A stretch of 64,000 nucleotides of DNA, taken from IMG/VR virus record IMGVR_UViG_3300022654_000026, positions 1 to 64,000 of that record; one strand, given 5' to 3'. Origin of the DNA: a virus. Its lineage: Duplodnaviria; Caudoviricetes. Position 1 is the stretch's first letter. Every line of letters starts with the position of its first letter. Shown in pieces: positions 1 to 64,000 of the stretch. Under the pieces are notes generated by a model, which made no database searches, was not told the origin of the DNA, and saw only the letters and a program-made list of their open reading frames with translations. The position numbers were made by a program, and so were the translations under genes.

Positions 1-19
1 TCAGAACTCAGAGTTTAAG

Positions 20-1345
20 ATGGGTAAAGATTATAATGCGGATGACGTAATGGCCGAGCCAGTTCCATTTCCTAACCAATTGTTGTATTGTTCTTCTGCG
101 GGACGTACCGATCAATATTTCTTTAAAAAATATAAAGAATTTTCTTTGCGTATGTTCGCAGGAGATAAGCGATATTTTTGCGCAGATATTTCCTGTGACG
201 TTATTATCAATGCAACAGTGCACAATAAATTGTGGCCGGTTCCATTGTTGACTCAGGAAAAAGTTGATCAAGCTATGCGTGAAGATAAAGAAGCTGCCAT
301 GCGTGAATATAGAAACATATTTACATCAGAGGGTGGCGACGGTCAAATTATTAAACGAGCAGCTATCATCAGAAACTCAGTAACCAGACCGCCCAAATTA
401 AAAAATGAAGACGGTCTTAGTAAATGGGCGCTTTTATATGACCCTGCACGTTCCAAAGATAACTCTGTAATTTTATGTGCAGAATATTATCAAGATCCAG
501 TTGTTGGGTGGAAAATGCGCATACAAAATGTTGTCAATTTAATTAATTTAGAGAAAAAGCGCAAAACGCCTATGACTACTCCGAACCAGATAAAGGAGCT
601 TAAGAATTTGATATTGTCTTATAATGGCGAAGGTCGCGCTGATTATGAAAACATTCTCAGCATTTGTATTGATGCCGGTTCTGGTGGTGCGGGAGTTAAT
701 ATCTCCGACTTCCTTTGGGAAGATTGGGAAGATGAAGATGGCAACGTACACAGAGGATTGATAGATAAGGAATATAGTGTTGAAGAAGCACCATTATATC
801 CTAATGCCATTACAGACAAACTACATCTTTTACAACCTACAAAATATAAAGCGGAAATGTATAAGGCGCTTATCGAAATGGTTGATATGAATTTGATCGA
901 GTGGCCGAGTGAATATGATAATCGCGGATATATTACATTAATGTATGATGTTGATATTAAAACTGGTAAAAAGATACCTAGATATTCCGATCCGACTGAG
1001 AAGGAAGTCAAGGAGTTGTCTAAAAAGGGCATAGATGTAGTACGAGAGCAATATCATTTAGACGCCGATGAAGAAATTGCATTAAAACAAATTGATGCAA
1101 TGAAAACAGAGTTGGTGAATATATATAGATTTAAGCAATCAACAGGAAACGATAGATTTGATTTGGCTCCGGATAAAGTTGGAAAACTTCACGATGACCG
1201 AGCATATGTTGCCGCAATGGGAGCATGGGTATTACAGCAACTGCGTCGTGAAAATTTAGTTACCAGAAAAAAGAAAGATCCGAGCGAGATACTTTCTAAA
1301 CTTGAAGTTTCTGCCGGAAAACATATAGATAAAATATTTGGATAA
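20..1345 (+). CDS. terL: Terminase large subunit, C-terminal part (frame is open to the window edge, so the true start lies upstream)
   Basis: RNase H-like nuclease motifs LLYDPARSKDNS, IDAGSGGAG and HDDRAY, plus REYRNIF; lies directly before the portal-like gene. Confidence 0.85.
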   Translation: MGKDYNADDVMAEPVPFPNQLLYCSSAGRTDQYFFKKYKEFSLRMFAGDKRYFCADISCDVIINATVHNKLWPVPLLTQEKVDQAMREDKEAAMREYRNIFTSEGGDGQIIKRAAIIRNSVTRPPKLKNEDGLSKWALLYDPARSKDNSVILCAEYYQDPVVGWKMRIQNVVNLINLEKKRKTPMTTPNQIKELKNLILSYNGEGRADYENILSICIDAGSGGAGVNISDFLWEDWEDEDGNVHRGLIDKEYSVEEAPLYPNAITDKLHLLQPTKYKAEMYKALIEMVDMNLIEWPSEYDNRGYITLMYDVDIKTGKKIPRYSDPTEKEVKELSKKGIDVVREQYHLDADEEIALKQIDAMKTELVNIYRFKQSTGNDRFDLAPDKVGKLHDDRAYVAAMGAWVLQQLRRENLVTRKKKDPSEILSKLEVSAGKHIDKIFG

Positions 1346-1351
1346 AGGACG

Positions 1352-2866
1352 GTGAGGCCCGTGGAAACTAAAGAACAAATTAAATTGCTGCAATCAGAAG
1401 AAGAAAAGAAAAGGGCTTTATTTGCCGAACAATTGAAAAATGCTTTACAGCTGTTCGATCCGGAGAATCCACCGAATAGAACAACGACCACATATAGTAG
1501 AGACACTTTAAGAACATATTTGCGAAATCCAGCCACTGAGTCTAACAATAAACAGTTGCGTAAGTTAAGCAATTATTTATATACAGTTTCACATGTTTAT
1601 CGTAGGATGATTAACTTCAAGGCCCAGCAGATTAACTGCAAAACTTGGAGCGCATATCCAATCATTGATATGGTTGAAGAGAATGACGAAGAATCAATCC
1701 TCAAAGAATATGGTCGCGTAGTTAATATCGTAACTATGATGCACATGGAAACTCAGATATTGAAGGTTATGTTGCACGCGTGGAAAAATGGCGTGTTTTA
1801 TGGTTATGTATATGGAGATCCAGAGGGAGAAGGAACCTTTTATATTCATCCTTTAGATCCTGATTACTGTAAAATATCTTGCGCCTCATATGACCATGGT
1901 GTGCTTGGTTTCCTTTTTGACATGTCTTATTTCCGAGGAAATGAAGATATGCTGGAATATTATGATAAGGAATTTACTACTTTATATAATCAATATCAGA
2001 AAGATAATGTGAAGTGGAAGCAGCTTTCTTTGGAGAGAACAATATGCATTAAAATAGATCCAGATAATTTGGATTATGCAATTCCTCCACTAAGCGGATT
2101 AATGGAACAGATTATTTCTTTGACTGATCTTCAGGCAGCACAGAACGAAATTGATTCACTGCAAAATTATAAAATGGTTTGGGGTAAATTGGACACAATT
2201 TCTGGAACAAAGAGTCCAGACGACTTTGCTGTGGATTTGGATTTGGCTTTAGCATTTATGAAAAAACTTAATGCCTCATTGCCAGAAAATGTTGCATACG
2301 CTCTGTCTCCTTTGGATCTGGATGTCATAGAGTTTAAAGATAACGACGCAAGTGATAGCAATGTTTTAAGTAAAGCATATATGAATGTTATTGAGGCAAA
2401 TGGTTCTATTGTAATGAATTCCAATAAAATCACGAATTCAACAGCATTTAAGATGGCTATGCTTTCTGAGTGTCAGGATGCTATGGCTCCAACTACGCAA
2501 ATTAATGCGTGGTTAAAGTTTTATTTGAAATATAATCATAACGTAGAAACTATGGTTGTTGAATTTTCAGATATTTCTCCATATTTTATGGATGATGAAA
2601 TTGAAAAGTATATAAAAGCAGCCGGTCTTGGTATTCCCTTAAAGACGGAGCTTGCGTCAATGATGAAGGCCAATCCTCAGAAGAGCTTTGGTATGGATTT
2701 CCTTGAGCGCCAACTCCTTGGACTTGGAATTGATAGATGGAATAATCCTCTCGTGTCATCGAATACACAAAGCGCAGATAGCGAGGGCGGTGCACCAAAA
2801 AAGCCAGAAAGTGAACTTGGTGATGAGGGTGTAGAAGACAGAGATCAGGATAAGAATACAAAATGA
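1352..2866 (+). CDS. Portal protein (start may be GTG 1361)
   Basis: 504 aa, follows the terminase; LRKLSNYLY, FYIHPLDPDYCKI and YAIPPL motifs; acidic C-terminal GGAPKK tail typical of Firmicutes phage portals. Confidence 0.8.
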   Translation: MRPVETKEQIKLLQSEEEKKRALFAEQLKNALQLFDPENPPNRTTTTYSRDTLRTYLRNPATESNNKQLRKLSNYLYTVSHVYRRMINFKAQQINCKTWSAYPIIDMVEENDEESILKEYGRVVNIVTMMHMETQILKVMLHAWKNGVFYGYVYGDPEGEGTFYIHPLDPDYCKISCASYDHGVLGFLFDMSYFRGNEDMLEYYDKEFTTLYNQYQKDNVKWKQLSLERTICIKIDPDNLDYAIPPLSGLMEQIISLTDLQAAQNEIDSLQNYKMVWGKLDTISGTKSPDDFAVDLDLALAFMKKLNASLPENVAYALSPLDLDVIEFKDNDASDSNVLSKAYMNVIEANGSIVMNSNKITNSTAFKMAMLSECQDAMAPTTQINAWLKFYLKYNHNVETMVVEFSDISPYFMDDEIEKYIKAAGLGIPLKTELASMMKANPQKSFGMDFLERQLLGLGIDRWNNPLVSSNTQSADSEGGAPKKPESELGDEGVEDRDQDKNTK

Positions 2867-2868
2867 TT
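2855..2868 (+). promoter_or_regulatory. Recurring motif AATACAAAATGATT (putative late promoter/operator), exact copy
   Basis: Exact copies at 2855, 4815 and 11538; variants at 40993, 52173 and 3821. Confidence 0.5.
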
Positions 2869-2885
2869 AAAGAGGTATTGCTACA

Positions 2886-3062
2886 ATGAATAATTTTATT
2901 AAGACGACAGATAAACCAACTGCAGATAAATTGATAGCAGAGGGATTTAAGCTCGTGTCTCATATTGGCAATGTCTATACTTTTTTAAATGAGAGTCCAA
3001 AGAATTTCAATTTTGAAGAAGTTAAAAAGAATATTGCTTATACGAATATGTTGAGTTTGTAA
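2886..3062 (+). CDS. Small hypothetical protein, 58 aa (MNNFIKTTDKPTADKLIAEGFKLV...YTNMLSL); absent from the ORF track
   Basis: Translated by hand; SD AGAGGT upstream of ATG 2886; fills the portal-protease gap. Confidence 0.7.
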   Translation: MNNFIKTTDKPTADKLIAEGFKLVSHIGNVYTFLNESPKNFNFEEVKKNIAYTNMLSL

Positions 3063-3114
3063 TGTCCTCCTGTGGACTTGCAATAAATATCACTAAAGAA
3101 AGGAGGATAAGACA

Positions 3115-4812
3115 ATGGCAAAACAAATTTTAACTCTTGATAATTTATATCAGTTTTTTGTACAACAGAATAAATCTGTTAATTTTAACTCTAAAGAGTC
3201 TGGTACGCCGATTATTGTTACAACGCAAGGATACTTTGCGACAGAAGAAGATGATATGCCTGGCATGCTAAAATTAAAGCTTAAGGTTTGTCATACTGAA
3301 ACTAACCGTAATGGTAGTCACATATCCAAAGAAAATATGGAAAAGGCAATGCCAACCTTAAAATACCGTCCAATTTTGGCGTATATTCATGAGTTGGAAG
3401 ATGGCACCAAGGACTTTTATGCTCACAATATGGAAATTGTAGAGAATGAAGACGGAGAGACTGAAATTAATTATTTAGAAAAACCGGTTGGCTGTTTTAC
3501 GGCAGATAACCCTTGGTTAGAGTATGATGAGAAAATGGATAAAACATATGTTATGGCATATGCTGTTATACCAGAGGGATATACTGAAACGGCTGATATT
3601 ATTAGAAGAAAAAATGGAACAAAAGTAAGCTGTGAACTTGTTATCAACGAGCTTGCCTACAATGCCAAAGAAAAATATCTTGATCTTATTGATTTTTATT
3701 TCAGCGGAACCACTCTTTTAGGGGTAGATGATAGAGGTAAAGAAATAGGTGAGGGCATGCTTGGCGCAAGAGGCGATATTGATGATTTCTGTCACAAGGA
3801 ACCTAAATTTGCATATCAAGACAAAATGATTGAGGTTTTAGAAAAGTTAAATACGACTTTATCTAATTTCAATAAGGAATCTGATAAGAAAGGAGGAGAT
3901 GTTGAGATGAATAAATTTGAAGAACTTTTGATTAAGTATGGTAAAACCGCAGAAGATATAACCTTCGAAATTGAAGGACTTTCCGATGATGAACTTGAGG
4001 CAAAGTTTGCGGAGTTATTTGATGATGATAATTCTGATGACGGCTCTGATGATGGTGCAGAAGGTTCTGATGAAAATGGAAATGATGATAACGGTGACGG
4101 AGAAGATGCCGGCAGCGATGATTCTGGCGAAGATGATTCTGGTGGTGAAGAAGGAAATACTTTCGAATCAAGAAAGTCATATTCCACTGATGAGAATGGC
4201 AATGTGACTATTACTTTTGAAATTTCTCACGAAGATATTCGCGGTGCATTGTTTAATCTTCTTGGCGTTTATGAAGAAGAAGATAACGAGTGGTATTGGG
4301 TAACCAATGTTTATGACGATTATTTCATCTTCGAAAACTGGGCTGGCAACAAACTGTATAAACAGCCTTACTCTGTAGATGGTGACAATGTTTCTCTTTC
4401 TGGAGATAGACAGGAAATGTTTAAGATGATTCTTACTGAATCTGAAAAACTGGCTATTGAAAAAATGAGAGAGGATTATGCTGCTCTTGAGACGGAGTAT
4501 AACAAACTCAAGGCTTTCAAGGATAATTTTGATGCTGCGGAAATTAAGGAGAAGAAGAATGCTATTCTATCTAGAGATGAATATGCTATTCTTGCCGAAG
4601 ATGATGCGTTTAAGGCATTAAAGTCTGAAATGGACAAATACTCTGTTGAGGATCTAGAAATCAAAGCAGATGTAATCTTTGCAAAGTTTGTTAAAGCAAA
4701 TGGCGATTTTGCTTCTAAAGATAAAGAAAAGAAGCCTATGGTCATTGGCTTTGGTTTACAGAAAAAAGAGGATAAGAAAAAGAAAGCATACGGAAAACTT
4801 TTTGATAATTAA
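3115..4812 (+). CDS. Prohead protease fused to a C-terminal scaffold domain
   Basis: SD AAGGAGG; CHTETNRNGSHI, PILAY and VSCEL motifs resembling prohead serine proteases; acidic linker and helical C-terminus; lies between portal and capsid genes. Confidence 0.75.
   Translation: MAKQILTLDNLYQFFVQQNKSVNFNSKESGTPIIVTTQGYFATEEDDMPGMLKLKLKVCHTETNRNGSHISKENMEKAMPTLKYRPILAYIHELEDGTKDFYAHNMEIVENEDGETEINYLEKPVGCFTADNPWLEYDEKMDKTYVMAYAVIPEGYTETADIIRRKNGTKVSCELVINELAYNAKEKYLDLIDFYFSGTTLLGVDDRGKEIGEGMLGARGDIDDFCHKEPKFAYQDKMIEVLEKLNTTLSNFNKESDKKGGDVEMNKFEELLIKYGKTAEDITFEIEGLSDDELEAKFAELFDDDNSDDGSDDGAEGSDENGNDDNGDGEDAGSDDSGEDDSGGEEGNTFESRKSYSTDENGNVTITFEISHEDIRGALFNLLGVYEEEDNEWYWVTNVYDDYFIFENWAGNKLYKQPYSVDGDNVSLSGDRQEMFKMILTESEKLAIEKMREDYAALETEYNKLKAFKDNFDAAEIKEKKNAILSRDEYAILAEDDAFKALKSEMDKYSVEDLEIKADVIFAKFVKANGDFASKDKEKKPMVIGFGLQKKEDKKKKAYGKLFDN
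3907..4812 (+). CDS. Nested in-frame scaffold protein from an internal start (MNKFEELL...)
   Basis: AAAGGAGGAG SD at ~3889-3898 before in-frame ATG 3907 (codon 265); motif ACAAAATGATT at 3821-3831; analogous to lambda C/Nu3. Confidence 0.6.
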   Translation: MNKFEELLIKYGKTAEDITFEIEGLSDDELEAKFAELFDDDNSDDGSDDGAEGSDENGNDDNGDGEDAGSDDSGEDDSGGEEGNTFESRKSYSTDENGNVTITFEISHEDIRGALFNLLGVYEEEDNEWYWVTNVYDDYFIFENWAGNKLYKQPYSVDGDNVSLSGDRQEMFKMILTESEKLAIEKMREDYAALETEYNKLKAFKDNFDAAEIKEKKNAILSRDEYAILAEDDAFKALKSEMDKYSVEDLEIKADVIFAKFVKANGDFASKDKEKKPMVIGFGLQKKEDKKKKAYGKLFDN

Positions 4813-4814
4813 AC

Positions 4815-4828
4815 AATACAAAATGATT
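4815..4828 (+). promoter_or_regulatory. Recurring motif AATACAAAATGATT upstream of the decoration/capsid genes
   Basis: Exact 14-mer in an intergenic position. Confidence 0.5.
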
Positions 4829-4831
4829 ATC

Positions 4832-4856
4832 AAGGAACATTGATATGTTCTTTTTT
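4832..4856 (+). terminator. Possible intrinsic terminator/attenuator after the protease gene
   Basis: AGGAACAT-tgat-ATGTTCTT followed by a T run. Confidence 0.45.
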
Positions 4857-4903
4857 AATATGCCTATTACTTTAAATAAATACAAAATTAGGAGGAAAAT
4901 AAT

Positions 4904-5392
4904 ATGGCACAGGATTTAATTAATAAGCACTGGGTCGCAGAGATTTCTCGTGTATCTGCAGTGTATGGCGATGGTCACATCCTGTCTGGAGAAATGGACA
5001 AGGATAGAGATAATGGCGAAATCGTAGCTCTTGGTGACTATAAGGCTGGCGAGTATTACGCAGTTGGTGCATTTACAGGCGCTTTTTCTGCAAAAGTTAT
5101 CGAAATTGTTTACAATATGGGTCGCACAATGGTTAGATATGAACTCCAGGATGATTGCGATGGCTATTTTGTACACAACCCTGAGACAATGGAGAATGAC
5201 TTCTTGAAGGTTTATCAGGAACTTGAGAACTACTACAATGCAAAGGGTAGTCGTGCAAGAATGTATCCAATGAAGAAACATGACGTATTTACTGTATCCG
5301 TTACCGCATTTGGACTCAAAGAGGGCGATCCTGCTCCTGCTATTGGCGCAACCGTTTCTTGGTCTGATGAAGCTGGCTATACTGTAGCATAA
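4904..5392 (+). CDS. Capsid decoration/cement protein
   Basis: 162 aa directly upstream of the major capsid gene; DNGEIV and YNAKGSRAR motifs; highly biased codon usage. Confidence 0.6.
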   Translation: MAQDLINKHWVAEISRVSAVYGDGHILSGEMDKDRDNGEIVALGDYKAGEYYAVGAFTGAFSAKVIEIVYNMGRTMVRYELQDDCDGYFVHNPETMENDFLKVYQELENYYNAKGSRARMYPMKKHDVFTVSVTAFGLKEGDPAPAIGATVSWSDEAGYTVA

Positions 5393-5412
5393 TTGAAAGG
5401 AGGAAATGAATT

Positions 5413-6519
5413 ATGAAGAATCTAATGATGTTTAACACAACTGTTCAGAATGCATTTGAAAATGATAATGAAAATCTTGTTTGTTTCGCTGAGCTCCTTC
5501 TCGATGCTGCTCGTGGTGAGGTAAAGGATTATTCCGCCAAGGAGGCTAATCAGAAGATCGTAGAGAAGTTTAGAGCTGCTCTCGGCATTGAGCCCACTGA
5601 TAGACCTCAGCATGTTAGACGTGCTATCCGCGCTAACAAGGATCTCGTGTTTACTCTGATTGAGGAAACCGTTGAAGAAATGATTATTACTGGCTGGATG
5701 GAGAATCCCTTCTTCATGCAGTTTGTTGAAGTTAAGAACCTGGCTCTTGGCGATGAGAATGACTTCTACGTTGAAGATGATTCCATCCTGAGCGTATCTA
5801 AGGTTTCTGGTAACCACCACAACATGATTAGACAGAGACTGGGCGCTGGACGTCACTTCTCCGTTGCTGGTGAGTGGTTCGGTCTGAAAATTTACGCAGA
5901 CTTTGAAAGAGTTCTAACTGGTGCAGAAGATTGGGCAGCTTTCGTTTCTAAGGTTGCAGAGGCTATCAACCGTTATCTGTATGATGCTCTTTATGCTTCT
6001 CTGAGAGGCGCTAAGGACAGCCTTGGTGCAAACTGGGTTAAGTCCGGTGCAATCGACACCGCTAATAAGTCAACTCTTGTAAAGCTTTGCCAGGATATTT
6101 CTATGGCAACCGGTTCTGAAGTAACCATTTTTGGTGCTCGTACAGCTCTTTCTTCTCTGACCGCTATGGCAGATGTAAATTGGGCTCCTGAATCTGTTAA
6201 GGAAGAGTATTACAGAAATGGTGGCATTCTTGGTAACTGGGAAGGCTTTGCTGTGGCTGAAATTGGTCAGGGTCTAAAGCGCGGAGCTGGCATTAACAGC
6301 GCTTCTGTTGAATATATGCTTGATACCGATAGACTTTATATCATTCCTACTAGCGTTGTGAATAAGTTTATCAAAGTTGTTAACTATGGTGAGACTCAGG
6401 TAAGCACCGTGACAGATAAGGATACCAATAGAGATATGTCATATGAGTATGAAGTACTCTATAAGATGGGTATCAATGTTATTCTTAATACCGTCTTTGG
6501 TGTATGGGAAATCGTCTAA
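5413..6519 (+). CDS. Major capsid protein
   Basis: 368 aa; strong SD; strongly biased codons (GCT/AAG/AAC); FMQFVEVKNLALGDENDF motif; position in the head module. Confidence 0.85.
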   Translation: MKNLMMFNTTVQNAFENDNENLVCFAELLLDAARGEVKDYSAKEANQKIVEKFRAALGIEPTDRPQHVRRAIRANKDLVFTLIEETVEEMIITGWMENPFFMQFVEVKNLALGDENDFYVEDDSILSVSKVSGNHHNMIRQRLGAGRHFSVAGEWFGLKIYADFERVLTGAEDWAAFVSKVAEAINRYLYDALYASLRGAKDSLGANWVKSGAIDTANKSTLVKLCQDISMATGSEVTIFGARTALSSLTAMADVNWAPESVKEEYYRNGGILGNWEGFAVAEIGQGLKRGAGINSASVEYMLDTDRLYIIPTSVVNKFIKVVNYGETQVSTVTDKDTNRDMSYEYEVLYKMGINVILNTVFGVWEIV

Positions 6520-6554
6520 TTGATTAGATAAATAGAGAAAAAGGAGAAAACATT

Positions 6555-7100
6555 ATGGCAAACGCAAAGAAAACTGCGGCGCAGGTAGAGGAAGTTGTAG
6601 AGGAACAGGTTGTGGAAACTCCTGTTCAAGAAATTAAGAAAACTAATAAGCCAAAACATGATCCGAGTGAACTAATCTTATGTAGAAGTGTTCGCTTTGG
6701 TGAACTTAGACTTATTGGACCAAAGACTCGTATGCCTTATAGCTGGGCAAACGAGGGAGACGTTAGAGAGGTTGAATATCAAGACCTAGTGTCTTGGAGA
6801 GCACTTCATTCTAGATATTTATTCGAGCCAATGATTATCATTGAGGACGAAGATATATGCGAAGAATGGAAGGCAGATCTCGGAGACCTTTATGATAACA
6901 TTCAACAGGTAAATCTTAAGGAAATATTTAAGCTTCCTATGAGACAATTTATTGCGCAGCTCAAAAAGCTTCCTGATGGTATGAAATCTACTGTACAAAA
7001 TATGGCATATTCAATGATTCAAGATGGTTCTCTTTATGACTTGAGAATGATTAAGGCCATTGATGAGATTTTAGGTACGGAATTAAAAATGATGATCTGA
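6555..7100 (+). CDS. Hypothetical head-module protein
   Basis: SD AAGGAG; 181 aa; follows the capsid gene. Confidence 0.6.
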   Translation: MANAKKTAAQVEEVVEEQVVETPVQEIKKTNKPKHDPSELILCRSVRFGELRLIGPKTRMPYSWANEGDVREVEYQDLVSWRALHSRYLFEPMIIIEDEDICEEWKADLGDLYDNIQQVNLKEIFKLPMRQFIAQLKKLPDGMKSTVQNMAYSMIQDGSLYDLRMIKAIDEILGTELKMMI

Positions 7101-7117
7101 TGTAGGAGGTGCCTTGA

Positions 7118-7540
7118 ATGACCTCTTATGCGAGTCTATATGAAAAGTGTTTATCAAAGATTGAAGATCCAACGTTGGTAACATTACCGGAGGAAGATCT
7201 TGAAAATATGCTACATGGATGGTTAATGAGCGCGGTTGCGAAGCATCGTAAATGCACACATGATTTAACCAGTCGTGACGAGAATCTAAAACAGTTTAAT
7301 TCTGATTTAACAGATATTGAACAGGAGATTCTTGCAATTATGATGGTTAGAGAGTGGGTCAGTCAACAGCTTCATAGCGTAACGTTAACCCTCCAAGTGT
7401 TTTCTGGCAAAGAAGCCAAATATTATTCGCAGTCACAACATATCGCAGAACTGCGCGAATTAGATGAAAGACTGCGTATAGAAGCACAAAAACTTTCTCG
7501 TGATTACACTTACATAGATAATGAATATTTTGATGATTGA
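7118..7540 (+). CDS. Putative head-tail adaptor
   Basis: 140 aa helical protein; FNSDLTDIEQEILA motif; synteny. Confidence 0.55.
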   Translation: MTSYASLYEKCLSKIEDPTLVTLPEEDLENMLHGWLMSAVAKHRKCTHDLTSRDENLKQFNSDLTDIEQEILAIMMVREWVSQQLHSVTLTLQVFSGKEAKYYSQSQHIAELRELDERLRIEAQKLSRDYTYIDNEYFDD

Positions 7541-7551
7541 GGGGTGTTCGT

Positions 7552-7854
7552 ATGGAAACTTGTTATGGAAACATCCCGTCAAATCAGGTTGAGAAGCAAA
7601 AAAAATATTTTTATGGCAGTCTTATAGATCTGCTTTATAAGCAGGAGGAAGGATATCCACTTTTGGATGTTCGAATTCAAACGCTAATAAATCAAATATA
7701 TGGCTCTAATAAGCTTTTTAATTTTCAGCCAGAAGTACTTTCAATTGTTAGTTTTTTAGAAACGGCTCGAAGAGAGCCTACACAATTCCGCAAATGTATT
7801 CTTGATGCCGCAAATTTAGTTGATACATTGAATGGCGGTGATTCCAATGTTTGA
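7552..7854 (+). CDS. Hypothetical protein
   Basis: SD GAGGGGTG before ATG 7552; overlaps the next start. Confidence 0.55.
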   Translation: METCYGNIPSNQVEKQKKYFYGSLIDLLYKQEEGYPLLDVRIQTLINQIYGSNKLFNFQPEVLSIVSFLETARREPTQFRKCILDAANLVDTLNGGDSNV

Positions 7855-8917
7855 ATCTTATAAAAACCGTATGGCTCATAGAGGCAGAAATATGAGTGAA
7901 ATGCTTCGTATGCAGTCCAATATGGTAATAGAGCAGACTTGGACGCGAGATCCTAATTATAGGCAAGTTTATGTTGTTAAAGTGAATAGTGGTTTGCCAG
8001 AAGTTACCGCAGCACATGAACTTATTGATGCCAAATTCAATATAAAAACTTATCAATCAATTACTTCAGATGAGGTTTCTTACCTGTTGCAATTTAGGCA
8101 TGGAGAAGAAAAGCGGAATCCAGATATTGCTTTAGGAAGTTATGTCTATATGGAAGATGAAGACCATGAATGGAAGTGGTGGATGATTTGCCATTTAGAT
8201 GAACGTCCTTATTTTAGGCAATATCAAATTCTTGAATGTAATTGGACATTTGGTTGGGTTACTGGTGGAAAGATATATCATTGCTTGGGCGTACAAAGAG
8301 TACAGCAAAGTTACAACTCTGGTAGTTGGGATGGCGACCGATTCACATTCGTGGACAATATCACGTCCGCATGGCTGCCTACAAACAATGATACATTGAC
8401 GATTGGTTACAATCAGAGGTTTCTGATTTCAGATCCTCGTAGACGTCCTCCTTTAGCGTGGTCTACAAGTAAAATTGAAGATACACAACCAGAAGGATTA
8501 ACAAAACTTAAGTTTACGCAGGAAAATTACAATCCAATAACTGACAATGTTGATCTGATGTTGGCTGATTATTGGGGTTCAACTATTGAACCGGAAGTTC
8601 CGGAGCCAGAAGTTGAGATTCTTGGAACTGCCGCAATTACATATAACGGAACTACACCTACTCTTAAAGTTGGTGGAAGTTTCAAAATATTTACTCCGTC
8701 ATTTAGTACTGATGGTGTAACGCCACAATCGTGGACAATTAGTGATGAAAATGGCGCAATTACTTCCGATATGGAAGATTACATCATAGAATATGACGGA
8801 AATAAATTAAAACTTAAAATAGCACAAAAGTATGAATTAGTTGGAAAAGTGCTTATTATTCAAGTTATTGGAACGGATGGAAGTAGCGCAGAATTGAAAA
8901 TGGAGGTGGTTGGATGA
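7847..8917 (+). CDS. Putative head closure/neck protein with a C-terminal Ig-like domain
   Basis: Beta-rich; C-terminal ITYNG..LKVGGS.K.F Ig-like pattern; synteny. Confidence 0.5.
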   Translation: MFESYKNRMAHRGRNMSEMLRMQSNMVIEQTWTRDPNYRQVYVVKVNSGLPEVTAAHELIDAKFNIKTYQSITSDEVSYLLQFRHGEEKRNPDIALGSYVYMEDEDHEWKWWMICHLDERPYFRQYQILECNWTFGWVTGGKIYHCLGVQRVQQSYNSGSWDGDRFTFVDNITSAWLPTNNDTLTIGYNQRFLISDPRRRPPLAWSTSKIEDTQPEGLTKLKFTQENYNPITDNVDLMLADYWGSTIEPEVPEPEVEILGTAAITYNGTTPTLKVGGSFKIFTPSFSTDGVTPQSWTISDENGAITSDMEDYIIEYDGNKLKLKIAQKYELVGKVLIIQVIGTDGSSAELKMEVVG

Positions 8918-9471
8918 TTAGGGATATACAAAATATCGATGACGATATTGTTCGTAAGAAGCGCATTATTTCAGAGATGATTTATAGTGATCCTGATATT
9001 ATTGAAGTTTTGGAAAATCCGGAACTTGATCCAAATTGCCCCGAAGAATATTTGTATACTAATATATATCCGTTCGTCCGCATTCCTGGTACACAAGATG
9101 TGTCGAAGAGTTTTATAACATTTATGCTTGACGACATGGAAACTGCTCAAACCAATAAAGCGATGAAATCACAATTTCTTAAAGTTGTTATATTTGTACA
9201 TAAAGATTTAGTGAAAACCAAGTGGGGTGCCGAAAGACATGACTTACTAGCATATCTAGTGAGAGACGTTTTTCATTTATCTAATAGTCTTGGTATGCAG
9301 CTTAACCTTGTATATAACCGCGAAGGAGTTACAGATGCAGACTATTGTACAAGAACTTTGCAATTCGAGATGACGACTCCTAATTCTATAAAACCATATA
9401 AAACGAATCCATATGAAAGAAAGTCTATTGTAAACAGACAAGACAACTCACTTCAGAGAGATAGTTTATGA
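8914..9471 (+). CDS. Putative tail completion/terminator protein
   Basis: 185 aa; ATGA overlap with the previous gene; IYPFVRIP and RHDLLA motifs; position before the tail tube gene. Confidence 0.5.
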   Translation: MIRDIQNIDDDIVRKKRIISEMIYSDPDIIEVLENPELDPNCPEEYLYTNIYPFVRIPGTQDVSKSFITFMLDDMETAQTNKAMKSQFLKVVIFVHKDLVKTKWGAERHDLLAYLVRDVFHLSNSLGMQLNLVYNREGVTDADYCTRTLQFEMTTPNSIKPYKTNPYERKSIVNRQDNSLQRDSL

Positions 9472-10211
9472 GTAACGAAAATTTGTTAATAGCCGACGAA
9501 CTGTCGCTATATTTTGGAGATCCTTATGTAATTAATGATTATATTACCATTACAATCCCTAAGATTGGGGATCTTGTAAAATATGGCGAAAGACAATATT
9601 ATTCTATGTTACAAACTATTACTGCAATACCTTCAGAAATGAAGTCTCAACTTTGGGATATGGGAATTGATTGGACTGCTATTACAGACTTTCAATTATT
9701 TATGATGTTGGCCCCAACGTTACCGCAAGATAAAACGTATATTTTGTTTGGAGATTTTGATTTTCAAGCTATGAAACCATTTGAGAATCGTCAAAATGAT
9801 ACTGTCGTGTTGGCAAATCCAGACACGGGAGCGATTATTGATGAATTGGCATATGGAAAGATTAGTTCATATCTATGTTCGGCTCACAGCTTGACAAAAA
9901 AAGTTGAAAAAGCCGCCAACGAATTTACAAAGAAATTTATGATTGAAGAGGATAGACAGAAGCAGGCTTATAGTCAGAAGCAAGAATATAAGTCGTTTTT
10001 GAGACCTTTGATATCTTCGGTAAAATGTCGTATGGGCTATACTTTGGATTATGTAAAAAATATGGGATTGTATGAATTTATGGATGACTTATCCAGATTG
10101 CAGGTTATTGTAAATACCGATGCTTTATTGGGTGGAATGTATTCTGGAATGATTGATACAAAAAAGATAAATAAAAAAGAATTTGATTGGTGTAGAGAAA
10201 TCACCAAATAA
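9468..10211 (+). CDS. Hypothetical tail-module protein
   Basis: 247 aa, translationally coupled (ATGA overlap). Confidence 0.55.
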   Translation: MSNENLLIADELSLYFGDPYVINDYITITIPKIGDLVKYGERQYYSMLQTITAIPSEMKSQLWDMGIDWTAITDFQLFMMLAPTLPQDKTYILFGDFDFQAMKPFENRQNDTVVLANPDTGAIIDELAYGKISSYLCSAHSLTKKVEKAANEFTKKFMIEEDRQKQAYSQKQEYKSFLRPLISSVKCRMGYTLDYVKNMGLYEFMDDLSRLQVIVNTDALLGGMYSGMIDTKKINKKEFDWCREITK

Positions 10212-10295
10212 ATTTCTCATATTGGATAAATGGGCCTATGGCTCTTTTTATTATATAAACAATTATTATTTATTTTTCTTAAGGAGGAAAATATT

Positions 10296-11070
10296 ATGTT
10301 CGATCTTAATAATTTTGTAATTGACAGAGTAGTTCGTGGTATTGCTGTTTCTCAGGGTGATAACACAAAACTCGGCATCAAGGCTGGTGACGTTCTCTTC
10401 TCTATCAACCAGATTACCAACCCTTCTCTGAGCTGCACCTCTGAGTCTACTGACGCTGTTGACGCTCTGAATGTTCCTATCGCTACGTTCTATCGCGCTA
10501 AGACAGCTGAGTTCAGCGCTGAAAATGCTCTGTTTGATATGAACCTGCTTGCTACTCAGGCTGGTACTACTAAGAAGATTGCTTCTTCTACTGCAAAGAT
10601 TGAGGCTCCTTGCTTCCAGACGGTAGACGTTACTGAAGCTACTACTTATACTCTCACTCACACACCCAAGGCTGATCCTAAAGTTTATGTTCTGAACGGC
10701 GATGGAACTCTTGGCGAGAAAGTTACTGTTGACACCACTGCTGCAGATAAGAAGATTGCTATTTCTGGTAAGACCGTTACTGTTGTAATTGGTGAAGCTG
10801 GCTATAAGGCAGGCGATCAGCTCTTCTTCATGTATGACTATGATGCTGACGGTGCTGAGGGTAACGGCGCTGTTGAGGTTGCCAATACTGCTACCAACTT
10901 CCCTGTTGGTTGCAAGTTTATCATGGAGATCCTTGGCGCAGATGTATGCGATCAGACGAATCTGATTTATGCATACTTAATCTTCCCCAATGCAAAGCTG
11001 TCTCCTGATTTCGACTGGTCTATCGCTACTGATAGCACTCACCCCTTCTCTATGAGAGCAATGCAGGAGT
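10296..11070 (+). CDS. Major tail (tube) protein, exon 1 (spliced product 273 aa)
   Basis: SD AAGGAGG before ATG 10296; highly expressed codon bias that stops abruptly at 11070; ends ...MRAMQE-T. Confidence 0.75.
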
Positions 11071-11452
11071 TGAGTTTTACTTACAATGTAGGTAAATTCT
11101 TACTTAGCTCCCGTGTAGCGCAAGCTGCATGAAAAATTACAAACTGAATTGCTGGAAAGTCCTAAAGCTACATTAACTACAGCATATGAGTGAAATATAT
11201 CAAAGTGCGAATGTTACGAAAGTAGAAAAAATAATGTAGATGGTATATGGTTAAATCCTAACTACTGTTTAAAATGGATAATCAGCAGCCAAGTTCCGAA
11301 TAGGAAAAGGTTCAACGACTAATTGTAGGGTCAAGCGATCCGAAGTGGTTTGCTCCTCGACAGAGGATGAAGATATAGTCTGTTCTTACAAGAAATTGTA
11401 AGGCGTACTTAATAGTACCGATTAAGCGTAGCGAACTTAGTTAAACATAAAG
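11071..11452 (+). ncRNA. Group I self-splicing intron (IA-like), ORF-less, 382 nt
   Basis: P1 GGAGU|UGAGU pairs with ACUUAGCUCC giving a U.G pair at the splice site; P AAUUGCUGGAAA, Q AAUCAGCAG, R GUUCAACGACUA, S AAGAUAUAGUC; P3 CAAACU/GGUUUG; terminal G at 11452; splicing restores the frame. Confidence 0.92.
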
Positions 11453-11499
11453 ATTGCGATAAAGAGAAGAAATTGTTCTCCATTGTTATTCCTGAATAA
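11453..11499 (+). CDS. Major tail protein, exon 2 (...(Y)CDKEKKLFSIVIPE*)
   Basis: T(11070)+AT(11453-54) forms TAT (Tyr); open to TAA at 11497-11499. Confidence 0.8.
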
Positions 11500-11537
11500 T
11501 TTTTGAGAATAAAATACTACAAATATTGTTAATACAC

Positions 11538-11551
11538 AATACAAAATGATT
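11538..11551 (+). promoter_or_regulatory. Recurring motif AATACAAAATGATT upstream of the fibre array
   Basis: Exact 14-mer, intergenic, just upstream of TATAAT. Confidence 0.5.
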
Positions 11552-11607
11552 GTAGTATAATATAATTATAACAAAATAAATGAGGAAGTCATAAGCCTTA
11601 TTGACAC

Positions 11608-11639
11608 GAGAGCGGTTTTACCTATACCGCTCTCTTTTT
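11608..11639 (+). terminator. Intrinsic terminator
   Basis: GAGAGCGGT...ACCGCTCTC followed by TTTTT. Confidence 0.75.
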
Positions 11640-11675
11640 GTTGTTTTAAAATAATGATTAAAGGAGTGATCTCGA

Positions 11676-11993
11676 ATGGCACGTGGAAATAAATATACCT
11701 GTGCTACTTGCGGTAAAGAATATGAATTCTGCCCCAAGTGTGCAGTAACCAAACCAGCTTATGATGCAGAGCGTTATTGTTCTAAGAAGCACGCCGATAT
11801 CTTTGAGATTCTTTCTAAACACGGATGTGGCCTTGCAACCGCAGGCGACACATTGAAGGCATTAGTGCCTTATAATACTGACGCTGAAACACTGACTCCC
11901 TCTATTCGCAAGCATATCTCTACCATTAAGGCAGAGTCAAAGCCTGCAGTTGAGATTGTCAGACCAAATGTTCAGCCTGTCAATAATGTATAA
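11676..11993 (+). CDS. Small zinc-binding protein
   Basis: CATC...CPKC...YCSKKH cysteine pattern; SD AAGGAG. Confidence 0.65.
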   Translation: MARGNKYTCATCGKEYEFCPKCAVTKPAYDAERYCSKKHADIFEILSKHGCGLATAGDTLKALVPYNTDAETLTPSIRKHISTIKAESKPAVEIVRPNVQPVNNV

Positions 11994-12035
11994 AAGAAGT
12001 GATTTTATGTCACTCAGGAGTAATTTAATAAAAAC

Positions 12036-12088
12036 ATAAGGAATACCTTACTCCTATTAAACGAGTGCGAGGTATTCCTTATTTTTTT
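12036..12088 (+). terminator. Intrinsic terminator / long hairpin
   Basis: ATAAGGAATACCT...AGGTATTCCTTAT followed by a T run. Confidence 0.7.
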
Positions 12089-12107
12089 GCAAAAGGAGCA
12101 TACATAA

Positions 12108-12344
12108 ATGATAACAAGCAAGCTAACCGGGCGTTCTTATGAGCCCTCAAATAGCAAAATATTATGGATAAAAAATTGCCAGCAGGTAGCAACTTATTTG
12201 TATTATGATGCATATTTGTTCGACGATCTGCTGGATGTTTTATCTACAAAGAAAGATGGAAAACTTGAGTTGACTTGGGTTTTTGAAAAAACTGATAGGC
12301 TGAAGTCACTTTATAATAAGTGGAACACACGAAGCTTCACTTAA
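12108..12344 (+). CDS. Small hypothetical protein
   Basis: SD AAGGAG; 78 aa. Confidence 0.6.
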   Translation: MITSKLTGRSYEPSNSKILWIKNCQQVATYLYYDAYLFDDLLDVLSTKKDGKLELTWVFEKTDRLKSLYNKWNTRSFT

Positions 12345-12370
12345 TCTTTGAAGAAAGGAGTTGATGTGAA

Positions 12371-13120
12371 ATGCTTATACTTAAATTTTCAGTAAGAAAT
12401 CAACGTCTTTCACGTTTTAATTCAGCTACTGTTGCGTCAAATTCCGTAGGTTATCTGCATTGTCAGTTTAATTTTTTCACTGATGATTGGAATGATGTAT
12501 CTGTGAAAATGGCGAATTTCAGTTATAAAGGTAGAAATTATCCTCGTTTAATTAATGAAGACAATATGTGCGAAGTGCCGCCAGAAGTAATTAAGCCAAA
12601 TAGTTCATTTAAAGTTTCTGTTTTTGGCGGCGGAATTACAACTAATACAATCACTATTCCGGTGGAAGATAGCGGCCTAACGTCATATGACGATGGAAGC
12701 GCTTCTGCACAATATTATAACGAGATTATAAATAAATTGACTGCGCAAATTGATGAACTAAATGATACCAAGGCTGATGGTATTATACGCAATGAGGAAG
12801 ACGGCACCATTCAGCTTGTTGCAGATGGCAATCCTATCGGAGATAAGGTTGGTATGAGTGAGTGCGGCATTGCCAAATTTGAAGTTGATGAGAACGATAA
12901 TATAACAATCACAATGAATGATGGTCGTGTAATTGATCTTGGTCATGTTGCTGGCGCTTCTGGTGCAACATTTATACCGCATGTATCTGACGACCTGATT
13001 CTAAGTTGGACCAATGATGGCGGTCTGGAGAATCCGGAACCTGTTGACCTTAATCCATTTGATGAATGGATAGATGATGACGGCGAATTAGAAAGCGACT
13101 ATATTTGGGTAGACGAATAA
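12371..13120 (+). CDS. BppU-like fibre anchor/baseplate upper protein
   Basis: N-terminal beta-sandwich pattern (YLHCQFNF..DDW, CEVPPEV, FKVSVFG); GATFIPHVS...SWTNDGGLENP motif seen in fibre proteins. Confidence 0.5.
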   Translation: MLILKFSVRNQRLSRFNSATVASNSVGYLHCQFNFFTDDWNDVSVKMANFSYKGRNYPRLINEDNMCEVPPEVIKPNSSFKVSVFGGGITTNTITIPVEDSGLTSYDDGSASAQYYNEIINKLTAQIDELNDTKADGIIRNEEDGTIQLVADGNPIGDKVGMSECGIAKFEVDENDNITITMNDGRVIDLGHVAGASGATFIPHVSDDLILSWTNDGGLENPEPVDLNPFDEWIDDDGELESDYIWVDE

Positions 13121-13137
13121 AGAGAGGAGTGATGACG

Positions 13138-13902
13138 ATGGCTCAAAATGTCTTATTTGTTCGTACAACAAAAGAAAAACAAATAAACCGAAAACAATAT
13201 AATCCTAACGCGTTATATTTTTGTGTTGACTCTAGAGAGTTTTATCGCGCCAATCAGCTGCTGACCGATGGTGTAAGAGTTGTTGCGTCCTATGATGCAT
13301 TGCCAGCATTTAATGTGGCGGCAGATGGCATTCTTTATTTTGTTGAAGACACAAAGAACGGTTATGTGTTGAACGCAACACGTGATGGTTGGCTACAGGT
13401 GATTTATGCGCCAAATGATATAGCGCTGGAAGACAAAGAGGAAATTATAGTAACAGTTAAAGAAGAAGTTCTAAAGACTGTTTATACAAGAGAAGAAATT
13501 GACAACCTGATTTCAGACGATGTTAAGTCTATTATGTTTGCCGGAATTGAGATGACTGAGTCAGATGGCGTGTTTAGCATTGATAAAGACGCCGCTCTAA
13601 ATGCCCTTGGCCTTGGTGACATGGAGCAGGTAGAAGCAAATATATTGAAGTCTATTACTTTCGCTGGCACAGAAATGACCGAACTTGAGGATGGTGTTTT
13701 TGGCATTGATAGAGAGGCTGCGCTGAATGCTCTTGGCATTAGCATACCGGAAAGTGAAAGCGGAGAGCAGGAAGTAATAGCGACGGAATCAGTTGTTACT
13801 GAAAAGGTCGAGGAAATGTCTGATGAACTCAAGACATATATAGATGAACAGATTAAAGAAGTAGAAACACCTACTGAAACAATAGATTATGGGGAGATCT
13901 AA
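13138..13902 (+). CDS. Fibre-associated protein with an internal ~40-aa duplication
   Basis: KSIMFAGIEMTE-SDGVFSIDKDAALNALG / KSITFAGTEMTELEDGVFGIDREAALNALG; ends IDYGEI. Confidence 0.55.
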   Translation: MAQNVLFVRTTKEKQINRKQYNPNALYFCVDSREFYRANQLLTDGVRVVASYDALPAFNVAADGILYFVEDTKNGYVLNATRDGWLQVIYAPNDIALEDKEEIIVTVKEEVLKTVYTREEIDNLISDDVKSIMFAGIEMTESDGVFSIDKDAALNALGLGDMEQVEANILKSITFAGTEMTELEDGVFGIDREAALNALGISIPESESGEQEVIATESVVTEKVEEMSDELKTYIDEQIKEVETPTETIDYGEI

Positions 13903-13905
13903 CAC

Positions 13906-14262
13906 ATGGCGACACTACAACTAAAACGTGGTACTGCTAGTCGCTGGTCTGAGTTGAATCTGGTGTTGGCGGCTGGTGAGCCCGGCTTTGTCACAGATGA
14001 AAACAGACTCAAAATTGGTGATGGTACTACCGCATGGAATGACCTTCCTTATGTTGGCGAGAGTTGTGTAGTGAATGCAAGTACACGTTATGACTTCCCG
14101 TCTGTAGGAAAGGCGAATGTAATTTATAAAGCAGAATCAGAACAGATGATTTATCAGTGGAATCCTACGGCACTTAGATATGAAGCACTAAATAGTGTGG
14201 AATCCGACGTGCCTTTGGAGATAAATTTAATTCATGGAGGTAACGCAAATGGCAACTCTTAA
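13906..14262 (+). CDS. Mtd N-terminal/hyaluronidase-N-like fibre module protein
   Basis: LQLKRGT...LAAGEPG...LKIGDG.TAWNDLPY motif. Confidence 0.65.
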   Translation: MATLQLKRGTASRWSELNLVLAAGEPGFVTDENRLKIGDGTTAWNDLPYVGESCVVNASTRYDFPSVGKANVIYKAESEQMIYQWNPTALRYEALNSVESDVPLEINLIHGGNANGNS

Positions 14263-15355
14263 TACGAGAATTATTTTAAGAAATGATTCTACTGCCAACT
14301 GGGAAGCCGTAAAGGCAGACGACAGTTCTATCCTGCTCAAGGGTGAAGTTGGCGTCGAGTTCAATCCAGATGCTACAAGCACTGGCGCAGTCACCAAGTT
14401 TAAGATTGGTGATGGAGTTAGTAGATGGGAAGACCTTCCCTATTACGAAGAAACTTTTGAAAAAGACTTTATTTTTACGAGCCAGTTTGGTAAGTATGCT
14501 CCCGATAGCACCGGTAGCGTAACTGTTGCCGCAAAAGGCAAAACTATGTCCGAATTACTCACTGATGCTTATTCCACGGAAGACACAGAGTTTAATACTG
14601 ATGGGCATAAAATTACTATGCCGAGTATTACTCTGACGGCAGGGTCAAATAATGGTTATAAGGCGTATGAAGTTGGTACGTCTGTAAGTCCTACATATAG
14701 CGTTTCATTTAATGCAGGTTCGTATCCTTATGGCCCAGCAACTGGCATAACGGTTAAAGACTATGCTGTCACTTTCAATGGCGAAACTCTGACCGGTGCA
14801 AGCGGTACGTTTGCAACCTTTAATGTGCCAGATGATTTCAGCCAGGCTGTAAGCGCTTATGCTAATTATAATGCTGCTACGGCTAGCCCCAATTCCAACC
14901 TGGGTAATCCAGTAGATGCTAAAAAGATTGGTGAGGGCAAGACCGCTGCAAAAACTGGCTCAACATTATCAAGCTATAGAAGCATTTTCTATGGTTATGT
15001 AACAAAGGATGTTGCTGATCTGACTTCTGCGGATATTCGTGGTCTTACAAATGGTGGTGCTTATACTGCTGCAAGAAATGTTGAGATTAAGGCGAACGGC
15101 GCAACAGATGTTAAGTATTTTGTTGTTGCTATTCCTAGCTCTAATACTAGAGGTGGTATTAACAAGGTTGAATCTACCGCAGGTATGACCGTTGAAGTTA
15201 CAGATCAGTGGACAAAGAATGGCAAAACAATGAAGGTGGCAGACGCCCGTGGTACTGTTGATGGCGAAGATATTAATGCGGTAGACTATAAGATTTCTTA
15301 TTGGACTTCTGCAACTATTGATGCTGCTACAGTACATAAGGTATATCTTGCATAA
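14249..15355 (+). CDS. Mtd_N-like fibre protein with Ig-like/beta-rich C-terminal domains
   Basis: RIILRND...LLKGEVG...FKIGDG..WEDLPY; YEVGTSVSPT motif. Confidence 0.6.
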   Translation: MATLNTRIILRNDSTANWEAVKADDSSILLKGEVGVEFNPDATSTGAVTKFKIGDGVSRWEDLPYYEETFEKDFIFTSQFGKYAPDSTGSVTVAAKGKTMSELLTDAYSTEDTEFNTDGHKITMPSITLTAGSNNGYKAYEVGTSVSPTYSVSFNAGSYPYGPATGITVKDYAVTFNGETLTGASGTFATFNVPDDFSQAVSAYANYNAATASPNSNLGNPVDAKKIGEGKTAAKTGSTLSSYRSIFYGYVTKDVADLTSADIRGLTNGGAYTAARNVEIKANGATDVKYFVVAIPSSNTRGGINKVESTAGMTVEVTDQWTKNGKTMKVADARGTVDGEDINAVDYKISYWTSATIDAATVHKVYLA

Positions 15356-15368
15356 GGAGGACTAAAAT

Positions 15369-17171
15369 ATGGCTGTTTTTAATGTACCTAATTATTTAGC
15401 AAAAGACGGCTTTGGCATGTCACTGAATATTAGACGTGGCAATCCAAATCCTCTTGATAATAGCTCCGTATGGGCAAGCCTTGCGGAAGCACAGAATTAT
15501 GCAAAGACAGATCCGGTTGCATACGTTGGTCAGATTTTAACTGTTGTAACAGACGTTGTAGTTGACGAAGTAACCGTTAAGACTGCCACGGCTTATGTTA
15601 TCGATAACGAGGCCGGTGATCTTAAGGAAGTCGGATCTTCTCCTGTTGGCGACGAGAAATCTATTACTGTCGCTGAAGATGGCACCGTAAGCCTTTATGG
15701 TATTGCCGGACTTGCTCTTACCAGAGAAGAGGAAGATGGCTCTACTACTAATATTACTTATCAACCTTTACTTGTTAATGGCAAACTTACTTGGGTTGAG
15801 CCTAGCGCTACTACCGTAGAAGGTCTTGCTACTGAGATTGAAGGTCTTAAGACGAGAATTAGTGCACTTGAGAATGCCGTTGGCAAGGCAGCTGAAGGTG
15901 AAACCGAAGCTACTGGACTTGTTAAGGACGTTGCGGATCTCGGTGCTCGTCTTACTACCGCTGAAGACGCAATTGATGACATTGCCGTTATTATTAATGG
16001 CAGAGAGGCCGCAGAAGGCGTAGAGGCTGTAACCGGACTTACTGCACTCATCGCAGAGAATGCTCAGGGCATTTCTGATATTAATGATAAGATTGGAACC
16101 GTAGAAGATGGCAAGACCATCGTGGAGTTAATTGCAGAAGCCGAAGGCAAGATTCCAACAAATATCTCTGCATTTACGAATGATTCAAAATATCAGACCG
16201 ATACTCAGGTTCAGGCAACTGTTGAGGCTGCTATTGCCGGAATTAATCATGCTGTCTTTGAAAAGGTAGAACAAATTCCAGAAGCAAGTGCTGCAACCGA
16301 TAATGTTCTTTATCTCGTTCCTGGTACAGATGGCACACATCACGACATTTATGCAAAAATTAATGGTACGATGGTGCTTATCGATGACACGGATGCAGAT
16401 CTAAGTGGATATGCTAAGCTTAGCGACCTGCATGAACACACTAACAAAGAGGTCATTGATGCAATTACATCTGCAAGAGTGACCGCATGGGATGCTGCCG
16501 AGCAGAATGCGAAAGATCACGCAGATGGTCTAAATACCGCTATGGATACTCGCGTTGCTGGCCTTGAGGCAGTTGGCGCAGAGAAGAACGTTATTGCTAC
16601 CGTAGATACCACACAGTTCACCATTGATGGAAATAGAAACCTGACTCTACTTGATGTTGCTATGAGCAAGGTTACTGGTCTTACTGACGCTCTTGCTGGT
16701 AAGGTTGACAAAGTCGAAGGTTCTCGTTTACTTACTGAAGACGAAGCCACAAAGCTGGAAAAACTTGTTCTGGGTGATAATGGTGAGGTTTCCGTATCCG
16801 GTAAGGTTGCAGCAGGTAATGTCGATGGCTTAGATGCTTGGATTACTGCTCGTGCAGGTACGCTTACTGGTCTTTCTGAGAACAACCTGACCGATGCTCT
16901 TGTTGAAAAGATTAATGGAGTTGAAGCTGGCGCACAAGTTAATAAGATTGAAAGTGTCACTCTTGGCGGTACAGCTATTACGATTTCCAATAAGACTGTT
17001 GATATTCCTGTGGCCGCTATGGAAGCACTTGGTTTAGTTAAGTCTTCTGATGCAGAGAACAAGATTTCTGTTGCCGCAGACGGCACTATGGAAGTAAATA
17101 GCATTAACGTTAATAAGCTTGTACAAACCGACGGCGATACGCTCATTCTTAATGGCGGTTCCGCGAAATAA
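15369..17171 (+). CDS. Coiled-coil fibre protein
   Basis: PLD...AYVGQ N-terminus, heptad-rich shaft, GAQVNKIESV motif, ends LILNGGSAK. Confidence 0.6.
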   Translation: MAVFNVPNYLAKDGFGMSLNIRRGNPNPLDNSSVWASLAEAQNYAKTDPVAYVGQILTVVTDVVVDEVTVKTATAYVIDNEAGDLKEVGSSPVGDEKSITVAEDGTVSLYGIAGLALTREEEDGSTTNITYQPLLVNGKLTWVEPSATTVEGLATEIEGLKTRISALENAVGKAAEGETEATGLVKDVADLGARLTTAEDAIDDIAVIINGREAAEGVEAVTGLTALIAENAQGISDINDKIGTVEDGKTIVELIAEAEGKIPTNISAFTNDSKYQTDTQVQATVEAAIAGINHAVFEKVEQIPEASAATDNVLYLVPGTDGTHHDIYAKINGTMVLIDDTDADLSGYAKLSDLHEHTNKEVIDAITSARVTAWDAAEQNAKDHADGLNTAMDTRVAGLEAVGAEKNVIATVDTTQFTIDGNRNLTLLDVAMSKVTGLTDALAGKVDKVEGSRLLTEDEATKLEKLVLGDNGEVSVSGKVAAGNVDGLDAWITARAGTLTGLSENNLTDALVEKINGVEAGAQVNKIESVTLGGTAITISNKTVDIPVAAMEALGLVKSSDAENKISVAADGTMEVNSINVNKLVQTDGDTLILNGGSAK

Positions 17172-17190
17172 TATATTATATGTACGCAAT

Positions 17191-17218
17191 AACGATAGGT
17201 CTATTCAGGCTTATCGTT
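17191..17218 (+). terminator. Intergenic hairpin (terminator or processing/stabilising stem)
   Basis: AACGATAGGTCT-attc-AGGCTTATCGTT. Confidence 0.5.
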
Positions 17219-17254
17219 GATTTAATAATTACGTAATTAAAGGAGATAATAATT

Positions 17255-19258
17255 ATGGCAACTAAAGAACTTATGACTAGAATTCAATCTAAAATTGCTA
17301 CTCTTGCTGAATGGAAAGCAGTTGAAGAAACATTTAAGCCTCTGAGAGGTGAAATTTGCATTGCAGAAGTTGAATCTGATCCTATTGCGTCTACAGCTCC
17401 CACTATGCTCATCAAAGTTGGTGACGGCGAGACTTTTTTCAAGGATCTGACATGGCTTTCTGCGAGAGCAGCGGATGTTCAGAGCTTCCTGAAGGTTGAC
17501 TCTAATGGTGCTGCTTGGACAAAATCCAACTTCGAAGCATGGATTAAGTCTCTTGTAACTATCGATGACGTTGATACAAGCGCGTTTGCTCTTAAGACTG
17601 AAGTACAGGCAGTTGATGCAAAGGCAGAGAAGAATAAGACTGATATCGCTGAACTGACTGCTAATTACAATACTTTCACTGGAACTACTTATGTTAACGA
17701 CAAGGCCGAACTTGTTGCCGATATCGAAGCTGCTCAGAAGGCTGCTGATGATGCACAGGATGACCTTGACGCATACAAGACTTCTAACGACGCGGCTGTT
17801 GGCAAGGCTCTTACTGACGCAAAGGAATACACTGATGAGTTGAAGGACGGTGCAGTTAAGACCAATACAGAAAACATTGGTAAGAATACAACTGCAATTG
17901 CTACTCTTAGAACAGACATTCAGACTGGTGATTCCGTCAATGACTTCAAGGCTGTAGAAACTGCACTTGCTGGTAAGCAGGCTGTTGGTGACTATGCTAC
18001 TAAGGCTGAGGCTCAGGGCTATGCTGACGCTAAGAATGATGCTATCGCAGAGGCTAAGAAGGCTGGTACTGATGCGGCTGCTGCTGTAACTGCGCTTGAA
18101 AACGGCAAGGTTAAGGACAACGCTGATGCTATTGCTGAACTTGAAACAGCAGTTGAAAATCTCGGTGGAACTTCCGCTGACACCTATGAAACAAAGACTG
18201 ACGCTGCTCAGAAGTTAACCGACGCCAAGGATTACACCGATGAACTTGCAAATGGTCAGGTAAAGGCTAACAAAGAGGCTATTGAAAAGCTCAATGGTGA
18301 CGCAACTGTTGAAGGCTCTGTTGACAAGAAGGTTGCTGATGCAATCAATGACTTTGCTACCAAGGTAACTGGTGACAACAACACCTATGATACATTCAAA
18401 GAACTCGTTAACTACGTTGCTAACCACGGTGGCGAAGCCGCTGAAATGGCTGCTGCTATTGACGCACTCGAAACCAAGATGGGCGAAACTTCCGTTGATG
18501 CACAGATTAAGGCTGCTATCGCCGCTGAAAATCTTGATCAGTACGCAACAGATGGTGACCTTGCTGGTCTCGCAGGCACTGTATCTGCTATGGACACTGC
18601 TTACAAGGCAGCAGACAAGACTCTTCAGGACAACATTGATGCTGCCGTAGGCAGAGTTGCAACCCTGGAATCTGAAATGGATTCTGCTGAGGGCAGACTG
18701 GACTCTCTGGAAGCACATGTTAAGGATGTTGAAACCAATGCGGAAAAGAATATCATCGAAACCGTTAAGGTTAATGGTGTTGCTCTGACTCCTGATGCTT
18801 CTCGCGCAGTTAATGTAACCGTTCCTACTGGTGCTCTTGCCTCTAAGGACAAAGTTAGCAAGACTGATCTTGGTGAAGCTCTTGCTACAGAACTTGATGC
18901 AAAGGCTACTGAGGCAGATCTAACTCTTGCTGAGGGCAGAATTTCTCAGAACGAGACTGATATCGATGCTCTACAGGACAAGGCTCACGAGCACGGCAAT
19001 AAGGCGCTTCTTGACACTTACACTCAGACTGATGCAAATCTTGCTGATGCCGTTGCTAAGAAGCACGAGCATGCGAACAAAGCTGTTATCGATGGTATTG
19101 ACGCAGACGACATCACAACTTGGAACACTGTTACATCCAAGGCTGCTGCTTCTGATCTGACTGCTGCTACTAACAGAGTTACTGCTCTTGAAGACAGAAT
19201 TGGCTTTGACGGCGATGTTCTGATTTTCAATTGTGGCAGTTCTACTATCAATGTTTGA
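17255..19258 (+). CDS. Mtd_N-like long coiled-coil fibre protein, probably high copy
   Basis: PLRGEICI...IKVGDG...LTW; repeated AKEYTDEL/AKDYTDEL and HEHxNK motifs; capsid-like codon bias. Confidence 0.6.
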   Translation: MATKELMTRIQSKIATLAEWKAVEETFKPLRGEICIAEVESDPIASTAPTMLIKVGDGETFFKDLTWLSARAADVQSFLKVDSNGAAWTKSNFEAWIKSLVTIDDVDTSAFALKTEVQAVDAKAEKNKTDIAELTANYNTFTGTTYVNDKAELVADIEAAQKAADDAQDDLDAYKTSNDAAVGKALTDAKEYTDELKDGAVKTNTENIGKNTTAIATLRTDIQTGDSVNDFKAVETALAGKQAVGDYATKAEAQGYADAKNDAIAEAKKAGTDAAAAVTALENGKVKDNADAIAELETAVENLGGTSADTYETKTDAAQKLTDAKDYTDELANGQVKANKEAIEKLNGDATVEGSVDKKVADAINDFATKVTGDNNTYDTFKELVNYVANHGGEAAEMAAAIDALETKMGETSVDAQIKAAIAAENLDQYATDGDLAGLAGTVSAMDTAYKAADKTLQDNIDAAVGRVATLESEMDSAEGRLDSLEAHVKDVETNAEKNIIETVKVNGVALTPDASRAVNVTVPTGALASKDKVSKTDLGEALATELDAKATEADLTLAEGRISQNETDIDALQDKAHEHGNKALLDTYTQTDANLADAVAKKHEHANKAVIDGIDADDITTWNTVTSKAAASDLTAATNRVTALEDRIGFDGDVLIFNCGSSTINV

Positions 19259-19278
19259 TAAAGTTTGTTAAGTTTTAT

Positions 19279-19306
19279 GGGACTGGCTTGAAAAATAGCC
19301 AGTCCT
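19279..19306 (+). terminator. Intergenic hairpin
   Basis: GGACTGGCT...AGCCAGTCC stem between genes. Confidence 0.5.
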
Positions 19307-19338
19307 AATTTATATAGGATAATAAAGGGAGATGATGA

Positions 19339-22300
19339 ATGCCAATGGCAACGAAGATTATTACACAACATAGGCGAGGCACCGCTGAACAATGGATAGA
19401 ATCTGGTATTATCCCTTATGCTGGAGAAATTGTAATCGAAGAATGCCCCGATGGAACATTTAAAACAAAAATCGGCGACGGCGTAAATGTTTTTGCTAAT
19501 TTGCCATATCAAAACTTGGACGATGAATTATCTGAACTAAAAACATATGTGGATGGCAAGGTTGTCGATGGTCTTTTTTACGAAGATAATAAACTCTATT
19601 TGACGTTGAATGGAGAAATTGTATCCGAGCCGGTTGAAATTGTTGGTGGTGGAGGTGGCGGTGTCTCTTCTTATAGCGTTCGTCTTGTTAATGGCATGTC
19701 ATCTAATACATTGACGGTTGCGTTGGCCGACAGGACGATGCTGACCGCATATTTTTATGAAAAATACGGCAACGAATCAACTGGAGTTAATGGTACGCTA
19801 AACGTTTTATATAAATTAAGTACCGATACGGAGTGGATACAATATAAAACTCAGACTGTTCCACAAGACACACCGTTCTCTATCGACGTGGCGGCAATTC
19901 TTTCTTTAGGAACTACAACAGATATTAAATTCACTGTAACCGGTGGAGAATCTCTTATTGATAAATCATTAACATATCATGTAACGCCAGTTGAAGTTGG
20001 CATTGAAGCAATCAACTTTAATGGTTCTGCGGTGTATACTGGCAATATCAACTTTCAGTACCGTTGTGTTGGTAGAAATTTACATAAGACGGTGTATTTT
20101 GAAATTGATGGCGATGTGTGTGATGAAATTGATATAGGAACGAGCCACTATTCGGTTTTATCTCATACAATAAAGATGCTTGGCAACTATGATTATGGAG
20201 CACACGACTTAAGAGTATATTTTAAAACAAGCGACGGAGCAACATCTAATATTTTGAAATATTCTTTGTTATACAATAATGGTACAAGCTCGCAGCCAAT
20301 GATTGGTGTTGTATGCACACAAGAAGAGATTACCTATGGTGAAGTTCTTAGTGTGGATTATACTGTATATACTCCTGGGAAAGAAACTACGGACGAATTG
20401 AATATCTCCGTTTATAGCGTCGATGATTATGGCATGAGAACAGTTTATGAAAGCTCTACGTTGATTAATGTTGCTAATAATACATTGTATACATGGAACG
20501 GAACATCTTATCCACTTTCGGGAACGGTGTATATTGAGTTTACAAGTGGCTCTACATCGAAGGTGATTGCGGCAACTATTAATAGCTTGCAAACTAAATA
20601 TGACTTAGAAAAAGTATCAACAAGCTTGGTATATAACTACACGGCTAATGGACGAAGCAATAATGACGCTGGCAAGGAATTATATGAGTGCAGATATACT
20701 ACCGCAAATGGAATACAAACAGTTATTGAAAGCAAATTTGAAGGATTTAACTGGGTATCTAATGGTTATATTGATGGAGAATCTGTCACTTTGAGTGGTG
20801 ACGCTAGACACACTATTGAACTTCCGATGTTTGCTACAAGTTATACGGATCGTGATGGACAAACAATTAGTCTTGAGAATGTTGCCAACTCGACAGTAAC
20901 AACAAACGGACGTACATTTGAGATTGAATTTAAGGTCAGCAATGTAACTGATATTGAGGCACATATTATTAAATGCCTATCATCTGATCACGCTGGCTTC
21001 GTTGTTACTCCACAAAATTGCTACATGTTGCATTCTGATGGATCTAATGTACAAATGGATGACACGGGGTTCATTGAGAATGAAGAAAGCATTGCGGCAG
21101 CCTACATTAGAGACAATACTCGCATTCGACTTAGTTTTGTTATTGAGCCGAGAGGTTCCGTTCAATATACTCTCGAAGACGGCAAGAAAATGACCGGTCA
21201 ATGCGTTAATATTTATATTAATGGACAATTTGCAAATTCGTATGTTTACCCAGATAATGCACGGTTCCTAAGTCAGGAATATATTACGATGGGTGACAAC
21301 AGTTGTATTTTAAGTGTATATGACGTGAGAATTTATAACCGTGGACTTAGTGCGGTTGAAATTCTACAAAACTATAATGCATCGCCACTGTCTGTTCAAG
21401 ATAAGCTGCTTCGATTTGAGGATAATGATGTATTAAATGATGATGGCGATGTGGACTATGATAAAGCTATTTATAAATACCCATGTCTTCTTATTACTGG
21501 ACCACTTTCTCCCTACAAAGGTGCTAATGGCGTTAAAATGGTGGGTAAAGTAGAGTCTGGCGTTACACTTACTAAACCTGACGGAAATGGCGGATATACA
21601 GTAGAGTGGGATTTACTTGACAAAGACTTAAACGGAAACTGGGTAAGCTGTAATAATGTACAAGGTACGTCTTCGCAGAAATTCCCTCGTAAGAACTATA
21701 AGATATATTTGGTCAAGGCTTTATATAACGAAGATGGCACTCTTCAGACGGAAGAAAAAGATGGTGTCGTAAAGACAAAGACCAAGAAAGTCAAATATTC
21801 ATTAAAGGGCAAGGATGTCGCTGGTAATGAGCTGTCTATTGGTGAAAGCACGTTATGTTATAAGATAGATTTTATGTCTTCAGATCACGCGAATACTTTC
21901 AATGCAAATTTGGCTGACACGTTATTTGATGATGTGACAGCATCACAACAAATTGACCCTCGTGTACAAAATACCATTTGGGGATTTAGGTGTTTGTTAT
22001 TCCGCAGAGATGATGTTGGAGCACCAATTGAGTTCGCTGGTGATGGCGCATTGAACAATGATAAGGGCAACACAAAAACATTTGGGCTTGAACGCGATGA
22101 TGATAAAGGTAATGATACCACTTGCCAGAAGTGGGAGTTCCTAAACAACACAGAGGCACTAACTTCTTTCCAAAGCGACCGTTTGTTTGAGGAAGTTACT
22201 TCTGAGGGCAAAACAGTGTTGCGTGCTACACTTGGTCTTGAGTCTACTTACCCAGATCAGGGAGATCTTAAGGATGAGGGACTTACGCCGAAATATGACC

Positions 22301-25300
22301 ATATTCAGGTGCTTTATACTTGGGTATATCAGAGAGCAAACTTCTGGGATGCATCTACTGATACCGTCGAATCTCCTTATGTATATCATGACATCGAATA
22401 TTATACAGAGAGAGAATATCGTAAGGCTATTTTCTTGAATGAATTTGAGAAGCATTTCAATAAGAATCATGCGTTGATTTATTATTTATTCATGGAGTTT
22501 GTTGCTCTTTGTGATAATAGAGCTAAAAACATGTTCTTGAGAAGTGAAAATGTACGAATTGAGCGGCTACTTGATGTGGATGGAAATGAAATTTCTATTC
22601 ATGATTGTATTGAATCCGGTACGGGCGTTGTTGATGCTGATCGTATTGATTGGGAAAACTCTACTTTTGCAGTATGGTTGACCGACTTGTACGACCTTGA
22701 CTCTGGTTATGGAGTTGAAAACTCTGGTTATATGCAGATTCCATATTATGCGGATTGGAGTTATACTTTAAACGGTACTCAGAAATTTAATGGGCGTGGA
22801 TCTCGTTTGTGGCTAATGGTCGAAGAAGCATTAGAAAACGATATTCAAGCAAAAGCACAACTTCTTACAGAGCGCGGTGTAGGCGATGGCGGTTTAAATT
22901 ACGAAACACTATATGACACGCATATCAAAAATAATGCGATGTTAGTATGTCCAGCAGTGGTTAACCGAGATATGACATATAAATATTCTGACCCATGGGT
23001 CGAAGGATTTGTAGATTATTCTATGGAAGGCCATCCTGTGCGTTATATTTATGATTATAAGTGTTTGCAGCGTGGTAGCCGTACTCAACAAAAAGATGCC
23101 TTTATTTATAGACGGTCTAATATGCTTTATAGTAAATATAGATGTAAGAAATTCTTGAATAATAACATCAACTTTAGATGCGGCGTTGGTGACGTGTATT
23201 ATGCTGATGGCGGATTGCCAGCTTCTATGAGTGGTATTAGCATTACCGCTAATCAGGTTATATATCCCGCTGTAAAATTCGGTGATGGAGATGCTGCTGT
23301 TGTTTCTGGGCCTAGAACTAGTGCTGGAGATACTGCTGTTATAACTAAACCCGGCACTGCTAGCACAGATAAGGTTGGTTTCTCCGACACTGTTTATATT
23401 GCCGGAGGTACGTTCTTGACTGATATTGGCAATATATCAAAGTTCTGTCCTTATGAAATCCAGCTTCAAAATGCAACTGGTCTTCGTTCTCTTAATATTG
23501 GTTCTGATGAAGAAGGATATGAAAATGTGCAGTTAAAAAGCATAGATACATCTGGATGTAAACTTCTTGAAGAACTAAATATTATGGGTTGTACTGCACT
23601 TGGTCCTTTAGACCTATCTCGTAATGGACTACTACAAAGAGTTTATGCAGCAAATTCAAGTGTACAATCAGTGACATTGCCTAACGGTGGTGTTCTAGAA
23701 GAGCTACATCTTGGTAATATTGTCGATCTTGAAATACTTAATCAAGAAAATTTGGTCGTGTTTGATTGTACGAGTTATGATTCGTTGACTCGACTACATA
23801 TCGAAAATACGTCTGTCGTTCCTGCGTTTGAAATTCTTGAAGCAAAGCTTCCTGAGTTGGTAGGTGGCATACGTTTGATTGGTATTGACGAAACAATGGA
23901 TGATGCCTCCTTGTTTGATAGACTGCTTGGAGAAGAAGCGCGTGGTAAATATATTGATAATAGTGGCGTTCTCGTGGATGACTTAACTTTGTATCCGTAT
24001 ATTTCTGGTAAGTGTCATATTAAAACACTAACAGGGACGCAGCTACAGAATATAAAGAAGGTTTATCCTGATATTCAGATTGCCTATGATACTTTGACGG
24101 CGACAATTATTTATATGAATGAAGATGGTACGGAAGAGCTTTATAGGGAAGTAATACATGATGGCGGAGACGCCGCTGATCCTGTTGTAGCTGGTTCAAT
24201 TGCTGAACCAATAAAGTCAAGTACTGCTCAATATCACTTTGCCTATGGTGGTTGGAGCCATAGTCCAAACAGTGATCCCGTTGATGACGCTCTGCTATAC
24301 GTTGCCGTTGATAGAGTTGTTTATGCGGCGTTTAATAAGACCATTCGTAGTTATACGGTTAGATTTTATAATGGAGATATACTGCTACAGACCTCTATTG
24401 TTGAGTATGGCTCAGCTGCAACATACTATGGAGAAACTCCAATTAAAGCAAACACATCTATTCCTGAACTATATGATTTTGCTGGATGGGAGCCTGGATG
24501 TGGGAATATCACTGGCAACTTGGATTGTTATGCTCAATTCGAGTTTAATATTGCAAAAATTTATCAATTTTTACTTACCGACTTTGAATATTCAACCAAC
24601 GACGCCGATGATACAATGTCTATTACGAAATATATTGGCGCGAAATTGGCTGGTGAAATTCAATCTGCGTATGATGGCAATGATGTGATTTCTGTAGCTG
24701 GATTTGAAGAATCTGCTATTGAGTTTATTATTTTGCCAATTACTTTGCGCACAATTGCTGCAAATACATTCCAATATTGTAATCAACTTATGAGCATCAA
24801 TATTCCTATCAATGTAACAAAAATAGGCGATAATGCTTTCCGTGGATGTAATAACTTGGAGAAAGTGACCGTATCAGATGGAAATACAAAATATCATGAT
24901 GCGGGTAATTGTATTATAGAAACAGCAAGTGATAAATTAGTTGTTGGCTGTAATACAAGTATAATTCCAACTGACGGTAGTGTGACAAGTATTGGGTATG
25001 GAGCCTTTTATGGGCGAAATGGTTTGACAAATATCAATATCCCAGATGGCGTAACGGAAATAGATAATACGGCGTTTACTAACTGTGCAAATCTAGCAAA
25101 TGTTATATTGCCAGAAACACTTGTCAATATTGGATCTATGGCGTTTTATGGATGTGGTATGAGTGAAGTTGTTATACCAGATAGTGTACAAAATGTACGT
25201 ATGTATTCTTTCTCTGTCTGTAACAATTTAACTACGGTGACTTTTGGTAGTGGTATTACCAGTATACATGCACAGACTTTTGATAATAGCCCGAATCTTC

Positions 25301-25401
25301 GAACCATTAATGTACCATGGGCAGAAGGTGAAGTTGCAAATGCTCCATGGGGCGCAAAAAACGCAACTATAAATTATAATTATAAGGTGGGTCTGGAATG
25401 A
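19339..25401 (+). CDS. Giant multidomain virion/adhesin protein, 2020 aa: Mtd_N, Ig-like, LamG-like, CotH-kinase-like, LRR, InlB-B-type repeats, BspA-type LRR
   Basis: KTKIGDG..FANLPY; IYINGQ...VRIYNRGLS; QGTSSQKFPRKNYKI, DNRAKNMF, YDLDS; LEELNIMGCTAL; YTVRFYNG...FAGW; VTSIGYGAFYG..LT.I.IP repeats. Confidence 0.7.
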   Translation: MPMATKIITQHRRGTAEQWIESGIIPYAGEIVIEECPDGTFKTKIGDGVNVFANLPYQNLDDELSELKTYVDGKVVDGLFYEDNKLYLTLNGEIVSEPVEIVGGGGGGVSSYSVRLVNGMSSNTLTVALADRTMLTAYFYEKYGNESTGVNGTLNVLYKLSTDTEWIQYKTQTVPQDTPFSIDVAAILSLGTTTDIKFTVTGGESLIDKSLTYHVTPVEVGIEAINFNGSAVYTGNINFQYRCVGRNLHKTVYFEIDGDVCDEIDIGTSHYSVLSHTIKMLGNYDYGAHDLRVYFKTSDGATSNILKYSLLYNNGTSSQPMIGVVCTQEEITYGEVLSVDYTVYTPGKETTDELNISVYSVDDYGMRTVYESSTLINVANNTLYTWNGTSYPLSGTVYIEFTSGSTSKVIAATINSLQTKYDLEKVSTSLVYNYTANGRSNNDAGKELYECRYTTANGIQTVIESKFEGFNWVSNGYIDGESVTLSGDARHTIELPMFATSYTDRDGQTISLENVANSTVTTNGRTFEIEFKVSNVTDIEAHIIKCLSSDHAGFVVTPQNCYMLHSDGSNVQMDDTGFIENEESIAAAYIRDNTRIRLSFVIEPRGSVQYTLEDGKKMTGQCVNIYINGQFANSYVYPDNARFLSQEYITMGDNSCILSVYDVRIYNRGLSAVEILQNYNASPLSVQDKLLRFEDNDVLNDDGDVDYDKAIYKYPCLLITGPLSPYKGANGVKMVGKVESGVTLTKPDGNGGYTVEWDLLDKDLNGNWVSCNNVQGTSSQKFPRKNYKIYLVKALYNEDGTLQTEEKDGVVKTKTKKVKYSLKGKDVAGNELSIGESTLCYKIDFMSSDHANTFNANLADTLFDDVTASQQIDPRVQNTIWGFRCLLFRRDDVGAPIEFAGDGALNNDKGNTKTFGLERDDDKGNDTTCQKWEFLNNTEALTSFQSDRLFEEVTSEGKTVLRATLGLESTYPDQGDLKDEGLTPKYDHIQVLYTWVYQRANFWDASTDTVESPYVYHDIEYYTEREYRKAIFLNEFEKHFNKNHALIYYLFMEFVALCDNRAKNMFLRSENVRIERLLDVDGNEISIHDCIESGTGVVDADRIDWENSTFAVWLTDLYDLDSGYGVENSGYMQIPYYADWSYTLNGTQKFNGRGSRLWLMVEEALENDIQAKAQLLTERGVGDGGLNYETLYDTHIKNNAMLVCPAVVNRDMTYKYSDPWVEGFVDYSMEGHPVRYIYDYKCLQRGSRTQQKDAFIYRRSNMLYSKYRCKKFLNNNINFRCGVGDVYYADGGLPASMSGISITANQVIYPAVKFGDGDAAVVSGPRTSAGDTAVITKPGTASTDKVGFSDTVYIAGGTFLTDIGNISKFCPYEIQLQNATGLRSLNIGSDEEGYENVQLKSIDTSGCKLLEELNIMGCTALGPLDLSRNGLLQRVYAANSSVQSVTLPNGGVLEELHLGNIVDLEILNQENLVVFDCTSYDSLTRLHIENTSVVPAFEILEAKLPELVGGIRLIGIDETMDDASLFDRLLGEEARGKYIDNSGVLVDDLTLYPYISGKCHIKTLTGTQLQNIKKVYPDIQIAYDTLTATIIYMNEDGTEELYREVIHDGGDAADPVVAGSIAEPIKSSTAQYHFAYGGWSHSPNSDPVDDALLYVAVDRVVYAAFNKTIRSYTVRFYNGDILLQTSIVEYGSAATYYGETPIKANTSIPELYDFAGWEPGCGNITGNLDCYAQFEFNIAKIYQFLLTDFEYSTNDADDTMSITKYIGAKLAGEIQSAYDGNDVISVAGFEESAIEFIILPITLRTIAANTFQYCNQLMSINIPINVTKIGDNAFRGCNNLEKVTVSDGNTKYHDAGNCIIETASDKLVVGCNTSIIPTDGSVTSIGYGAFYGRNGLTNINIPDGVTEIDNTAFTNCANLANVILPETLVNIGSMAFYGCGMSEVVIPDSVQNVRMYSFSVCNNLTTVTFGSGITSIHAQTFDNSPNLRTINVPWAEGEVANAPWGAKNATINYNYKVGLE

Positions 25402-25455
25402 TGACCCTCCCGACTCCAAAATTTTGAAAATGACAAATTGAAAGGAGTGTATAAG

Positions 25456-26019
25456 ATGGCGGAAAAGAATATAGCTTCTCGCATAGTGCACAAGCACGAT
25501 ACAGAAGCAAATTGGCTTAAAGCCACAACATTCGTTCCTAAACAAGGCGAATTAATTGTTTATGACAGAGACGCATCGCATTCATATGAACGTTTCAAGA
25601 TTGGTGATGGTACGACTTCTGTCAATAGTTTGCCATTCACCAATGATCTAGCCAACTTAGGCATTTATATTGGCGATACCAAGCCAACTGATCCAAATAT
25701 TAAGATATGGATTAATACTGCTGAGGAAGGTGCCGGGGTGGTGCCTGTACTACCTAGAATTGCAACGGTTACTTTACCTGCTAGCGGTTGGACTGGTAGT
25801 GCCAATCCTTATAGTCAGGTAGCAACTGTAAATGGAGTTACGGTTAATAGCAAATTAGACTTGCAACCAACAGCTCAGCAAATTGTACAATTGCAAAATG
25901 AAGATATTGCCTTAATGGCAGAGAATAATGGTGGCACTGTTACATTTTATGCTTTAGGCGGCAAGCCAAAGGTTGATTATACCATGCAGGTATTATTAAC
26001 GGAGGTGGCGTTTGTATGA
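25456..26019 (+). CDS. Mtd_N-like fibre module protein with a C-terminal small beta domain
   Basis: PKQGELIVY...FKIGDG...LPF; C-terminal TVTLPASGW..PYSQ domain paralogous to 27677..27988. Confidence 0.6.
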   Translation: MAEKNIASRIVHKHDTEANWLKATTFVPKQGELIVYDRDASHSYERFKIGDGTTSVNSLPFTNDLANLGIYIGDTKPTDPNIKIWINTAEEGAGVVPVLPRIATVTLPASGWTGSANPYSQVATVNGVTVNSKLDLQPTAQQIVQLQNEDIALMAENNGGTVTFYALGGKPKVDYTMQVLLTEVAFV

Positions 26020-26213
26020 TAATCGCAGGTAATATGGTTGGCTGTTATAGCATGCTTGGAAAGACATTTGTGATTGAAGACGAAAACGGTTCTGAGGTCA
26101 TGGCGGTCATTGTGGATCAAGAGACCATATTGACAGCAACGGACGAAGATGTTAAGAAGGGTAAAGTTTACGCTTCTGATAATGGCGTATCTGTTGGTAC
26201 GCTTGAGGTATAA
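26016..26213 (+). CDS. Small hypothetical fibre-associated protein
   Basis: GGAGGTG SD, ATGA overlap; TATDEDVKKGK motif. Confidence 0.55.
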   Translation: MIIAGNMVGCYSMLGKTFVIEDENGSEVMAVIVDQETILTATDEDVKKGKVYASDNGVSVGTLEV

Positions 26214-26291
26214 TTATAAGTCTAATGTAATAGGAAAAGAAACATAACAAAATTATTAAATTTTAACAAAAGATAAAGGAGGTTACTTGAA

Positions 26292-27230
26292 ATGGCGGTA
26301 ACCTATTTAAGAAATACCGAAGGTGTATTTGAACGGGTTGGCCCCGGCGGAGCATCCACCGATACAACACTTTCGCAAGCCGGTAAACCTGCCGATGCTG
26401 CTGCAGTAGGCAATGCATTGTCTAACTATGCAACGTCAGCGAATGTAAGTGCGCAGATGAATGATAAAGTGGATAAAGTTGATGGAATGGGTTTATCAAC
26501 TAATGACTTTACAAGCGCAGAAAAGACAAAACTTGCCGGAATTGCAACAGGAGCAAACAAATATACTTTGCCGACTGCCACATCTTCCACTCTTGGTGGC
26601 GTTAAAACTGGCAGTAATATTACTAATAGTTCTGGAGTTATTAGTATATCTAGTGGTAATGTAACGTCCGCACTTGGATTTACACCTTTTGATAGCAGCA
26701 AAGTTATTCCAAAGTCTAAGGGTGGAACCGGTATCGATATGAGTGATTTTCCAGCAAACGCAATCATTCGTAACTCTGGTTCCGGTGGTGCAGATTTATA
26801 TTATACGGCAACGGCGAATGGTGCTTGTTATGCGACTGCAGCAAATGGATACCCTCAATTTGGCACATTGCCCGTAGCTCAAGGTGGTACTGGCCAAACT
26901 AAAGCATGGACAAATGGAACGGTTTCAAGTTTAAATAGCACAACTGTTACATCATCTCAGTTTGCAGTTTTTCCATACTTAAATAAAGCATTTATTAGAT
27001 TGAATATTGTGACACCAAGCGCAATCGCAGCAGATGGCGCAATGTTTATCGCATTACCATCTACAATTCCTACTGCACATACAGCATTAGCTTGTTACAA
27101 CGAGATTGGTTATGATATTCATTGTGGCGTATCTTCAGTTGCAGACAAGGGCGTTTATATTATGAATTGTGGTACATCAAGCATGCCAAAAGGCACTCGT
27201 TTGTATATTGCTGGATGGTATTCAATCTAA
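26292..27230 (+). CDS. Tail fibre/receptor-binding-like protein
   Basis: DTTLSQAGKPADA, KVDKVDGMGLSTNDFT, YTLPTAT..LGGVK and LPVAQGGTG fibre motifs; compact C-terminal beta domain. Confidence 0.65.
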   Translation: MAVTYLRNTEGVFERVGPGGASTDTTLSQAGKPADAAAVGNALSNYATSANVSAQMNDKVDKVDGMGLSTNDFTSAEKTKLAGIATGANKYTLPTATSSTLGGVKTGSNITNSSGVISISSGNVTSALGFTPFDSSKVIPKSKGGTGIDMSDFPANAIIRNSGSGGADLYYTATANGACYATAANGYPQFGTLPVAQGGTGQTKAWTNGTVSSLNSTTVTSSQFAVFPYLNKAFIRLNIVTPSAIAADGAMFIALPSTIPTAHTALACYNEIGYDIHCGVSSVADKGVYIMNCGTSSMPKGTRLYIAGWYSI

Positions 27231-27243
27231 GGAGGAATAAACG

Positions 27244-27612
27244 ATGAAGATTTTAATTGACGAAAATAAATATTTAACTTGTGTTTGTATAGATGCAGAG
27301 TTAAATGGTGGTATTGAAGTAGAAACTCCTGAAGATGTTGACACATTTATCGATGTGTTTAGAGCCTACAGATACGATAATGGGAAACTAATGTTAGACC
27401 AGAGTAGACTGCATGCTTTAAATGATGAGCGAATTAACAATGACTTGCGCCGTAAACGTGATAAGGTTTGCTTCCCATATGTTAACCGTGGTTATTTATG
27501 GTATAGCAAATTGACAGACGATCAAAAGGAACAACTTAATGAGTGGTATCAGGCATGGCTTGATGTTACTGATACAAAAGTTGTTCCTCAAATGCTCGAA
27601 TGGTTAAAATAA
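27244..27612 (+). CDS. Putative fibre assembly chaperone
   Basis: LRRKRDK.CFP.VNRG..W....W..WLDVT..VP..W pattern; follows a fibre gene. Confidence 0.5.
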   Translation: MKILIDENKYLTCVCIDAELNGGIEVETPEDVDTFIDVFRAYRYDNGKLMLDQSRLHALNDERINNDLRRKRDKVCFPYVNRGYLWYSKLTDDQKEQLNEWYQAWLDVTDTKVVPQMLEWLK

Positions 27613-27619
27613 CAGTTTT

Positions 27620-27646
27620 GGAGCTCGATAATACGGGCTCCTTTTT
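27620..27646 (+). terminator. Intrinsic terminator
   Basis: GGAGCTCG-ataata-CGGGCTCC followed by TTTTT. Confidence 0.7.
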
Positions 27647-27676
27647 ATTAAATTCAAAAGGAGGCGTTTTGTAAAA

Positions 27677-27988
27677 ATGGCTACAAAAAAAATACAGATT
27701 TTGGGCAACTTACACCAACCTAGCGTAAAAGTGACAGAAATTACTTTATTGTCGGCAAACTGGGAAGGCGATACAAGCCCTTACTCACAGGAAGTAGTAA
27801 TTGATGGCATTACGCCATATAGTCAGGTCGATCTTAAACCAGACGTTTTCCAGCTTGCCGAGTTTCACAACAAAGACCTCGCTTTCGTTACAGAAAACGA
27901 TGACGGGGTTGTTACGGTTTATGCGATTGGGGATAAGCCACGCAACGATCACACAATACAGGTATCCATCACGGAGGTGAGTGTATGA
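27677..27988 (+). CDS. Small fibre adaptor, paralog of the 25456 C-terminal domain
   Basis: ITLLSANW...PYSQ...DLKP...TENDDGVVTVYAIGDKP..D.TIQV..TEV. Confidence 0.6.
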   Translation: MATKKIQILGNLHQPSVKVTEITLLSANWEGDTSPYSQEVVIDGITPYSQVDLKPDVFQLAEFHNKDLAFVTENDDGVVTVYAIGDKPRNDHTIQVSITEVSV

Positions 27989-29775
27989 AAATCATAGGCT
28001 ATACTGTTGGAACCACAAGTCCAAAACCTAGTTTTGCGCAGACCGACCCGAAAAAGGGAGATTATATTAAGGATAAAGAAGTCCTAGAGGCCGAAATAGA
28101 TGAAAGGCTGTCCGGTGTTGCTTATATCGATTCGGCAGACAATGAAAATGTTCAAGTCGAAGAGGTTCCCTCTGTGGGTGGGGACGTTCCGGTTGAATCT
28201 GGCACCGGCGACAATTCAATTCAGCAATCTGATACGGGGGCACTAGCTCTAGGTGAAAACTCAGCAGCTTTTAATAATAGTGTCGCAGGTTGTATGGGCT
28301 TTAGATACAAGGGACTTGACCTTGTAAATCATAAAATTTATCTTACAACTGATGACAAGATTACTTATCAAGATATTCAGTTTAAAGGTACTGAAAACGA
28401 TGCTTTTGATGAAGAATCATTGATTGACAATGAACTACAGATAAATGAATATTACAAAAACGGAGATATATTCTCACTTAAAACTCGTGGTATTGATTGT
28501 GATAATGTTGGTGTAATAACTACTATTGAAAATAATGTTGTTACATTTGAACCTGGTACTAAAATTGATGCATTAACAAAAGCGCAAGTTCAAACAGAAG
28601 ACACTTATAGTGATCGTTATAGTTTCTTTGTTCCATCAAAACCAATACAAGGTGTGGTTGTAGTCTCTGATCATTCAGCAGCATTTGGCATTAGTATGGA
28701 TAAAACTAATGCTGCTACTGGTAGATATTCCATTGCTGCTGGTAGAGATAACTTAGCTTATGGTGATGGTGCTGTTGCAATGGGCCGAGAATGCACAGCA
28801 GGATATGGTTGTATATCACTTGGATTTAATGCTGATGCAATCGGTGATAGAAATGTAGCCATAGGAGTTAATGTCACAAACAAGGGCAACAATTCGGTAG
28901 CTACAGGCGCAAGTACTCAAATATTAGAAAACGGTCAATATTCATTCGTTTCTGGCTTTAAAAACTATGCTAGACATCCTGGCGTCGCTATGTTTGGTAG
29001 ATTGAATGGCTATTCATATACGCCTGATCAGGCTGTTTTTGGCGTTGGCGCTAAGATGAAATCTACTACTGGAGCTTTACTAGTTGTAGGTAATGGCAAA
29101 ATAACTGGTACAACACCTAATACATTTGCTGTAGCTGATGAAGATCGTTCTAATGCTTTCTTGGTTTGGAATGATGGCAGAGCTACCGTTGGGGCAGCTC
29201 CTAAGAATGATATGGATGTTGTTAATAAAGGTTCTGTAGCTTCTATAATGAAAAATACTTTACCTTTACAAAAAGGAAGCAATACAAACAGTGTTAGATC
29301 TATTAACGAAAACTGTGTAGCAGATGGTGCTCATAGTTTTGCTTTCGGGGAACAAGCTGTAGTTACTTCTGCAGGAAGTAACAGTATTGCATTAGGTAGA
29401 TTGGCTGAAGTAAGAGCACCGTTTAGTACTGCTATTGGACGTGGTGTAAAAACTGCCGAAAACACTGCAGTTTCTCCAAATAGAGATCAATTTGTAATTG
29501 GCAGATATAATGAAATACTTGATGCGTTCCCAAGCTCAGGTTCTCATAAAGACAACTATAAAGCTGCCGCTTTTGTAGTTGGTGTAGGTAATGGTGATGA
29601 TAAATATGCGAATGACGGAACTATAATAACTAAGAACCGTAAAAATGGTCTTGTTGTATGGGGAGATGGTCGTGTTACTGCTGGAGCAAGCCCAACAGGT
29701 AATATGGATGTTGTTACTAAACAATATCTTGAAGAATATATTAATTCTTTGAGCGGAGACGAGGTGGCTTACTGA
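27985..29775 (+). CDS. YadA-head-like (trimeric beta-roll) adhesin/fibre protein
   Basis: SIAAG/AVAMG/SIALG-type repeats; VVGNG...RSNAF.VW.DG; paralog of 30805..33174. Confidence 0.65.
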   Translation: MKIIGYTVGTTSPKPSFAQTDPKKGDYIKDKEVLEAEIDERLSGVAYIDSADNENVQVEEVPSVGGDVPVESGTGDNSIQQSDTGALALGENSAAFNNSVAGCMGFRYKGLDLVNHKIYLTTDDKITYQDIQFKGTENDAFDEESLIDNELQINEYYKNGDIFSLKTRGIDCDNVGVITTIENNVVTFEPGTKIDALTKAQVQTEDTYSDRYSFFVPSKPIQGVVVVSDHSAAFGISMDKTNAATGRYSIAAGRDNLAYGDGAVAMGRECTAGYGCISLGFNADAIGDRNVAIGVNVTNKGNNSVATGASTQILENGQYSFVSGFKNYARHPGVAMFGRLNGYSYTPDQAVFGVGAKMKSTTGALLVVGNGKITGTTPNTFAVADEDRSNAFLVWNDGRATVGAAPKNDMDVVNKGSVASIMKNTLPLQKGSNTNSVRSINENCVADGAHSFAFGEQAVVTSAGSNSIALGRLAEVRAPFSTAIGRGVKTAENTAVSPNRDQFVIGRYNEILDAFPSSGSHKDNYKAAAFVVGVGNGDDKYANDGTIITKNRKNGLVVWGDGRVTAGASPTGNMDVVTKQYLEEYINSLSGDEVAY

Positions 29776-30602
29776 TGGCTAAAAAATTATATGAAGAAGA
29801 AAATATAAGAGCTATTGCAGAAAGAATTCGCCAAAACGCAGCAGCCTTAACAGCTCCTACATATACTGTAGCAGAAATGGCTCATGGTGTCGATTTAGTC
29901 TATAGTGAAGGATTTGATAACGGATACTACGAAGGTGAAGGAATAGGTTATCAAGATGGCTGGGATATGGGCTGGGATGATGGCTGGGGATATGGATATA
30001 CTTGTGGTGAAGAAGATGGTTGGGAATGGGGTTTTAATGACGGTTATGACGCAGGTGTAGAAGACAGTGCAGCATCTGGAATTAAAGAATTTTTAAAGAA
30101 ATATCAGAAAAATGGCGACAGAACTGATTATAACTACGCATTTCGTGGTGATTGGTGGGATGACACTACATTTCAGCCAACATATAATATTGTTTGCGAT
30201 TCCGCTAAAAGTATTTTTGAAGAAAGCGGAATAAGCACAATACCTGTTACGCTTGATATTTCAAATTGTCTTAATTTAGAGTATGCTTTTAATGCTTGTT
30301 GCGTAGAAACAATTAAAGAAATGATTGTTTCAGAGAAAACTGAATTTGATATCACAACCTTTATAATTGCTGAATCTCTTAAAAATGTGACGGTAACTGG
30401 AGTAATAGGCAAAGATTTATTTATGGGTAATTGTTATTTCCTTTCTTATGATAGCATTGTTTCTATCATAAACGCATTGTCTAATACTACCTCTGGATTA
30501 AGTGTTACATTCTCCGAAGAGGCAAAATTGGATGCATTTGTGGATGACGAGTGGGAAGCATTAGTTGCCACTAAACCCAACTGGACTATATCGCTTATAT
30601 AA
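29775..30602 (+). CDS. Fibre-tip protein with GxxxG repeats and an LRR-like C-terminus
   Basis: GYYEG/GYQDG/GWDDG repeats; LDISNCLNLEYAF; LSYDSIVSIINAL...NWTISL. Confidence 0.55.
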   Translation: MAKKLYEEENIRAIAERIRQNAAALTAPTYTVAEMAHGVDLVYSEGFDNGYYEGEGIGYQDGWDMGWDDGWGYGYTCGEEDGWEWGFNDGYDAGVEDSAASGIKEFLKKYQKNGDRTDYNYAFRGDWWDDTTFQPTYNIVCDSAKSIFEESGISTIPVTLDISNCLNLEYAFNACCVETIKEMIVSEKTEFDITTFIIAESLKNVTVTGVIGKDLFMGNCYFLSYDSIVSIINALSNTTSGLSVTFSEEAKLDAFVDDEWEALVATKPNWTISLI

Positions 30603-30616
30603 GGAGAAATATAAAT

Positions 30617-30787
30617 ATGAGAAATGTAATTACAGCAACAGAAGGACATATTCTAACTGATGGTCATGTATATGGAAAGGTTATTTACCTTGCCGAGGGT
30701 GTAGATGTGTCTACTTTCTATGAAATAACAAAAGAAGAATATCGTGAGATTATCGGCAGAAAAGAAGCAGAACGAATAAATAATTAA
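30617..30787 (+). CDS. Small hypothetical protein, 56 aa (MRNVITATEGHILTDG...); absent from the ORF track
   Basis: Translated by hand; SD AAGGAG; FYEITKEEY motif. Confidence 0.65.
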   Translation: MRNVITATEGHILTDGHVYGKVIYLAEGVDVSTFYEITKEEYREIIGRKEAERINN

Positions 30788-30804
30788 TAAAGGAGGAATT
30801 TATT

Positions 30805-33174
30805 ATGTCAACTACGATTAAAACAGGTTGGCTAAATGATAAAAATGGAGATAAATTTGCTCCTAAAACACTAACATCGCAAGTGCAAACTAGTGATGGA
30901 ACTTTAATTGAAGATAAGATTGCTCAAGATATACAGAAAGCTTTAGATACTATTGAAATTCCAGATGTAACAGGTTATGCAAAGTTAGAGGATATTCCTA
31001 CTAATGTATCGTCTTTTAATAACGATGCTGGCTATTTAACAGAACATCAATCTCTTGCTGGCTATGCTACAGAAAAGTATGTAGATGATGCGGTTAGTAA
31101 TAAAGCTGACACGAATCACAATCATGATGAATTATATGATAAAAAAGGTTCTGCAGAACAAGTTAAAAATGATCTTCTTAACGGGGCTGGACCTGCATAT
31201 GATACTCTAAAAGAGCTTGGCAGTCTAATTGCTGAAAACGTTGATGCAATAGAAGCATTAGAAACTATTGCAACAAACAAAGCAGATAAAGTTCATAATC
31301 ATGATGAGTTATATGATCCTATTGGTTCTGCTGCTGCAGTTGAAGCAAAGATGGTAGTAACAAAGGGTTCAGGTGATAATTCAGTTCAGCAAGTTAAAAC
31401 AAATGCTCAAGCATTAGGAATCGATTCTGCAGCTTTCAATAACTCTATTGCAGGGTGTAGAGGTTATAGGTATAAAGGTATTGATCTCGTAGATCATAAG
31501 ATTTTTCTTACAGCAGATGACAATATTACTTATCAAGACATAAAGTTTACAAAAGATGAACGTTTTGATGAAAATACACTTAACTCATTGATTGACTACA
31601 ACATGGATGTAACAGATAAAGGAGATAGCAACGGTGGTTATTCCGTGGGAGATGTTTTCACATTAAAAACACGATCCATTGATCTTGATATGATTGGAAC
31701 AATCACTCATATCCAGAATAATATAATAACTTTTGCTCCTGGAACTGCTATCGATGATTTAACATTAGGGGACATTCAAAAAGAAGATACATATTCTGAT
31801 AGATATAGCTTCTTTGTTCCTAGTAAACCACATGTAGGTGCTGTTTGTGTTTCTGATAACTCAGCTGCTTTCGGTGCTAGTGTCGACACTATAAATGCTG
31901 CTACGGGTCGTTTTTCATTTGTAGCTGGTCGTGATAATCTTGCCTATGGTGATAATGGTATTGCTATGGGTCGTGAATGCGTAGCTGATTATTCAGCTAT
32001 AGCTCTCGGACAACAAAGTTCTGCTCTCTCAAAGAGAAGCGTCGCTATTGGTTTTAATAATGTGGTTACTGGAGATAGAGCTATTGCTATTGGCTTAAAT
32101 CTTGTTAATGACGCTCCTCTTTCTTTTGCTGCTGGAGCTAGTAATGAAAATACAGCTAATGCTCGTCATTCGTTTACAGCAGGTCTTTTAAATACAGTAA
32201 ATCATCCTGGATCTGTCATGTTGGGCCGAGTTAATGGAACAAGTACTGCTGAAGACCAAACTATTATTGGTAGAGGTGCTAAAAATGAAGGCACAGAAAA
32301 TGCACTATTTATTATTGGTAATGGAGCAATAACAAGTACACCTTCCAACACTTCTATTAAAGATCGAGATCGTTCTAATGCATTTGTAGTTTGGAATGAT
32401 GGTAGAACAACAATAGGGGCTGCACCGACAGATGGCATGGATGCTACCAATAAAGATTATGTAGATAACAGTATTAACAATGCTAAAACCGAGCTTAGTA
32501 CTGCTATTAATAAAATACCTTTAATACAAGGTGATAAAGTAGGCTCAGCTCAAGGAGCAGCAAGTAGTAGTGGTTCAGCCACAGGAAAAAGAAGTTTTGC
32601 GTTTGGATATTTAGCTGAAGCTAGTTCTGATAATACCATTGCAATGGGATCTGAGGCAAAAGCTACAGCAACAAGTGCGATAGCATTAGGAAACTTTACT
32701 AAAGCAAATGGTGCTCATAGTTTTGCTGTTGGATATGAAGCGCAAGCCAATGGAAACCATAGTGTAGTAATGGGTAGAGGGTCTCAAACAAGTGGTTTGT
32801 ATACTTATGCAATAGGTCATGGATTAAAGACAAAAGCACCAGAAGATGGCAATAAACAAATGGATCAAGTTATTGTGGGTACTTATAATGACCCTATAGA
32901 TGCTAGCCCTGCTGATAAGTCTACATCTGGAGCTAGATTTGTTGTTGGTATTGGAACAACAGATACAACTCGTAAAAATGGTTTAGTTGTATGGGGAGAT
33001 GGCCGCGTAACGGTTGGTACAAGCCCAACTGAAAATATGGACGTGGTAACCTTAGAATATCTTCAAAGTCAATTAGGCGCAATCGCACAAGAAAACGAGT
33101 TAATTACAGTAGAAGATATTGATGCTATCTGTGGAACCAATATGGTGACGGCAAATGACGAGGTGAAATTCTGA
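30805..33174 (+). CDS. YadA-head-like adhesin/fibre protein
   Basis: FAPKT N-terminus, NDAGYLTEHQSL, HNHDELYD x2, YDTLKEL, beta-roll repeats; paralog of 27985..29775. Confidence 0.65.
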   Translation: MSTTIKTGWLNDKNGDKFAPKTLTSQVQTSDGTLIEDKIAQDIQKALDTIEIPDVTGYAKLEDIPTNVSSFNNDAGYLTEHQSLAGYATEKYVDDAVSNKADTNHNHDELYDKKGSAEQVKNDLLNGAGPAYDTLKELGSLIAENVDAIEALETIATNKADKVHNHDELYDPIGSAAAVEAKMVVTKGSGDNSVQQVKTNAQALGIDSAAFNNSIAGCRGYRYKGIDLVDHKIFLTADDNITYQDIKFTKDERFDENTLNSLIDYNMDVTDKGDSNGGYSVGDVFTLKTRSIDLDMIGTITHIQNNIITFAPGTAIDDLTLGDIQKEDTYSDRYSFFVPSKPHVGAVCVSDNSAAFGASVDTINAATGRFSFVAGRDNLAYGDNGIAMGRECVADYSAIALGQQSSALSKRSVAIGFNNVVTGDRAIAIGLNLVNDAPLSFAAGASNENTANARHSFTAGLLNTVNHPGSVMLGRVNGTSTAEDQTIIGRGAKNEGTENALFIIGNGAITSTPSNTSIKDRDRSNAFVVWNDGRTTIGAAPTDGMDATNKDYVDNSINNAKTELSTAINKIPLIQGDKVGSAQGAASSSGSATGKRSFAFGYLAEASSDNTIAMGSEAKATATSAIALGNFTKANGAHSFAVGYEAQANGNHSVVMGRGSQTSGLYTYAIGHGLKTKAPEDGNKQMDQVIVGTYNDPIDASPADKSTSGARFVVGIGTTDTTRKNGLVVWGDGRVTVGTSPTENMDVVTLEYLQSQLGAIAQENELITVEDIDAICGTNMVTANDEVKF

Positions 33175-33605
33175 TGAGCAAAGTAATTGTTGACAGAGAA
33201 GATATGGTTTCAATTGCCGACGCTGTAAGAAGTAAAACCGGAACAACGGCTGAAATGTCTATTCCAGAAATAGTTGTTGGTATAGAAGGGATTACTGGCG
33301 GTACAAGCAGTGCGTCTGATATTGGTGTATTTACGATTGATAATAGTGCAGTAGCAAATGTCAATTTTTTGTTTCTAAAAGGTATGACGTTCGAAGATTT
33401 GGCAACTTCTAAAATCAATATTTCATATTATAATGAAGAATTAAATATATCTACGTATTATGTAACAATCGGTAACGGTATGGTAGAGATTAATGATGGA
33501 GGAGGCCTGTCCTTCATTTGGGCGCTCTCAAATGATGGAGATTCTTTCGTAGAGCCAGTAGAACCTATTGAAGAAAAAACATATCTTACACGCGATGTTT
33601 GGTGA
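33174..33605 (+). CDS. Small fibre-tip protein
   Basis: N-terminal IADAVRSKTGTTAEMS motif related to the 29775 N-terminus; TGATG coupling. Confidence 0.55.
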   Translation: MSKVIVDREDMVSIADAVRSKTGTTAEMSIPEIVVGIEGITGGTSSASDIGVFTIDNSAVANVNFLFLKGMTFEDLATSKINISYYNEELNISTYYVTIGNGMVEINDGGGLSFIWALSNDGDSFVEPVEPIEEKTYLTRDVW

Positions 33606-33624
33606 TTAAAAGGAGGTAAAACAT

Positions 33625-34914
33625 ATGGCAAATCAATCAATTTTCGCCGCATTTGAGCGAATGTGGGCACATGTAGTTAATGCTCTTGGTGGTAAAGCAG
33701 ATGTTGGTCACACTCATACAGAATACATGTTTGCTTCAGACCCAGTTGGCACTGGGTCTTTTTCTATGAATAGAAAGACTGGTAGTGTTATTGGATCAAA
33801 CTCTCATGCTGAAGGGCTTGATACTATTGCATCTGGCGACGGCTCTCATGCTGAAGGGCTTTGTACTATTGCATCTGGCGTCACTTCTCATGCAGAGGGC
33901 ATGAGTACATGCACAACGTCGGATTCTACCGTTTCACCATCCGCATCTAGTTGGACTGATGCTGGAGCATGTGGTCATGCAGAAGGATACGGCACTGTAT
34001 CTTATGGTTTTGCATCTCATGCGGAGGGCAATGGAACAGATGCCGAAGGAAAGGCTTCTCACGCAGAAGGTCAGTTAACAAGAGCTCAGGGTGACTATTC
34101 TCATGCAGAGGGAATCGGTACAATCGCAGAGGGAGATGCTTCTCATGCAGAAGGAGTTGAAACGGAAGCCATCGGTACTGCTTCTCATGCTGAGGGAAAT
34201 AAGACTAGTGCATTTCAATATCAACATGTACAAGGACATTATAATTATAATATTGCAGAAGGTTCTATTGCTGGAACAGAAGGAGTAGCTTTTGTAATCG
34301 GCAATGGCGCACCCGGTCATCTTTCAAATGCATTCCGTGTAGATTACAACGGTGTACCATATGCACAGTCTTATTTGGTAGCTTCTGGTGCCGACTATGC
34401 CGAGTTTTTTGAGTGGCAAGACTTGAATCCAAACGATGAAGATAGACGTGGCTATTTCGTAACTCTTGATGGAGATAAGATTAAAATTGCAGAACCAAAC
34501 GACTATATTCTTGGTATCATCAGCGGTCTGCCCGCAGTAATTGGTAATGGAGACGAAAACTGGAGAGGAAGATATATTCTTGACGACTTTGGAGCGTTTA
34601 TTACTGAAGAGTTTGAATATGAAGAAGATGTTTTTGATAAAGAAACGGGCGAAAAGAAAACTGTGACAAAAACAGGAACCAAGTACAAAGAAAATCCGGA
34701 TTATGATCCTTCTCTTCCTTATATTCAGCGTAAAGATAGACCAGAGTGGGATGCTGTCGGTATGTTTGGCGTCTTGGCCGTAAGAGATGACGGCACGTGT
34801 ACTGTTAACGGTTATTGCACAGTAGCAGAAGGCGGAATAGCAACAGCTTCTGAAAGCGGCTATAGAGTAATTAAAAGAGTTAGCGATAATGTTGTGAGGG
34901 TCGTTTTTAAATGA
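33625..34914 (+). CDS. Adhesin with SHAEG beta-roll repeats and a C-terminal intramolecular chaperone (peptidase G2-like) domain
   Basis: About ten (S/G)HAEG repeats; GADYAEFFEW...GYFVTLDG...RPEWDAVGMFG..VRDDG. Confidence 0.75.
   Translation: MANQSIFAAFERMWAHVVNALGGKADVGHTHTEYMFASDPVGTGSFSMNRKTGSVIGSNSHAEGLDTIASGDGSHAEGLCTIASGVTSHAEGMSTCTTSDSTVSPSASSWTDAGACGHAEGYGTVSYGFASHAEGNGTDAEGKASHAEGQLTRAQGDYSHAEGIGTIAEGDASHAEGVETEAIGTASHAEGNKTSAFQYQHVQGHYNYNIAEGSIAGTEGVAFVIGNGAPGHLSNAFRVDYNGVPYAQSYLVASGADYAEFFEWQDLNPNDEDRRGYFVTLDGDKIKIAEPNDYILGIISGLPAVIGNGDENWRGRYILDDFGAFITEEFEYEEDVFDKETGEKKTVTKTGTKYKENPDYDPSLPYIQRKDRPEWDAVGMFGVLAVRDDGTCTVNGYCTVAEGGIATASESGYRVIKRVSDNVVRVVFK
33801..33900 (+). repeat. 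42-bp tandem repeat encoding SHAEGLxTIASG units
   Basis: ctctcatgctgaagggcttgatactattgcatctggcg repeated almost exactly, plus a partial third copy. Confidence 0.75.
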
Positions 34915-34950
34915 CCCTCCAACGCATTTTTTATGAAAGGGGTGAGTCTA

Positions 34951-35265
34951 TTGATTCGAGCTACATGTCAACAATTTAGATTTAAGTTACCTTATAAAAA
35001 AGAAGACATAAAAAAGGTGCAAATAACATTCTGGCAAGAAGATAACCCTGCGTTACCAATTACAAAGGGTATAGAAGACTGTATGGGAGATCCAGATTCT
35101 AAGGAACTGTATGTAGAGCTTGATCAGGTTGCAACTGCGGCTTTTAAAACAGACAGAAAAGCATTTGTGCAGCTCAGAGGATTAACGATCAACGATTTTG
35201 TTTTCGGTAGTCGTGTTATGCCTATCACTGTATATCCGGTCAAAGACGACACCATTTTAGAGTGA
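34951..35265 (+). CDS. Small BppU-N-like adaptor (start TTG 34951 or ATG 34933)
   Basis: IRAT....F.LP...ITFWQ...LDQ..T..F...FVQLR pattern; SD GGGGTG before TTG. Confidence 0.45.
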   Translation: MIRATCQQFRFKLPYKKEDIKKVQITFWQEDNPALPITKGIEDCMGDPDSKELYVELDQVATAAFKTDRKAFVQLRGLTINDFVFGSRVMPITVYPVKDDTILE

Positions 35266-35275
35266 GGTGTTTACT

Positions 35276-38200
35276 ATGGATGAAAAGGTTAAAGTCGTTG
35301 AAGAACCTATTGTAATTCAAACAGTAGCAAAATCCATGGACACCGAAATAAAAGAAGAAATACAAGAAGTTTCCGTCCAGACCGTATCTACGGCAAACAT
35401 AGAAGTAGAGGACGAAAATATTATTGATATTGAAATGTCTGAAGCTTTTCCATTTATGACGAATGGGGCACTGAATGAGGCCATGGATGATAAGGATGTT
35501 CTTCTTGATGGTGGATTGGCTATTGATAAGAATGCCGAGTTTGTGGCTTTGCAGGATTTGTTAGAGATTTCGGCAGACAGTGGAACTGTGTCCCATTCTC
35601 TTCTGCATGGAAGAAACCTGAGTAATCAGCATGAAATATCCGCTATAACTGGGTTGCGCAAAGAACTAAACGATCTAGGTGTTGCTGATCGCGTTTATTC
35701 TAATGAATCCGGACTTGGCGAATTCCGAAGATGGAGTGACGGAAATCCAGGTGGCGAAGATAGATCTGGATATTTTGTTACTATTTCTGATAACGGCTAT
35801 GACATAGAAATATGCGGTGAAGCACATGATGTTTACGGTATTTCCGTGAGCAGTAGTGGATTTGTCGGTAATCAGAACAGCGAGTACCAAAAAGGGAAAG
35901 ATATTGTAAACAACTATGCAAATAGCACTGCCTATTCTATCGTTGGTATTGTTGGTGCAATGCGGGTTCATACTGATGGCACTGCACGAAAAGGCGATTA
36001 TGTTGTTCCGGCTAGCGATGGAATGGCGACGCTTTCCAAGAACAGTTATGGCTACAAGGTGCTGTCAACGAGCAGTATTCTTGGTTATGAGTATGTAACA
36101 ATTGCTATTACACCTCAAAGTGATGCTCTGAGCCGCCTGCAAGAATCTGTGGCCGGTGGGGATTTGAGAGACTTATTTATTAAAATTGAGGACGTTGAAA
36201 TAAAAGTAAATGCTTCCGACAAAGATATTCAAGATATTATAGGCGAACTTGAGGATATGACCGTGAAAGTCACCACAGCGGATGAAGTAGCAAAAACTGC
36301 CATTAAAAATGCCGATGAAGCTATAAGCATAGCAACCAATGCGGCAACAGAAGCAAGGGATGTAGCACAAGAAGCAAAAGATGCCGCCGATGGAGCTATT
36401 CATGATGTTAGAACAGCTGTGGCCGATACAGTAAATTTGAAAAATGATTTGCAACCAATTATCGATTGGGGCGCCGATGATGATTATGGGGCAGCTAATG
36501 GTGTTCATGGGTTTATAACACAGGCAAATTCAGACCATAAAAAGTTGGTCTCACTGATGACTGGCGACTTTCCTGATGGTACAAGTCTTGCTGCCATTAT
36601 ACAAAAGGTCGATGCTAACGGCGCAATGATTCAACATTTAACATCTCACGTGGACAAATATAGTGTTGGCGAATATTCGGTTACTCATGGATTGACGTAC
36701 AATGAAGCAAAGTCAATCTTGTCACAAGAACATATTTATGTACCAACTAAAGAATATAAAGAAGTAATGGATGTCGTGGATGATGAAACCGGAGAAATCA
36801 ATGAAGAAACAATGTCGTTTGAATTTGAAACATCAGACACTCATTATTATAGATATAAATGGATTCCTTATAATGAAGATAAGCAGGATAGTGGTAAATG
36901 GGATAAGGAAAAGAGAATTGTAATAACTTCGGCCGAATATGTTAATGAGGACGATATAATAGACGAGTACGATAATAAGCTTGAAATTGGAGATTTATGG
37001 TATTGCATACGCGATGTTGATGACGTGCCGGTAGGAGTAAGTCCATTAAAAGGAGGAAATCTTTATATTTGGACTGGATACATGTGGGATTGGGTTGCAT
37101 CAAATGATGACAACTATCAAAGCCGTATTATTGCATCAATGAAGCAAACAGATAATTCTATTAGAGCAGACATCGTTGCTCTTGACGAAAGAGCCACCAG
37201 TATCGCGGCAGACGTTAACGGTATTACTACAAGCGTCACGGACGCAAATCGTAATATTAGCGCAATTCAGCAGAATGTTGAAACAATTACGGCTACCGTT
37301 CAAACAACAGAAAATGCTGTTGCTTCTGTTCAACAACAGGCCGATGAAACAGATGCGTCTTTAACTGCGATAACGTATGGTAGATTTCATGTAGTATATC
37401 ATTCTTATTTGGGTACTGCTCCAGACGTCGTTGAGGACGGAAAGAAATATAATAATAAACCAGTATGGAATGACGAAACAGGAATTTTTGAATTTGCAGA
37501 CTCAGATGAGGATGAGGATGAAAATGGTGCATATTATTTTACCAGCGACGATGAAACAAAGTATTGCGAAGTTGTATATGATGTAGATGGTGTAGAAGTT
37601 GGTTATAATATCTGGACCATAGGCAATAAAGCAACATCTATGATAGATAGTCGTATTAGCGAAGCCGAGGCAAGCATAAGCGAGTTAGTTGAATTTAAGA
37701 CAGAAACAACAGATTCTTTAGCTAATACAACGGCTCTGGCAAATGAAAATAAAGCGAGTATTACAAATCTGACTTCCCGTAATTACCATAAATTACTTAG
37801 AGTTAGTGAAGAAGAAGTTGCTATATATGGTGAATATAGATTCGCAAACCCACCAGAATGGAAGTCAACAACCAGAAAATATGAATTCGATATTGATGAT
37901 AGAATCGATGATGGCATTTATTATATGGCAGATGAAAATGATCAAACATATTGTCGTATTGTAACAGCATCTGATGGAACTGTTTTATATGAAATATATG
38001 GCGTTGTCATAGGCTCTATAGCTGCTGTTGAGCAAAAGGTAGAAGACAATAGCTCGTCTATTGGGTTAGTTGTTCAAAGAGTCGAGAAGGTTATTGACGA
38101 GAATGGTAATTTGACCGATGATTCAATATCGAGCAAGGGTAGCATAATTATTGAAGCTATTAATGGAGAATCTACTGCGACCATTGAGGCGGATCGCGTG

Positions 38201-39472
38201 AACATCGCGGCGTCTACTGTGATTAGTTCTATTGTAGATAATGGAGTAGTTACGCCAGCAAAGATTATTCAGTCTATTAACGGTGATACGTCTACGACTA
38301 CTATTAGTGCAGATAAAATTAATTTAGCTGCCTCATCAATGTTTAGTGCTGTGGTTGGTAAAGAAGACGATATTATTACTCCTGCAAGTATAGTGGCTGC
38401 CATTAATGGCTCTGAGTCTTCTGTTAAAATTGATGCAGATCATGTTGAAATTGACGCAGACAGCATTGACTTGAGCGCACATAAAATGTTTAAGGCTGTT
38501 GTTGGAGAAGACGGAGCTATTACGCCTGCAAGTATTGTAGCAGCTATTGATAATACTGATGGAACTTCAAAACTTTCTTTGTCTGCGGATCACATTGATT
38601 TTAAGTCATCTACAATGTTTAGCGCTATTGTAGACGATGACGGAAATATTACGCCTGCTAGTATTGTGGCCAAGATTAATGATGATACGTCTAACGTTAC
38701 AATAAATGCAGATAAAATAGATCTTAATGGATATGTTACGATTGATAATTTGCAAGACGGAAAGACTGTTATTAGCGGCTCTAATATTACAACAGGTACA
38801 ATTAATGCAAATCGCATTAGCTTATATGGAATTACTGTGAAACAGAAAATTACGCAGAACGGACAAACGGCAGACGGCGGCACTACATTTTCAATAGATG
38901 AAAGTGGCAATGTTACAATTAATGGAACGGTTCATATGGGCGCTGGCTCTACTATCAGTTGGGATAATGTAATTGGCTCAGGTGACAATGATCCAGTAAT
39001 GCTGGCGCAGAATGCAAATACAACTGCAAATGCTGCAAATCAACTGGCTGGTAATGCGAATATAACTGCAAATATTGCTAGTGGGAGTGCTAGCAGCGCC
39101 GTAGATATGGCTCAATCGATTGCTAGAGGAGAATATAAAGAAAATGAAAGTGGCAAAAATACATTTATTAGTGAACGTAAAATCTTTTCTCCTCAAATAT
39201 ATGCGAATGAATTTAATGCAATATCTACTGCTAGTGATGGTGGCGGCTCATTTAATCTATATGGTACATTTGGTGAAACAATGCATCATATGCTCCGAAT
39301 ATTGTATTCTAGAGGCGATTCTCCTAATGTTTCTTTTGGGTCTCCAGCTGGTGCGTATGGTTATTGGACGTTTCCAGTATCATATTTTCAAGGATATAAA
39401 TATTTTACTGGTACCGTAGATTTTTCAATGGCCACTGTAATTGGATTATCTGCCGTAGCAGTGTTTGGATAA
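35276..39472 (+). CDS. Large tail spike/fibre protein, ~1400 aa
   Basis: G2-like segment near the N-terminus, coiled coils, GDLWY motif, five ~38-aa TPASIVAAIN...I.AD.I repeats, ISGSNITTGTI. Confidence 0.6.
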   Translation: MDEKVKVVEEPIVIQTVAKSMDTEIKEEIQEVSVQTVSTANIEVEDENIIDIEMSEAFPFMTNGALNEAMDDKDVLLDGGLAIDKNAEFVALQDLLEISADSGTVSHSLLHGRNLSNQHEISAITGLRKELNDLGVADRVYSNESGLGEFRRWSDGNPGGEDRSGYFVTISDNGYDIEICGEAHDVYGISVSSSGFVGNQNSEYQKGKDIVNNYANSTAYSIVGIVGAMRVHTDGTARKGDYVVPASDGMATLSKNSYGYKVLSTSSILGYEYVTIAITPQSDALSRLQESVAGGDLRDLFIKIEDVEIKVNASDKDIQDIIGELEDMTVKVTTADEVAKTAIKNADEAISIATNAATEARDVAQEAKDAADGAIHDVRTAVADTVNLKNDLQPIIDWGADDDYGAANGVHGFITQANSDHKKLVSLMTGDFPDGTSLAAIIQKVDANGAMIQHLTSHVDKYSVGEYSVTHGLTYNEAKSILSQEHIYVPTKEYKEVMDVVDDETGEINEETMSFEFETSDTHYYRYKWIPYNEDKQDSGKWDKEKRIVITSAEYVNEDDIIDEYDNKLEIGDLWYCIRDVDDVPVGVSPLKGGNLYIWTGYMWDWVASNDDNYQSRIIASMKQTDNSIRADIVALDERATSIAADVNGITTSVTDANRNISAIQQNVETITATVQTTENAVASVQQQADETDASLTAITYGRFHVVYHSYLGTAPDVVEDGKKYNNKPVWNDETGIFEFADSDEDEDENGAYYFTSDDETKYCEVVYDVDGVEVGYNIWTIGNKATSMIDSRISEAEASISELVEFKTETTDSLANTTALANENKASITNLTSRNYHKLLRVSEEEVAIYGEYRFANPPEWKSTTRKYEFDIDDRIDDGIYYMADENDQTYCRIVTASDGTVLYEIYGVVIGSIAAVEQKVEDNSSSIGLVVQRVEKVIDENGNLTDDSISSKGSIIIEAINGESTATIEADRVNIAASTVISSIVDNGVVTPAKIIQSINGDTSTTTISADKINLAASSMFSAVVGKEDDIITPASIVAAINGSESSVKIDADHVEIDADSIDLSAHKMFKAVVGEDGAITPASIVAAIDNTDGTSKLSLSADHIDFKSSTMFSAIVDDDGNITPASIVAKINDDTSNVTINADKIDLNGYVTIDNLQDGKTVISGSNITTGTINANRISLYGITVKQKITQNGQTADGGTTFSIDESGNVTINGTVHMGAGSTISWDNVIGSGDNDPVMLAQNANTTANAANQLAGNANITANIASGSASSAVDMAQSIARGEYKENESGKNTFISERKIFSPQIYANEFNAISTASDGGGSFNLYGTFGETMHHMLRILYSRGDSPNVSFGSPAGAYGYWTFPVSYFQGYKYFTGTVDFSMATVIGLSAVAVFG

Positions 39473-39486
39473 GGTGGTGAGCGTAG

Positions 39487-40092
39487 ATGGCATATATAAC
39501 TTATGGAAACGTTACTCCATCATCTTTTACATTGTATGTTGCCGGACTTGATACCAACTATTCAAAGCCTGGACGTACAATTTACTGGGCGGTTAATAAT
39601 GTGGCACGCGGAAGCGAGTCTCTTGGCGCGTATGCTAGTATCAGCAACGGATTCACGGTATCTGGATTGCAAAGCTACACTCAACACTCTGTATATGCCG
39701 AAATAGTTTATGATGGAGGCGTAGCAAGGCCGGATACAATTTATATTACAACACGTCCCTCATATTTTTCATGGACTAATGGTGCGCTGAATTGGAATAC
39801 AGGGCTTATAGAAAAGGTTAGCAACGGATCTTTTAATTTAACGGCTCAAGAATGGAATAATTTGTGTTCAAACATCAATGACGTTCGTGCTTATATGGGA
39901 TACTGGATATATAATTTTACTTCAGCATATCCTGGCCTTACTTTTACATACAGTATGTATAATGAAGCGGTTTATGCTATACAAGGAATTAGTGGATATG
40001 GATATTATTTATCGACAGTGCAATCTGGTTATCCCATATATGCGTATCAAATGAACGTTTTGATGACAGAATTAAATTCGATACATAAGTAA
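39487..40092 (+). CDS. FN3-like-domain tail tip accessory protein
   Basis: FTVSGLQSYTQHSV FN3-like strand; FSW and LTAQEWN motifs. Confidence 0.45.
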   Translation: MAYITYGNVTPSSFTLYVAGLDTNYSKPGRTIYWAVNNVARGSESLGAYASISNGFTVSGLQSYTQHSVYAEIVYDGGVARPDTIYITTRPSYFSWTNGALNWNTGLIEKVSNGSFNLTAQEWNNLCSNINDVRAYMGYWIYNFTSAYPGLTFTYSMYNEAVYAIQGISGYGYYLSTVQSGYPIYAYQMNVLMTELNSIHK

Positions 40093-40118
40093 ACCTATTG
40101 ACAAAAAGGAGAAATATT

Positions 40119-40514
40119 ATGAAGAATTATCAAATTTTTAACGCATATCCAACGCTAATGAAGCTGGCGGATATGAATTACAATGATTATGATGTGAATT
40201 TAGATATAGCGCTCATGCTCAATGACGTGACTACAAGATACAATATCATATCATCTATGATAAAGAGAGTCACAGAAGAGTATTGTGCTGCAGACGAAAA
40301 CGGGTATGTGAGAATGAATGGCGGCAGTCCGATGATGAAGCCGGGCAAGTCGCTTGAAGAGTATGATGCTGAAATGCAAAAGATTAGTGACGGCGATGCG
40401 AATTATGATCCTGAAAAGATCATTGTGAACCGAGGTTCGTTTAAGGGCACGTTGCCTAGTCCGAAAGAGATCCTGCAGGTGCAGGACTTTATTTCTTTTG
40501 TTAAAGAGGGATAA
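40119..40514 (+). CDS. Hypothetical protein (possible spike chaperone)
   Basis: SD AAGGAG before ATG 40119. Confidence 0.5.
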   Translation: MKNYQIFNAYPTLMKLADMNYNDYDVNLDIALMLNDVTTRYNIISSMIKRVTEEYCAADENGYVRMNGGSPMMKPGKSLEEYDAEMQKISDGDANYDPEKIIVNRGSFKGTLPSPKEILQVQDFISFVKEG

Positions 40515-40517
40515 TAC

Positions 40518-40994
40518 ATGAAAGTAATGGCATGGGACCAAAGCACGAAGATTAGTGCCTGGTCTTTTTTTATTGATGGAGAATATTCGGAGAGTGGCGT
40601 CATTGATTTACACAAAATGTCTGATACTGAATTGCGTGTCAAAGAAATGGGATTGGAGATATGTAAGAAGATTGGCGAATATAAGCCGGAGATTCTGTTT
40701 ATAGAGGATATTCAGCAACAGCAGGGCAACGTGATGACACTGAAGCTCTTGGCGCGTATTCAGGGTATTGCCATTGGATATGCTACTGCACATAATATTC
40801 CAATTCATATATTGCCGCCGTCTCGTTGGCGGTCGGCGCTGGCGTTTAAGCAAGGAGCCGGTGTTAAGCGGCCTGAGTTGAAGGCGCAGGCAATTAATTA
40901 CGTGGAGAAGAATTTTGGACTAACTGGTCTGACAGATGATGAGAGTGAGGCCGTATGTATCAATTCTGCGGCTCACAAAATTTATAGGTTATAA
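40518..40994 (+). CDS. ruvC: RuvC-like Holliday junction resolvase
   Basis: Catalytic pattern AWDQST...FIEDI...PSRWR...K...DDESEA. Confidence 0.8.
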   Translation: MKVMAWDQSTKISAWSFFIDGEYSESGVIDLHKMSDTELRVKEMGLEICKKIGEYKPEILFIEDIQQQQGNVMTLKLLARIQGIAIGYATAHNIPIHILPPSRWRSALAFKQGAGVKRPELKAQAINYVEKNFGLTGLTDDESEAVCINSAAHKIYRL

Positions 40995-41006
40995 TACAGA
41001 ATGATT
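40993..41006 (+). promoter_or_regulatory. Motif variant AATACAGAATGATT upstream of the chaperone/TMP block
   Basis: 13/14 match at a gene boundary. Confidence 0.45.
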
Positions 41007-41023
41007 AAAAGGAGATTATTATT

Positions 41024-41596
41024 ATGAAGATTAAAGAATTTGTTGATGGATTTCTCGCAAAGAAAAATATGAATCCTAACGCTGTTGTGGATTATATAAG
41101 AAAAGAATTGGAAATCAAGGATTATGTACCATTCGTGGAAAAGCGAGACCTGTGCGAAAATGTGCTTAATATTTGCAATGAAAAAGATGATAATGGGCTC
41201 GTAAAAGTAGATAGCGTAAGTCGTTATATAGTTTTCACGATCTCTGTTATTTCTAAATATACTAACTTGGAATTTTCTTCTGGCAAAGATGATGAGTTTG
41301 ATTCTCTTGATGAGTATGACATGCTTTGTAAGGCTGGTTTACTGGATCTTGTTCTTGAGGCAATCGGCGCAGAGTATGCTGTATGCAACAATGTTCTCAA
41401 CATGATGATGGCTGATATTGTGGCAAACAATAATACGGTAGAAAACGTTATTGGCCACGCTTTAGGCAAGATTGGTAACTCTGTTGATGGCTTAATTGAT
41501 GTATTGTCAGAAAAAGTAGAGGATATGAATCTCGACCTTAGTCAGATTGATATAGATAAATATAAGGGGCTTATAGATATGTTTGCCCGGAAGTAA
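41024..41596 (+). CDS. Hypothetical protein, possible tail assembly chaperone
   Basis: YVPFVEK and YTNLEF motifs; two genes upstream of the tape measure gene. Confidence 0.45.
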   Translation: MKIKEFVDGFLAKKNMNPNAVVDYIRKELEIKDYVPFVEKRDLCENVLNICNEKDDNGLVKVDSVSRYIVFTISVISKYTNLEFSSGKDDEFDSLDEYDMLCKAGLLDLVLEAIGAEYAVCNNVLNMMMADIVANNNTVENVIGHALGKIGNSVDGLIDVLSEKVEDMNLDLSQIDIDKYKGLIDMFARK

Positions 41597-41622
41597 TTCT
41601 TAAATTTTGGAGGAGTTGTACT

Positions 41623-42207
41623 ATGAAAGATTTCACCGATGGTTTAATGACTCTTATTAGTCAAAACGAAGCAAAACGTCTTGACAATGTTATGTATGAT
41701 GTTGCACAAAAAATACAAGGTGATTTAGTGGCAGTGACTTATAATGTCATCGATGCTTTTTATGAGGATTATACCCGCGATCAGGGTAGGACATATATTA
41801 GAACGGACGAATATAAACATCCTCGTGGTAAAAACGGTAAATTTAGATATAAAAATAGAAGTGAATGGAAGAGAAGCAATGATGTAAGTTTAAGATCCGC
41901 AATTAAATCAATGGAGAGCGGAGTGCCAGCAATAGGAGTATGCAGACCAATTGATAGCAGATTTGGATATCAGGCTGGTGTTATCTTTGATGAAGAACAG
42001 TTGAGCAAGAAAATGCGCCATAGCGTAAAAGGTAATAATTTTACTGAATGGGATATAGTTGAAGACTTCTTGTGGGGTGTACATGGTAATGAAGCGGTGT
42101 ACACTACAACTCCTTCTGCTGGATATGTTTTGTATAATTACGTTAATTCGTATAAAACAAGATTTGATAAGCATTATAAAGATGCAATTAAAAAATTTTC
42201 AAAATGA
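41623..42207 (+). CDS. Hypothetical protein (possible tail/neck component)
   Basis: SD GGAGGAG; FYEDY...YIRT and WGVHG motifs; precedes the tape measure gene. Confidence 0.45.
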   Translation: MKDFTDGLMTLISQNEAKRLDNVMYDVAQKIQGDLVAVTYNVIDAFYEDYTRDQGRTYIRTDEYKHPRGKNGKFRYKNRSEWKRSNDVSLRSAIKSMESGVPAIGVCRPIDSRFGYQAGVIFDEEQLSKKMRHSVKGNNFTEWDIVEDFLWGVHGNEAVYTTTPSAGYVLYNYVNSYKTRFDKHYKDAIKKFSK

Positions 42208-42224
42208 AAGGATGGTGAATAATT

Positions 42225-45200
42225 ATGGCAGGAATTAGAGTAGATTATATTATTAATTTGTTGGCCGATGATAGCCAACTTAAAAAGCAGCTTAAAAATA
42301 CTAGCGGAGAAATATCTAAGCTGACTGCGCGTGAAAAGAAGGAAATTAAAGAAGTTGTTCAGGCAAGAATGGACGGTTTGAACGCTCAGGCGAAAGCGGC
42401 AAAGAAAAATCCTGGTAACTCTGCAATAGTTAGTGGGCTTGAGGAAGAACTCAAGTTTATGCGCGAAGTCTTTAACGAGATGAAAACATTGAACCCAGCA
42501 GAAGACTGGGCTAAGAGCGGAAAGGTGTTTGCACAAACATTCTCTAATATGAACAAGCAGCTTTCCGATCTGGCCAAGATTATTGAACCACTGAAAGGTT
42601 CGATAGCGGAGCTAGGTGCTTCTTTTGGAGATCTTGGGTTTGATATTGCGCCGAAGATAGACGTGTCTACTGCCACAAAGCAAGCAACTAAGGCAATCGA
42701 TGGCATGGGTGATGTTATTGTAACTCGTGTGCATAATGTGTCTGCAAAGATTCAAAAAGAATATAAAGACACACAAAAATTTTTGACGTTATTAAATAAA
42801 ACGCAGAACCAAAAATATGATTTTAAGTCGGCTGTAGAAGTTTCTAAGAGGCTAAATGCATTAAATGCTGAATACAAATCTGGTAAATCTGAATTATATG
42901 GTGCCACAAGGGAGAGCGCCGCATTAGCTGCGCAAGAAATCTTGGATATTATGAAGTGGGTTAAGCAGGCTGAAAAAGATCCCAAATCCGGCATCGCTCT
43001 TGTTAATACCACAATTACAGAGCAAAATTTACAAGAATTTAAGAATTTTATTGACGCACAAGTTGATTATGCTAAGGATGCAAAACAGAGATACGAAGAC
43101 GAAGTTCAAAAGGCATTTGAATTAGACCTGGCTGATAAGCTAACGAAGAATCTCAAAGGGCTTAATTTGTCTATCGACCTACCTAAACAAGCTGACTTTG
43201 TAAAGAAGATTAATACTTTTGTAGATAAAATAAACGAAAAGAAATTACATACAATTAAAGTCAATATTGATGACTCATTTAGTCTAAATAAAAAGAAGAA
43301 AAAGAAAACCGTAGACTCTGAGCAAGAAACCGAGGATGTAATTTCTCAGTCTGGTCTTTCAAAGTTTGAATCTGCAATTGACAAAATGCAAGATAGAACT
43401 AAAGAAAAGACAAAGAAATGGCGCGAAGAAATGCTGAAGATGCTTAAATTCAAGAGTGGCGACTTTGAATTTAACTTCGGTAACTCATTAATGGATAGTC
43501 TACAACAATATTTCTATGAGTCTGGACACGAGCTCGACATCATTATTAATGAAGAAGAGTTAAAGAGAAGAATAGAAAACGTTGTTAAGGATTCAGGCGC
43601 TGTGCTTGGCTCATCAGGTGGTACTGCAACGTTTGATCCAAAGATGATGGCTTCTGCATTTTATTCTGCCATCCAGGCCGCTTTGTCAGGCAAGGCGATG
43701 CCAACATTTGATTTTGGTGATACAACCACTACCTCAGAGGAAGTAAGTGAAGCAACCGATTCGGCCAATGAGAGCAGCATAAAGTATGTTAAAACATTAG
43801 ATGAGACCACAATACATATTGATAAAGTCGTTGAATCATTAAAGAAATTTGCTAAACTCTCACAAAACAGCAAAGCAGGCAGATCCGTTGATCAATGGTT
43901 AACTGACAGCGGTATTGATACGTCTCTTATTAGAGCTGGGGCAGTGAATGACTCTGAAATTCGAGCTATGCTTCAAGACGCGTGGATGCGTGAAGATGAC
44001 ATGGGTCATGCAACCGGATCTACAATTGTTGCTCAAATTGCAAACTTTTTCTCTAAATATAAGTCATTGAAGCCAGATACGGGTGCAGGTAAGGCTCTGA
44101 ATGTCCTTAAAGGTGATATTGGCGAGCTCTTCAGAATGTTAGAAATCCCCATGGAAACATTAGAAGAGTGGCAACAGAGAACTGGCAACATGCAGATATA
44201 TGAAAGTGCCGCTAAGTCTGGACGTGGACTTGCTCTGTTAAATAAGTTCCGTCCTAAGTTAAAATCTTCAGCCAAAGCCATGAAAGACGGTGCAACAGCA
44301 GAAGATTTTGGCAAAATTAAAATTGAAGATATTAAAAAAACCATAGATTATTTTGCAAAAAATGGTTGGGATACAAAATCATTAGAAGAGTTAAGAGACG
44401 CTCGCAAGGCACTGGGCGATAGTACGAATTCGGAAGAAGTTAAAGCATTTCAAGATGCTGCAATTAGATTCTACGAAAGTTCTAAGGAAGTGTTCAATCG
44501 TCTTCAAAAACAATATGCTGATTTTAAGGGCGATATTTTTATTCAGGGACGAAACAAACCTGTTGCAATTAATAGTCCCAAAGACTTTTTGAAAATACCG
44601 GAAGACGCAATTATTGTTGATCCACGTTCTTATCAAGATATCGGCACATACAATTTGGCTGACGAAAGAGGAGAACATAAAGCTGAAGGTAGAACGTTAA
44701 GAGAACAGGGCAGACAAGATCATCAATATAGAAAAGAATATGAGCAGGATATTCTTAATAAAGAGATTAAGGTAACAAGCTTTAAGCCATTAGAAGGCGA
44801 TAGAATTACTCCTGGTTGGTCTGAAGATACTTATAAGAGAGAGATTACCTCACTACAGAGCGAGATTGAAAGTATACGTAAACGAATTGAATCAGAGAGA
44901 AAGTCTGTTAATGCTTTATTAGAGCAAAAAAATCAATTAGAAAATAGTATTAGTGGAATTGCTGGAAGTACTGATATTCAGTCAGTAAAATATGATGAAT
45001 TTCAAAGATCGAAAAATAGAAGAAATTTAATAGACCAAATTACTAGAACTTCGCGTTCCTCATTAAAGTCTGGCGGGGAGTTTAATTTCAGTAACGATGG
45101 TTTAAGCCAAGAGCAATCGGAATTATCTTATAGATTACAGACATTATTAAAAAATATACAATCCGATACCAAGGTTGCGCAAGAATTAACAGACAATATT

Positions 45201-48200
45201 GCTGCTATTGAAAACGCTCAAGCATTAAATAAAGAGGAATTAGAAGCATTAAGAAAAAATGCGGTTGAAAGTGGAAATATCACAGAGGCGAATCTTTATA
45301 AGGATGTGTTGTTTAATAAGTCGGACGTAGATAAACGCCTGTCTGTATATAAAACGCAAAAGAGTGAAGTAGATAAACGGCTTACTGAAAATAGAGGATA
45401 TGCATCTAAATTAATTAGCGATTTAGAAGAACAAAATAAAGTAAATATTAATAAAGCAACAGAAGAGGCACAACAGATTGCGTCTCAGCTTATTGAGATC
45501 AAAAATCGTTTATATGCCGAAGCTGAAGAATATGTTGCAATATTAAATAATTCTTCTTTAAGTGAAAGCGCAAAACAAGACACCGTAGGAAAGCTACAAA
45601 ATACACTGTCTAAATTAAAGAACGTTACCGGCCAATTTGCAAAGCTTGATGGATATGCTGATGTTGCATTTTATGATGCGAAGCAGTCAAGCAATATAGA
45701 AAAGTGGAATAAGAATTATACTAGCTCTGAAGTACAGCGCCTTGAAAGACAGTTATCTGATCTTGAATCACAACTTAACAAAGAAACCGATTCTGCAAAA
45801 AAGGAAGAACTAAAAAAACAAATTACAAATACTAAGAGGCAGCTTACTAGACGAAAAAATACAGTTCCTGCAAATGTTTCTGGCGACAGAAGATCTTTAT
45901 TAGCACAAGTAGAATTACAATTAAAAGAACAACAGAGCGCATTGGAAACAGACCAAAACTTATTAAGAACTTTTGAGCAGGAATTAAATGTATTTAATCG
46001 TGGTCAGGCAGACGCAAGTTTCTTAGAACAGTACAGTACATTGTTTGAGAAGGAACGCAATTTATTACAAGAAATTAATGCGTTAAGACAAAAGGGTGCC
46101 GACCAAAAAGATATTGACGCGAAGTTATCTGAGTATGAAAAAGTGCAAAATGACATAAAAGAACTATATCAAACAAATCAAGACCTAGACAAAAAAGATT
46201 ATGCACTTAAACACGCAAAACAATATCAACTTCAACTCATTGAGGCATACGAACAAAGAAGAGCTATAACAGATGGAGTTGCAGATATTGATAAGTGGGA
46301 ACAACAAGTCAATAAATATGGACTTAAGGCTGGTTATGGTGATAGAGCATATAGTCAATATAAATTACAACTTGTAGAAGAATTTAGATCAAAGACGCGC
46401 GCACAACTTAAAGAACAGCTTGGTCTTAATGATGCACAGTTCCAGGTTGAACCGACTCAAATGTCTGAAGAGGTTTACAACCTTAGAAAGCAACTCTATG
46501 AAACCCTTGAAGCACAAACAAAGGCCATTGTCGATAAATTTAGAGAATCTCTCCATATTAACGATAAAGGTATGCTTGAAGGTACAGAATTTAAGTGGGA
46601 CGAAGGTTCAGACAGTGCTGTTGAAAGTACACAAATTATTCGTGACGTTAAAAAGCATATTTTAGATGAACTAAAAAGTCGCAAAGAAATTTTAACTGGT
46701 GAAGACGGTGTTCGTCTTAAAGATCTTGAAACGTTGATTCAAACCATAAAAACCGAACGAGATAAGGCGTTATCTTACGGTGGTTTACAATATGATGATA
46801 TTAAGAATGATGATCTTATTAAAGAGCAAATTCTTTATCAGCAACAGATCGATCAGTTGACGCGACAGAAGGCAGAAATTGAAGCAGACGAGTCTATTGA
46901 TGTTAAAGAAAAAGAAAAGAAACTTGCATTATTAAATCAAGAGATACAAGATTATCAAAGATTGATTCTTAACAGAGAAAAATTAGCAGAATTAAGAATC
47001 AAAGAGAAAGAAGATTCTAAATGGTCCGCAGAAGAAAGACAGATTTATTACACAGACAAGCTTATTAAATCAAAAGAAAGTCTTAAGAAAATCAACGGTG
47101 AAATTGCTACGCTTGAAAAAGCAATGAACGAGGCAATTGCACAACACGGCAAAGACTCTACAGAGGCTGCTGCCGCACAATATGCCTATGATAAGAAACT
47201 GGAGGCTCGTCAGAGAATTCTTGACACAATGGCGAATGCCAACAAAAAGCTTGGTTATGCAACTCAGGAACTAGAGAGTAGTCAAGCTACATCTGGTAAC
47301 ACAACAAAACCAGGCGGTATTTTTGGAGAACTTATTTCCGCCATTAAAGAAGGTATTTCTGGAGTATCTGTCGGTTCAATTGATGTTGACAGTTCTGATA
47401 TAGCCACAGAAACTACACTTCGAGCAATCTTTGAGATGCTGAGTGGTGGTGGTGAGGCTAGTGCTGCTTTAGACGCAGAGAAGGCACGAGGAAGAGAAGA
47501 GAGAGAAGCAAGAAGAAGAGAAGAACAAGCAAGAGTTATTGCCGAAGAAAAGCAAAGAAAAGCGGAACAAGAGGCAGAAAGAAGTTCTGGTGGTCAGTCT
47601 AAGTCTGCAAAGCAAAAAGATCGATTAAACGCTGAGGGACAGACCCAATTCAATGCTATTAAAAATGCGGCGTCTGATTTACAAAAAGAATTAAAAGACC
47701 TCGATAAACAGTCTGTTTTAGGTAAAATGGCTGACCAGGTTAAGAAGCTCAATGGCATGAATAAAGGTACTGTTGAGTATTTGCAAGAGCAATATAAGCT
47801 TGCCAATATGGTTTTTGCTTATACTGGTAAGTTAAAAGACGAAGGTGTAACAAGTGATACTCGCAAAGATGGTACCAAATACTTAAAATATAATGCGGTA
47901 TTAGAGCGTTCCGAAGTAAAGAAGTTGGGCGATGTCAAATCTTTAATGGTCGCTTCAGTTAAGGATCTTGCAGATAATTTAATTAAGCTTGGATACGGTG
48001 CTAAATTAGGCCGTAATCAAAAAGATGTAGATATCAATCAACTTAGTAACGACGAACTGATTAAGAAATTTAGACATTTGCATCAGGCTTTAAGCGACGA
48101 GAAGATTACTTCTGATGAAAGTGTGGAGCTTGATAAAGTCTTAAAATTACTGACCGACAGAGGCGTGTATAAGGGTTCTAAACAGGAGACTGTGGAGAGC

Positions 48201-51200
48201 GAACAACAACTTGAGAACGAAAAGAAAAAGACAACCGAAACAGAAAAGCAGCTCAAGATGTTTAGTGCTTGGGCCAAATATAAAGGTGACGACGATGCTA
48301 AATGGGATATGGTTACTGGTGAATCTACTAGTAAAACAGCCTTTATGAAAAAACTTAGAGATAATGGCTATTCCGTGTCATTTGCGGCCACAGAAGAAGA
48401 TTGGGACGCTGAAGCTGAAAAGCATGGTCAGAAAATTTTGCATCAAAGAAGAGCACGAGAGATTGGTGCAGACATTAGGGAAAAAGTTAGAAACGAAGCT
48501 AAGGTTGAGCCTGCGACTGCATCTGATGCAGTGTCCAAAGAACAAATAGCCGAAGCTTATAAAAAAGCAACTACACACATTAATGATCTTTTGAAGAGAA
48601 TTGGTGAGTTAGAGCTAAAACACGACGAATCTGCTCAAATAGAAAAACATGAATTGGAAAAAGAACTCAGTGAAGTCAAAGATATGAAAACAAATCTGGC
48701 AGGTATGCTTGGTATAGAAAATGACGGATTTGATGAAGAAACACCTGAACAAGAAAACCGGCCAATCGTTGATGCTATTAATAATGTTGGGGAAAGGGTT
48801 GTAGCTGACCAAACAGAAAATACTACTCCTCAAATTGATAATAATCAACCTACGGATAAATCAGCAACATCGCAAGGCGGCATCATTGGCATTATGCGCA
48901 CAGAGTTGGCACAGGAGAGTACTCTTAGTAAGGTGTTGTCTGCGCTTGGCGAAATTGCAAAGAAAAATGCTATGGCTGGCGCTGGCAAGGCAAACTCTGC
49001 ACAAGACTTACTGGAACAATTCAGAAGAATGCTTGAGAGTGATACTTGGGAAGGCAAAGAACGAGTTGCTTATGTTGATTTGGCAACTGGAACTATGTCC
49101 AACTCTATCACTGGTGATGATAAACAGATTTCTGCGGAAAGATTAAATATTCTTCGTTCTGCGTATAAAGATGTTATGGACTTGAATGCGCAGGTTCATA
49201 CTCATGCCAACGAAGACGATCCATATTTTTCAAAAGATGATTTAAGCTTATTTGCTTCCGACTTCGCGGACGGAATCACAAAACAGATATTGCTTTCCAA
49301 GAACAATATGACTGTTTTGGATATGGATGGCGTGCAAGATGTTAATGGTCTGTTGGATGCGTTGGCTAAAACAGAGCAGAATTTTGAAGCATTATCAACA
49401 ACGGCTGATAAGTTTGGTGCTAAATATGTTAGCAGAGCATTTAATGAGATTACTCCTCAAGGTCTCGTTAAGATGCTAGGCATTAAGGGCATTGAATCTA
49501 AATATACAGAAACAGAAACTCGTGATAGTGCGGTTCAAGGCATGCTTAAAGAGGATGCGAAGGTTGCTGCAGATATGCTTCAGGAGTCCACCGGTCGTGC
49601 AATTAAAAAGACGGTAGAGCGTGTCGGCGCAGAATTAATGACTACTACTGAAAAGACTGATGCGAAGGGTAATAAGACTTGGTCAAATCAGATTAGCGAT
49701 AAATACACTAAGGCCGCAATAGCGACTAATAGAGCATTTAATAATCTTGGTCTTGACAAAGAATTCGGTATTGGAACGGATGCTCAGTTGGCGCTTGTTG
49801 ATTACACAAATAAGTATGCCGAGTTTTTGCGCCTAACGGAAGAATTTAAGAAGAATCCTAAACAAGAAGGTTTACAGGCCCAGTTTGATAAGTTGTTACC
49901 TGAATTAGATGCCGCAGAAGAAAAACTGAATAAACTTATCATTAGCAAAGATAAATTCTTAAATGGTAAAGAGGCTATTAAGATTTTTGAAGGTGCAGAT
50001 CTTGCTAATGCTGGAGATAGTCTCAAGAGTTTGGCAACCGCAAGATACACTAAGAATGGTCTGAATCCAGGTGATAATATTGCCTTTAATGGTATATCAG
50101 AGACGCCTAATGGCACAAGACTGCTTGTTGATATACTTAAGAATGGTACGATTCAGCAATATGCGCTTGAGGTTGATAGAGCAACAGGACAAGTCAAGGA
50201 GTTTATGACCGCTGAGACGGCGCTTGCCAATGCGTTCCAGAATGTAAATAAGGCAATGCGTTATAACGAAACCGTTATGGCGAATGTTGCGATTGGCGAC
50301 AATCCTGCTGAGCAAGCAATGTTTATGGACAATGCTCGTTCTTTTGGTCTAGATGCTTATAAAGAAGCTATGGCTAATATGGAGAAGTATGTTGCAGATA
50401 TATGGAACCGTATGGCTAATGGTGGAGCGAGCGCCTCCAAGGAAGAACTCGATTACATAATGGCATTGTCCGAAAGAGTTATAGCTCTTGGTAAGAATGT
50501 TCAGAAGACATCCATAGATTTTAAGAATTTCCGGGCACAAAATCCAGATAATGTATTTGGCTTCAACATTGGATATCAACGTCATAGTCGAGAAGATGAT
50601 GTTCGTGCAGCGATGGAAGGATATGCAAGAAGTCATGCTAGCGCGAATGATTCCGAATACTCCTTTACTAGCTTTGATAATGATAAGTTGCAATATACTT
50701 TGACTGATGCGGAAGGCAAGATTAGCAAGGTTACCTTGGAATGGAACGAGTTGTATCAGCAGATTGCAATGACATCCAATAAGTCTACGGATGCTCTCGA
50801 TCCTATGGTTGCTAAAATTGAGAGATATGATGAAGCGCTTCAGCAGGCTGTGCAAGACGGTTATTTGATGGCCGGTGATAAGAATTTTGACGCCTTCTAT
50901 GAAGCCAAAGATGGTATTCGATTCTTGGTTGATGGTATTAAGAATGGGCACGAAACATTTGATACTGCAAAAGAAAAGCTGTATGAGTTGCGTCAAGAGG
51001 CGTTAAGGTATGGTGAACTTGCCAAGAAGACCATCAACAAAAATAAAGGTTGGATGGTTGGAACCGGAACTAAAAAGCAAGTTGAAAATCAGTATAACAA
51101 GATTTTCGGCACAGCACAAGCCGGTGGACTTGGATTTGATTTGACGGCAACCGATAATCCTGAAATTTTAACAGGATATATCGCTGCTTATCAACAGCTA

Positions 51201-52091
51201 AATGCGGATTATGAAAGATATGTAAAAAACAATCAAATTAATAATCCTGAAATTCAACAGCAAATTCAGCAACAGGCTGCACAGGTACAGACGCTTGGTA
51301 AGAGATTTTTGTCTTCTGTTACACAGGCAGAAAAACTTAAGGACTTAGTTGAACAATCTGGGTCATATAAAGATAGAAAAACCGGAGAAGAAAGAAATCT
51401 TGGCGATACTACTGGTGTAACGGCACAAGAAGTTGGAAATCTGCAGGCCAAGATGCGTGATTTTGTTGAAAACACTTTACATCAGGCCAATATTGAGGGT
51501 GTTAAGTTTGATGCTGTAAACCAGAGGATGACTTATACGTTCCGCACAAGCAAGCACGCTGTTGCGGATATGGTCGTTCAATATAATGATGCAACTCATG
51601 CTTTGTATGCGTATCAGAAGCAAGAGCGCGAATCTTTGACTGGACTTGCTGGCTTTATGCAGAGTATGAAGGCAAAGATGAAATCTATTCTACAATATAC
51701 TACAAGCATTACGTCCATTTATAGAATTTGGGGAGAATTAAGACGTGGTGTTCAGTATATTAGAGAGATAGACTCTGCATTGACAGAATTACGCAAGGTA
51801 ACCGATGAGACAGAGGAGTCTTATGATAGATTCTTAGATACTGCAAGCAAGACTGCTAGTAAGGTTGGTAGTACGATAAAAGAAATTGTATCCTCAACAG
51901 CAGACTGGTCGAGACTCGGATATTCAATGGAAGAGGCACACCAGTTAGCCGAGAGTACTTCCGTATTGCTTAACGTATCAGAATTTCAGAGTATTGAAGA
52001 AGCAACGAGCGCATTGACCAGTACATTACAGGCATTTGGTTATACTGCTAGCCAAAGTATGAATGTGGTCGATGTGCTAAACGAAGTGGGT
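42225..52091 (+). CDS. Tape measure protein, exon 1 (3289 codons)
   Basis: Very long helical/coiled-coil protein ending in the TMP core (EIDSALTELRKVTDE, WSRLGYS, VDVLNEVG). Confidence 0.85.
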
Positions 52092-52172
52092 AAATTAGTT
52101 GCCCGTAGATAACTATATCGGTTAAAGGCTGGAGACAGTCAAGACCGAGGAAAGACTTGATATTCATAATAC

Positions 52173-52186
52173 ACAACAAAATGATT
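52173..52186 (+). promoter_or_regulatory. Motif variant ACAACAAAATGATT upstream of the intron endonuclease gene
   Basis: Identical 11-nt core ACAAAATGATT immediately before the endonuclease SD. Confidence 0.45.
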
Positions 52187-52206
52187 GAACAAAGGAGGTG
52201 GATATT

Positions 52207-53148
52207 ATGAAGTTGATAGATTTAACTGGTAAACAGTTTGAAAATTTAACTGTTTTATATCGAGGAGAAGATATTATTAAAGACGGAAAGAAAAGAAGAG
52301 TGAGATGGCACTGTAGATGTAATTGCGGAAACGAATTAGATGTTATTGCAGATAATTTAAGCAAGAGGCCAAATATGACGTGTAATGAATGTGCTATTAA
52401 GAGAAGAGCAGAGAAGCAACGAATTAATGTAATTGGTAATAAATATGGTAGGCTTACAATAGTGGAAACTATTCCAAATACGCACCCAACAAAAGTAAAA
52501 TGTATATGTGATTGCGGAAATAAATATATTGGATGGCAGGCAGATATTATTGGAGAGCACACACAATCATGTGGATGTTTGCAAAGAGAAAGGGCTTCAG
52601 AAGCCAATACAAAAGATTGGGCTGGAGTTATTTCTGATCATGGAATCGAGTTTTTATGTCAAGACGTAATGAACGATAAAGGTCAGTGGTTGTGGAAATG
52701 TAGATGTGGAATATGTGGAACCGTGTTTTCAGCGCTGCCCGCTAGGATTAATAATGATCATATCACATCATGCGGTTGTGCATTGCAATCATCGGGAGAA
52801 AGGTTTATTACTAATATATTAGAAGAATTAAATGCAGAGTTTGATACCCAATATTCATTTAGTGATTGTAGAAGCGTAAATGTATTAAGATTTGATTTTG
52901 CGGTTTTTAATAATTCTAATTTATTATATTTAATAGAGTACGATGGTAAACAACATTTTGAACCAATAGATTTATTTGGTGGCATTGAAGGATTTAAAGA
53001 CAGACAAAAACGTGATGCTATTAAGAATAATTATTGTGAAAAATACAACATTCCATTGTTACGCATACCATATACATTTTCTACAGAAGAAATAAAGAAA
53101 ACAATTTATGAATATCATTTATCCGTAACGACTGCAGGATGTGCATAG
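52207..53148 (+). CDS. Intron-encoded homing endonuclease, Vsr/DUF559 (EDxHD-like) nuclease with N-terminal Cys-rich DNA-binding repeats
   Basis: DLTGKQF..LTV, WHCRCNCG, CICDCG, TQSCGC repeats; C-terminal SSGE...RFDFAV...IEYDGKQH...D..KN.YC....LLRIPY; own SD AAGGAGGTG. Confidence 0.85.
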   Translation: MKLIDLTGKQFENLTVLYRGEDIIKDGKKRRVRWHCRCNCGNELDVIADNLSKRPNMTCNECAIKRRAEKQRINVIGNKYGRLTIVETIPNTHPTKVKCICDCGNKYIGWQADIIGEHTQSCGCLQRERASEANTKDWAGVISDHGIEFLCQDVMNDKGQWLWKCRCGICGTVFSALPARINNDHITSCGCALQSSGERFITNILEELNAEFDTQYSFSDCRSVNVLRFDFAVFNNSNLLYLIEYDGKQHFEPIDLFGGIEGFKDRQKRDAIKNNYCEKYNIPLLRIPYTFSTEEIKKTIYEYHLSVTTAGCA

Positions 53149-53332
53149 CAATATGTATATTGAAGTTATCATTTCTATATTTATGGAAATTAATATACAG
53201 TCTGATCTCACACAATAATCTAATGGTGAAATGTGAGAGATAGCCAGAAATGACTATCCGCCATTAATAATGGTCAGTAACGATATTTAGTAAATATATA
53301 CAAAATATATCGTGAAAGTAACAGAAATTTTG

Positions 53333-56300
53333 AACAATTTTGCCATCAGTTCGGATGGTATAGCAACAGCGCTTCAAGATTCAGCAAGCTCATTAATGGC
53401 AGCGAACAACAGCTATGAAGAAGCAGTAGCACTTATAGCGGCTGCTAACAGAGTAGTCCAAGACCCAAATTCTGTAGGCAGTGCCCTGCGTACAATCTCG
53501 CTCCGTCTACGTGGTACAAGCGTTAAGGAGTTAGAAGAAGCCGGAGAAGATACTACAGGCGCAATCACCTCTCAAAGTAAACTTCGCGGAAAAATTAAAT
53601 CCCTGTCCGGTGTCGATATTCTAACCGATACTGGCGCATATAAGAGTACATACGACATCTTACTCGAAATCTCCAAAGTCTGGAAAGACATATCGGACAT
53701 TGACCAAGCTGCATTACTGGAAATCCTTGCAGGCAAAAACCGTGCGAACACTGCTGCCGCGATCCTTTCCAACACAAAAGACTTAGAAGAAGCATATGCA
53801 TCCGCCATGGAAGCCGAAGGCAGCGCATGGGAAGAGAATGAAAAATACCTTGATTCTATCCAAGGTCGTATAGACTTATTCACTAACTCTGTCCAGACTA
53901 TGTGGAGCAATGCATTGGATAGTGATTTGGTAAAAATCATTGTTGATGTTGGCACTGGTCTTATTAACGTCGTTGACCAACTTGGACTAGTTAAAACTCT
54001 GATTTTCACTATTGGCACTTATCTAATCCAAAAGCACTTTAATGGAGACTTATTTGGTGGTCTATTTGGTGAAAGCATAGCTGATATGAAGTCTCATCTG
54101 AAGACACTGGAAGATGAGCTTAAAACAGCAGAAGCAAAATATAAAAAGAATCCAAATAAGAAAAATGCAAAACGCTTTGATCAATCAAAACAACAATATG
54201 AAAAATACAAGAAGGCTGTTGAACCGCAAATAGAAGAATATGACAACTTAGAAAAGAAACTCAAATCATTAAAAGATACAAGACAGTCTCTTTCTGATGA
54301 ACTGACAAACAGTCAGGCTCAGGAAGAATTTGCCGCAGCGAGAATGGCCGCTGGTTATGAGAATGCTGCAAAAGAGCTTGATAATGCTAGCGCAAATACG
54401 AAAAAATTGGAAGGTCAAATCACACAATTAGACCAAGAGATCATTAACACAGATGTCGAATTAAAGAAAGTCGAAAAGCAAGCAAATGCAACTGGTACTG
54501 CTGGACTTACTGCTGGACAGAAATTTAAAGCAGGATTCAAAACTGCTTGGAGTTCTGTAACGAAATTTGGCAAAGAAATACTCAAGTCGATGGCCTACTC
54601 AATGGCTATGACGGCAGTTCTTGAATCAATCGCCATTATTGGTGGTTGGATTGGTGATGCTTGGGATGCTTTTAAGCCAAAAACGTTCGAAGATTTACAA
54701 GAAGAATTAGAACAAACCGAAAGCGAAATATCTAACGTTGAATCTGAAATCCGCAACTTAAACTCTGAATTAGACGATACTAACGAGAGAATTGAAGAGT
54801 TAACAAGTAAAGGTTCTCTGTCTTATGTCGAACAAGAAGAATTATCAAGGCTCAAGTCTGCAACGGCAGAACTCGAAGCACAAATCGCTCTTAAAAAGAC
54901 ACTTCAAGATAGCAAACAGGCTGCAGCAAATGGCCAGGCGGTAGCTGCTAATGAGGCATATCTGAATACTAGCTTTATGAGCGACCAAACGAAAACCGAA
55001 AGACAAGAAAAAAAGGGAGAAACCGGCGAAGAAATTGGTAAAGTAGCTGGTACAGTAATTGGCGCACTAGTTGCTGCCGCCATTATTACGGCCTCTGGAG
55101 GTACTTTAACTCCGGTGGCTTTAGCAGCTGGAGCAGGCATAGGTAATATGTTGGGTGGACCTCTTGGTAAGATTACCGGAGAGGCCATAGCAGGTGCTTC
55201 CTATGATTCTGAGCAAACCGTTGGCGAAGCAATGGACAATATGATCGCCACTCGTAAAGAGCTCAAGAAAGCTCAAGACGAAGCTCTTGCTGATAGAGAC
55301 ACAGAAGCATATAATGAGGCAACAGAAGCATTAACTACATATGATAATCAGATGGCAAAACACATTTCTCAGATTCAAGCAAATTACAATGCCATGGATT
55401 GGGAAACTGCAACAGAAGAGCAGAAGAAGGAAATGATGGAGTATGCTGACTGGTTAAGCAGGTATAGCATCTCTATGGGCACTACCGGCGCAAAATCTAG
55501 TGCTATTGAGCGTATATTTGGTGGTGCTGAAGCAAGCCAAGAGTTAAAAGACATTGATCAGCAAATCAAAAATACCATTGCATCTGGTAAAGAGGTTGAT
55601 TTCCACGAGATATTCAATGATGATAGTCTTGCAGAAACAAAACAACGACTTTACGACATGGGCCTAACCGTTACCGATCTTAAATATTATTATTTAGATT
55701 GGAAAGAAGCAGAAGAAGACGTTGAGGGCGCTACATATAATGTTGTTCAATCTGTGAGTGCTCTTTCTGATGGTATAGGTGCTTTAAAGGATGCTTTCGG
55801 TGAGTTTAAAGAAGAAGGCATGGTAACTGCTGACACTTTGGTCGCTTTGTACGATACATTTGGATCTCTTGGTGATGCATGGGATAATTATGTTGATATA
55901 ATGGCGACAGGTACTTCCTCAACCAAAGATGCTCAAAAGGCGACAGAAGAATTGCTTGAGGCGTTTATGAATGCACGTCTTGATAAAGGTCCAATCACTG
56001 ATATAAAAGATTACCTTTCTCTAATTGGCCAGTTGCAAAGTCTTGGTGTTACTAATGCAAAGGGTTATGTTGATGCGCTTCAAAGAGCATCAATGATATC
56101 TGGAATTGGTAAGGCCGTTGTTAATGATAAAAATGAAGATGGGAAAACTCAGGACGAGCTGATCCGACAATACACGCAACAGTATGAAGAACAGTATGGC
56201 ATCACACTATCCGATGAAGAAAGATTGGCCATCGAAAAAGCTATTACCGCTGAAAAAGCTAAACAAGCTGCAACCGAAGCCGCTAAAAAGCATAGTGAAC

Positions 56301-59300
56301 ATGAAAAAGCAGTGTATGAAAAAGAAAAGGCAGAAGAAGCACTGCAAAACGCGCAATCCGAATTAGAAAAGGTCAAATCAGAAGGAGAAACTAAGAAAGT
56401 TTCAGAAGTAGGATCAGAGCTTAATGACGGCGGCAGTTTAAGTATTTGGTCCTATAATGGCGAATATTATACAGATGGGAATACTGAGGTACAGTATGTA
56501 GATCCAAAAGTTGTTAAAGAAGCGGAAAAGGCTGTTAAAGAAGCGGAAGAGAAAGTTGGAAGTATTGATGTTCCTGTTGATGTGAATGTCGATGATGCAG
56601 AAAAAAAAGCAAAAGATGCGGAAGATACATACCAACAGGCACTAGATAATATGGGGCTTACTCTCCAGATAGAGTTAATAAATGCAGAACAAGCTGTTGA
56701 TGATATTCAAAGCGTCTATGACGCCCTGATGGATGCTGCCACGGAATATAACGAAAAGGGCTACTTCTCTGTCGATACACTTCAGTCACTATTGTCACTT
56801 GAGCCAAAATATTTGACCATGCTTATGAATGAGCAGGGTCAATTGGAGTTCAATAAACAGGCAATATTAAATGTTGCCCAAGCTCGTATATTCGATATGA
56901 CTCAGAAGCAAATTGATAGTATTATCACAAATGCTTCTAATGCTGCAAAAAATGGTGAAATTGATAAACTAGATGAGTTGACAAGTGCACTGTATGGCGC
57001 AGCAGATGCTAGACACGCATTTAATATTTCTGGAATGGCAGAGCTAAGAACTAATTTAGCTAACCCGGAACTTGGTTTATCTCAGGCAGAACAAGATAGT
57101 TATTATAATTCTATTCAGTCACAAATTGAAGCCGCTATTGCTGCTTATGAGCACACTATATCAAATTTACCAAAAGCACTTTATGGCGGAGGAAGTTCTA
57201 CATCTGGTGACCCAGACGAAAATGCTGCCTTAGAAGCCCTCCAAAAGAAATATGAGCGTCAAATCGAAAACCTTGATAATCAGCAAACATACATTGAAAA
57301 CGAAATAGAAAAGCTTGAAGCAGAAGAAGAGGGTGTCTCAAAGTCATATTATGAGAAGCAGATAAAACTAGAACAAGACAAAATTGATCTATACGAACAA
57401 GAGCGAGAAGCATTGAAAAAGTTGGATATGACCGACGAAGTTGCTGCCGCTCTTTGGGAAGTAGAGCATGCCATCCAAGAATCTACTCTTCGAATGATTG
57501 AGTTCCGCAAGTCTATCATTGAACTATATAATACTGCTTTTGAGAATATTGGAGAAAAGTTCGACGATAAAGGCCAACTTATAGACGATGCAAAGTCATA
57601 CCTTGAGGGATATATGGATCTGTTCGACATACAGGGAGAACTGGCTCATCCTGATATGTATGATGATCTTATTGCAAAAGAACAAGAAGACAGACAGAAC
57701 AATGTTGATAAATTAGCTGCGCAACAAGAACTGTATGATCAATTTATGAATTCTGCAAATCCGTTTGAAGAGGGCTCTGAAAAGGCAAAACAATATGAAG
57801 AAGATAGAAATGCAGCTGCTATTAAAATGCAAGCAGATATGCATCAAACTGAACTGGATATTCTTGAAAACGACAAAGCTTTGGCTCAATTCAACGAAGA
57901 CCTAAAGAATCTTTATCTTGAAGGCTGGGATAAGGTAAGAGAGGCATTTGACAATAAGGGTTCCTTTATTGATAACCAGCTTGGTTATATCGAATCTTAC
58001 ATCAGCAGACTTGAGACGCTCAATATTGACGTCCCAGAAAGTGCATATGATGAAATGATTGCAAGACAACGTGCTCGCAATGCAGATAATCAAAATCAGC
58101 TTAATTGGGAATATGAAGAGTTAGAACGACTCAAGAGGGAAGTAGGAGAAGACGATGAGCAATATCATGCAAAACTACTTGAAGTAGCTCAGCTTGAAAC
58201 CGAAACTTATGAGGGACAAACCAAGGTTCTTGAATGGGAACAGAAGATTCTTGATAGTAGATTTGAGAAATTCGAACAGCTTATCGGCAGAATTGATGAT
58301 TCTATCAATGAGTTAAATAATATCTCAGATTTAATGTCCGATGATGATGTCGCATATGAAGATGGCTCCTGGACAGCAGAAGGTATCTCTCGTGCAGGAT
58401 TAGCATTCCAAGAGATGGAAATGCAAAAGCAGGTAATAGAAGAATGTAATGAACAATTAGAGGAACAGAAGAGACTGCTTGATGCGGGAGAAATTTCTCA
58501 GGACAAATACTACGAGAATACACAGGCAATTAAGGATGCACAATGGTCTGCAATCAAAGCATACGAGGCGGCAGAAGATGCAATTATTGATTTGAATGAA
58601 GCTCGCATCGATATGATAGAAGAGGGTATGAATAAAGAAATCGAGGCATATCAAGAATTAATTGATTTGAAGAAAGAAGAACTTGACGCCGAAAGAGATC
58701 TTTATAACTTCAGAAAAGATATCCAGAAGCAGACAAAGGACATTAGCACCCTTGAAAGACGAATTGCTTCTATGTCTGGTAGTACGGACGCTGCAACAAT
58801 AGCAGAGAGAATCAAGCTCGAAGCGGAATTGCGAGACGCCAGAGAAGGGTTAGATGATACTTATTATAATCACGCGATGGATTCTCAGGCAAAGGCTCTT
58901 GACGATGAGATGGAGTCTTTTGAAAAGAGTAAAATGGATTATCTTGAAAACCTTAGAGAATCTATTAAGGAAACGGATTTGGTTGTTGAGCAAACATATC
59001 AGAACGTTATGGCGAATGCTGACGTTGTTCTTGATACGTTGGTAAACCTGTCCACAGAAAAAGGCTTTACCATAAACGAAAACCTTATTAATCCATGGAT
59101 AAATGCATCGACCGAATCTGTTATATTTAAGAACACTGTGCATGATGGTGTGCTTAGTTTGATTAACGAAAGTGGCGTAATTACCCTGTTCGGACAAAAT
59201 GCTCCTGGTTTGTTGTCTAGTGCTTTTGGTGCTGGCTCTGGTGCGGCATGGAAATTTAAGACCGACGTAGAATCATATGTTGGTTTGATTAAGAATTTCT

Positions 59301-60256
59301 TGACTACCGAATCTCCTGAGCTGCAGAAATATATAGATCAGCCGTGGAAAAATCCTACAAAAGAGAATGGATCTGTGATTACATTTTCTGATAAGGTAAA
59401 AGAGTTGTTGGAAAAAGCTGTAGCAGACGCAAAGAGCAAACAAGAAGGTCAATATGGTACCTTAGAGGGCATCCTTAAGAGCCCGTGGGATAACGCTCAA
59501 AGCGCTATAACTAATTGGTATTTACACGTTGAGCAAAAGCTAAATGATGCTCTAACAAAGGCAAGAAATATAGGAGCAGAGATTGAAAAAGAACTTACCA
59601 TAACTACTCCGAATTATATTGGCAATGGTAAGGACAGTGATGGCGGAGGATATAATCCTGGTGGTGGATGGAAAACTGTAACCGCATCGCTGAAAACGGC
59701 GTTAGGAACATTTACGGCTATGGGGTATGGTACAGAGAGTCAGGCAAAATCTAATGCCAAAGAAGATGTTATATCCCAGGCATATAGATATTATAAATCT
59801 AAGGGATACAGAGATGAACACTTAGAAAAGGTCTATAGAAAAATGTGGGATCAGAATGTTACCTTTTATGCCAAAGGTACCCTCGGTACCAAAAAAGACG
59901 ACTGGGCTATCACCGACGAAATCGGTGACGAGCTTGTTATGTATGCAACTCCACAGGGTACTTTGTCCTATATGAGGGCTGGATCTACTGTTGTTCCAGC
60001 GGATATCACTGAAAACTTGATTGAGTGGGGAAAACTTAATCCTAATATGGATAGCACTTCTACCGCTGTTCATGGTGTCAACTTGATGAGCAATGTGATT
60101 AATAAACCAGAAACGAATTTAACATTTGATAGCTTGTTGCATATTGATAATTGTAGCAAAGAAGTCATCCCCGAAGTAAAGAAGATTATAACAGAACAAC
60201 TAGAAAACTTTACAAGAAAATTGAATTATAATTTGAAAAGAGTAGGAAGCACATAA
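53333..60256 (+). CDS. Tape measure protein, exon 2 (2307 aa; spliced total ~5596 aa)
   Basis: NNFAISS...VQDPNSVGSALRTISLRLRG...KSTYDIL...LAGKNRAN TMP core; hydrophobic segments; C-terminal YAKGT...E.G.EL. Confidence 0.85.
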   Translation, partial: NNFAISSDGIATALQDSASSLMAANNSYEEAVALIAAANRVVQDPNSVGSALRTISLRLRGTSVKELEEAGEDTTGAITSQSKLRGKIKSLSGVDILTDTGAYKSTYDILLEISKVWKDISDIDQAALLEILAGKNRANTAAAILSNTKDLEEAYASAMEAEGSAWEENEKYLDSIQGRIDLFTNSVQTMWSNALDSDLVKIIVDVGTGLINVVDQLGLVKTLIFTIGTYLIQKHFNGDLFGGLFGESIADMKSHLKTLEDELKTAEAKYKKNPNKKNAKRFDQSKQQYEKYKKAVEPQIEEYDNLEKKLKSLKDTRQSLSDELTNSQAQEEFAAARMAAGYENAAKELDNASANTKKLEGQITQLDQEIINTDVELKKVEKQANATGTAGLTAGQKFKAGFKTAWSSVTKFGKEILKSMAYSMAMTAVLESIAIIGGWIGDAWDAFKPKTFEDLQEELEQTESEISNVESEIRNLNSELDDTNERIEELTSKGSLSYVEQEELSRLKSATAELEAQIALKKTLQDSKQAAANGQAVAANEAYLNTSFMSDQTKTERQEKKGETGEEIGKVAGTVIGALVAAAIITASGGTLTPVALAAGAGIGNMLGGPLGKITGEAIAGASYDSEQTVGEAMDNMIATRKELKKAQDEALADRDTEAYNEATEALTTYDNQMAKHISQIQANYNAMDWETATEEQKKEMMEYADWLSRYSISMGTTGAKSSAIERIFGGAEASQELKDIDQQIKNTIASGKEVDFHEIFNDDSLAETKQRLYDMGLTVTDLKYYYLDWKEAEEDVEGATYNVVQSVSALSDGIGALKDAFGEFKEEGMVTADTLVALYDTFGSLGDAWDNYVDIMATGTSSTKDAQKATEELLEAFMNARLDKGPITDIKDYLSLIGQLQSLGVTNAKGYVDALQRASMISGIGKAVVNDKNEDGKTQDELIRQYTQQYEEQYGITLSDEERLAIEKAITAEKAKQAATEAAKKHSEHEKAVYEKEKAEEALQNAQSELEKVKSEGETKKVSEVGSELNDGGSLSIWSYNGEYYTDGNTEVQYVDPKVVKEAEKAVKEAEEKVGSIDVPVDVNVDDAEKKAKDAEDTYQQALDNMGLTLQIELINAEQAVDDIQSVYDALMDAATEYNEKGYFSVDTLQSLLSLEPKYLTMLMNEQGQLEFNKQAILNVAQARIFDMTQKQIDSIITNASNAAKNGEIDKLDELTSALYGAADARHAFNISGMAELRTNLANPELGLSQAEQDSYYNSIQSQIEAAIAAYEHTISNLPKALYGGGSSTSGDPDENAALEALQKKYERQIENLDNQQTYIENEIEKLEAEEEGVSKSYYEKQIKLEQDKIDLYEQEREALKKLDMTDEVAAALWEVEHAIQESTLRMIEFRKSIIELYNTAFENIGEKFDDKGQLIDDAKSYLEGYMDLFDIQGELAHPDMYDDLIAKEQEDRQNNVDKLAAQQELYDQFMNSANPFEEGSEKAKQYEEDRNAAAIKMQADMHQTELDILENDKALAQFNEDLKNLYLEGWDKVREAFDNKGSFIDNQLGYIESYISRLETLNIDVPESAYDEMIARQRARNADNQNQLNWEYEELERLKREVGEDDEQYHAKLLEVAQLETETYEGQTKVLEWEQKILDSRFEKFEQLIGRIDDSINELNNISDLMSDDDVAYEDGSWTAEGISRAGLAFQEMEMQKQVIEECNEQLEEQKRLLDAGEISQDKYYENTQAIKDAQWSAIKAYEAAEDAIIDLNEARIDMIEEGMNKEIEAYQELIDLKKEELDAERDLYNFRKDIQKQTKDISTLERRIASMSGSTDAATIAERIKLEAELRDAREGLDDTYYNHAMDSQAKALDDEMESFEKSKMDYLENLRESIKETDLVVEQTYQNVMANADVVLDTLVNLSTEKGFTINENLINPWINASTESVIFKNTVHDGVLSLINESGVITLFGQNAPGLLSSAFGAGSGAAWKFKTDVESYVGLIKNFLTTESPELQKYIDQPWKNPTKENGSVITFSDKVKELLEKAVADAKSKQEGQYGTLEGILKSPWDNAQSAITNWYLHVEQKLNDALTKARNIGAEIEKELTITTPNYIGNGKDSDGGGYNPGGGWKTVTASLKTALGTFTAMGYGTESQAKSNAKEDVISQAYRYYKSKGYRDEHLEKVYRKMWDQNVTFYAKGTLGTKKDDWAITDEIGDELVMYATPQGTLSYMRAGSTVVPADITENLIEWGKLNPNMDSTSTAVHGVNLMSNVINKPETNLTFDSLLHIDNCSKEVIPEVKKIITEQLENFTRKLNYNLKRVGST

Positions 60257-60263
60257 GATTATT

Positions 60264-60301
60264 GTAGTAATGGGAGGAGAGTAATCTCCTCCTTTTACTA
60301 C
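60264..60301 (+). terminator. Long hairpin after the tape measure gene
   Basis: GTAGTAA..GGAGGAGA-gtaa-TCTCCTCC..TTACTAC. Confidence 0.55.
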
Positions 60302-60335
60302 GCTATTATGAAGTAGTTTAAGGAAGGTGATTTAA

Positions 60336-61421
60336 ATGATCGTTCCTCATCGAATAAAATTTCGAGATAAATTCAATACAGACTTTGATTTAATATGCGG
60401 CGCTTCCTTCGAGGGAGAAAGTGGCAACGTTGAATCATTTTTTAACAAAGAAACAACATCGTCCAATTTATACGATGGATCTAGAAGAAATGTACATGGT
60501 TATCGATATACAGACGTTATGAATGTGAATATCACACTGATACACCAGGATTATAGAGAAATAACTATGTATGAGAATCGAAAAATTATCTCATGGCTTA
60601 CTGGAAGTAATACGGTAGAAGAACTAACCGTATATCAAGACGACAGCGAAGTTATTAGTTATAGACTAATTGGAAATATAGTCGGCGTTGAACAGTACAA
60701 AAACACAAACGGAAGTATCATAGGATATATTATTACTTTTGAAAACATATCTCCGTATGCATTCTCTCCGGTAAAAACACTAACAAAAACAATTACGGCA
60801 GAAGACAATGAGATTGTAATTAATTGCCGTACAGATGTATATGAAAAACCATTATATCCTAAAATTCAAGTGACAATTGGAGATTCTATATATTTGCCCA
60901 TAAACAAAGATCCAATGGCAGAAACATATGAAATGCTGGACAATACTGTATATAAATATAATGATAAATATTATGTGAAAGTAAATGACGGAAAGCGCGA
61001 AATAAAAGTCTTTGCAACAAATATTGAAGATCAAGGACTTGATGGTAGTATGGTTGGTAGTTATTATCTTTGCATTACAGATAGATACATATATCAGTGT
61101 ATTATAAATGAAAGTGGTCTTCCTGCATGGCAGAAGATAACAAAAGTCGGTGCTGGATTTGAGATTAAAAATACTTATTATGAAAACGGTCAAGATATAA
61201 CAGCCTCATCTGTGGTAACTGATTGCTATGAAAACGAGGTTATTACCATAGATGCAGATAATCGCATGATTGCAAGTTCCGAAACGCCTATGCGTATAAT
61301 TGGAGACTCATTCAACTGGGAATGGGTTTATTTTGTTCCCGGAGAAAACCACATTACCGTTGCCGGAGATTGCACAATAACTTTCCAATGGGTTGAACCA
61401 ATTAAAGTTGGAAATGTATAA
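60336..61421 (+). CDS. Distal tail protein (Dit-like) with a probable inserted domain
   Basis: Follows the TMP; ISWLTG, SPYAFS, LYPKI and FNWEW..F.PGENHITV.G motifs. Confidence 0.7.
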   Translation: MIVPHRIKFRDKFNTDFDLICGASFEGESGNVESFFNKETTSSNLYDGSRRNVHGYRYTDVMNVNITLIHQDYREITMYENRKIISWLTGSNTVEELTVYQDDSEVISYRLIGNIVGVEQYKNTNGSIIGYIITFENISPYAFSPVKTLTKTITAEDNEIVINCRTDVYEKPLYPKIQVTIGDSIYLPINKDPMAETYEMLDNTVYKYNDKYYVKVNDGKREIKVFATNIEDQGLDGSMVGSYYLCITDRYIYQCIINESGLPAWQKITKVGAGFEIKNTYYENGQDITASSVVTDCYENEVITIDADNRMIASSETPMRIIGDSFNWEWVYFVPGENHITVAGDCTITFQWVEPIKVGNV

Positions 61422-61432
61422 GGAGGTAGGTT

Positions 61433-64000
61433 ATGAATTTACCTTCTAATTTATTTGATAATTATACTCCACCGCAAGTATTTTTATGTCAGCCTGATAA
61501 AACAATTATTGGCGAATTGCAACCATATGATTTTTCTGCTGTTTTTAAATTCAACACTTACTCAGAAACAACTTTTACAATTAGTAAAACATATATAGAT
61601 ATTCTTGATGGCAAAATGCGTCTAAATCCATATTATTTGCTACTTGATTCTTTAAGAGTTATTTATATTCGTGGTATTGGCCATTTTGTTATTCAAGACG
61701 TAAAAGAGAATTTAGCAGAATCAGATACGAAAACCATTACTGCATTTTCTCTTGAGTATGCGACCGCAACAAAATATCTTGATAATTTTAGAATAAATAC
61801 CGGTGAAGATGATTCTTTAGAATATATATACCATATGCAACAGTATGGGGTTGGTTATTCTATCGATAGACCATATAAAAATGCTCCGACTGCGTTTGAT
61901 CCATATGAAAGGTATTATATAAAAGAATATACAAGCAATAAGGCGTATGTGTACACTGAAGTACAGATTGTTGACCCAGATTCTTTTGCTTCATATGATG
62001 AAGGTTTATATATTAAGGCATACCCAAATATTAGGTTTTATTGGCCAAGCAATCCGGATTTAAGTTTATTGCATATTATTTTCAGTCATATACCAGAGTG
62101 GAAGATTGGACATGTTGATAAAGAGCTTTGGTATCAAGAGCGTACATTCAGCGAAGAACGCGTTGCTGTATATGACTTCTTATATAACGCTGCAGCAGAA
62201 ACATTCAAATATGCTATGGAATGGGACTCCATAAATGGAGAAGTTAATTTTTATATAACCGAAGAGGATGGCATAACGGCAGATAATAATGTGCAGACAT
62301 TGTGGGATACTGATGTATTTATTTCTCGCGAAAACCTTGCGTCGTCTATTGATGTGTCTTATTCGACAGATGACATTCGTACAAAACTGAAGGTTACAGG
62401 CGGAGAGGGTGTAGATATCAGAGACGTAAACCTTGGACAGAATTATATAACTAACTTGTCATTTTACAACGATCCTACGTGGCTAGGCCGTGATTTAGCT
62501 ATTAAGTACAATAAGTACATGGACGAGGTTAATGGATATACTGACATGTATACTGATCTCATGTCTCAATGGTCTACGGCATATAATGAGCATAATGAGT
62601 TGATGAACCATGTTCCTGTTGAACCGCGTGTCTTATTGATTGGCGATCCTTTTGATAAGCTATATTGTACATATAACAATACATATAGTTCCTTAACACA
62701 TAGTGAAATACAAGAAATGGAAGGGCTTCAACTGGGCGGCAATGTTGATTTATTTAATCGTCCACAAATACCGTCTTCTAAATTAGTTGACGTTGGATGG
62801 ACAGATGCTGGTGACGGAACATCTACAGTGTACACACATACATATTCAAATGAAGATGAAACAATTGCTATAAATGTTACCCCTATTTTACCAAATGGAG
62901 ACGTTATGTCACCAGATGAACTTGAAGGTTATGCTGGTGGAATTATTTATGGTGAAATAGAAGACTATGAGAAGTTACAAATTGGTTTTATGTTTGAGGG
63001 AGAAAATGCAATCGAAGAGGCTGAAAAGGCAGCTGAACGAATTCACGAGCTGCAAGAAAAATATTATTTAAGTCCAGGCTTAAGTGAAGAGGAATTACTA
63101 AATACTCTTAAAGAAAAACTAGGCCTCTATCGTGTTGGTGTTGATGATAATGGAACAATTTCTAAAATAGATAAAACAGACGATATCTTGTTAACTCTTG
63201 AAAATAACGCCAATGACTCCGTAACCATTCGTGTAAAATGTATTAAAGCTCCAACAATAGTTATCGACGGTAAAGATACTACTTATTATAAAAATTCTGA
63301 TTATAAGATTTACTGCACAAAAACCATTGCAAGTTCTGGATTATCACATACGGATGAATATACATTAAGGCAATGGGTTAGAGGAGAATTAACATCAGAT
63401 GAATTAGGATTGTCTAGCTATGCAGAAACAGGAGCAGAGATATTTGATTTTAAAGTTAAATCTATTGGAACCCTCGGCGCGTATTTATGTATCGCTAAAG
63501 ATGAGACGGTCAAAGATAATGTTGCAGCCTATGGTATTAGGTTATTACAAGAAAAACAAGGTATCTATACTAAGATATTTATTACCCAAACAGAAGGATA
63601 TATGTCTAAAGAAGGATTCCGATGTGTTGCAAGCGATAAAGAACCCATAGGTGGCAGTGTTGGTGACAAATGGCTTGATACGAGCAGTAAAAATGCGCGT
63701 ATATTGATTTGTACAAAGGTAGATAGCAACGGGAAGATGACATGGGAAGAATATAGTGTTAATGAAGATGGCAACGGTAATTTCATTAACAACTCAGCCG
63801 ATTTTGAAAATTATACACGTTTTATTGAAAACTATAATAAATTGCAGATAGTTCAAGAAGTGCTCGCAGAAAAACAACGGCTTGCTACATACTTAAAAAA
63901 TGGTTATGAAGTTGAGAGTATGCGAAACATTTTGCCAGATGACCTTGACGGTAAATTTACATATGAAGATAAACAAGATGGCGCAAATTTCCTTGGTTTG
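61433..64000 (+). CDS. Tail hub/Tal-like protein, 3'-truncated by the window (absent from the ORF track)
   Basis: SD AAGGAGGT, ATG 61433 (MNLPSNLFDNYTPPQVFLCQPDK...); start, middle and final segments checked are open in one frame; FKFNTYSE, FSLEY, IPEWKIGHVD motifs; follows Dit. Confidence 0.7.
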   Translation, partial: MNLPSNLFDNYTPPQVFLCQPDKTIIGELQPYDFSAVFKFNTYSETTFTISKTYIDILDGKMRLNPYYLLLDSLRVIYIRGIGHFVIQDVKENLAESDTKTITAFSLEYATATKYLDNFRINTGEDDSLEYIYHMQQYGVGYSIDRPYKNAPTAFDPYERYYIKEYTSNKAYVYTEVQIVDPDSFASYDEGLYIKAYPNIRFYWPSNPDLSLLHIIFSHIPEWKIGHVDKELWYQERTFSEERVAVYDFLYNAAAETFKYAMEWDSINGEVNFYITEEDGITADNNVQTLWDTDVFISRENLASSIDVSYSTDDIRTKLKVTGGEGVDIRDVNLGQNYITNLSFYNDPTWLGRDLAIKYNKYMDEVNGYTDMYTDLMSQWSTAYNEHNELMNHVPVEPRVLLIGDPFDKLYCTYNNTYSSLTHSEIQEMEGLQLGGNVDLFNRPQIPSSKLVDVGWTDAGDGTSTVYTHTYSNEDETIAINVTPILPNGDVMSPDELEGYAGGIIYGEIEDYEKLQIGFMFEGENAIEEAEKAAERIHELQEKYYLSPGLSEEELLNTLKEKLGLYRVGVDDNGTISKIDKTDDILLTLENNANDSVTIRVKCIKAPTIVIDGKDTTYYKNSDYKIYCTKTIASSGLSHTDEYTLRQWVRGELTSDELGLSSYAETGAEIFDFKVKSIGTLGAYLCIAKDETVKDNVAAYGIRLLQEKQGIYTKIFITQTEGYMSKEGFRCVASDKEPIGGSVGDKWLDTSSKNARILICTKVDSNGKMTWEEYSVNEDGNGNFINNSADFENYTRFIENYNKLQIVQEVLAEKQRLATYLKNGYEVESMRNILPDDLDGKFTYEDKQDGANFLGL

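Follow-up and report, generated by a model that had tools for sequence, protein, structure and literature searches.

The long tail fibre of phage T4 is built from separate proteins, gp34-gp35-gp36-gp37, connected one after another in the order of their genes, and receptor-binding systems that branch by way of T4 gp10-like docking domains are found in CBA120, G7C and Klebsiella jumbo phages. In Bordetella phage BPP-1, Mtd trimers occupy the distal ends of the Bbp9 tail fibres through a single joint. The N-terminal β-prism of Mtd presumably attaches the protein to the fibre, according to PMC10743442, and no fibre-side plug motif for BPP-1 is described in the literature searched. For receptor-binding proteins of Klebsiella and Acinetobacter phages, one account (bioRxiv 10.64898/2026.02.20.706991) has conserved N-terminal modules setting scaffold compatibility and bodies being exchanged; its adapters are defined for the tip alone and come from other families. 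The gene for HylP, a streptococcal prophage hyaluronidase (PDB 2c3f, 2yvv, 6x3m), comes immediately 3' of one for a large tail protein.

The 64,000-nt stretch of DNA analysed here (the window), from a large uncultured phage, resembles BPP-1 in that an Mtd_N-headed tip gene stands directly 3' of a fibre gene, and the Bbp9 tail LADLGGIA resembles the C-terminal tails called class A below. This arrangement, an Mtd_N tip gene after a ..GG-x-A type tail, is seen at g2/g3, g3/g4, g5/g6 and g6/g7. Compared with the single joint of BPP-1, the window phage would have up to three or four chained joints, involving adaptors that bear a plug as well as a socket. Distinct from the Klebsiella and Acinetobacter adapters, a matching carrier-side C-terminal peptide can be identified, apparently in several classes within one phage. 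The likeness to T4 lies in a fibre of separately encoded trimers in gene order. By eye it extends to a similar pattern at one junction, where gp36 ends ..DFGYY and gp37 starts MATLKQIQFKRS..GELAIN; the gp37 N-terminus scored neither with our in-house Mtd_N model (E <= 10) nor with Pfam Mtd_N (E <= 1), which gives no support to homology of the joints. For docking domains of the gp10 type on the carrier, no Pfam or PHROG family turned up among 20 proteins scanned. The reading we favour, and hold to be probable, is that separate fibre segments join end to end via matched ends in roughly gene order, plug and tip moving together. The same pairing recurs in many unrelated phages, and fibre architecture may thus be readable from gene order. 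The class A features of the window are the following.

13882..13899, + strand, putative class A plug: degenerate tail IDYGEI of g2, whose GE codons GGGGAG are the g3 SD site
13906..14055, + strand, putative class A socket: Mtd_N of g3, Pfam PF18454 at 54.4 bits
14221..14259, + strand, putative class A plug: tail INLIHGGNANGNS of g3, whose GG codons GGAGGT double as the g4 SD site
14249..14470, + strand, putative class A socket: Mtd_N-like head of g4, Pfam 18.8 bits, below cut-off (alignment A3)
17109..17168, + strand, putative class A plug: last 20 residues of g5, VNKLVQTDGDTLILNGGSAK, with invariant K583, Q586, G596 and G597
17255..17485, + strand, putative class A socket: Mtd_N-like head of g6, with M1, A2, R9, I10, W20, G32, E33 and K54 invariant in alignment A1
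19196..19255, + strand, putative class A plug: last 20 residues of g6, RIGFDGDVLIFNCGSSTINV, a Cys-Gly variant with invariant C660 and G661
19339..19530, + strand, putative class A socket: Mtd_N-like head of g7, Mtd_N 16.3 bits, below cut-off (alignment A3)
25456..25659, + strand, putative class A socket: Mtd_N-like head of g8, below cut-off or borderline in Pfam (alignment A3)

The class A pattern is hydrophobic-x-hydrophobic-(D/N)-(G/C)-G at the C-terminus, followed by an Mtd_N-headed gene. All C- and N-termini that the original prediction had quoted for its three pairings were found in place. These include, for the first pairing, the tags IDYGEI, LIHGGNANGNS, LILNGGSAK and LIFNCGSSTINV ahead of four of the five Mtd_N-like genes (starts at 13906, 14249, 17255, 19339 and 25456), a frequency far above chance. 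Relative to the curated Pfam cut-off of 26.3 bits, g3 scores well above, g8 gives 23.2 bits in one scan and 27.3 when scanned with its neighbours, and g6 has no match in the Pfam scan; W, GE, K-x-GD and L are invariant in all five heads. The g3 N-terminus aligns with residues ~3-57 of HylP at E about 1e-3, and g3 residues 4-52 match the three HylP structures. At 118 aa, g3 is an adaptor with socket and plug on one protein, and the start codon of g4 falls inside its tail. The socket of g4 comes without a plug, which makes g4 a presumed chain end; g5, having no Mtd_N domain, is a presumed chain starter; and g7, of 2020 aa with a BspA-type leucine-rich-repeat C-terminus (Pfam LRR_5, 2e-44), is the presumed distal adhesin. 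The remaining gene, g8, comes after g7, which has no tag; in the related locus L083 a g8-like gene lies directly 3' of a g6-like plug gene, and g8 is a candidate alternative tip. Homologues of g2 end in VFDGGEI (L016) and KVIDGGTAFV (L006). The four invariant g5 residues hold across 29 homologues (alignment A2), as do C660 and G661 of g6 across 18 homologues, with the motif always at the extreme C-terminus. Nothing but the two ends is invariant in these mosaic fibre proteins (alignments A1 and A2), and the class A tail is conserved at the extreme C-terminus across hundreds of fibre proteins.

In the proposed assembly, the last ~20 residues of a trimeric protein, ending in the class A pattern plus 1-10 residues, would lie as a β-strand along the first strand of the Mtd_N β-prism, itself trimeric, at the N-terminus of the protein encoded next. 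The window would thereby specify the chains g2-g3-g4 and g5-g6-g7, with g2 and g5 as starters, g3 and g6 as links and g4 and g7 as ends, and g8 as a spare or alternative tip. A class B joint between the g1 tail and the g2 head would lengthen the first chain to g1-g2-g3-g4, and a class D joint would connect DG(T/S)EV(S/A)Y-type tails (SGDEVAY in g13, NDEVKF in g16) to proteins starting KKLYEE..IAxAIRxKxG (g14, g17). Plug and cognate tip would travel together through recombination. Apart from g5-g6, we infer these joints, as well as the chain order, the alternative tips and the docking of classes B and D.

Pairing 1 is a real and general association. Among 94 related sources (set 1; 1379 genes, 1184 adjacent pairs), a tag with Mtd_N next was found in 237 pairs, a tag only in 22, Mtd_N only in 31 and neither in 894, while set 2, retrieved by patterns other than the tag and having some contigs in common with set 1, gave 57/8/7/498 in the same order; these counts are not independent events, since related phages contribute most of the loci and the tag itself served to retrieve part of set 1. 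Single-linkage clustering of the junctions leaves 11/9/6/239 (Fisher p = 2e-10). The co-occurrence check that had been suggested shows direction: relative to a tag gene, Mtd_N occupies position +1 in 237/281 and 57/67 instances in the two sets (84-85%), compared with 86/276 and 22/68 at -1 and 86/278 and 21/61 at +2 (31-34%). Every Mtd_N match lies within the first 40 residues of its protein (271/271 in set 1, 66/66 in set 2). Outside these sets, tandem internal Mtd_N repeats occur; no DGG was seen between them. Plug and socket were naturally fused in 0 of 11 longer g5 relatives.

The caveat already attached to the prediction, that tag codons may coincide with the SD site of the next gene, is correct for g2, g3, g8, g12, g13 and g16, and g5 and g6 were rightly exempted (gaps of 83 nt to g6 and 80 nt to g7, with separate SD sites). 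Class A tags do not vanish where the overlap is lacking. Pairs separated by at least 14 nt count 212/20/25/736 in the above order, with 14 kinds of codon combination for G/C-G, GGAGG-like in only 7 of 212; tight pairs (gap <= 5) count 18/2/6/121.

The tag precedes the Mtd_N gene in eight to nine of 13 distant cultured phages (12 of 60 listed records, from 500 matched, plus BPP-1). The upstream proteins end in FDGGEL (Gordonia Dardanus), IDGGSV (TM7 phage), FDGGSAA (Arthrobacter Nandita), LDGGNSNS (Cellulophaga phi19:2), LDGGTP (Microbacterium Lupine), IDGGGA (Xanthomonas FoX4), LDGGGA (Stenotrophomonas Suzuki) and FDGGGA (Pseudomonas Epa43), and in BPP-1 the Bbp9 tail lies immediately 5' of Mtd with a 15-nt gap and a separate SD site. 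The tag is absent in syn9, Kabocha and Qui (3/13), and the HylP comparison differs from the window in that the protein upstream in Streptococcus Javan454 ends IILDGRRDR, a partial tag only. GG codons that form GGAGG 8-12 nt before an overlapping start occur in five of the nine positives (TM7, Lupine, FoX4, Suzuki, Epa43), and GG codons that coincide in part with an SD-like run in two further ones (Dardanus, Nandita), leaving Cellulophaga and BPP-1 as the ones free of this confound.

Cognate and control partners, which the original prediction had proposed to compare by co-folding, were compared for the g5/g6 joint, with three copies of g5 residues 500-600, three of g6 residues 1-125, three controls and in-house alignments. 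The ipSAE values were 0.78, 0.81 and 0.81 compared to 0.00 for the best control. Of solved complexes, 116 of 157 reach the tool's mark, as do 2 of 215 mismatched pairs; this calibration is unlike the 3+3 format used here. Runs agree in >=94% of contacts at a partner pLDDT of >=74. The predicted interface brings g5 residues 581-600 together with g6 residues 1-16, 19-20, 22-23, 27 and 30; it falls on invariant residues of the g5 tail and g6 head and was on that ground counted in favour of docking. The g5 tail is thus predicted to bind the first strand of g6, the evidence for binding being computational throughout and pertaining to this one joint. A profile search found no solved relative of g5 and gave coiled-coil noise only for g6. 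Covalent docking of the isopeptide tag/catcher kind, which would call for an invariant reactive Asp/Asn of the tag touching an invariant Lys/Glu of the domain, was rejected: the residue preceding G-G varies (D, N, S, F, H or Y), and the interface excludes g6 E33 and K54.

The second pairing of the original prediction concerns a domain with the sequence PYSQ.

25756..26016, + strand, PYSQ domain of g8, paralogous to g12, with the end ..LLTEVAFV, whose TEV codons are the g9 SD site
27677..27985, + strand, stand-alone PYSQ domain of g12, with the end ..SITEVSV, whose TEV codons are the g13 SD site

The pairing is present twice, and it is not a joint. The two domains are 41% identical, their TEV is encoded by ACGGAGGTG, which serves the next gene, itself overlapping, as SD site, the two next genes are alike over ~10 residues only, and the pairing breaks in relatives; it represents the final strand of a paralogous domain together with an SD imprint and partial synteny. 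The general idea of plug-and-socket modules gains support for pairing 1, from tag conservation, the +1 direction, persistence free of SD overlap and the co-fold, and none for pairing 2.

The third pairing, here class D, comprises these features.

29752..29772, + strand, class D plug candidate: tail SGDEVAY of g13, whose EV codons GAGGTG are the g14 SD site
29775..29900, + strand, class D socket candidate: g14 N-terminus MAKKLYEEENIRAIAERIR..YTVAEM (alignment A4; 43 related loci)
33112..33171, + strand, class D plug candidate: last 20 residues of g16, EDIDAICGTNMVTANDEVKF, whose EV codons are the g17 SD site
33174..33299, + strand, class D socket candidate with a weaker match: g17 N-terminus ..MVSIADAVRSKTGTTAEM..

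It occurs twice in the window, as had been noted, and locus L016 carries AEIDAICGATIYAASEVIL ahead of a similar next gene. From 43 loci fetched by the N-terminus of the next gene, 41 were readable, and in 38 of these the upstream protein, which may have any of three different bodies, carries a tail of the type DG(T/S)EV(S/A)Y; the association is thus widespread. The codons for D, G, T/S, V, S and Y vary synonymously. The DEV stretch is encoded by GACGAGGTG, the SD site of the next gene, and E-V is always an SD site because the gap is -4, -1 or +1 in all positives; the tail is missing from the three loci whose genes lie 164-193 nt apart. Tight coupling in general leaves an E-V imprint close to the C-terminus, found in 12 of 147 tight pairs vs 13 of 1037 loose ones, unrelated next genes included. 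Docking by pairing 3 is a plausible hypothesis with a complete SD confound.

That imprint would also fit the notion that there is no docking at all, the tags being SD by-products of translational coupling combined with fibre-gene paralogy, and the adjacency a conserved gene order. GE (g2), GG (g3), TEV (g8, g12) and DEV (g13, g16) are indeed GGAGG-type sites 5-9 nt before the next start, and the E-V enrichment, the five distant positives with GGAGG and the dissolution of pairing 2 all accord with it. We nevertheless find this account improbable: class A tags are still there, in varied codons, when the genes lie 14-192 nt apart, they occur in just 2 of 123 tight pairs whose next gene is not Mtd_N, those of Cellulophaga and BPP-1 are not SD sites, and an SD site explains neither the hydrophobic nor the D/N positions. 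Class D, too, retains D, G, S and Y despite synonymous changes, and the g5/g6 co-fold passes in prediction where its controls do not. The tag might instead be an intrinsic, foldon-like cap for trimerisation or folding of its own coiled-coil fibre, with Mtd_N anchored elsewhere on the virion. It always stands at the very end of α-helical, repeat-rich shafts; 22/259 (set 1) and 8/65 (set 2) tag genes have no Mtd_N follower, and Mtd_N genes without a preceding tag number 31 and 7, respectively. The jumbo-phage fibres ending IDCG(T/E/D)(Y/F/W), after which no Mtd_N gene was found, fit such a role. Against this idea, which we judge unlikely, stand the specificity for the +1 position, the predicted interface on invariant residues, and starters with unlike bodies, namely a g1-like protein (L005), central tail proteins of 823-842 aa (FoX4, Suzuki) and a 65-aa protein (Nandita), that have the tag precisely where the next gene encodes an Mtd_N protein.

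Plug type also co-varies with the head type of the next gene. The fibres of loci L006 and L008, which come from two nearly identical phages, are 96% identical over residues 1-384 and then diverge in tail and next tip: L006 ends ..YIVLNCGSASVNI followed by an Mtd_N gene, and L008 ends ..TVTIADGTEVSY followed by a KKLYEE..IAAAIREKNG gene, which is a swap of a class A tail with Mtd_N tip for a class D tail with matching tip. This natural exchange lends weight to the earlier proposal that tips are swapped by recombination. In L007, ..TVTIADGTEVAY and a truncated MKKLYEE start are found at a new place, and the junction has therefore moved as a unit. Such events, including a cassette swap at the boundary of shaft and tail and mosaic bodies between conserved ends, could be expected if tail, spacer and head were kept mainly as a recombination linker for fibre cassettes, any protein contact being incidental. 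This we regard as quite unlikely, given diverse synonymous sites at the tags, spacers ranging from -20 to +192 nt, and a motif kept between phages of unrelated nucleotide composition with hosts from Actinobacteria to Bacteroidota; a linker function is in any case compatible with docking by matched ends rather than an alternative to it.

A further pair, newly noticed, lies at the start of the first chain.

13097..13117, + strand, candidate class B plug: Trp-containing tail DYIWVDE of g1, from the translation
13138..13287, + strand, putative class B socket: N-terminal domain of g2, ..NALYFCVDSREFY.., with no Pfam match

The g1 tail and g2 head form a candidate class B pair, suggested by recurrence in sequence: six of six distinct LYFxTDT-type N-termini in the loci follow Trp-containing tails, with gaps of 17-60 nt.

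Conservation, gene order and structure prediction indicate that a C-terminal tag of the form hydrophobic-x-hydrophobic-(D/N)-(G/C)-G (the plug), followed by a gene whose product begins with an Mtd_N domain (Pfam PF18454; the socket), is a real and widespread pairing and probably a functional joint between consecutive fibre proteins, referred to here as class A. The parent record of the window comprises 83 kb of viral sequence and is estimated to be about half complete, the window being its first 64 kb; a record search found no near-identical cultured phage. Between 12.3 and 39.5 kb, every gene is on the + strand and has a fibre or appendage protein as its product; these genes are numbered consecutively g1 to g20.

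Fibre-region genes of the window
g1, 12371-13120, + strand: first gene of the numbering
g20, 35267-39472, + strand: last gene of the numbering
Five genes within 12.3-39.5 kb, + strand: Mtd_N-type N-termini
g7, + strand: 2020 aa, BspA-type leucine-rich repeats
g10, + strand: head-fibre repeats
g13 and g16, + strand: paralogues with YadA-head repeats
g18, + strand: Peptidase_G2, pre-neck-appendage-like protein

Fibres built of several proteins and anchor modules at the N-terminus are already known, but a rule for which protein sits on which is usually lacking. The conserved parts of the class A proteins are their ends. The C-terminus of g6 matched 1771 relatives, and the best 120 of these include dozens of fibre proteins with differing bodies, the g6-type members combining GD(V/I)L(V/I)(F/L)(N/D)CGS..VN(V/I) at the extreme C-terminus with an Mtd_N-like head at the start. 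The C-terminus of g5 gave 651 matches; the best 120 end in ..NVNKLVQ..G..L(I/V)(L/M)(N/D)GG plus 2-6 residues and have N-termini of several other types. Alignments of such proteins (18 and 29 sequences) have their invariant columns clustered at both ends.

Translation and junction DNA place each terminus quoted in the original prediction where it had been located. Its caveat that some tags coincide with the Shine-Dalgarno (SD) site of the next gene also holds, for g2, g3, g8, g12, g13 and g16, in which the tag codons lie 5-9 nt before the next start.

Tag codons in the window that form the SD site of the next gene
g2: tag G-E, codons GGGGAG
g3: tag G-G, codons GGAGGT
g8 and g12: tag T-E-V, codons ACGGAGGTG
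g13 and g16: tag D-E-V, codons GACGAGGTG

The tags of g5 and g6 are followed by spacers of 83 and 80 nt with SD sites of their own and are, therefore, not SD sites. The start of g4 is most likely at 14249, inside the tail of g3 (14234-14262), with G-G of the g3 plug doubling as the g4 SD site. Four related phage loci (L016, L019, L021 and L093) show the same overlap, of -8 to -20 nt.

The adjacency of tag and Mtd_N was examined on gene pairs from related phages. Loci were fetched with g5 (13) and with the g6-family alignment (80), and an Mtd_N model built from the latter together with the window's five heads matched 271 of their 1379 proteins, every one N-terminally, with start codons approximate because genes were called by a simple in-house script. 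Among 1184 adjacent pairs, 237 combined the tag with a following Mtd_N gene, 22 had only the tag, 31 only the Mtd_N gene and 894 neither. Because of the relatedness of these phages, and because the tag itself had served to fetch 80 of the loci, three controls were applied. Clustering of junctions at 50% identity left 11/9/6/239 pairs in the same order (p = 2e-10). Restriction to gaps of at least 14 nt gave 212/20/25/736, the G/C-G being written with 14 codon pairs, GGAGG-like in only 7 of the 212; the tag thus survives without SD overlap. As regards direction, the gene at +1 from a tag gene carried Mtd_N in 84-85% of cases, and the gene at -1 or +2 in 31-34%. In tight pairs whose next gene lacks Mtd_N, the tag occurred in only 2 of 123. 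Another 75 loci, retrieved with different patterns from contigs partly the same as in the first set, gave 57/8/7/498. The proposed co-occurrence is thereby borne out in these mostly related phages, the tag predicting an Mtd_N head on the next gene. As an apparent exception to adjacency, a Cys-rich homing-endonuclease-like ORF in locus L005 (12886-13824) separates a g6-like plug gene from the Mtd_N gene that comes next.

Direct contact of the g5 plug with the g6 socket is also predicted by co-folding, which was done with three copies each of g5 residues 500-600 and g6 residues 1-125 and the respective family alignments. The cognate pair gave ipSAE values of 0.78, 0.81 and 0.81 and the best of three controls 0.00; among reference cases, 116 of 157 solved complexes attain the mark so reached, as do 2 of 215 mismatches, counts which according to the tool's own warning are only rough for custom alignments and the multi-copy format. 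At least 94% of the contacts agree between runs, and the pLDDT of the partners is at least 74. The predicted interface places g5 residues 581-600 against g6 residues 1-16, 19-20, 22-23, 27 and 30, with the g5 strand 592-597 pairing with the g6 strand 6-13, and it coincides exactly with the invariant residues of both families. Profile search of the PDB found nothing solved that is related to g5, and for g6 it gave coiled-coil noise only, making it unlikely, as far as sequence can tell, that the result reflects memory of a like complex.

The tag also recurs beyond these relatives. A tblastn search with g3 returned 500 cultured-phage records, and 12 of 60 listed rows, picked across host genera, were examined together with BPP-1. 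The upstream gene ends in hydrophobic-D-G-G plus 1-4 residues in 8 of the examined distant phages; the BPP-1 fibre protein Bbp9 has the C-terminus LADLGGIA, with the Mtd gene directly after it. Within the same sample, Streptococcus Javan454 has only ILDGRRDR at this place, and the upstream gene is untagged in syn9, Kabocha and Qui. The SD site confounds much of this sample: in 5 of 9 distant positives the G-G codons are GGAGG and lie 8-12 nt ahead of a start that overlaps the gene, and they touch an SD-like run in 2 more, this confound being absent only from Cellulophaga (no SD-like run near) and BPP-1 (own separate SD site).

The second adjacency proposed originally, of a PYSQ...TEV domain (g8, g12) with a gene starting M(K)II(A)G (g9, g13), dissolves on comparison. 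The C-terminal domains of g8 and g12 are paralogous (41% identity), TEV forming part of the last strand. The PYSQ protein of L016 ends in ..KVTEVA, encoded by ACTGAAGTG, and is followed by an 18-nt gap with a separate SD site and by an unrelated gene; TEV is accordingly more than an SD site. Genes like g9 have a protein with the PYSQ domain before them in the window and in L154 and L005, and an unrelated protein of 676-683 aa, across a 62-nt gap, in L040, L156 and L157; the likeness of g9 to g13 is confined to about ten residues. We reject this pairing as a joint and regard it as ordinary. The g9 gene itself (26016-26213) encodes 65 aa, compared to 161-167 aa for its homologues in these five loci, and looks truncated after the conserved N-terminal part. 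The starts of g12 (MATKKIQILG..) and g13 (..QTDPKKGDYIKDK), within 27677-29775, together resemble the single N-terminus of an L156 protein (MATKKLQIISGGTTLQSDWNMTDPEDATYIKNKP; 3208-3702), and it looks as if the PYSQ domain and a gene boundary had been inserted at this place.

The third adjacency, of a DEVxY/F tail (g13, g16) with a gene starting IA(E/D)x(I/V)R (g14, g17), is likely a second class of candidate docking joint (class D). Among 43 loci fetched by the g14-type head (KKLYEE.., ..Y(K/T)VAE), two of which end before the upstream gene, the upstream tail was DG(T/S)EV(S/A)Y in 38 of 41 readable cases, with single variants GTGVSY and GGTEVSY. All 38 gaps are -4, -1 or +1, hence E-V (GAGGTG) is always an SD site, and tight coupling in general tends to leave an E-V tail (seen in 12 of 147 tight pairs compared to 13 of 1037 loose ones, unrelated followers included). 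The tail is found, however, on three different protein bodies with most codons varying synonymously, and the association is accordingly real and wider than the SD site explains. The tail is absent from three loci with gaps of 164-193 nt, in which the upstream protein ends in TVTIAGEG or TVTIG; one of these, L118, lacks a plug-bearing middle gene that L119 has.

Classes A and D are linked by a natural swap, as read from two sequences. L006 and L008 encode fibre proteins that share 96% identity in residues 1-384; that of L006 then ends in ..YIVLNCGSASVNI with Mtd_N genes next, and that of L008 in ..TVTIADGTEVSY with a 660-aa KKLYEE..IAAAIREKNG protein as the next gene. The suggested exchange of tips by recombination is supported by this case, in which tail and tip differ together on a shared body. 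In L007 (7330-7430), ..TVTIADGTEVAY and a stop are followed by a truncated MKKLYEE-type start at another place, the homologous gene of L008 ending differently; at this junction module, either recombination may have left a scar or the assembly may be at fault.

Further classes may exist. The head of g2 (..NALYFCVDSREFY..) is an LYFxTDT-type N-terminus, and before such heads in 6 of 6 distinct examples in the fetched loci, a small sample, the upstream tail has Trp 4-5 residues from its end (g1 DYIWVDE, KWSDM, EWSDM, QWKIL, SWKELG, VWESF; gaps 17-60 nt). A class B joint of this kind would lengthen the first chain to g1-g2-g3-g4. Tails ..TIIIGGK, ..TVTIASEG and ..TVTIAGEG precede starts of the form ..V.(Y/F)G..LIDLT.D(T/S)VTAD..L..TAH, two or three times in tandem (L119 2-2501, L118 961-1563), possibly a further plug-socket pair. 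Within class A, 15 of the 17 distinct classifiable pairs with a Cys-Gly tail have a short-insert socket, and Gly-Gly tails occur with both kinds (35 long, 39 short); this difference is confounded by synteny and is set aside as a sign of sub-specificity. We consider tentatively, with somewhat less than even confidence, that tailed phages from BPP-1 to gut phages of ~170 kb share a combinatorial fibre grammar, in which orthogonal plug-socket pairs (classes A, B, D and possibly TVTIxxG/LIDLTxDTVTAD) would fix the order of assembly and be exchanged with the tips, so that architecture and compatible tip swaps could be read from gene order.

Several observations limit the class A rule or count against it. 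Jumbo phages L158, L179 and L219 (195-361 kb) encode fibres whose head reads ..GEIAV(Q/N/K)H.. and which terminate in IDCG(T/E/D)(Y/F/W), paired in L158 and L179 with a very basic protein between, and no Mtd_N gene follows these fibres in the three genomes. Among 11 longer proteins related to the g5 tail, none carried a fused Mtd_N, the tag being always terminal. Tandem Mtd_N proteins with 2-6 units exist (P0254, P0256, P0262, P0276) and have no DGG between their units; a class A plug (LIFDCGDSNS, IIDGGEITG) closes some of these proteins, suggesting that the Mtd_N unit can build a shaft too. T4 gp36/gp37 was set aside as a homologous joint, its likeness being by eye only and the gp37 head giving no match to the Mtd_N model, and isopeptide (tag/catcher) docking was rejected, as the residue preceding G-G varies (D, N, S, F, H or Y) and g6 E33 and K54 lie outside the predicted interface.

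In the literature, PMC10743442 describes the beta-prism of Mtd as presumably fastening this protein to the fibre; the distal joint is not resolved in the available parts of papers on F-type pyocins (PMC13455828, PMC12874032), and a 2026 preprint charts N-terminal compatibility adapters among phages of Klebsiella and Acinetobacter. No description of a C-terminal plug motif was found in the literature searched, which is weak evidence because most subscription journals lie outside it. Mtd_N proteins number 38,866 cluster representatives at E <= 0.001. If a short C-terminal peptide does predict the next partner, fibre architecture would become inferable from sequence for the large share of uncultured phages with Mtd_N proteins; the rule would also explain the conserved ends and variable bodies of mosaic fibre genes and provide defined junction points for natural tip exchange.

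Two further features of the window were noted. A 63-aa ORF at 7663-7854 (TTG start) ends in the plug-like ..VDTLNGGDSNV, although an Mtd_N head is lacking from the gene after it (7892); possibly this ORF is spurious, or a partner for its tail is encoded elsewhere. Terminator-like hairpins with T-rich tails occur in the g6-g7 (19278-19307) and g11-g12 (27620-27641) spacers and could set different expression levels of the chain members.
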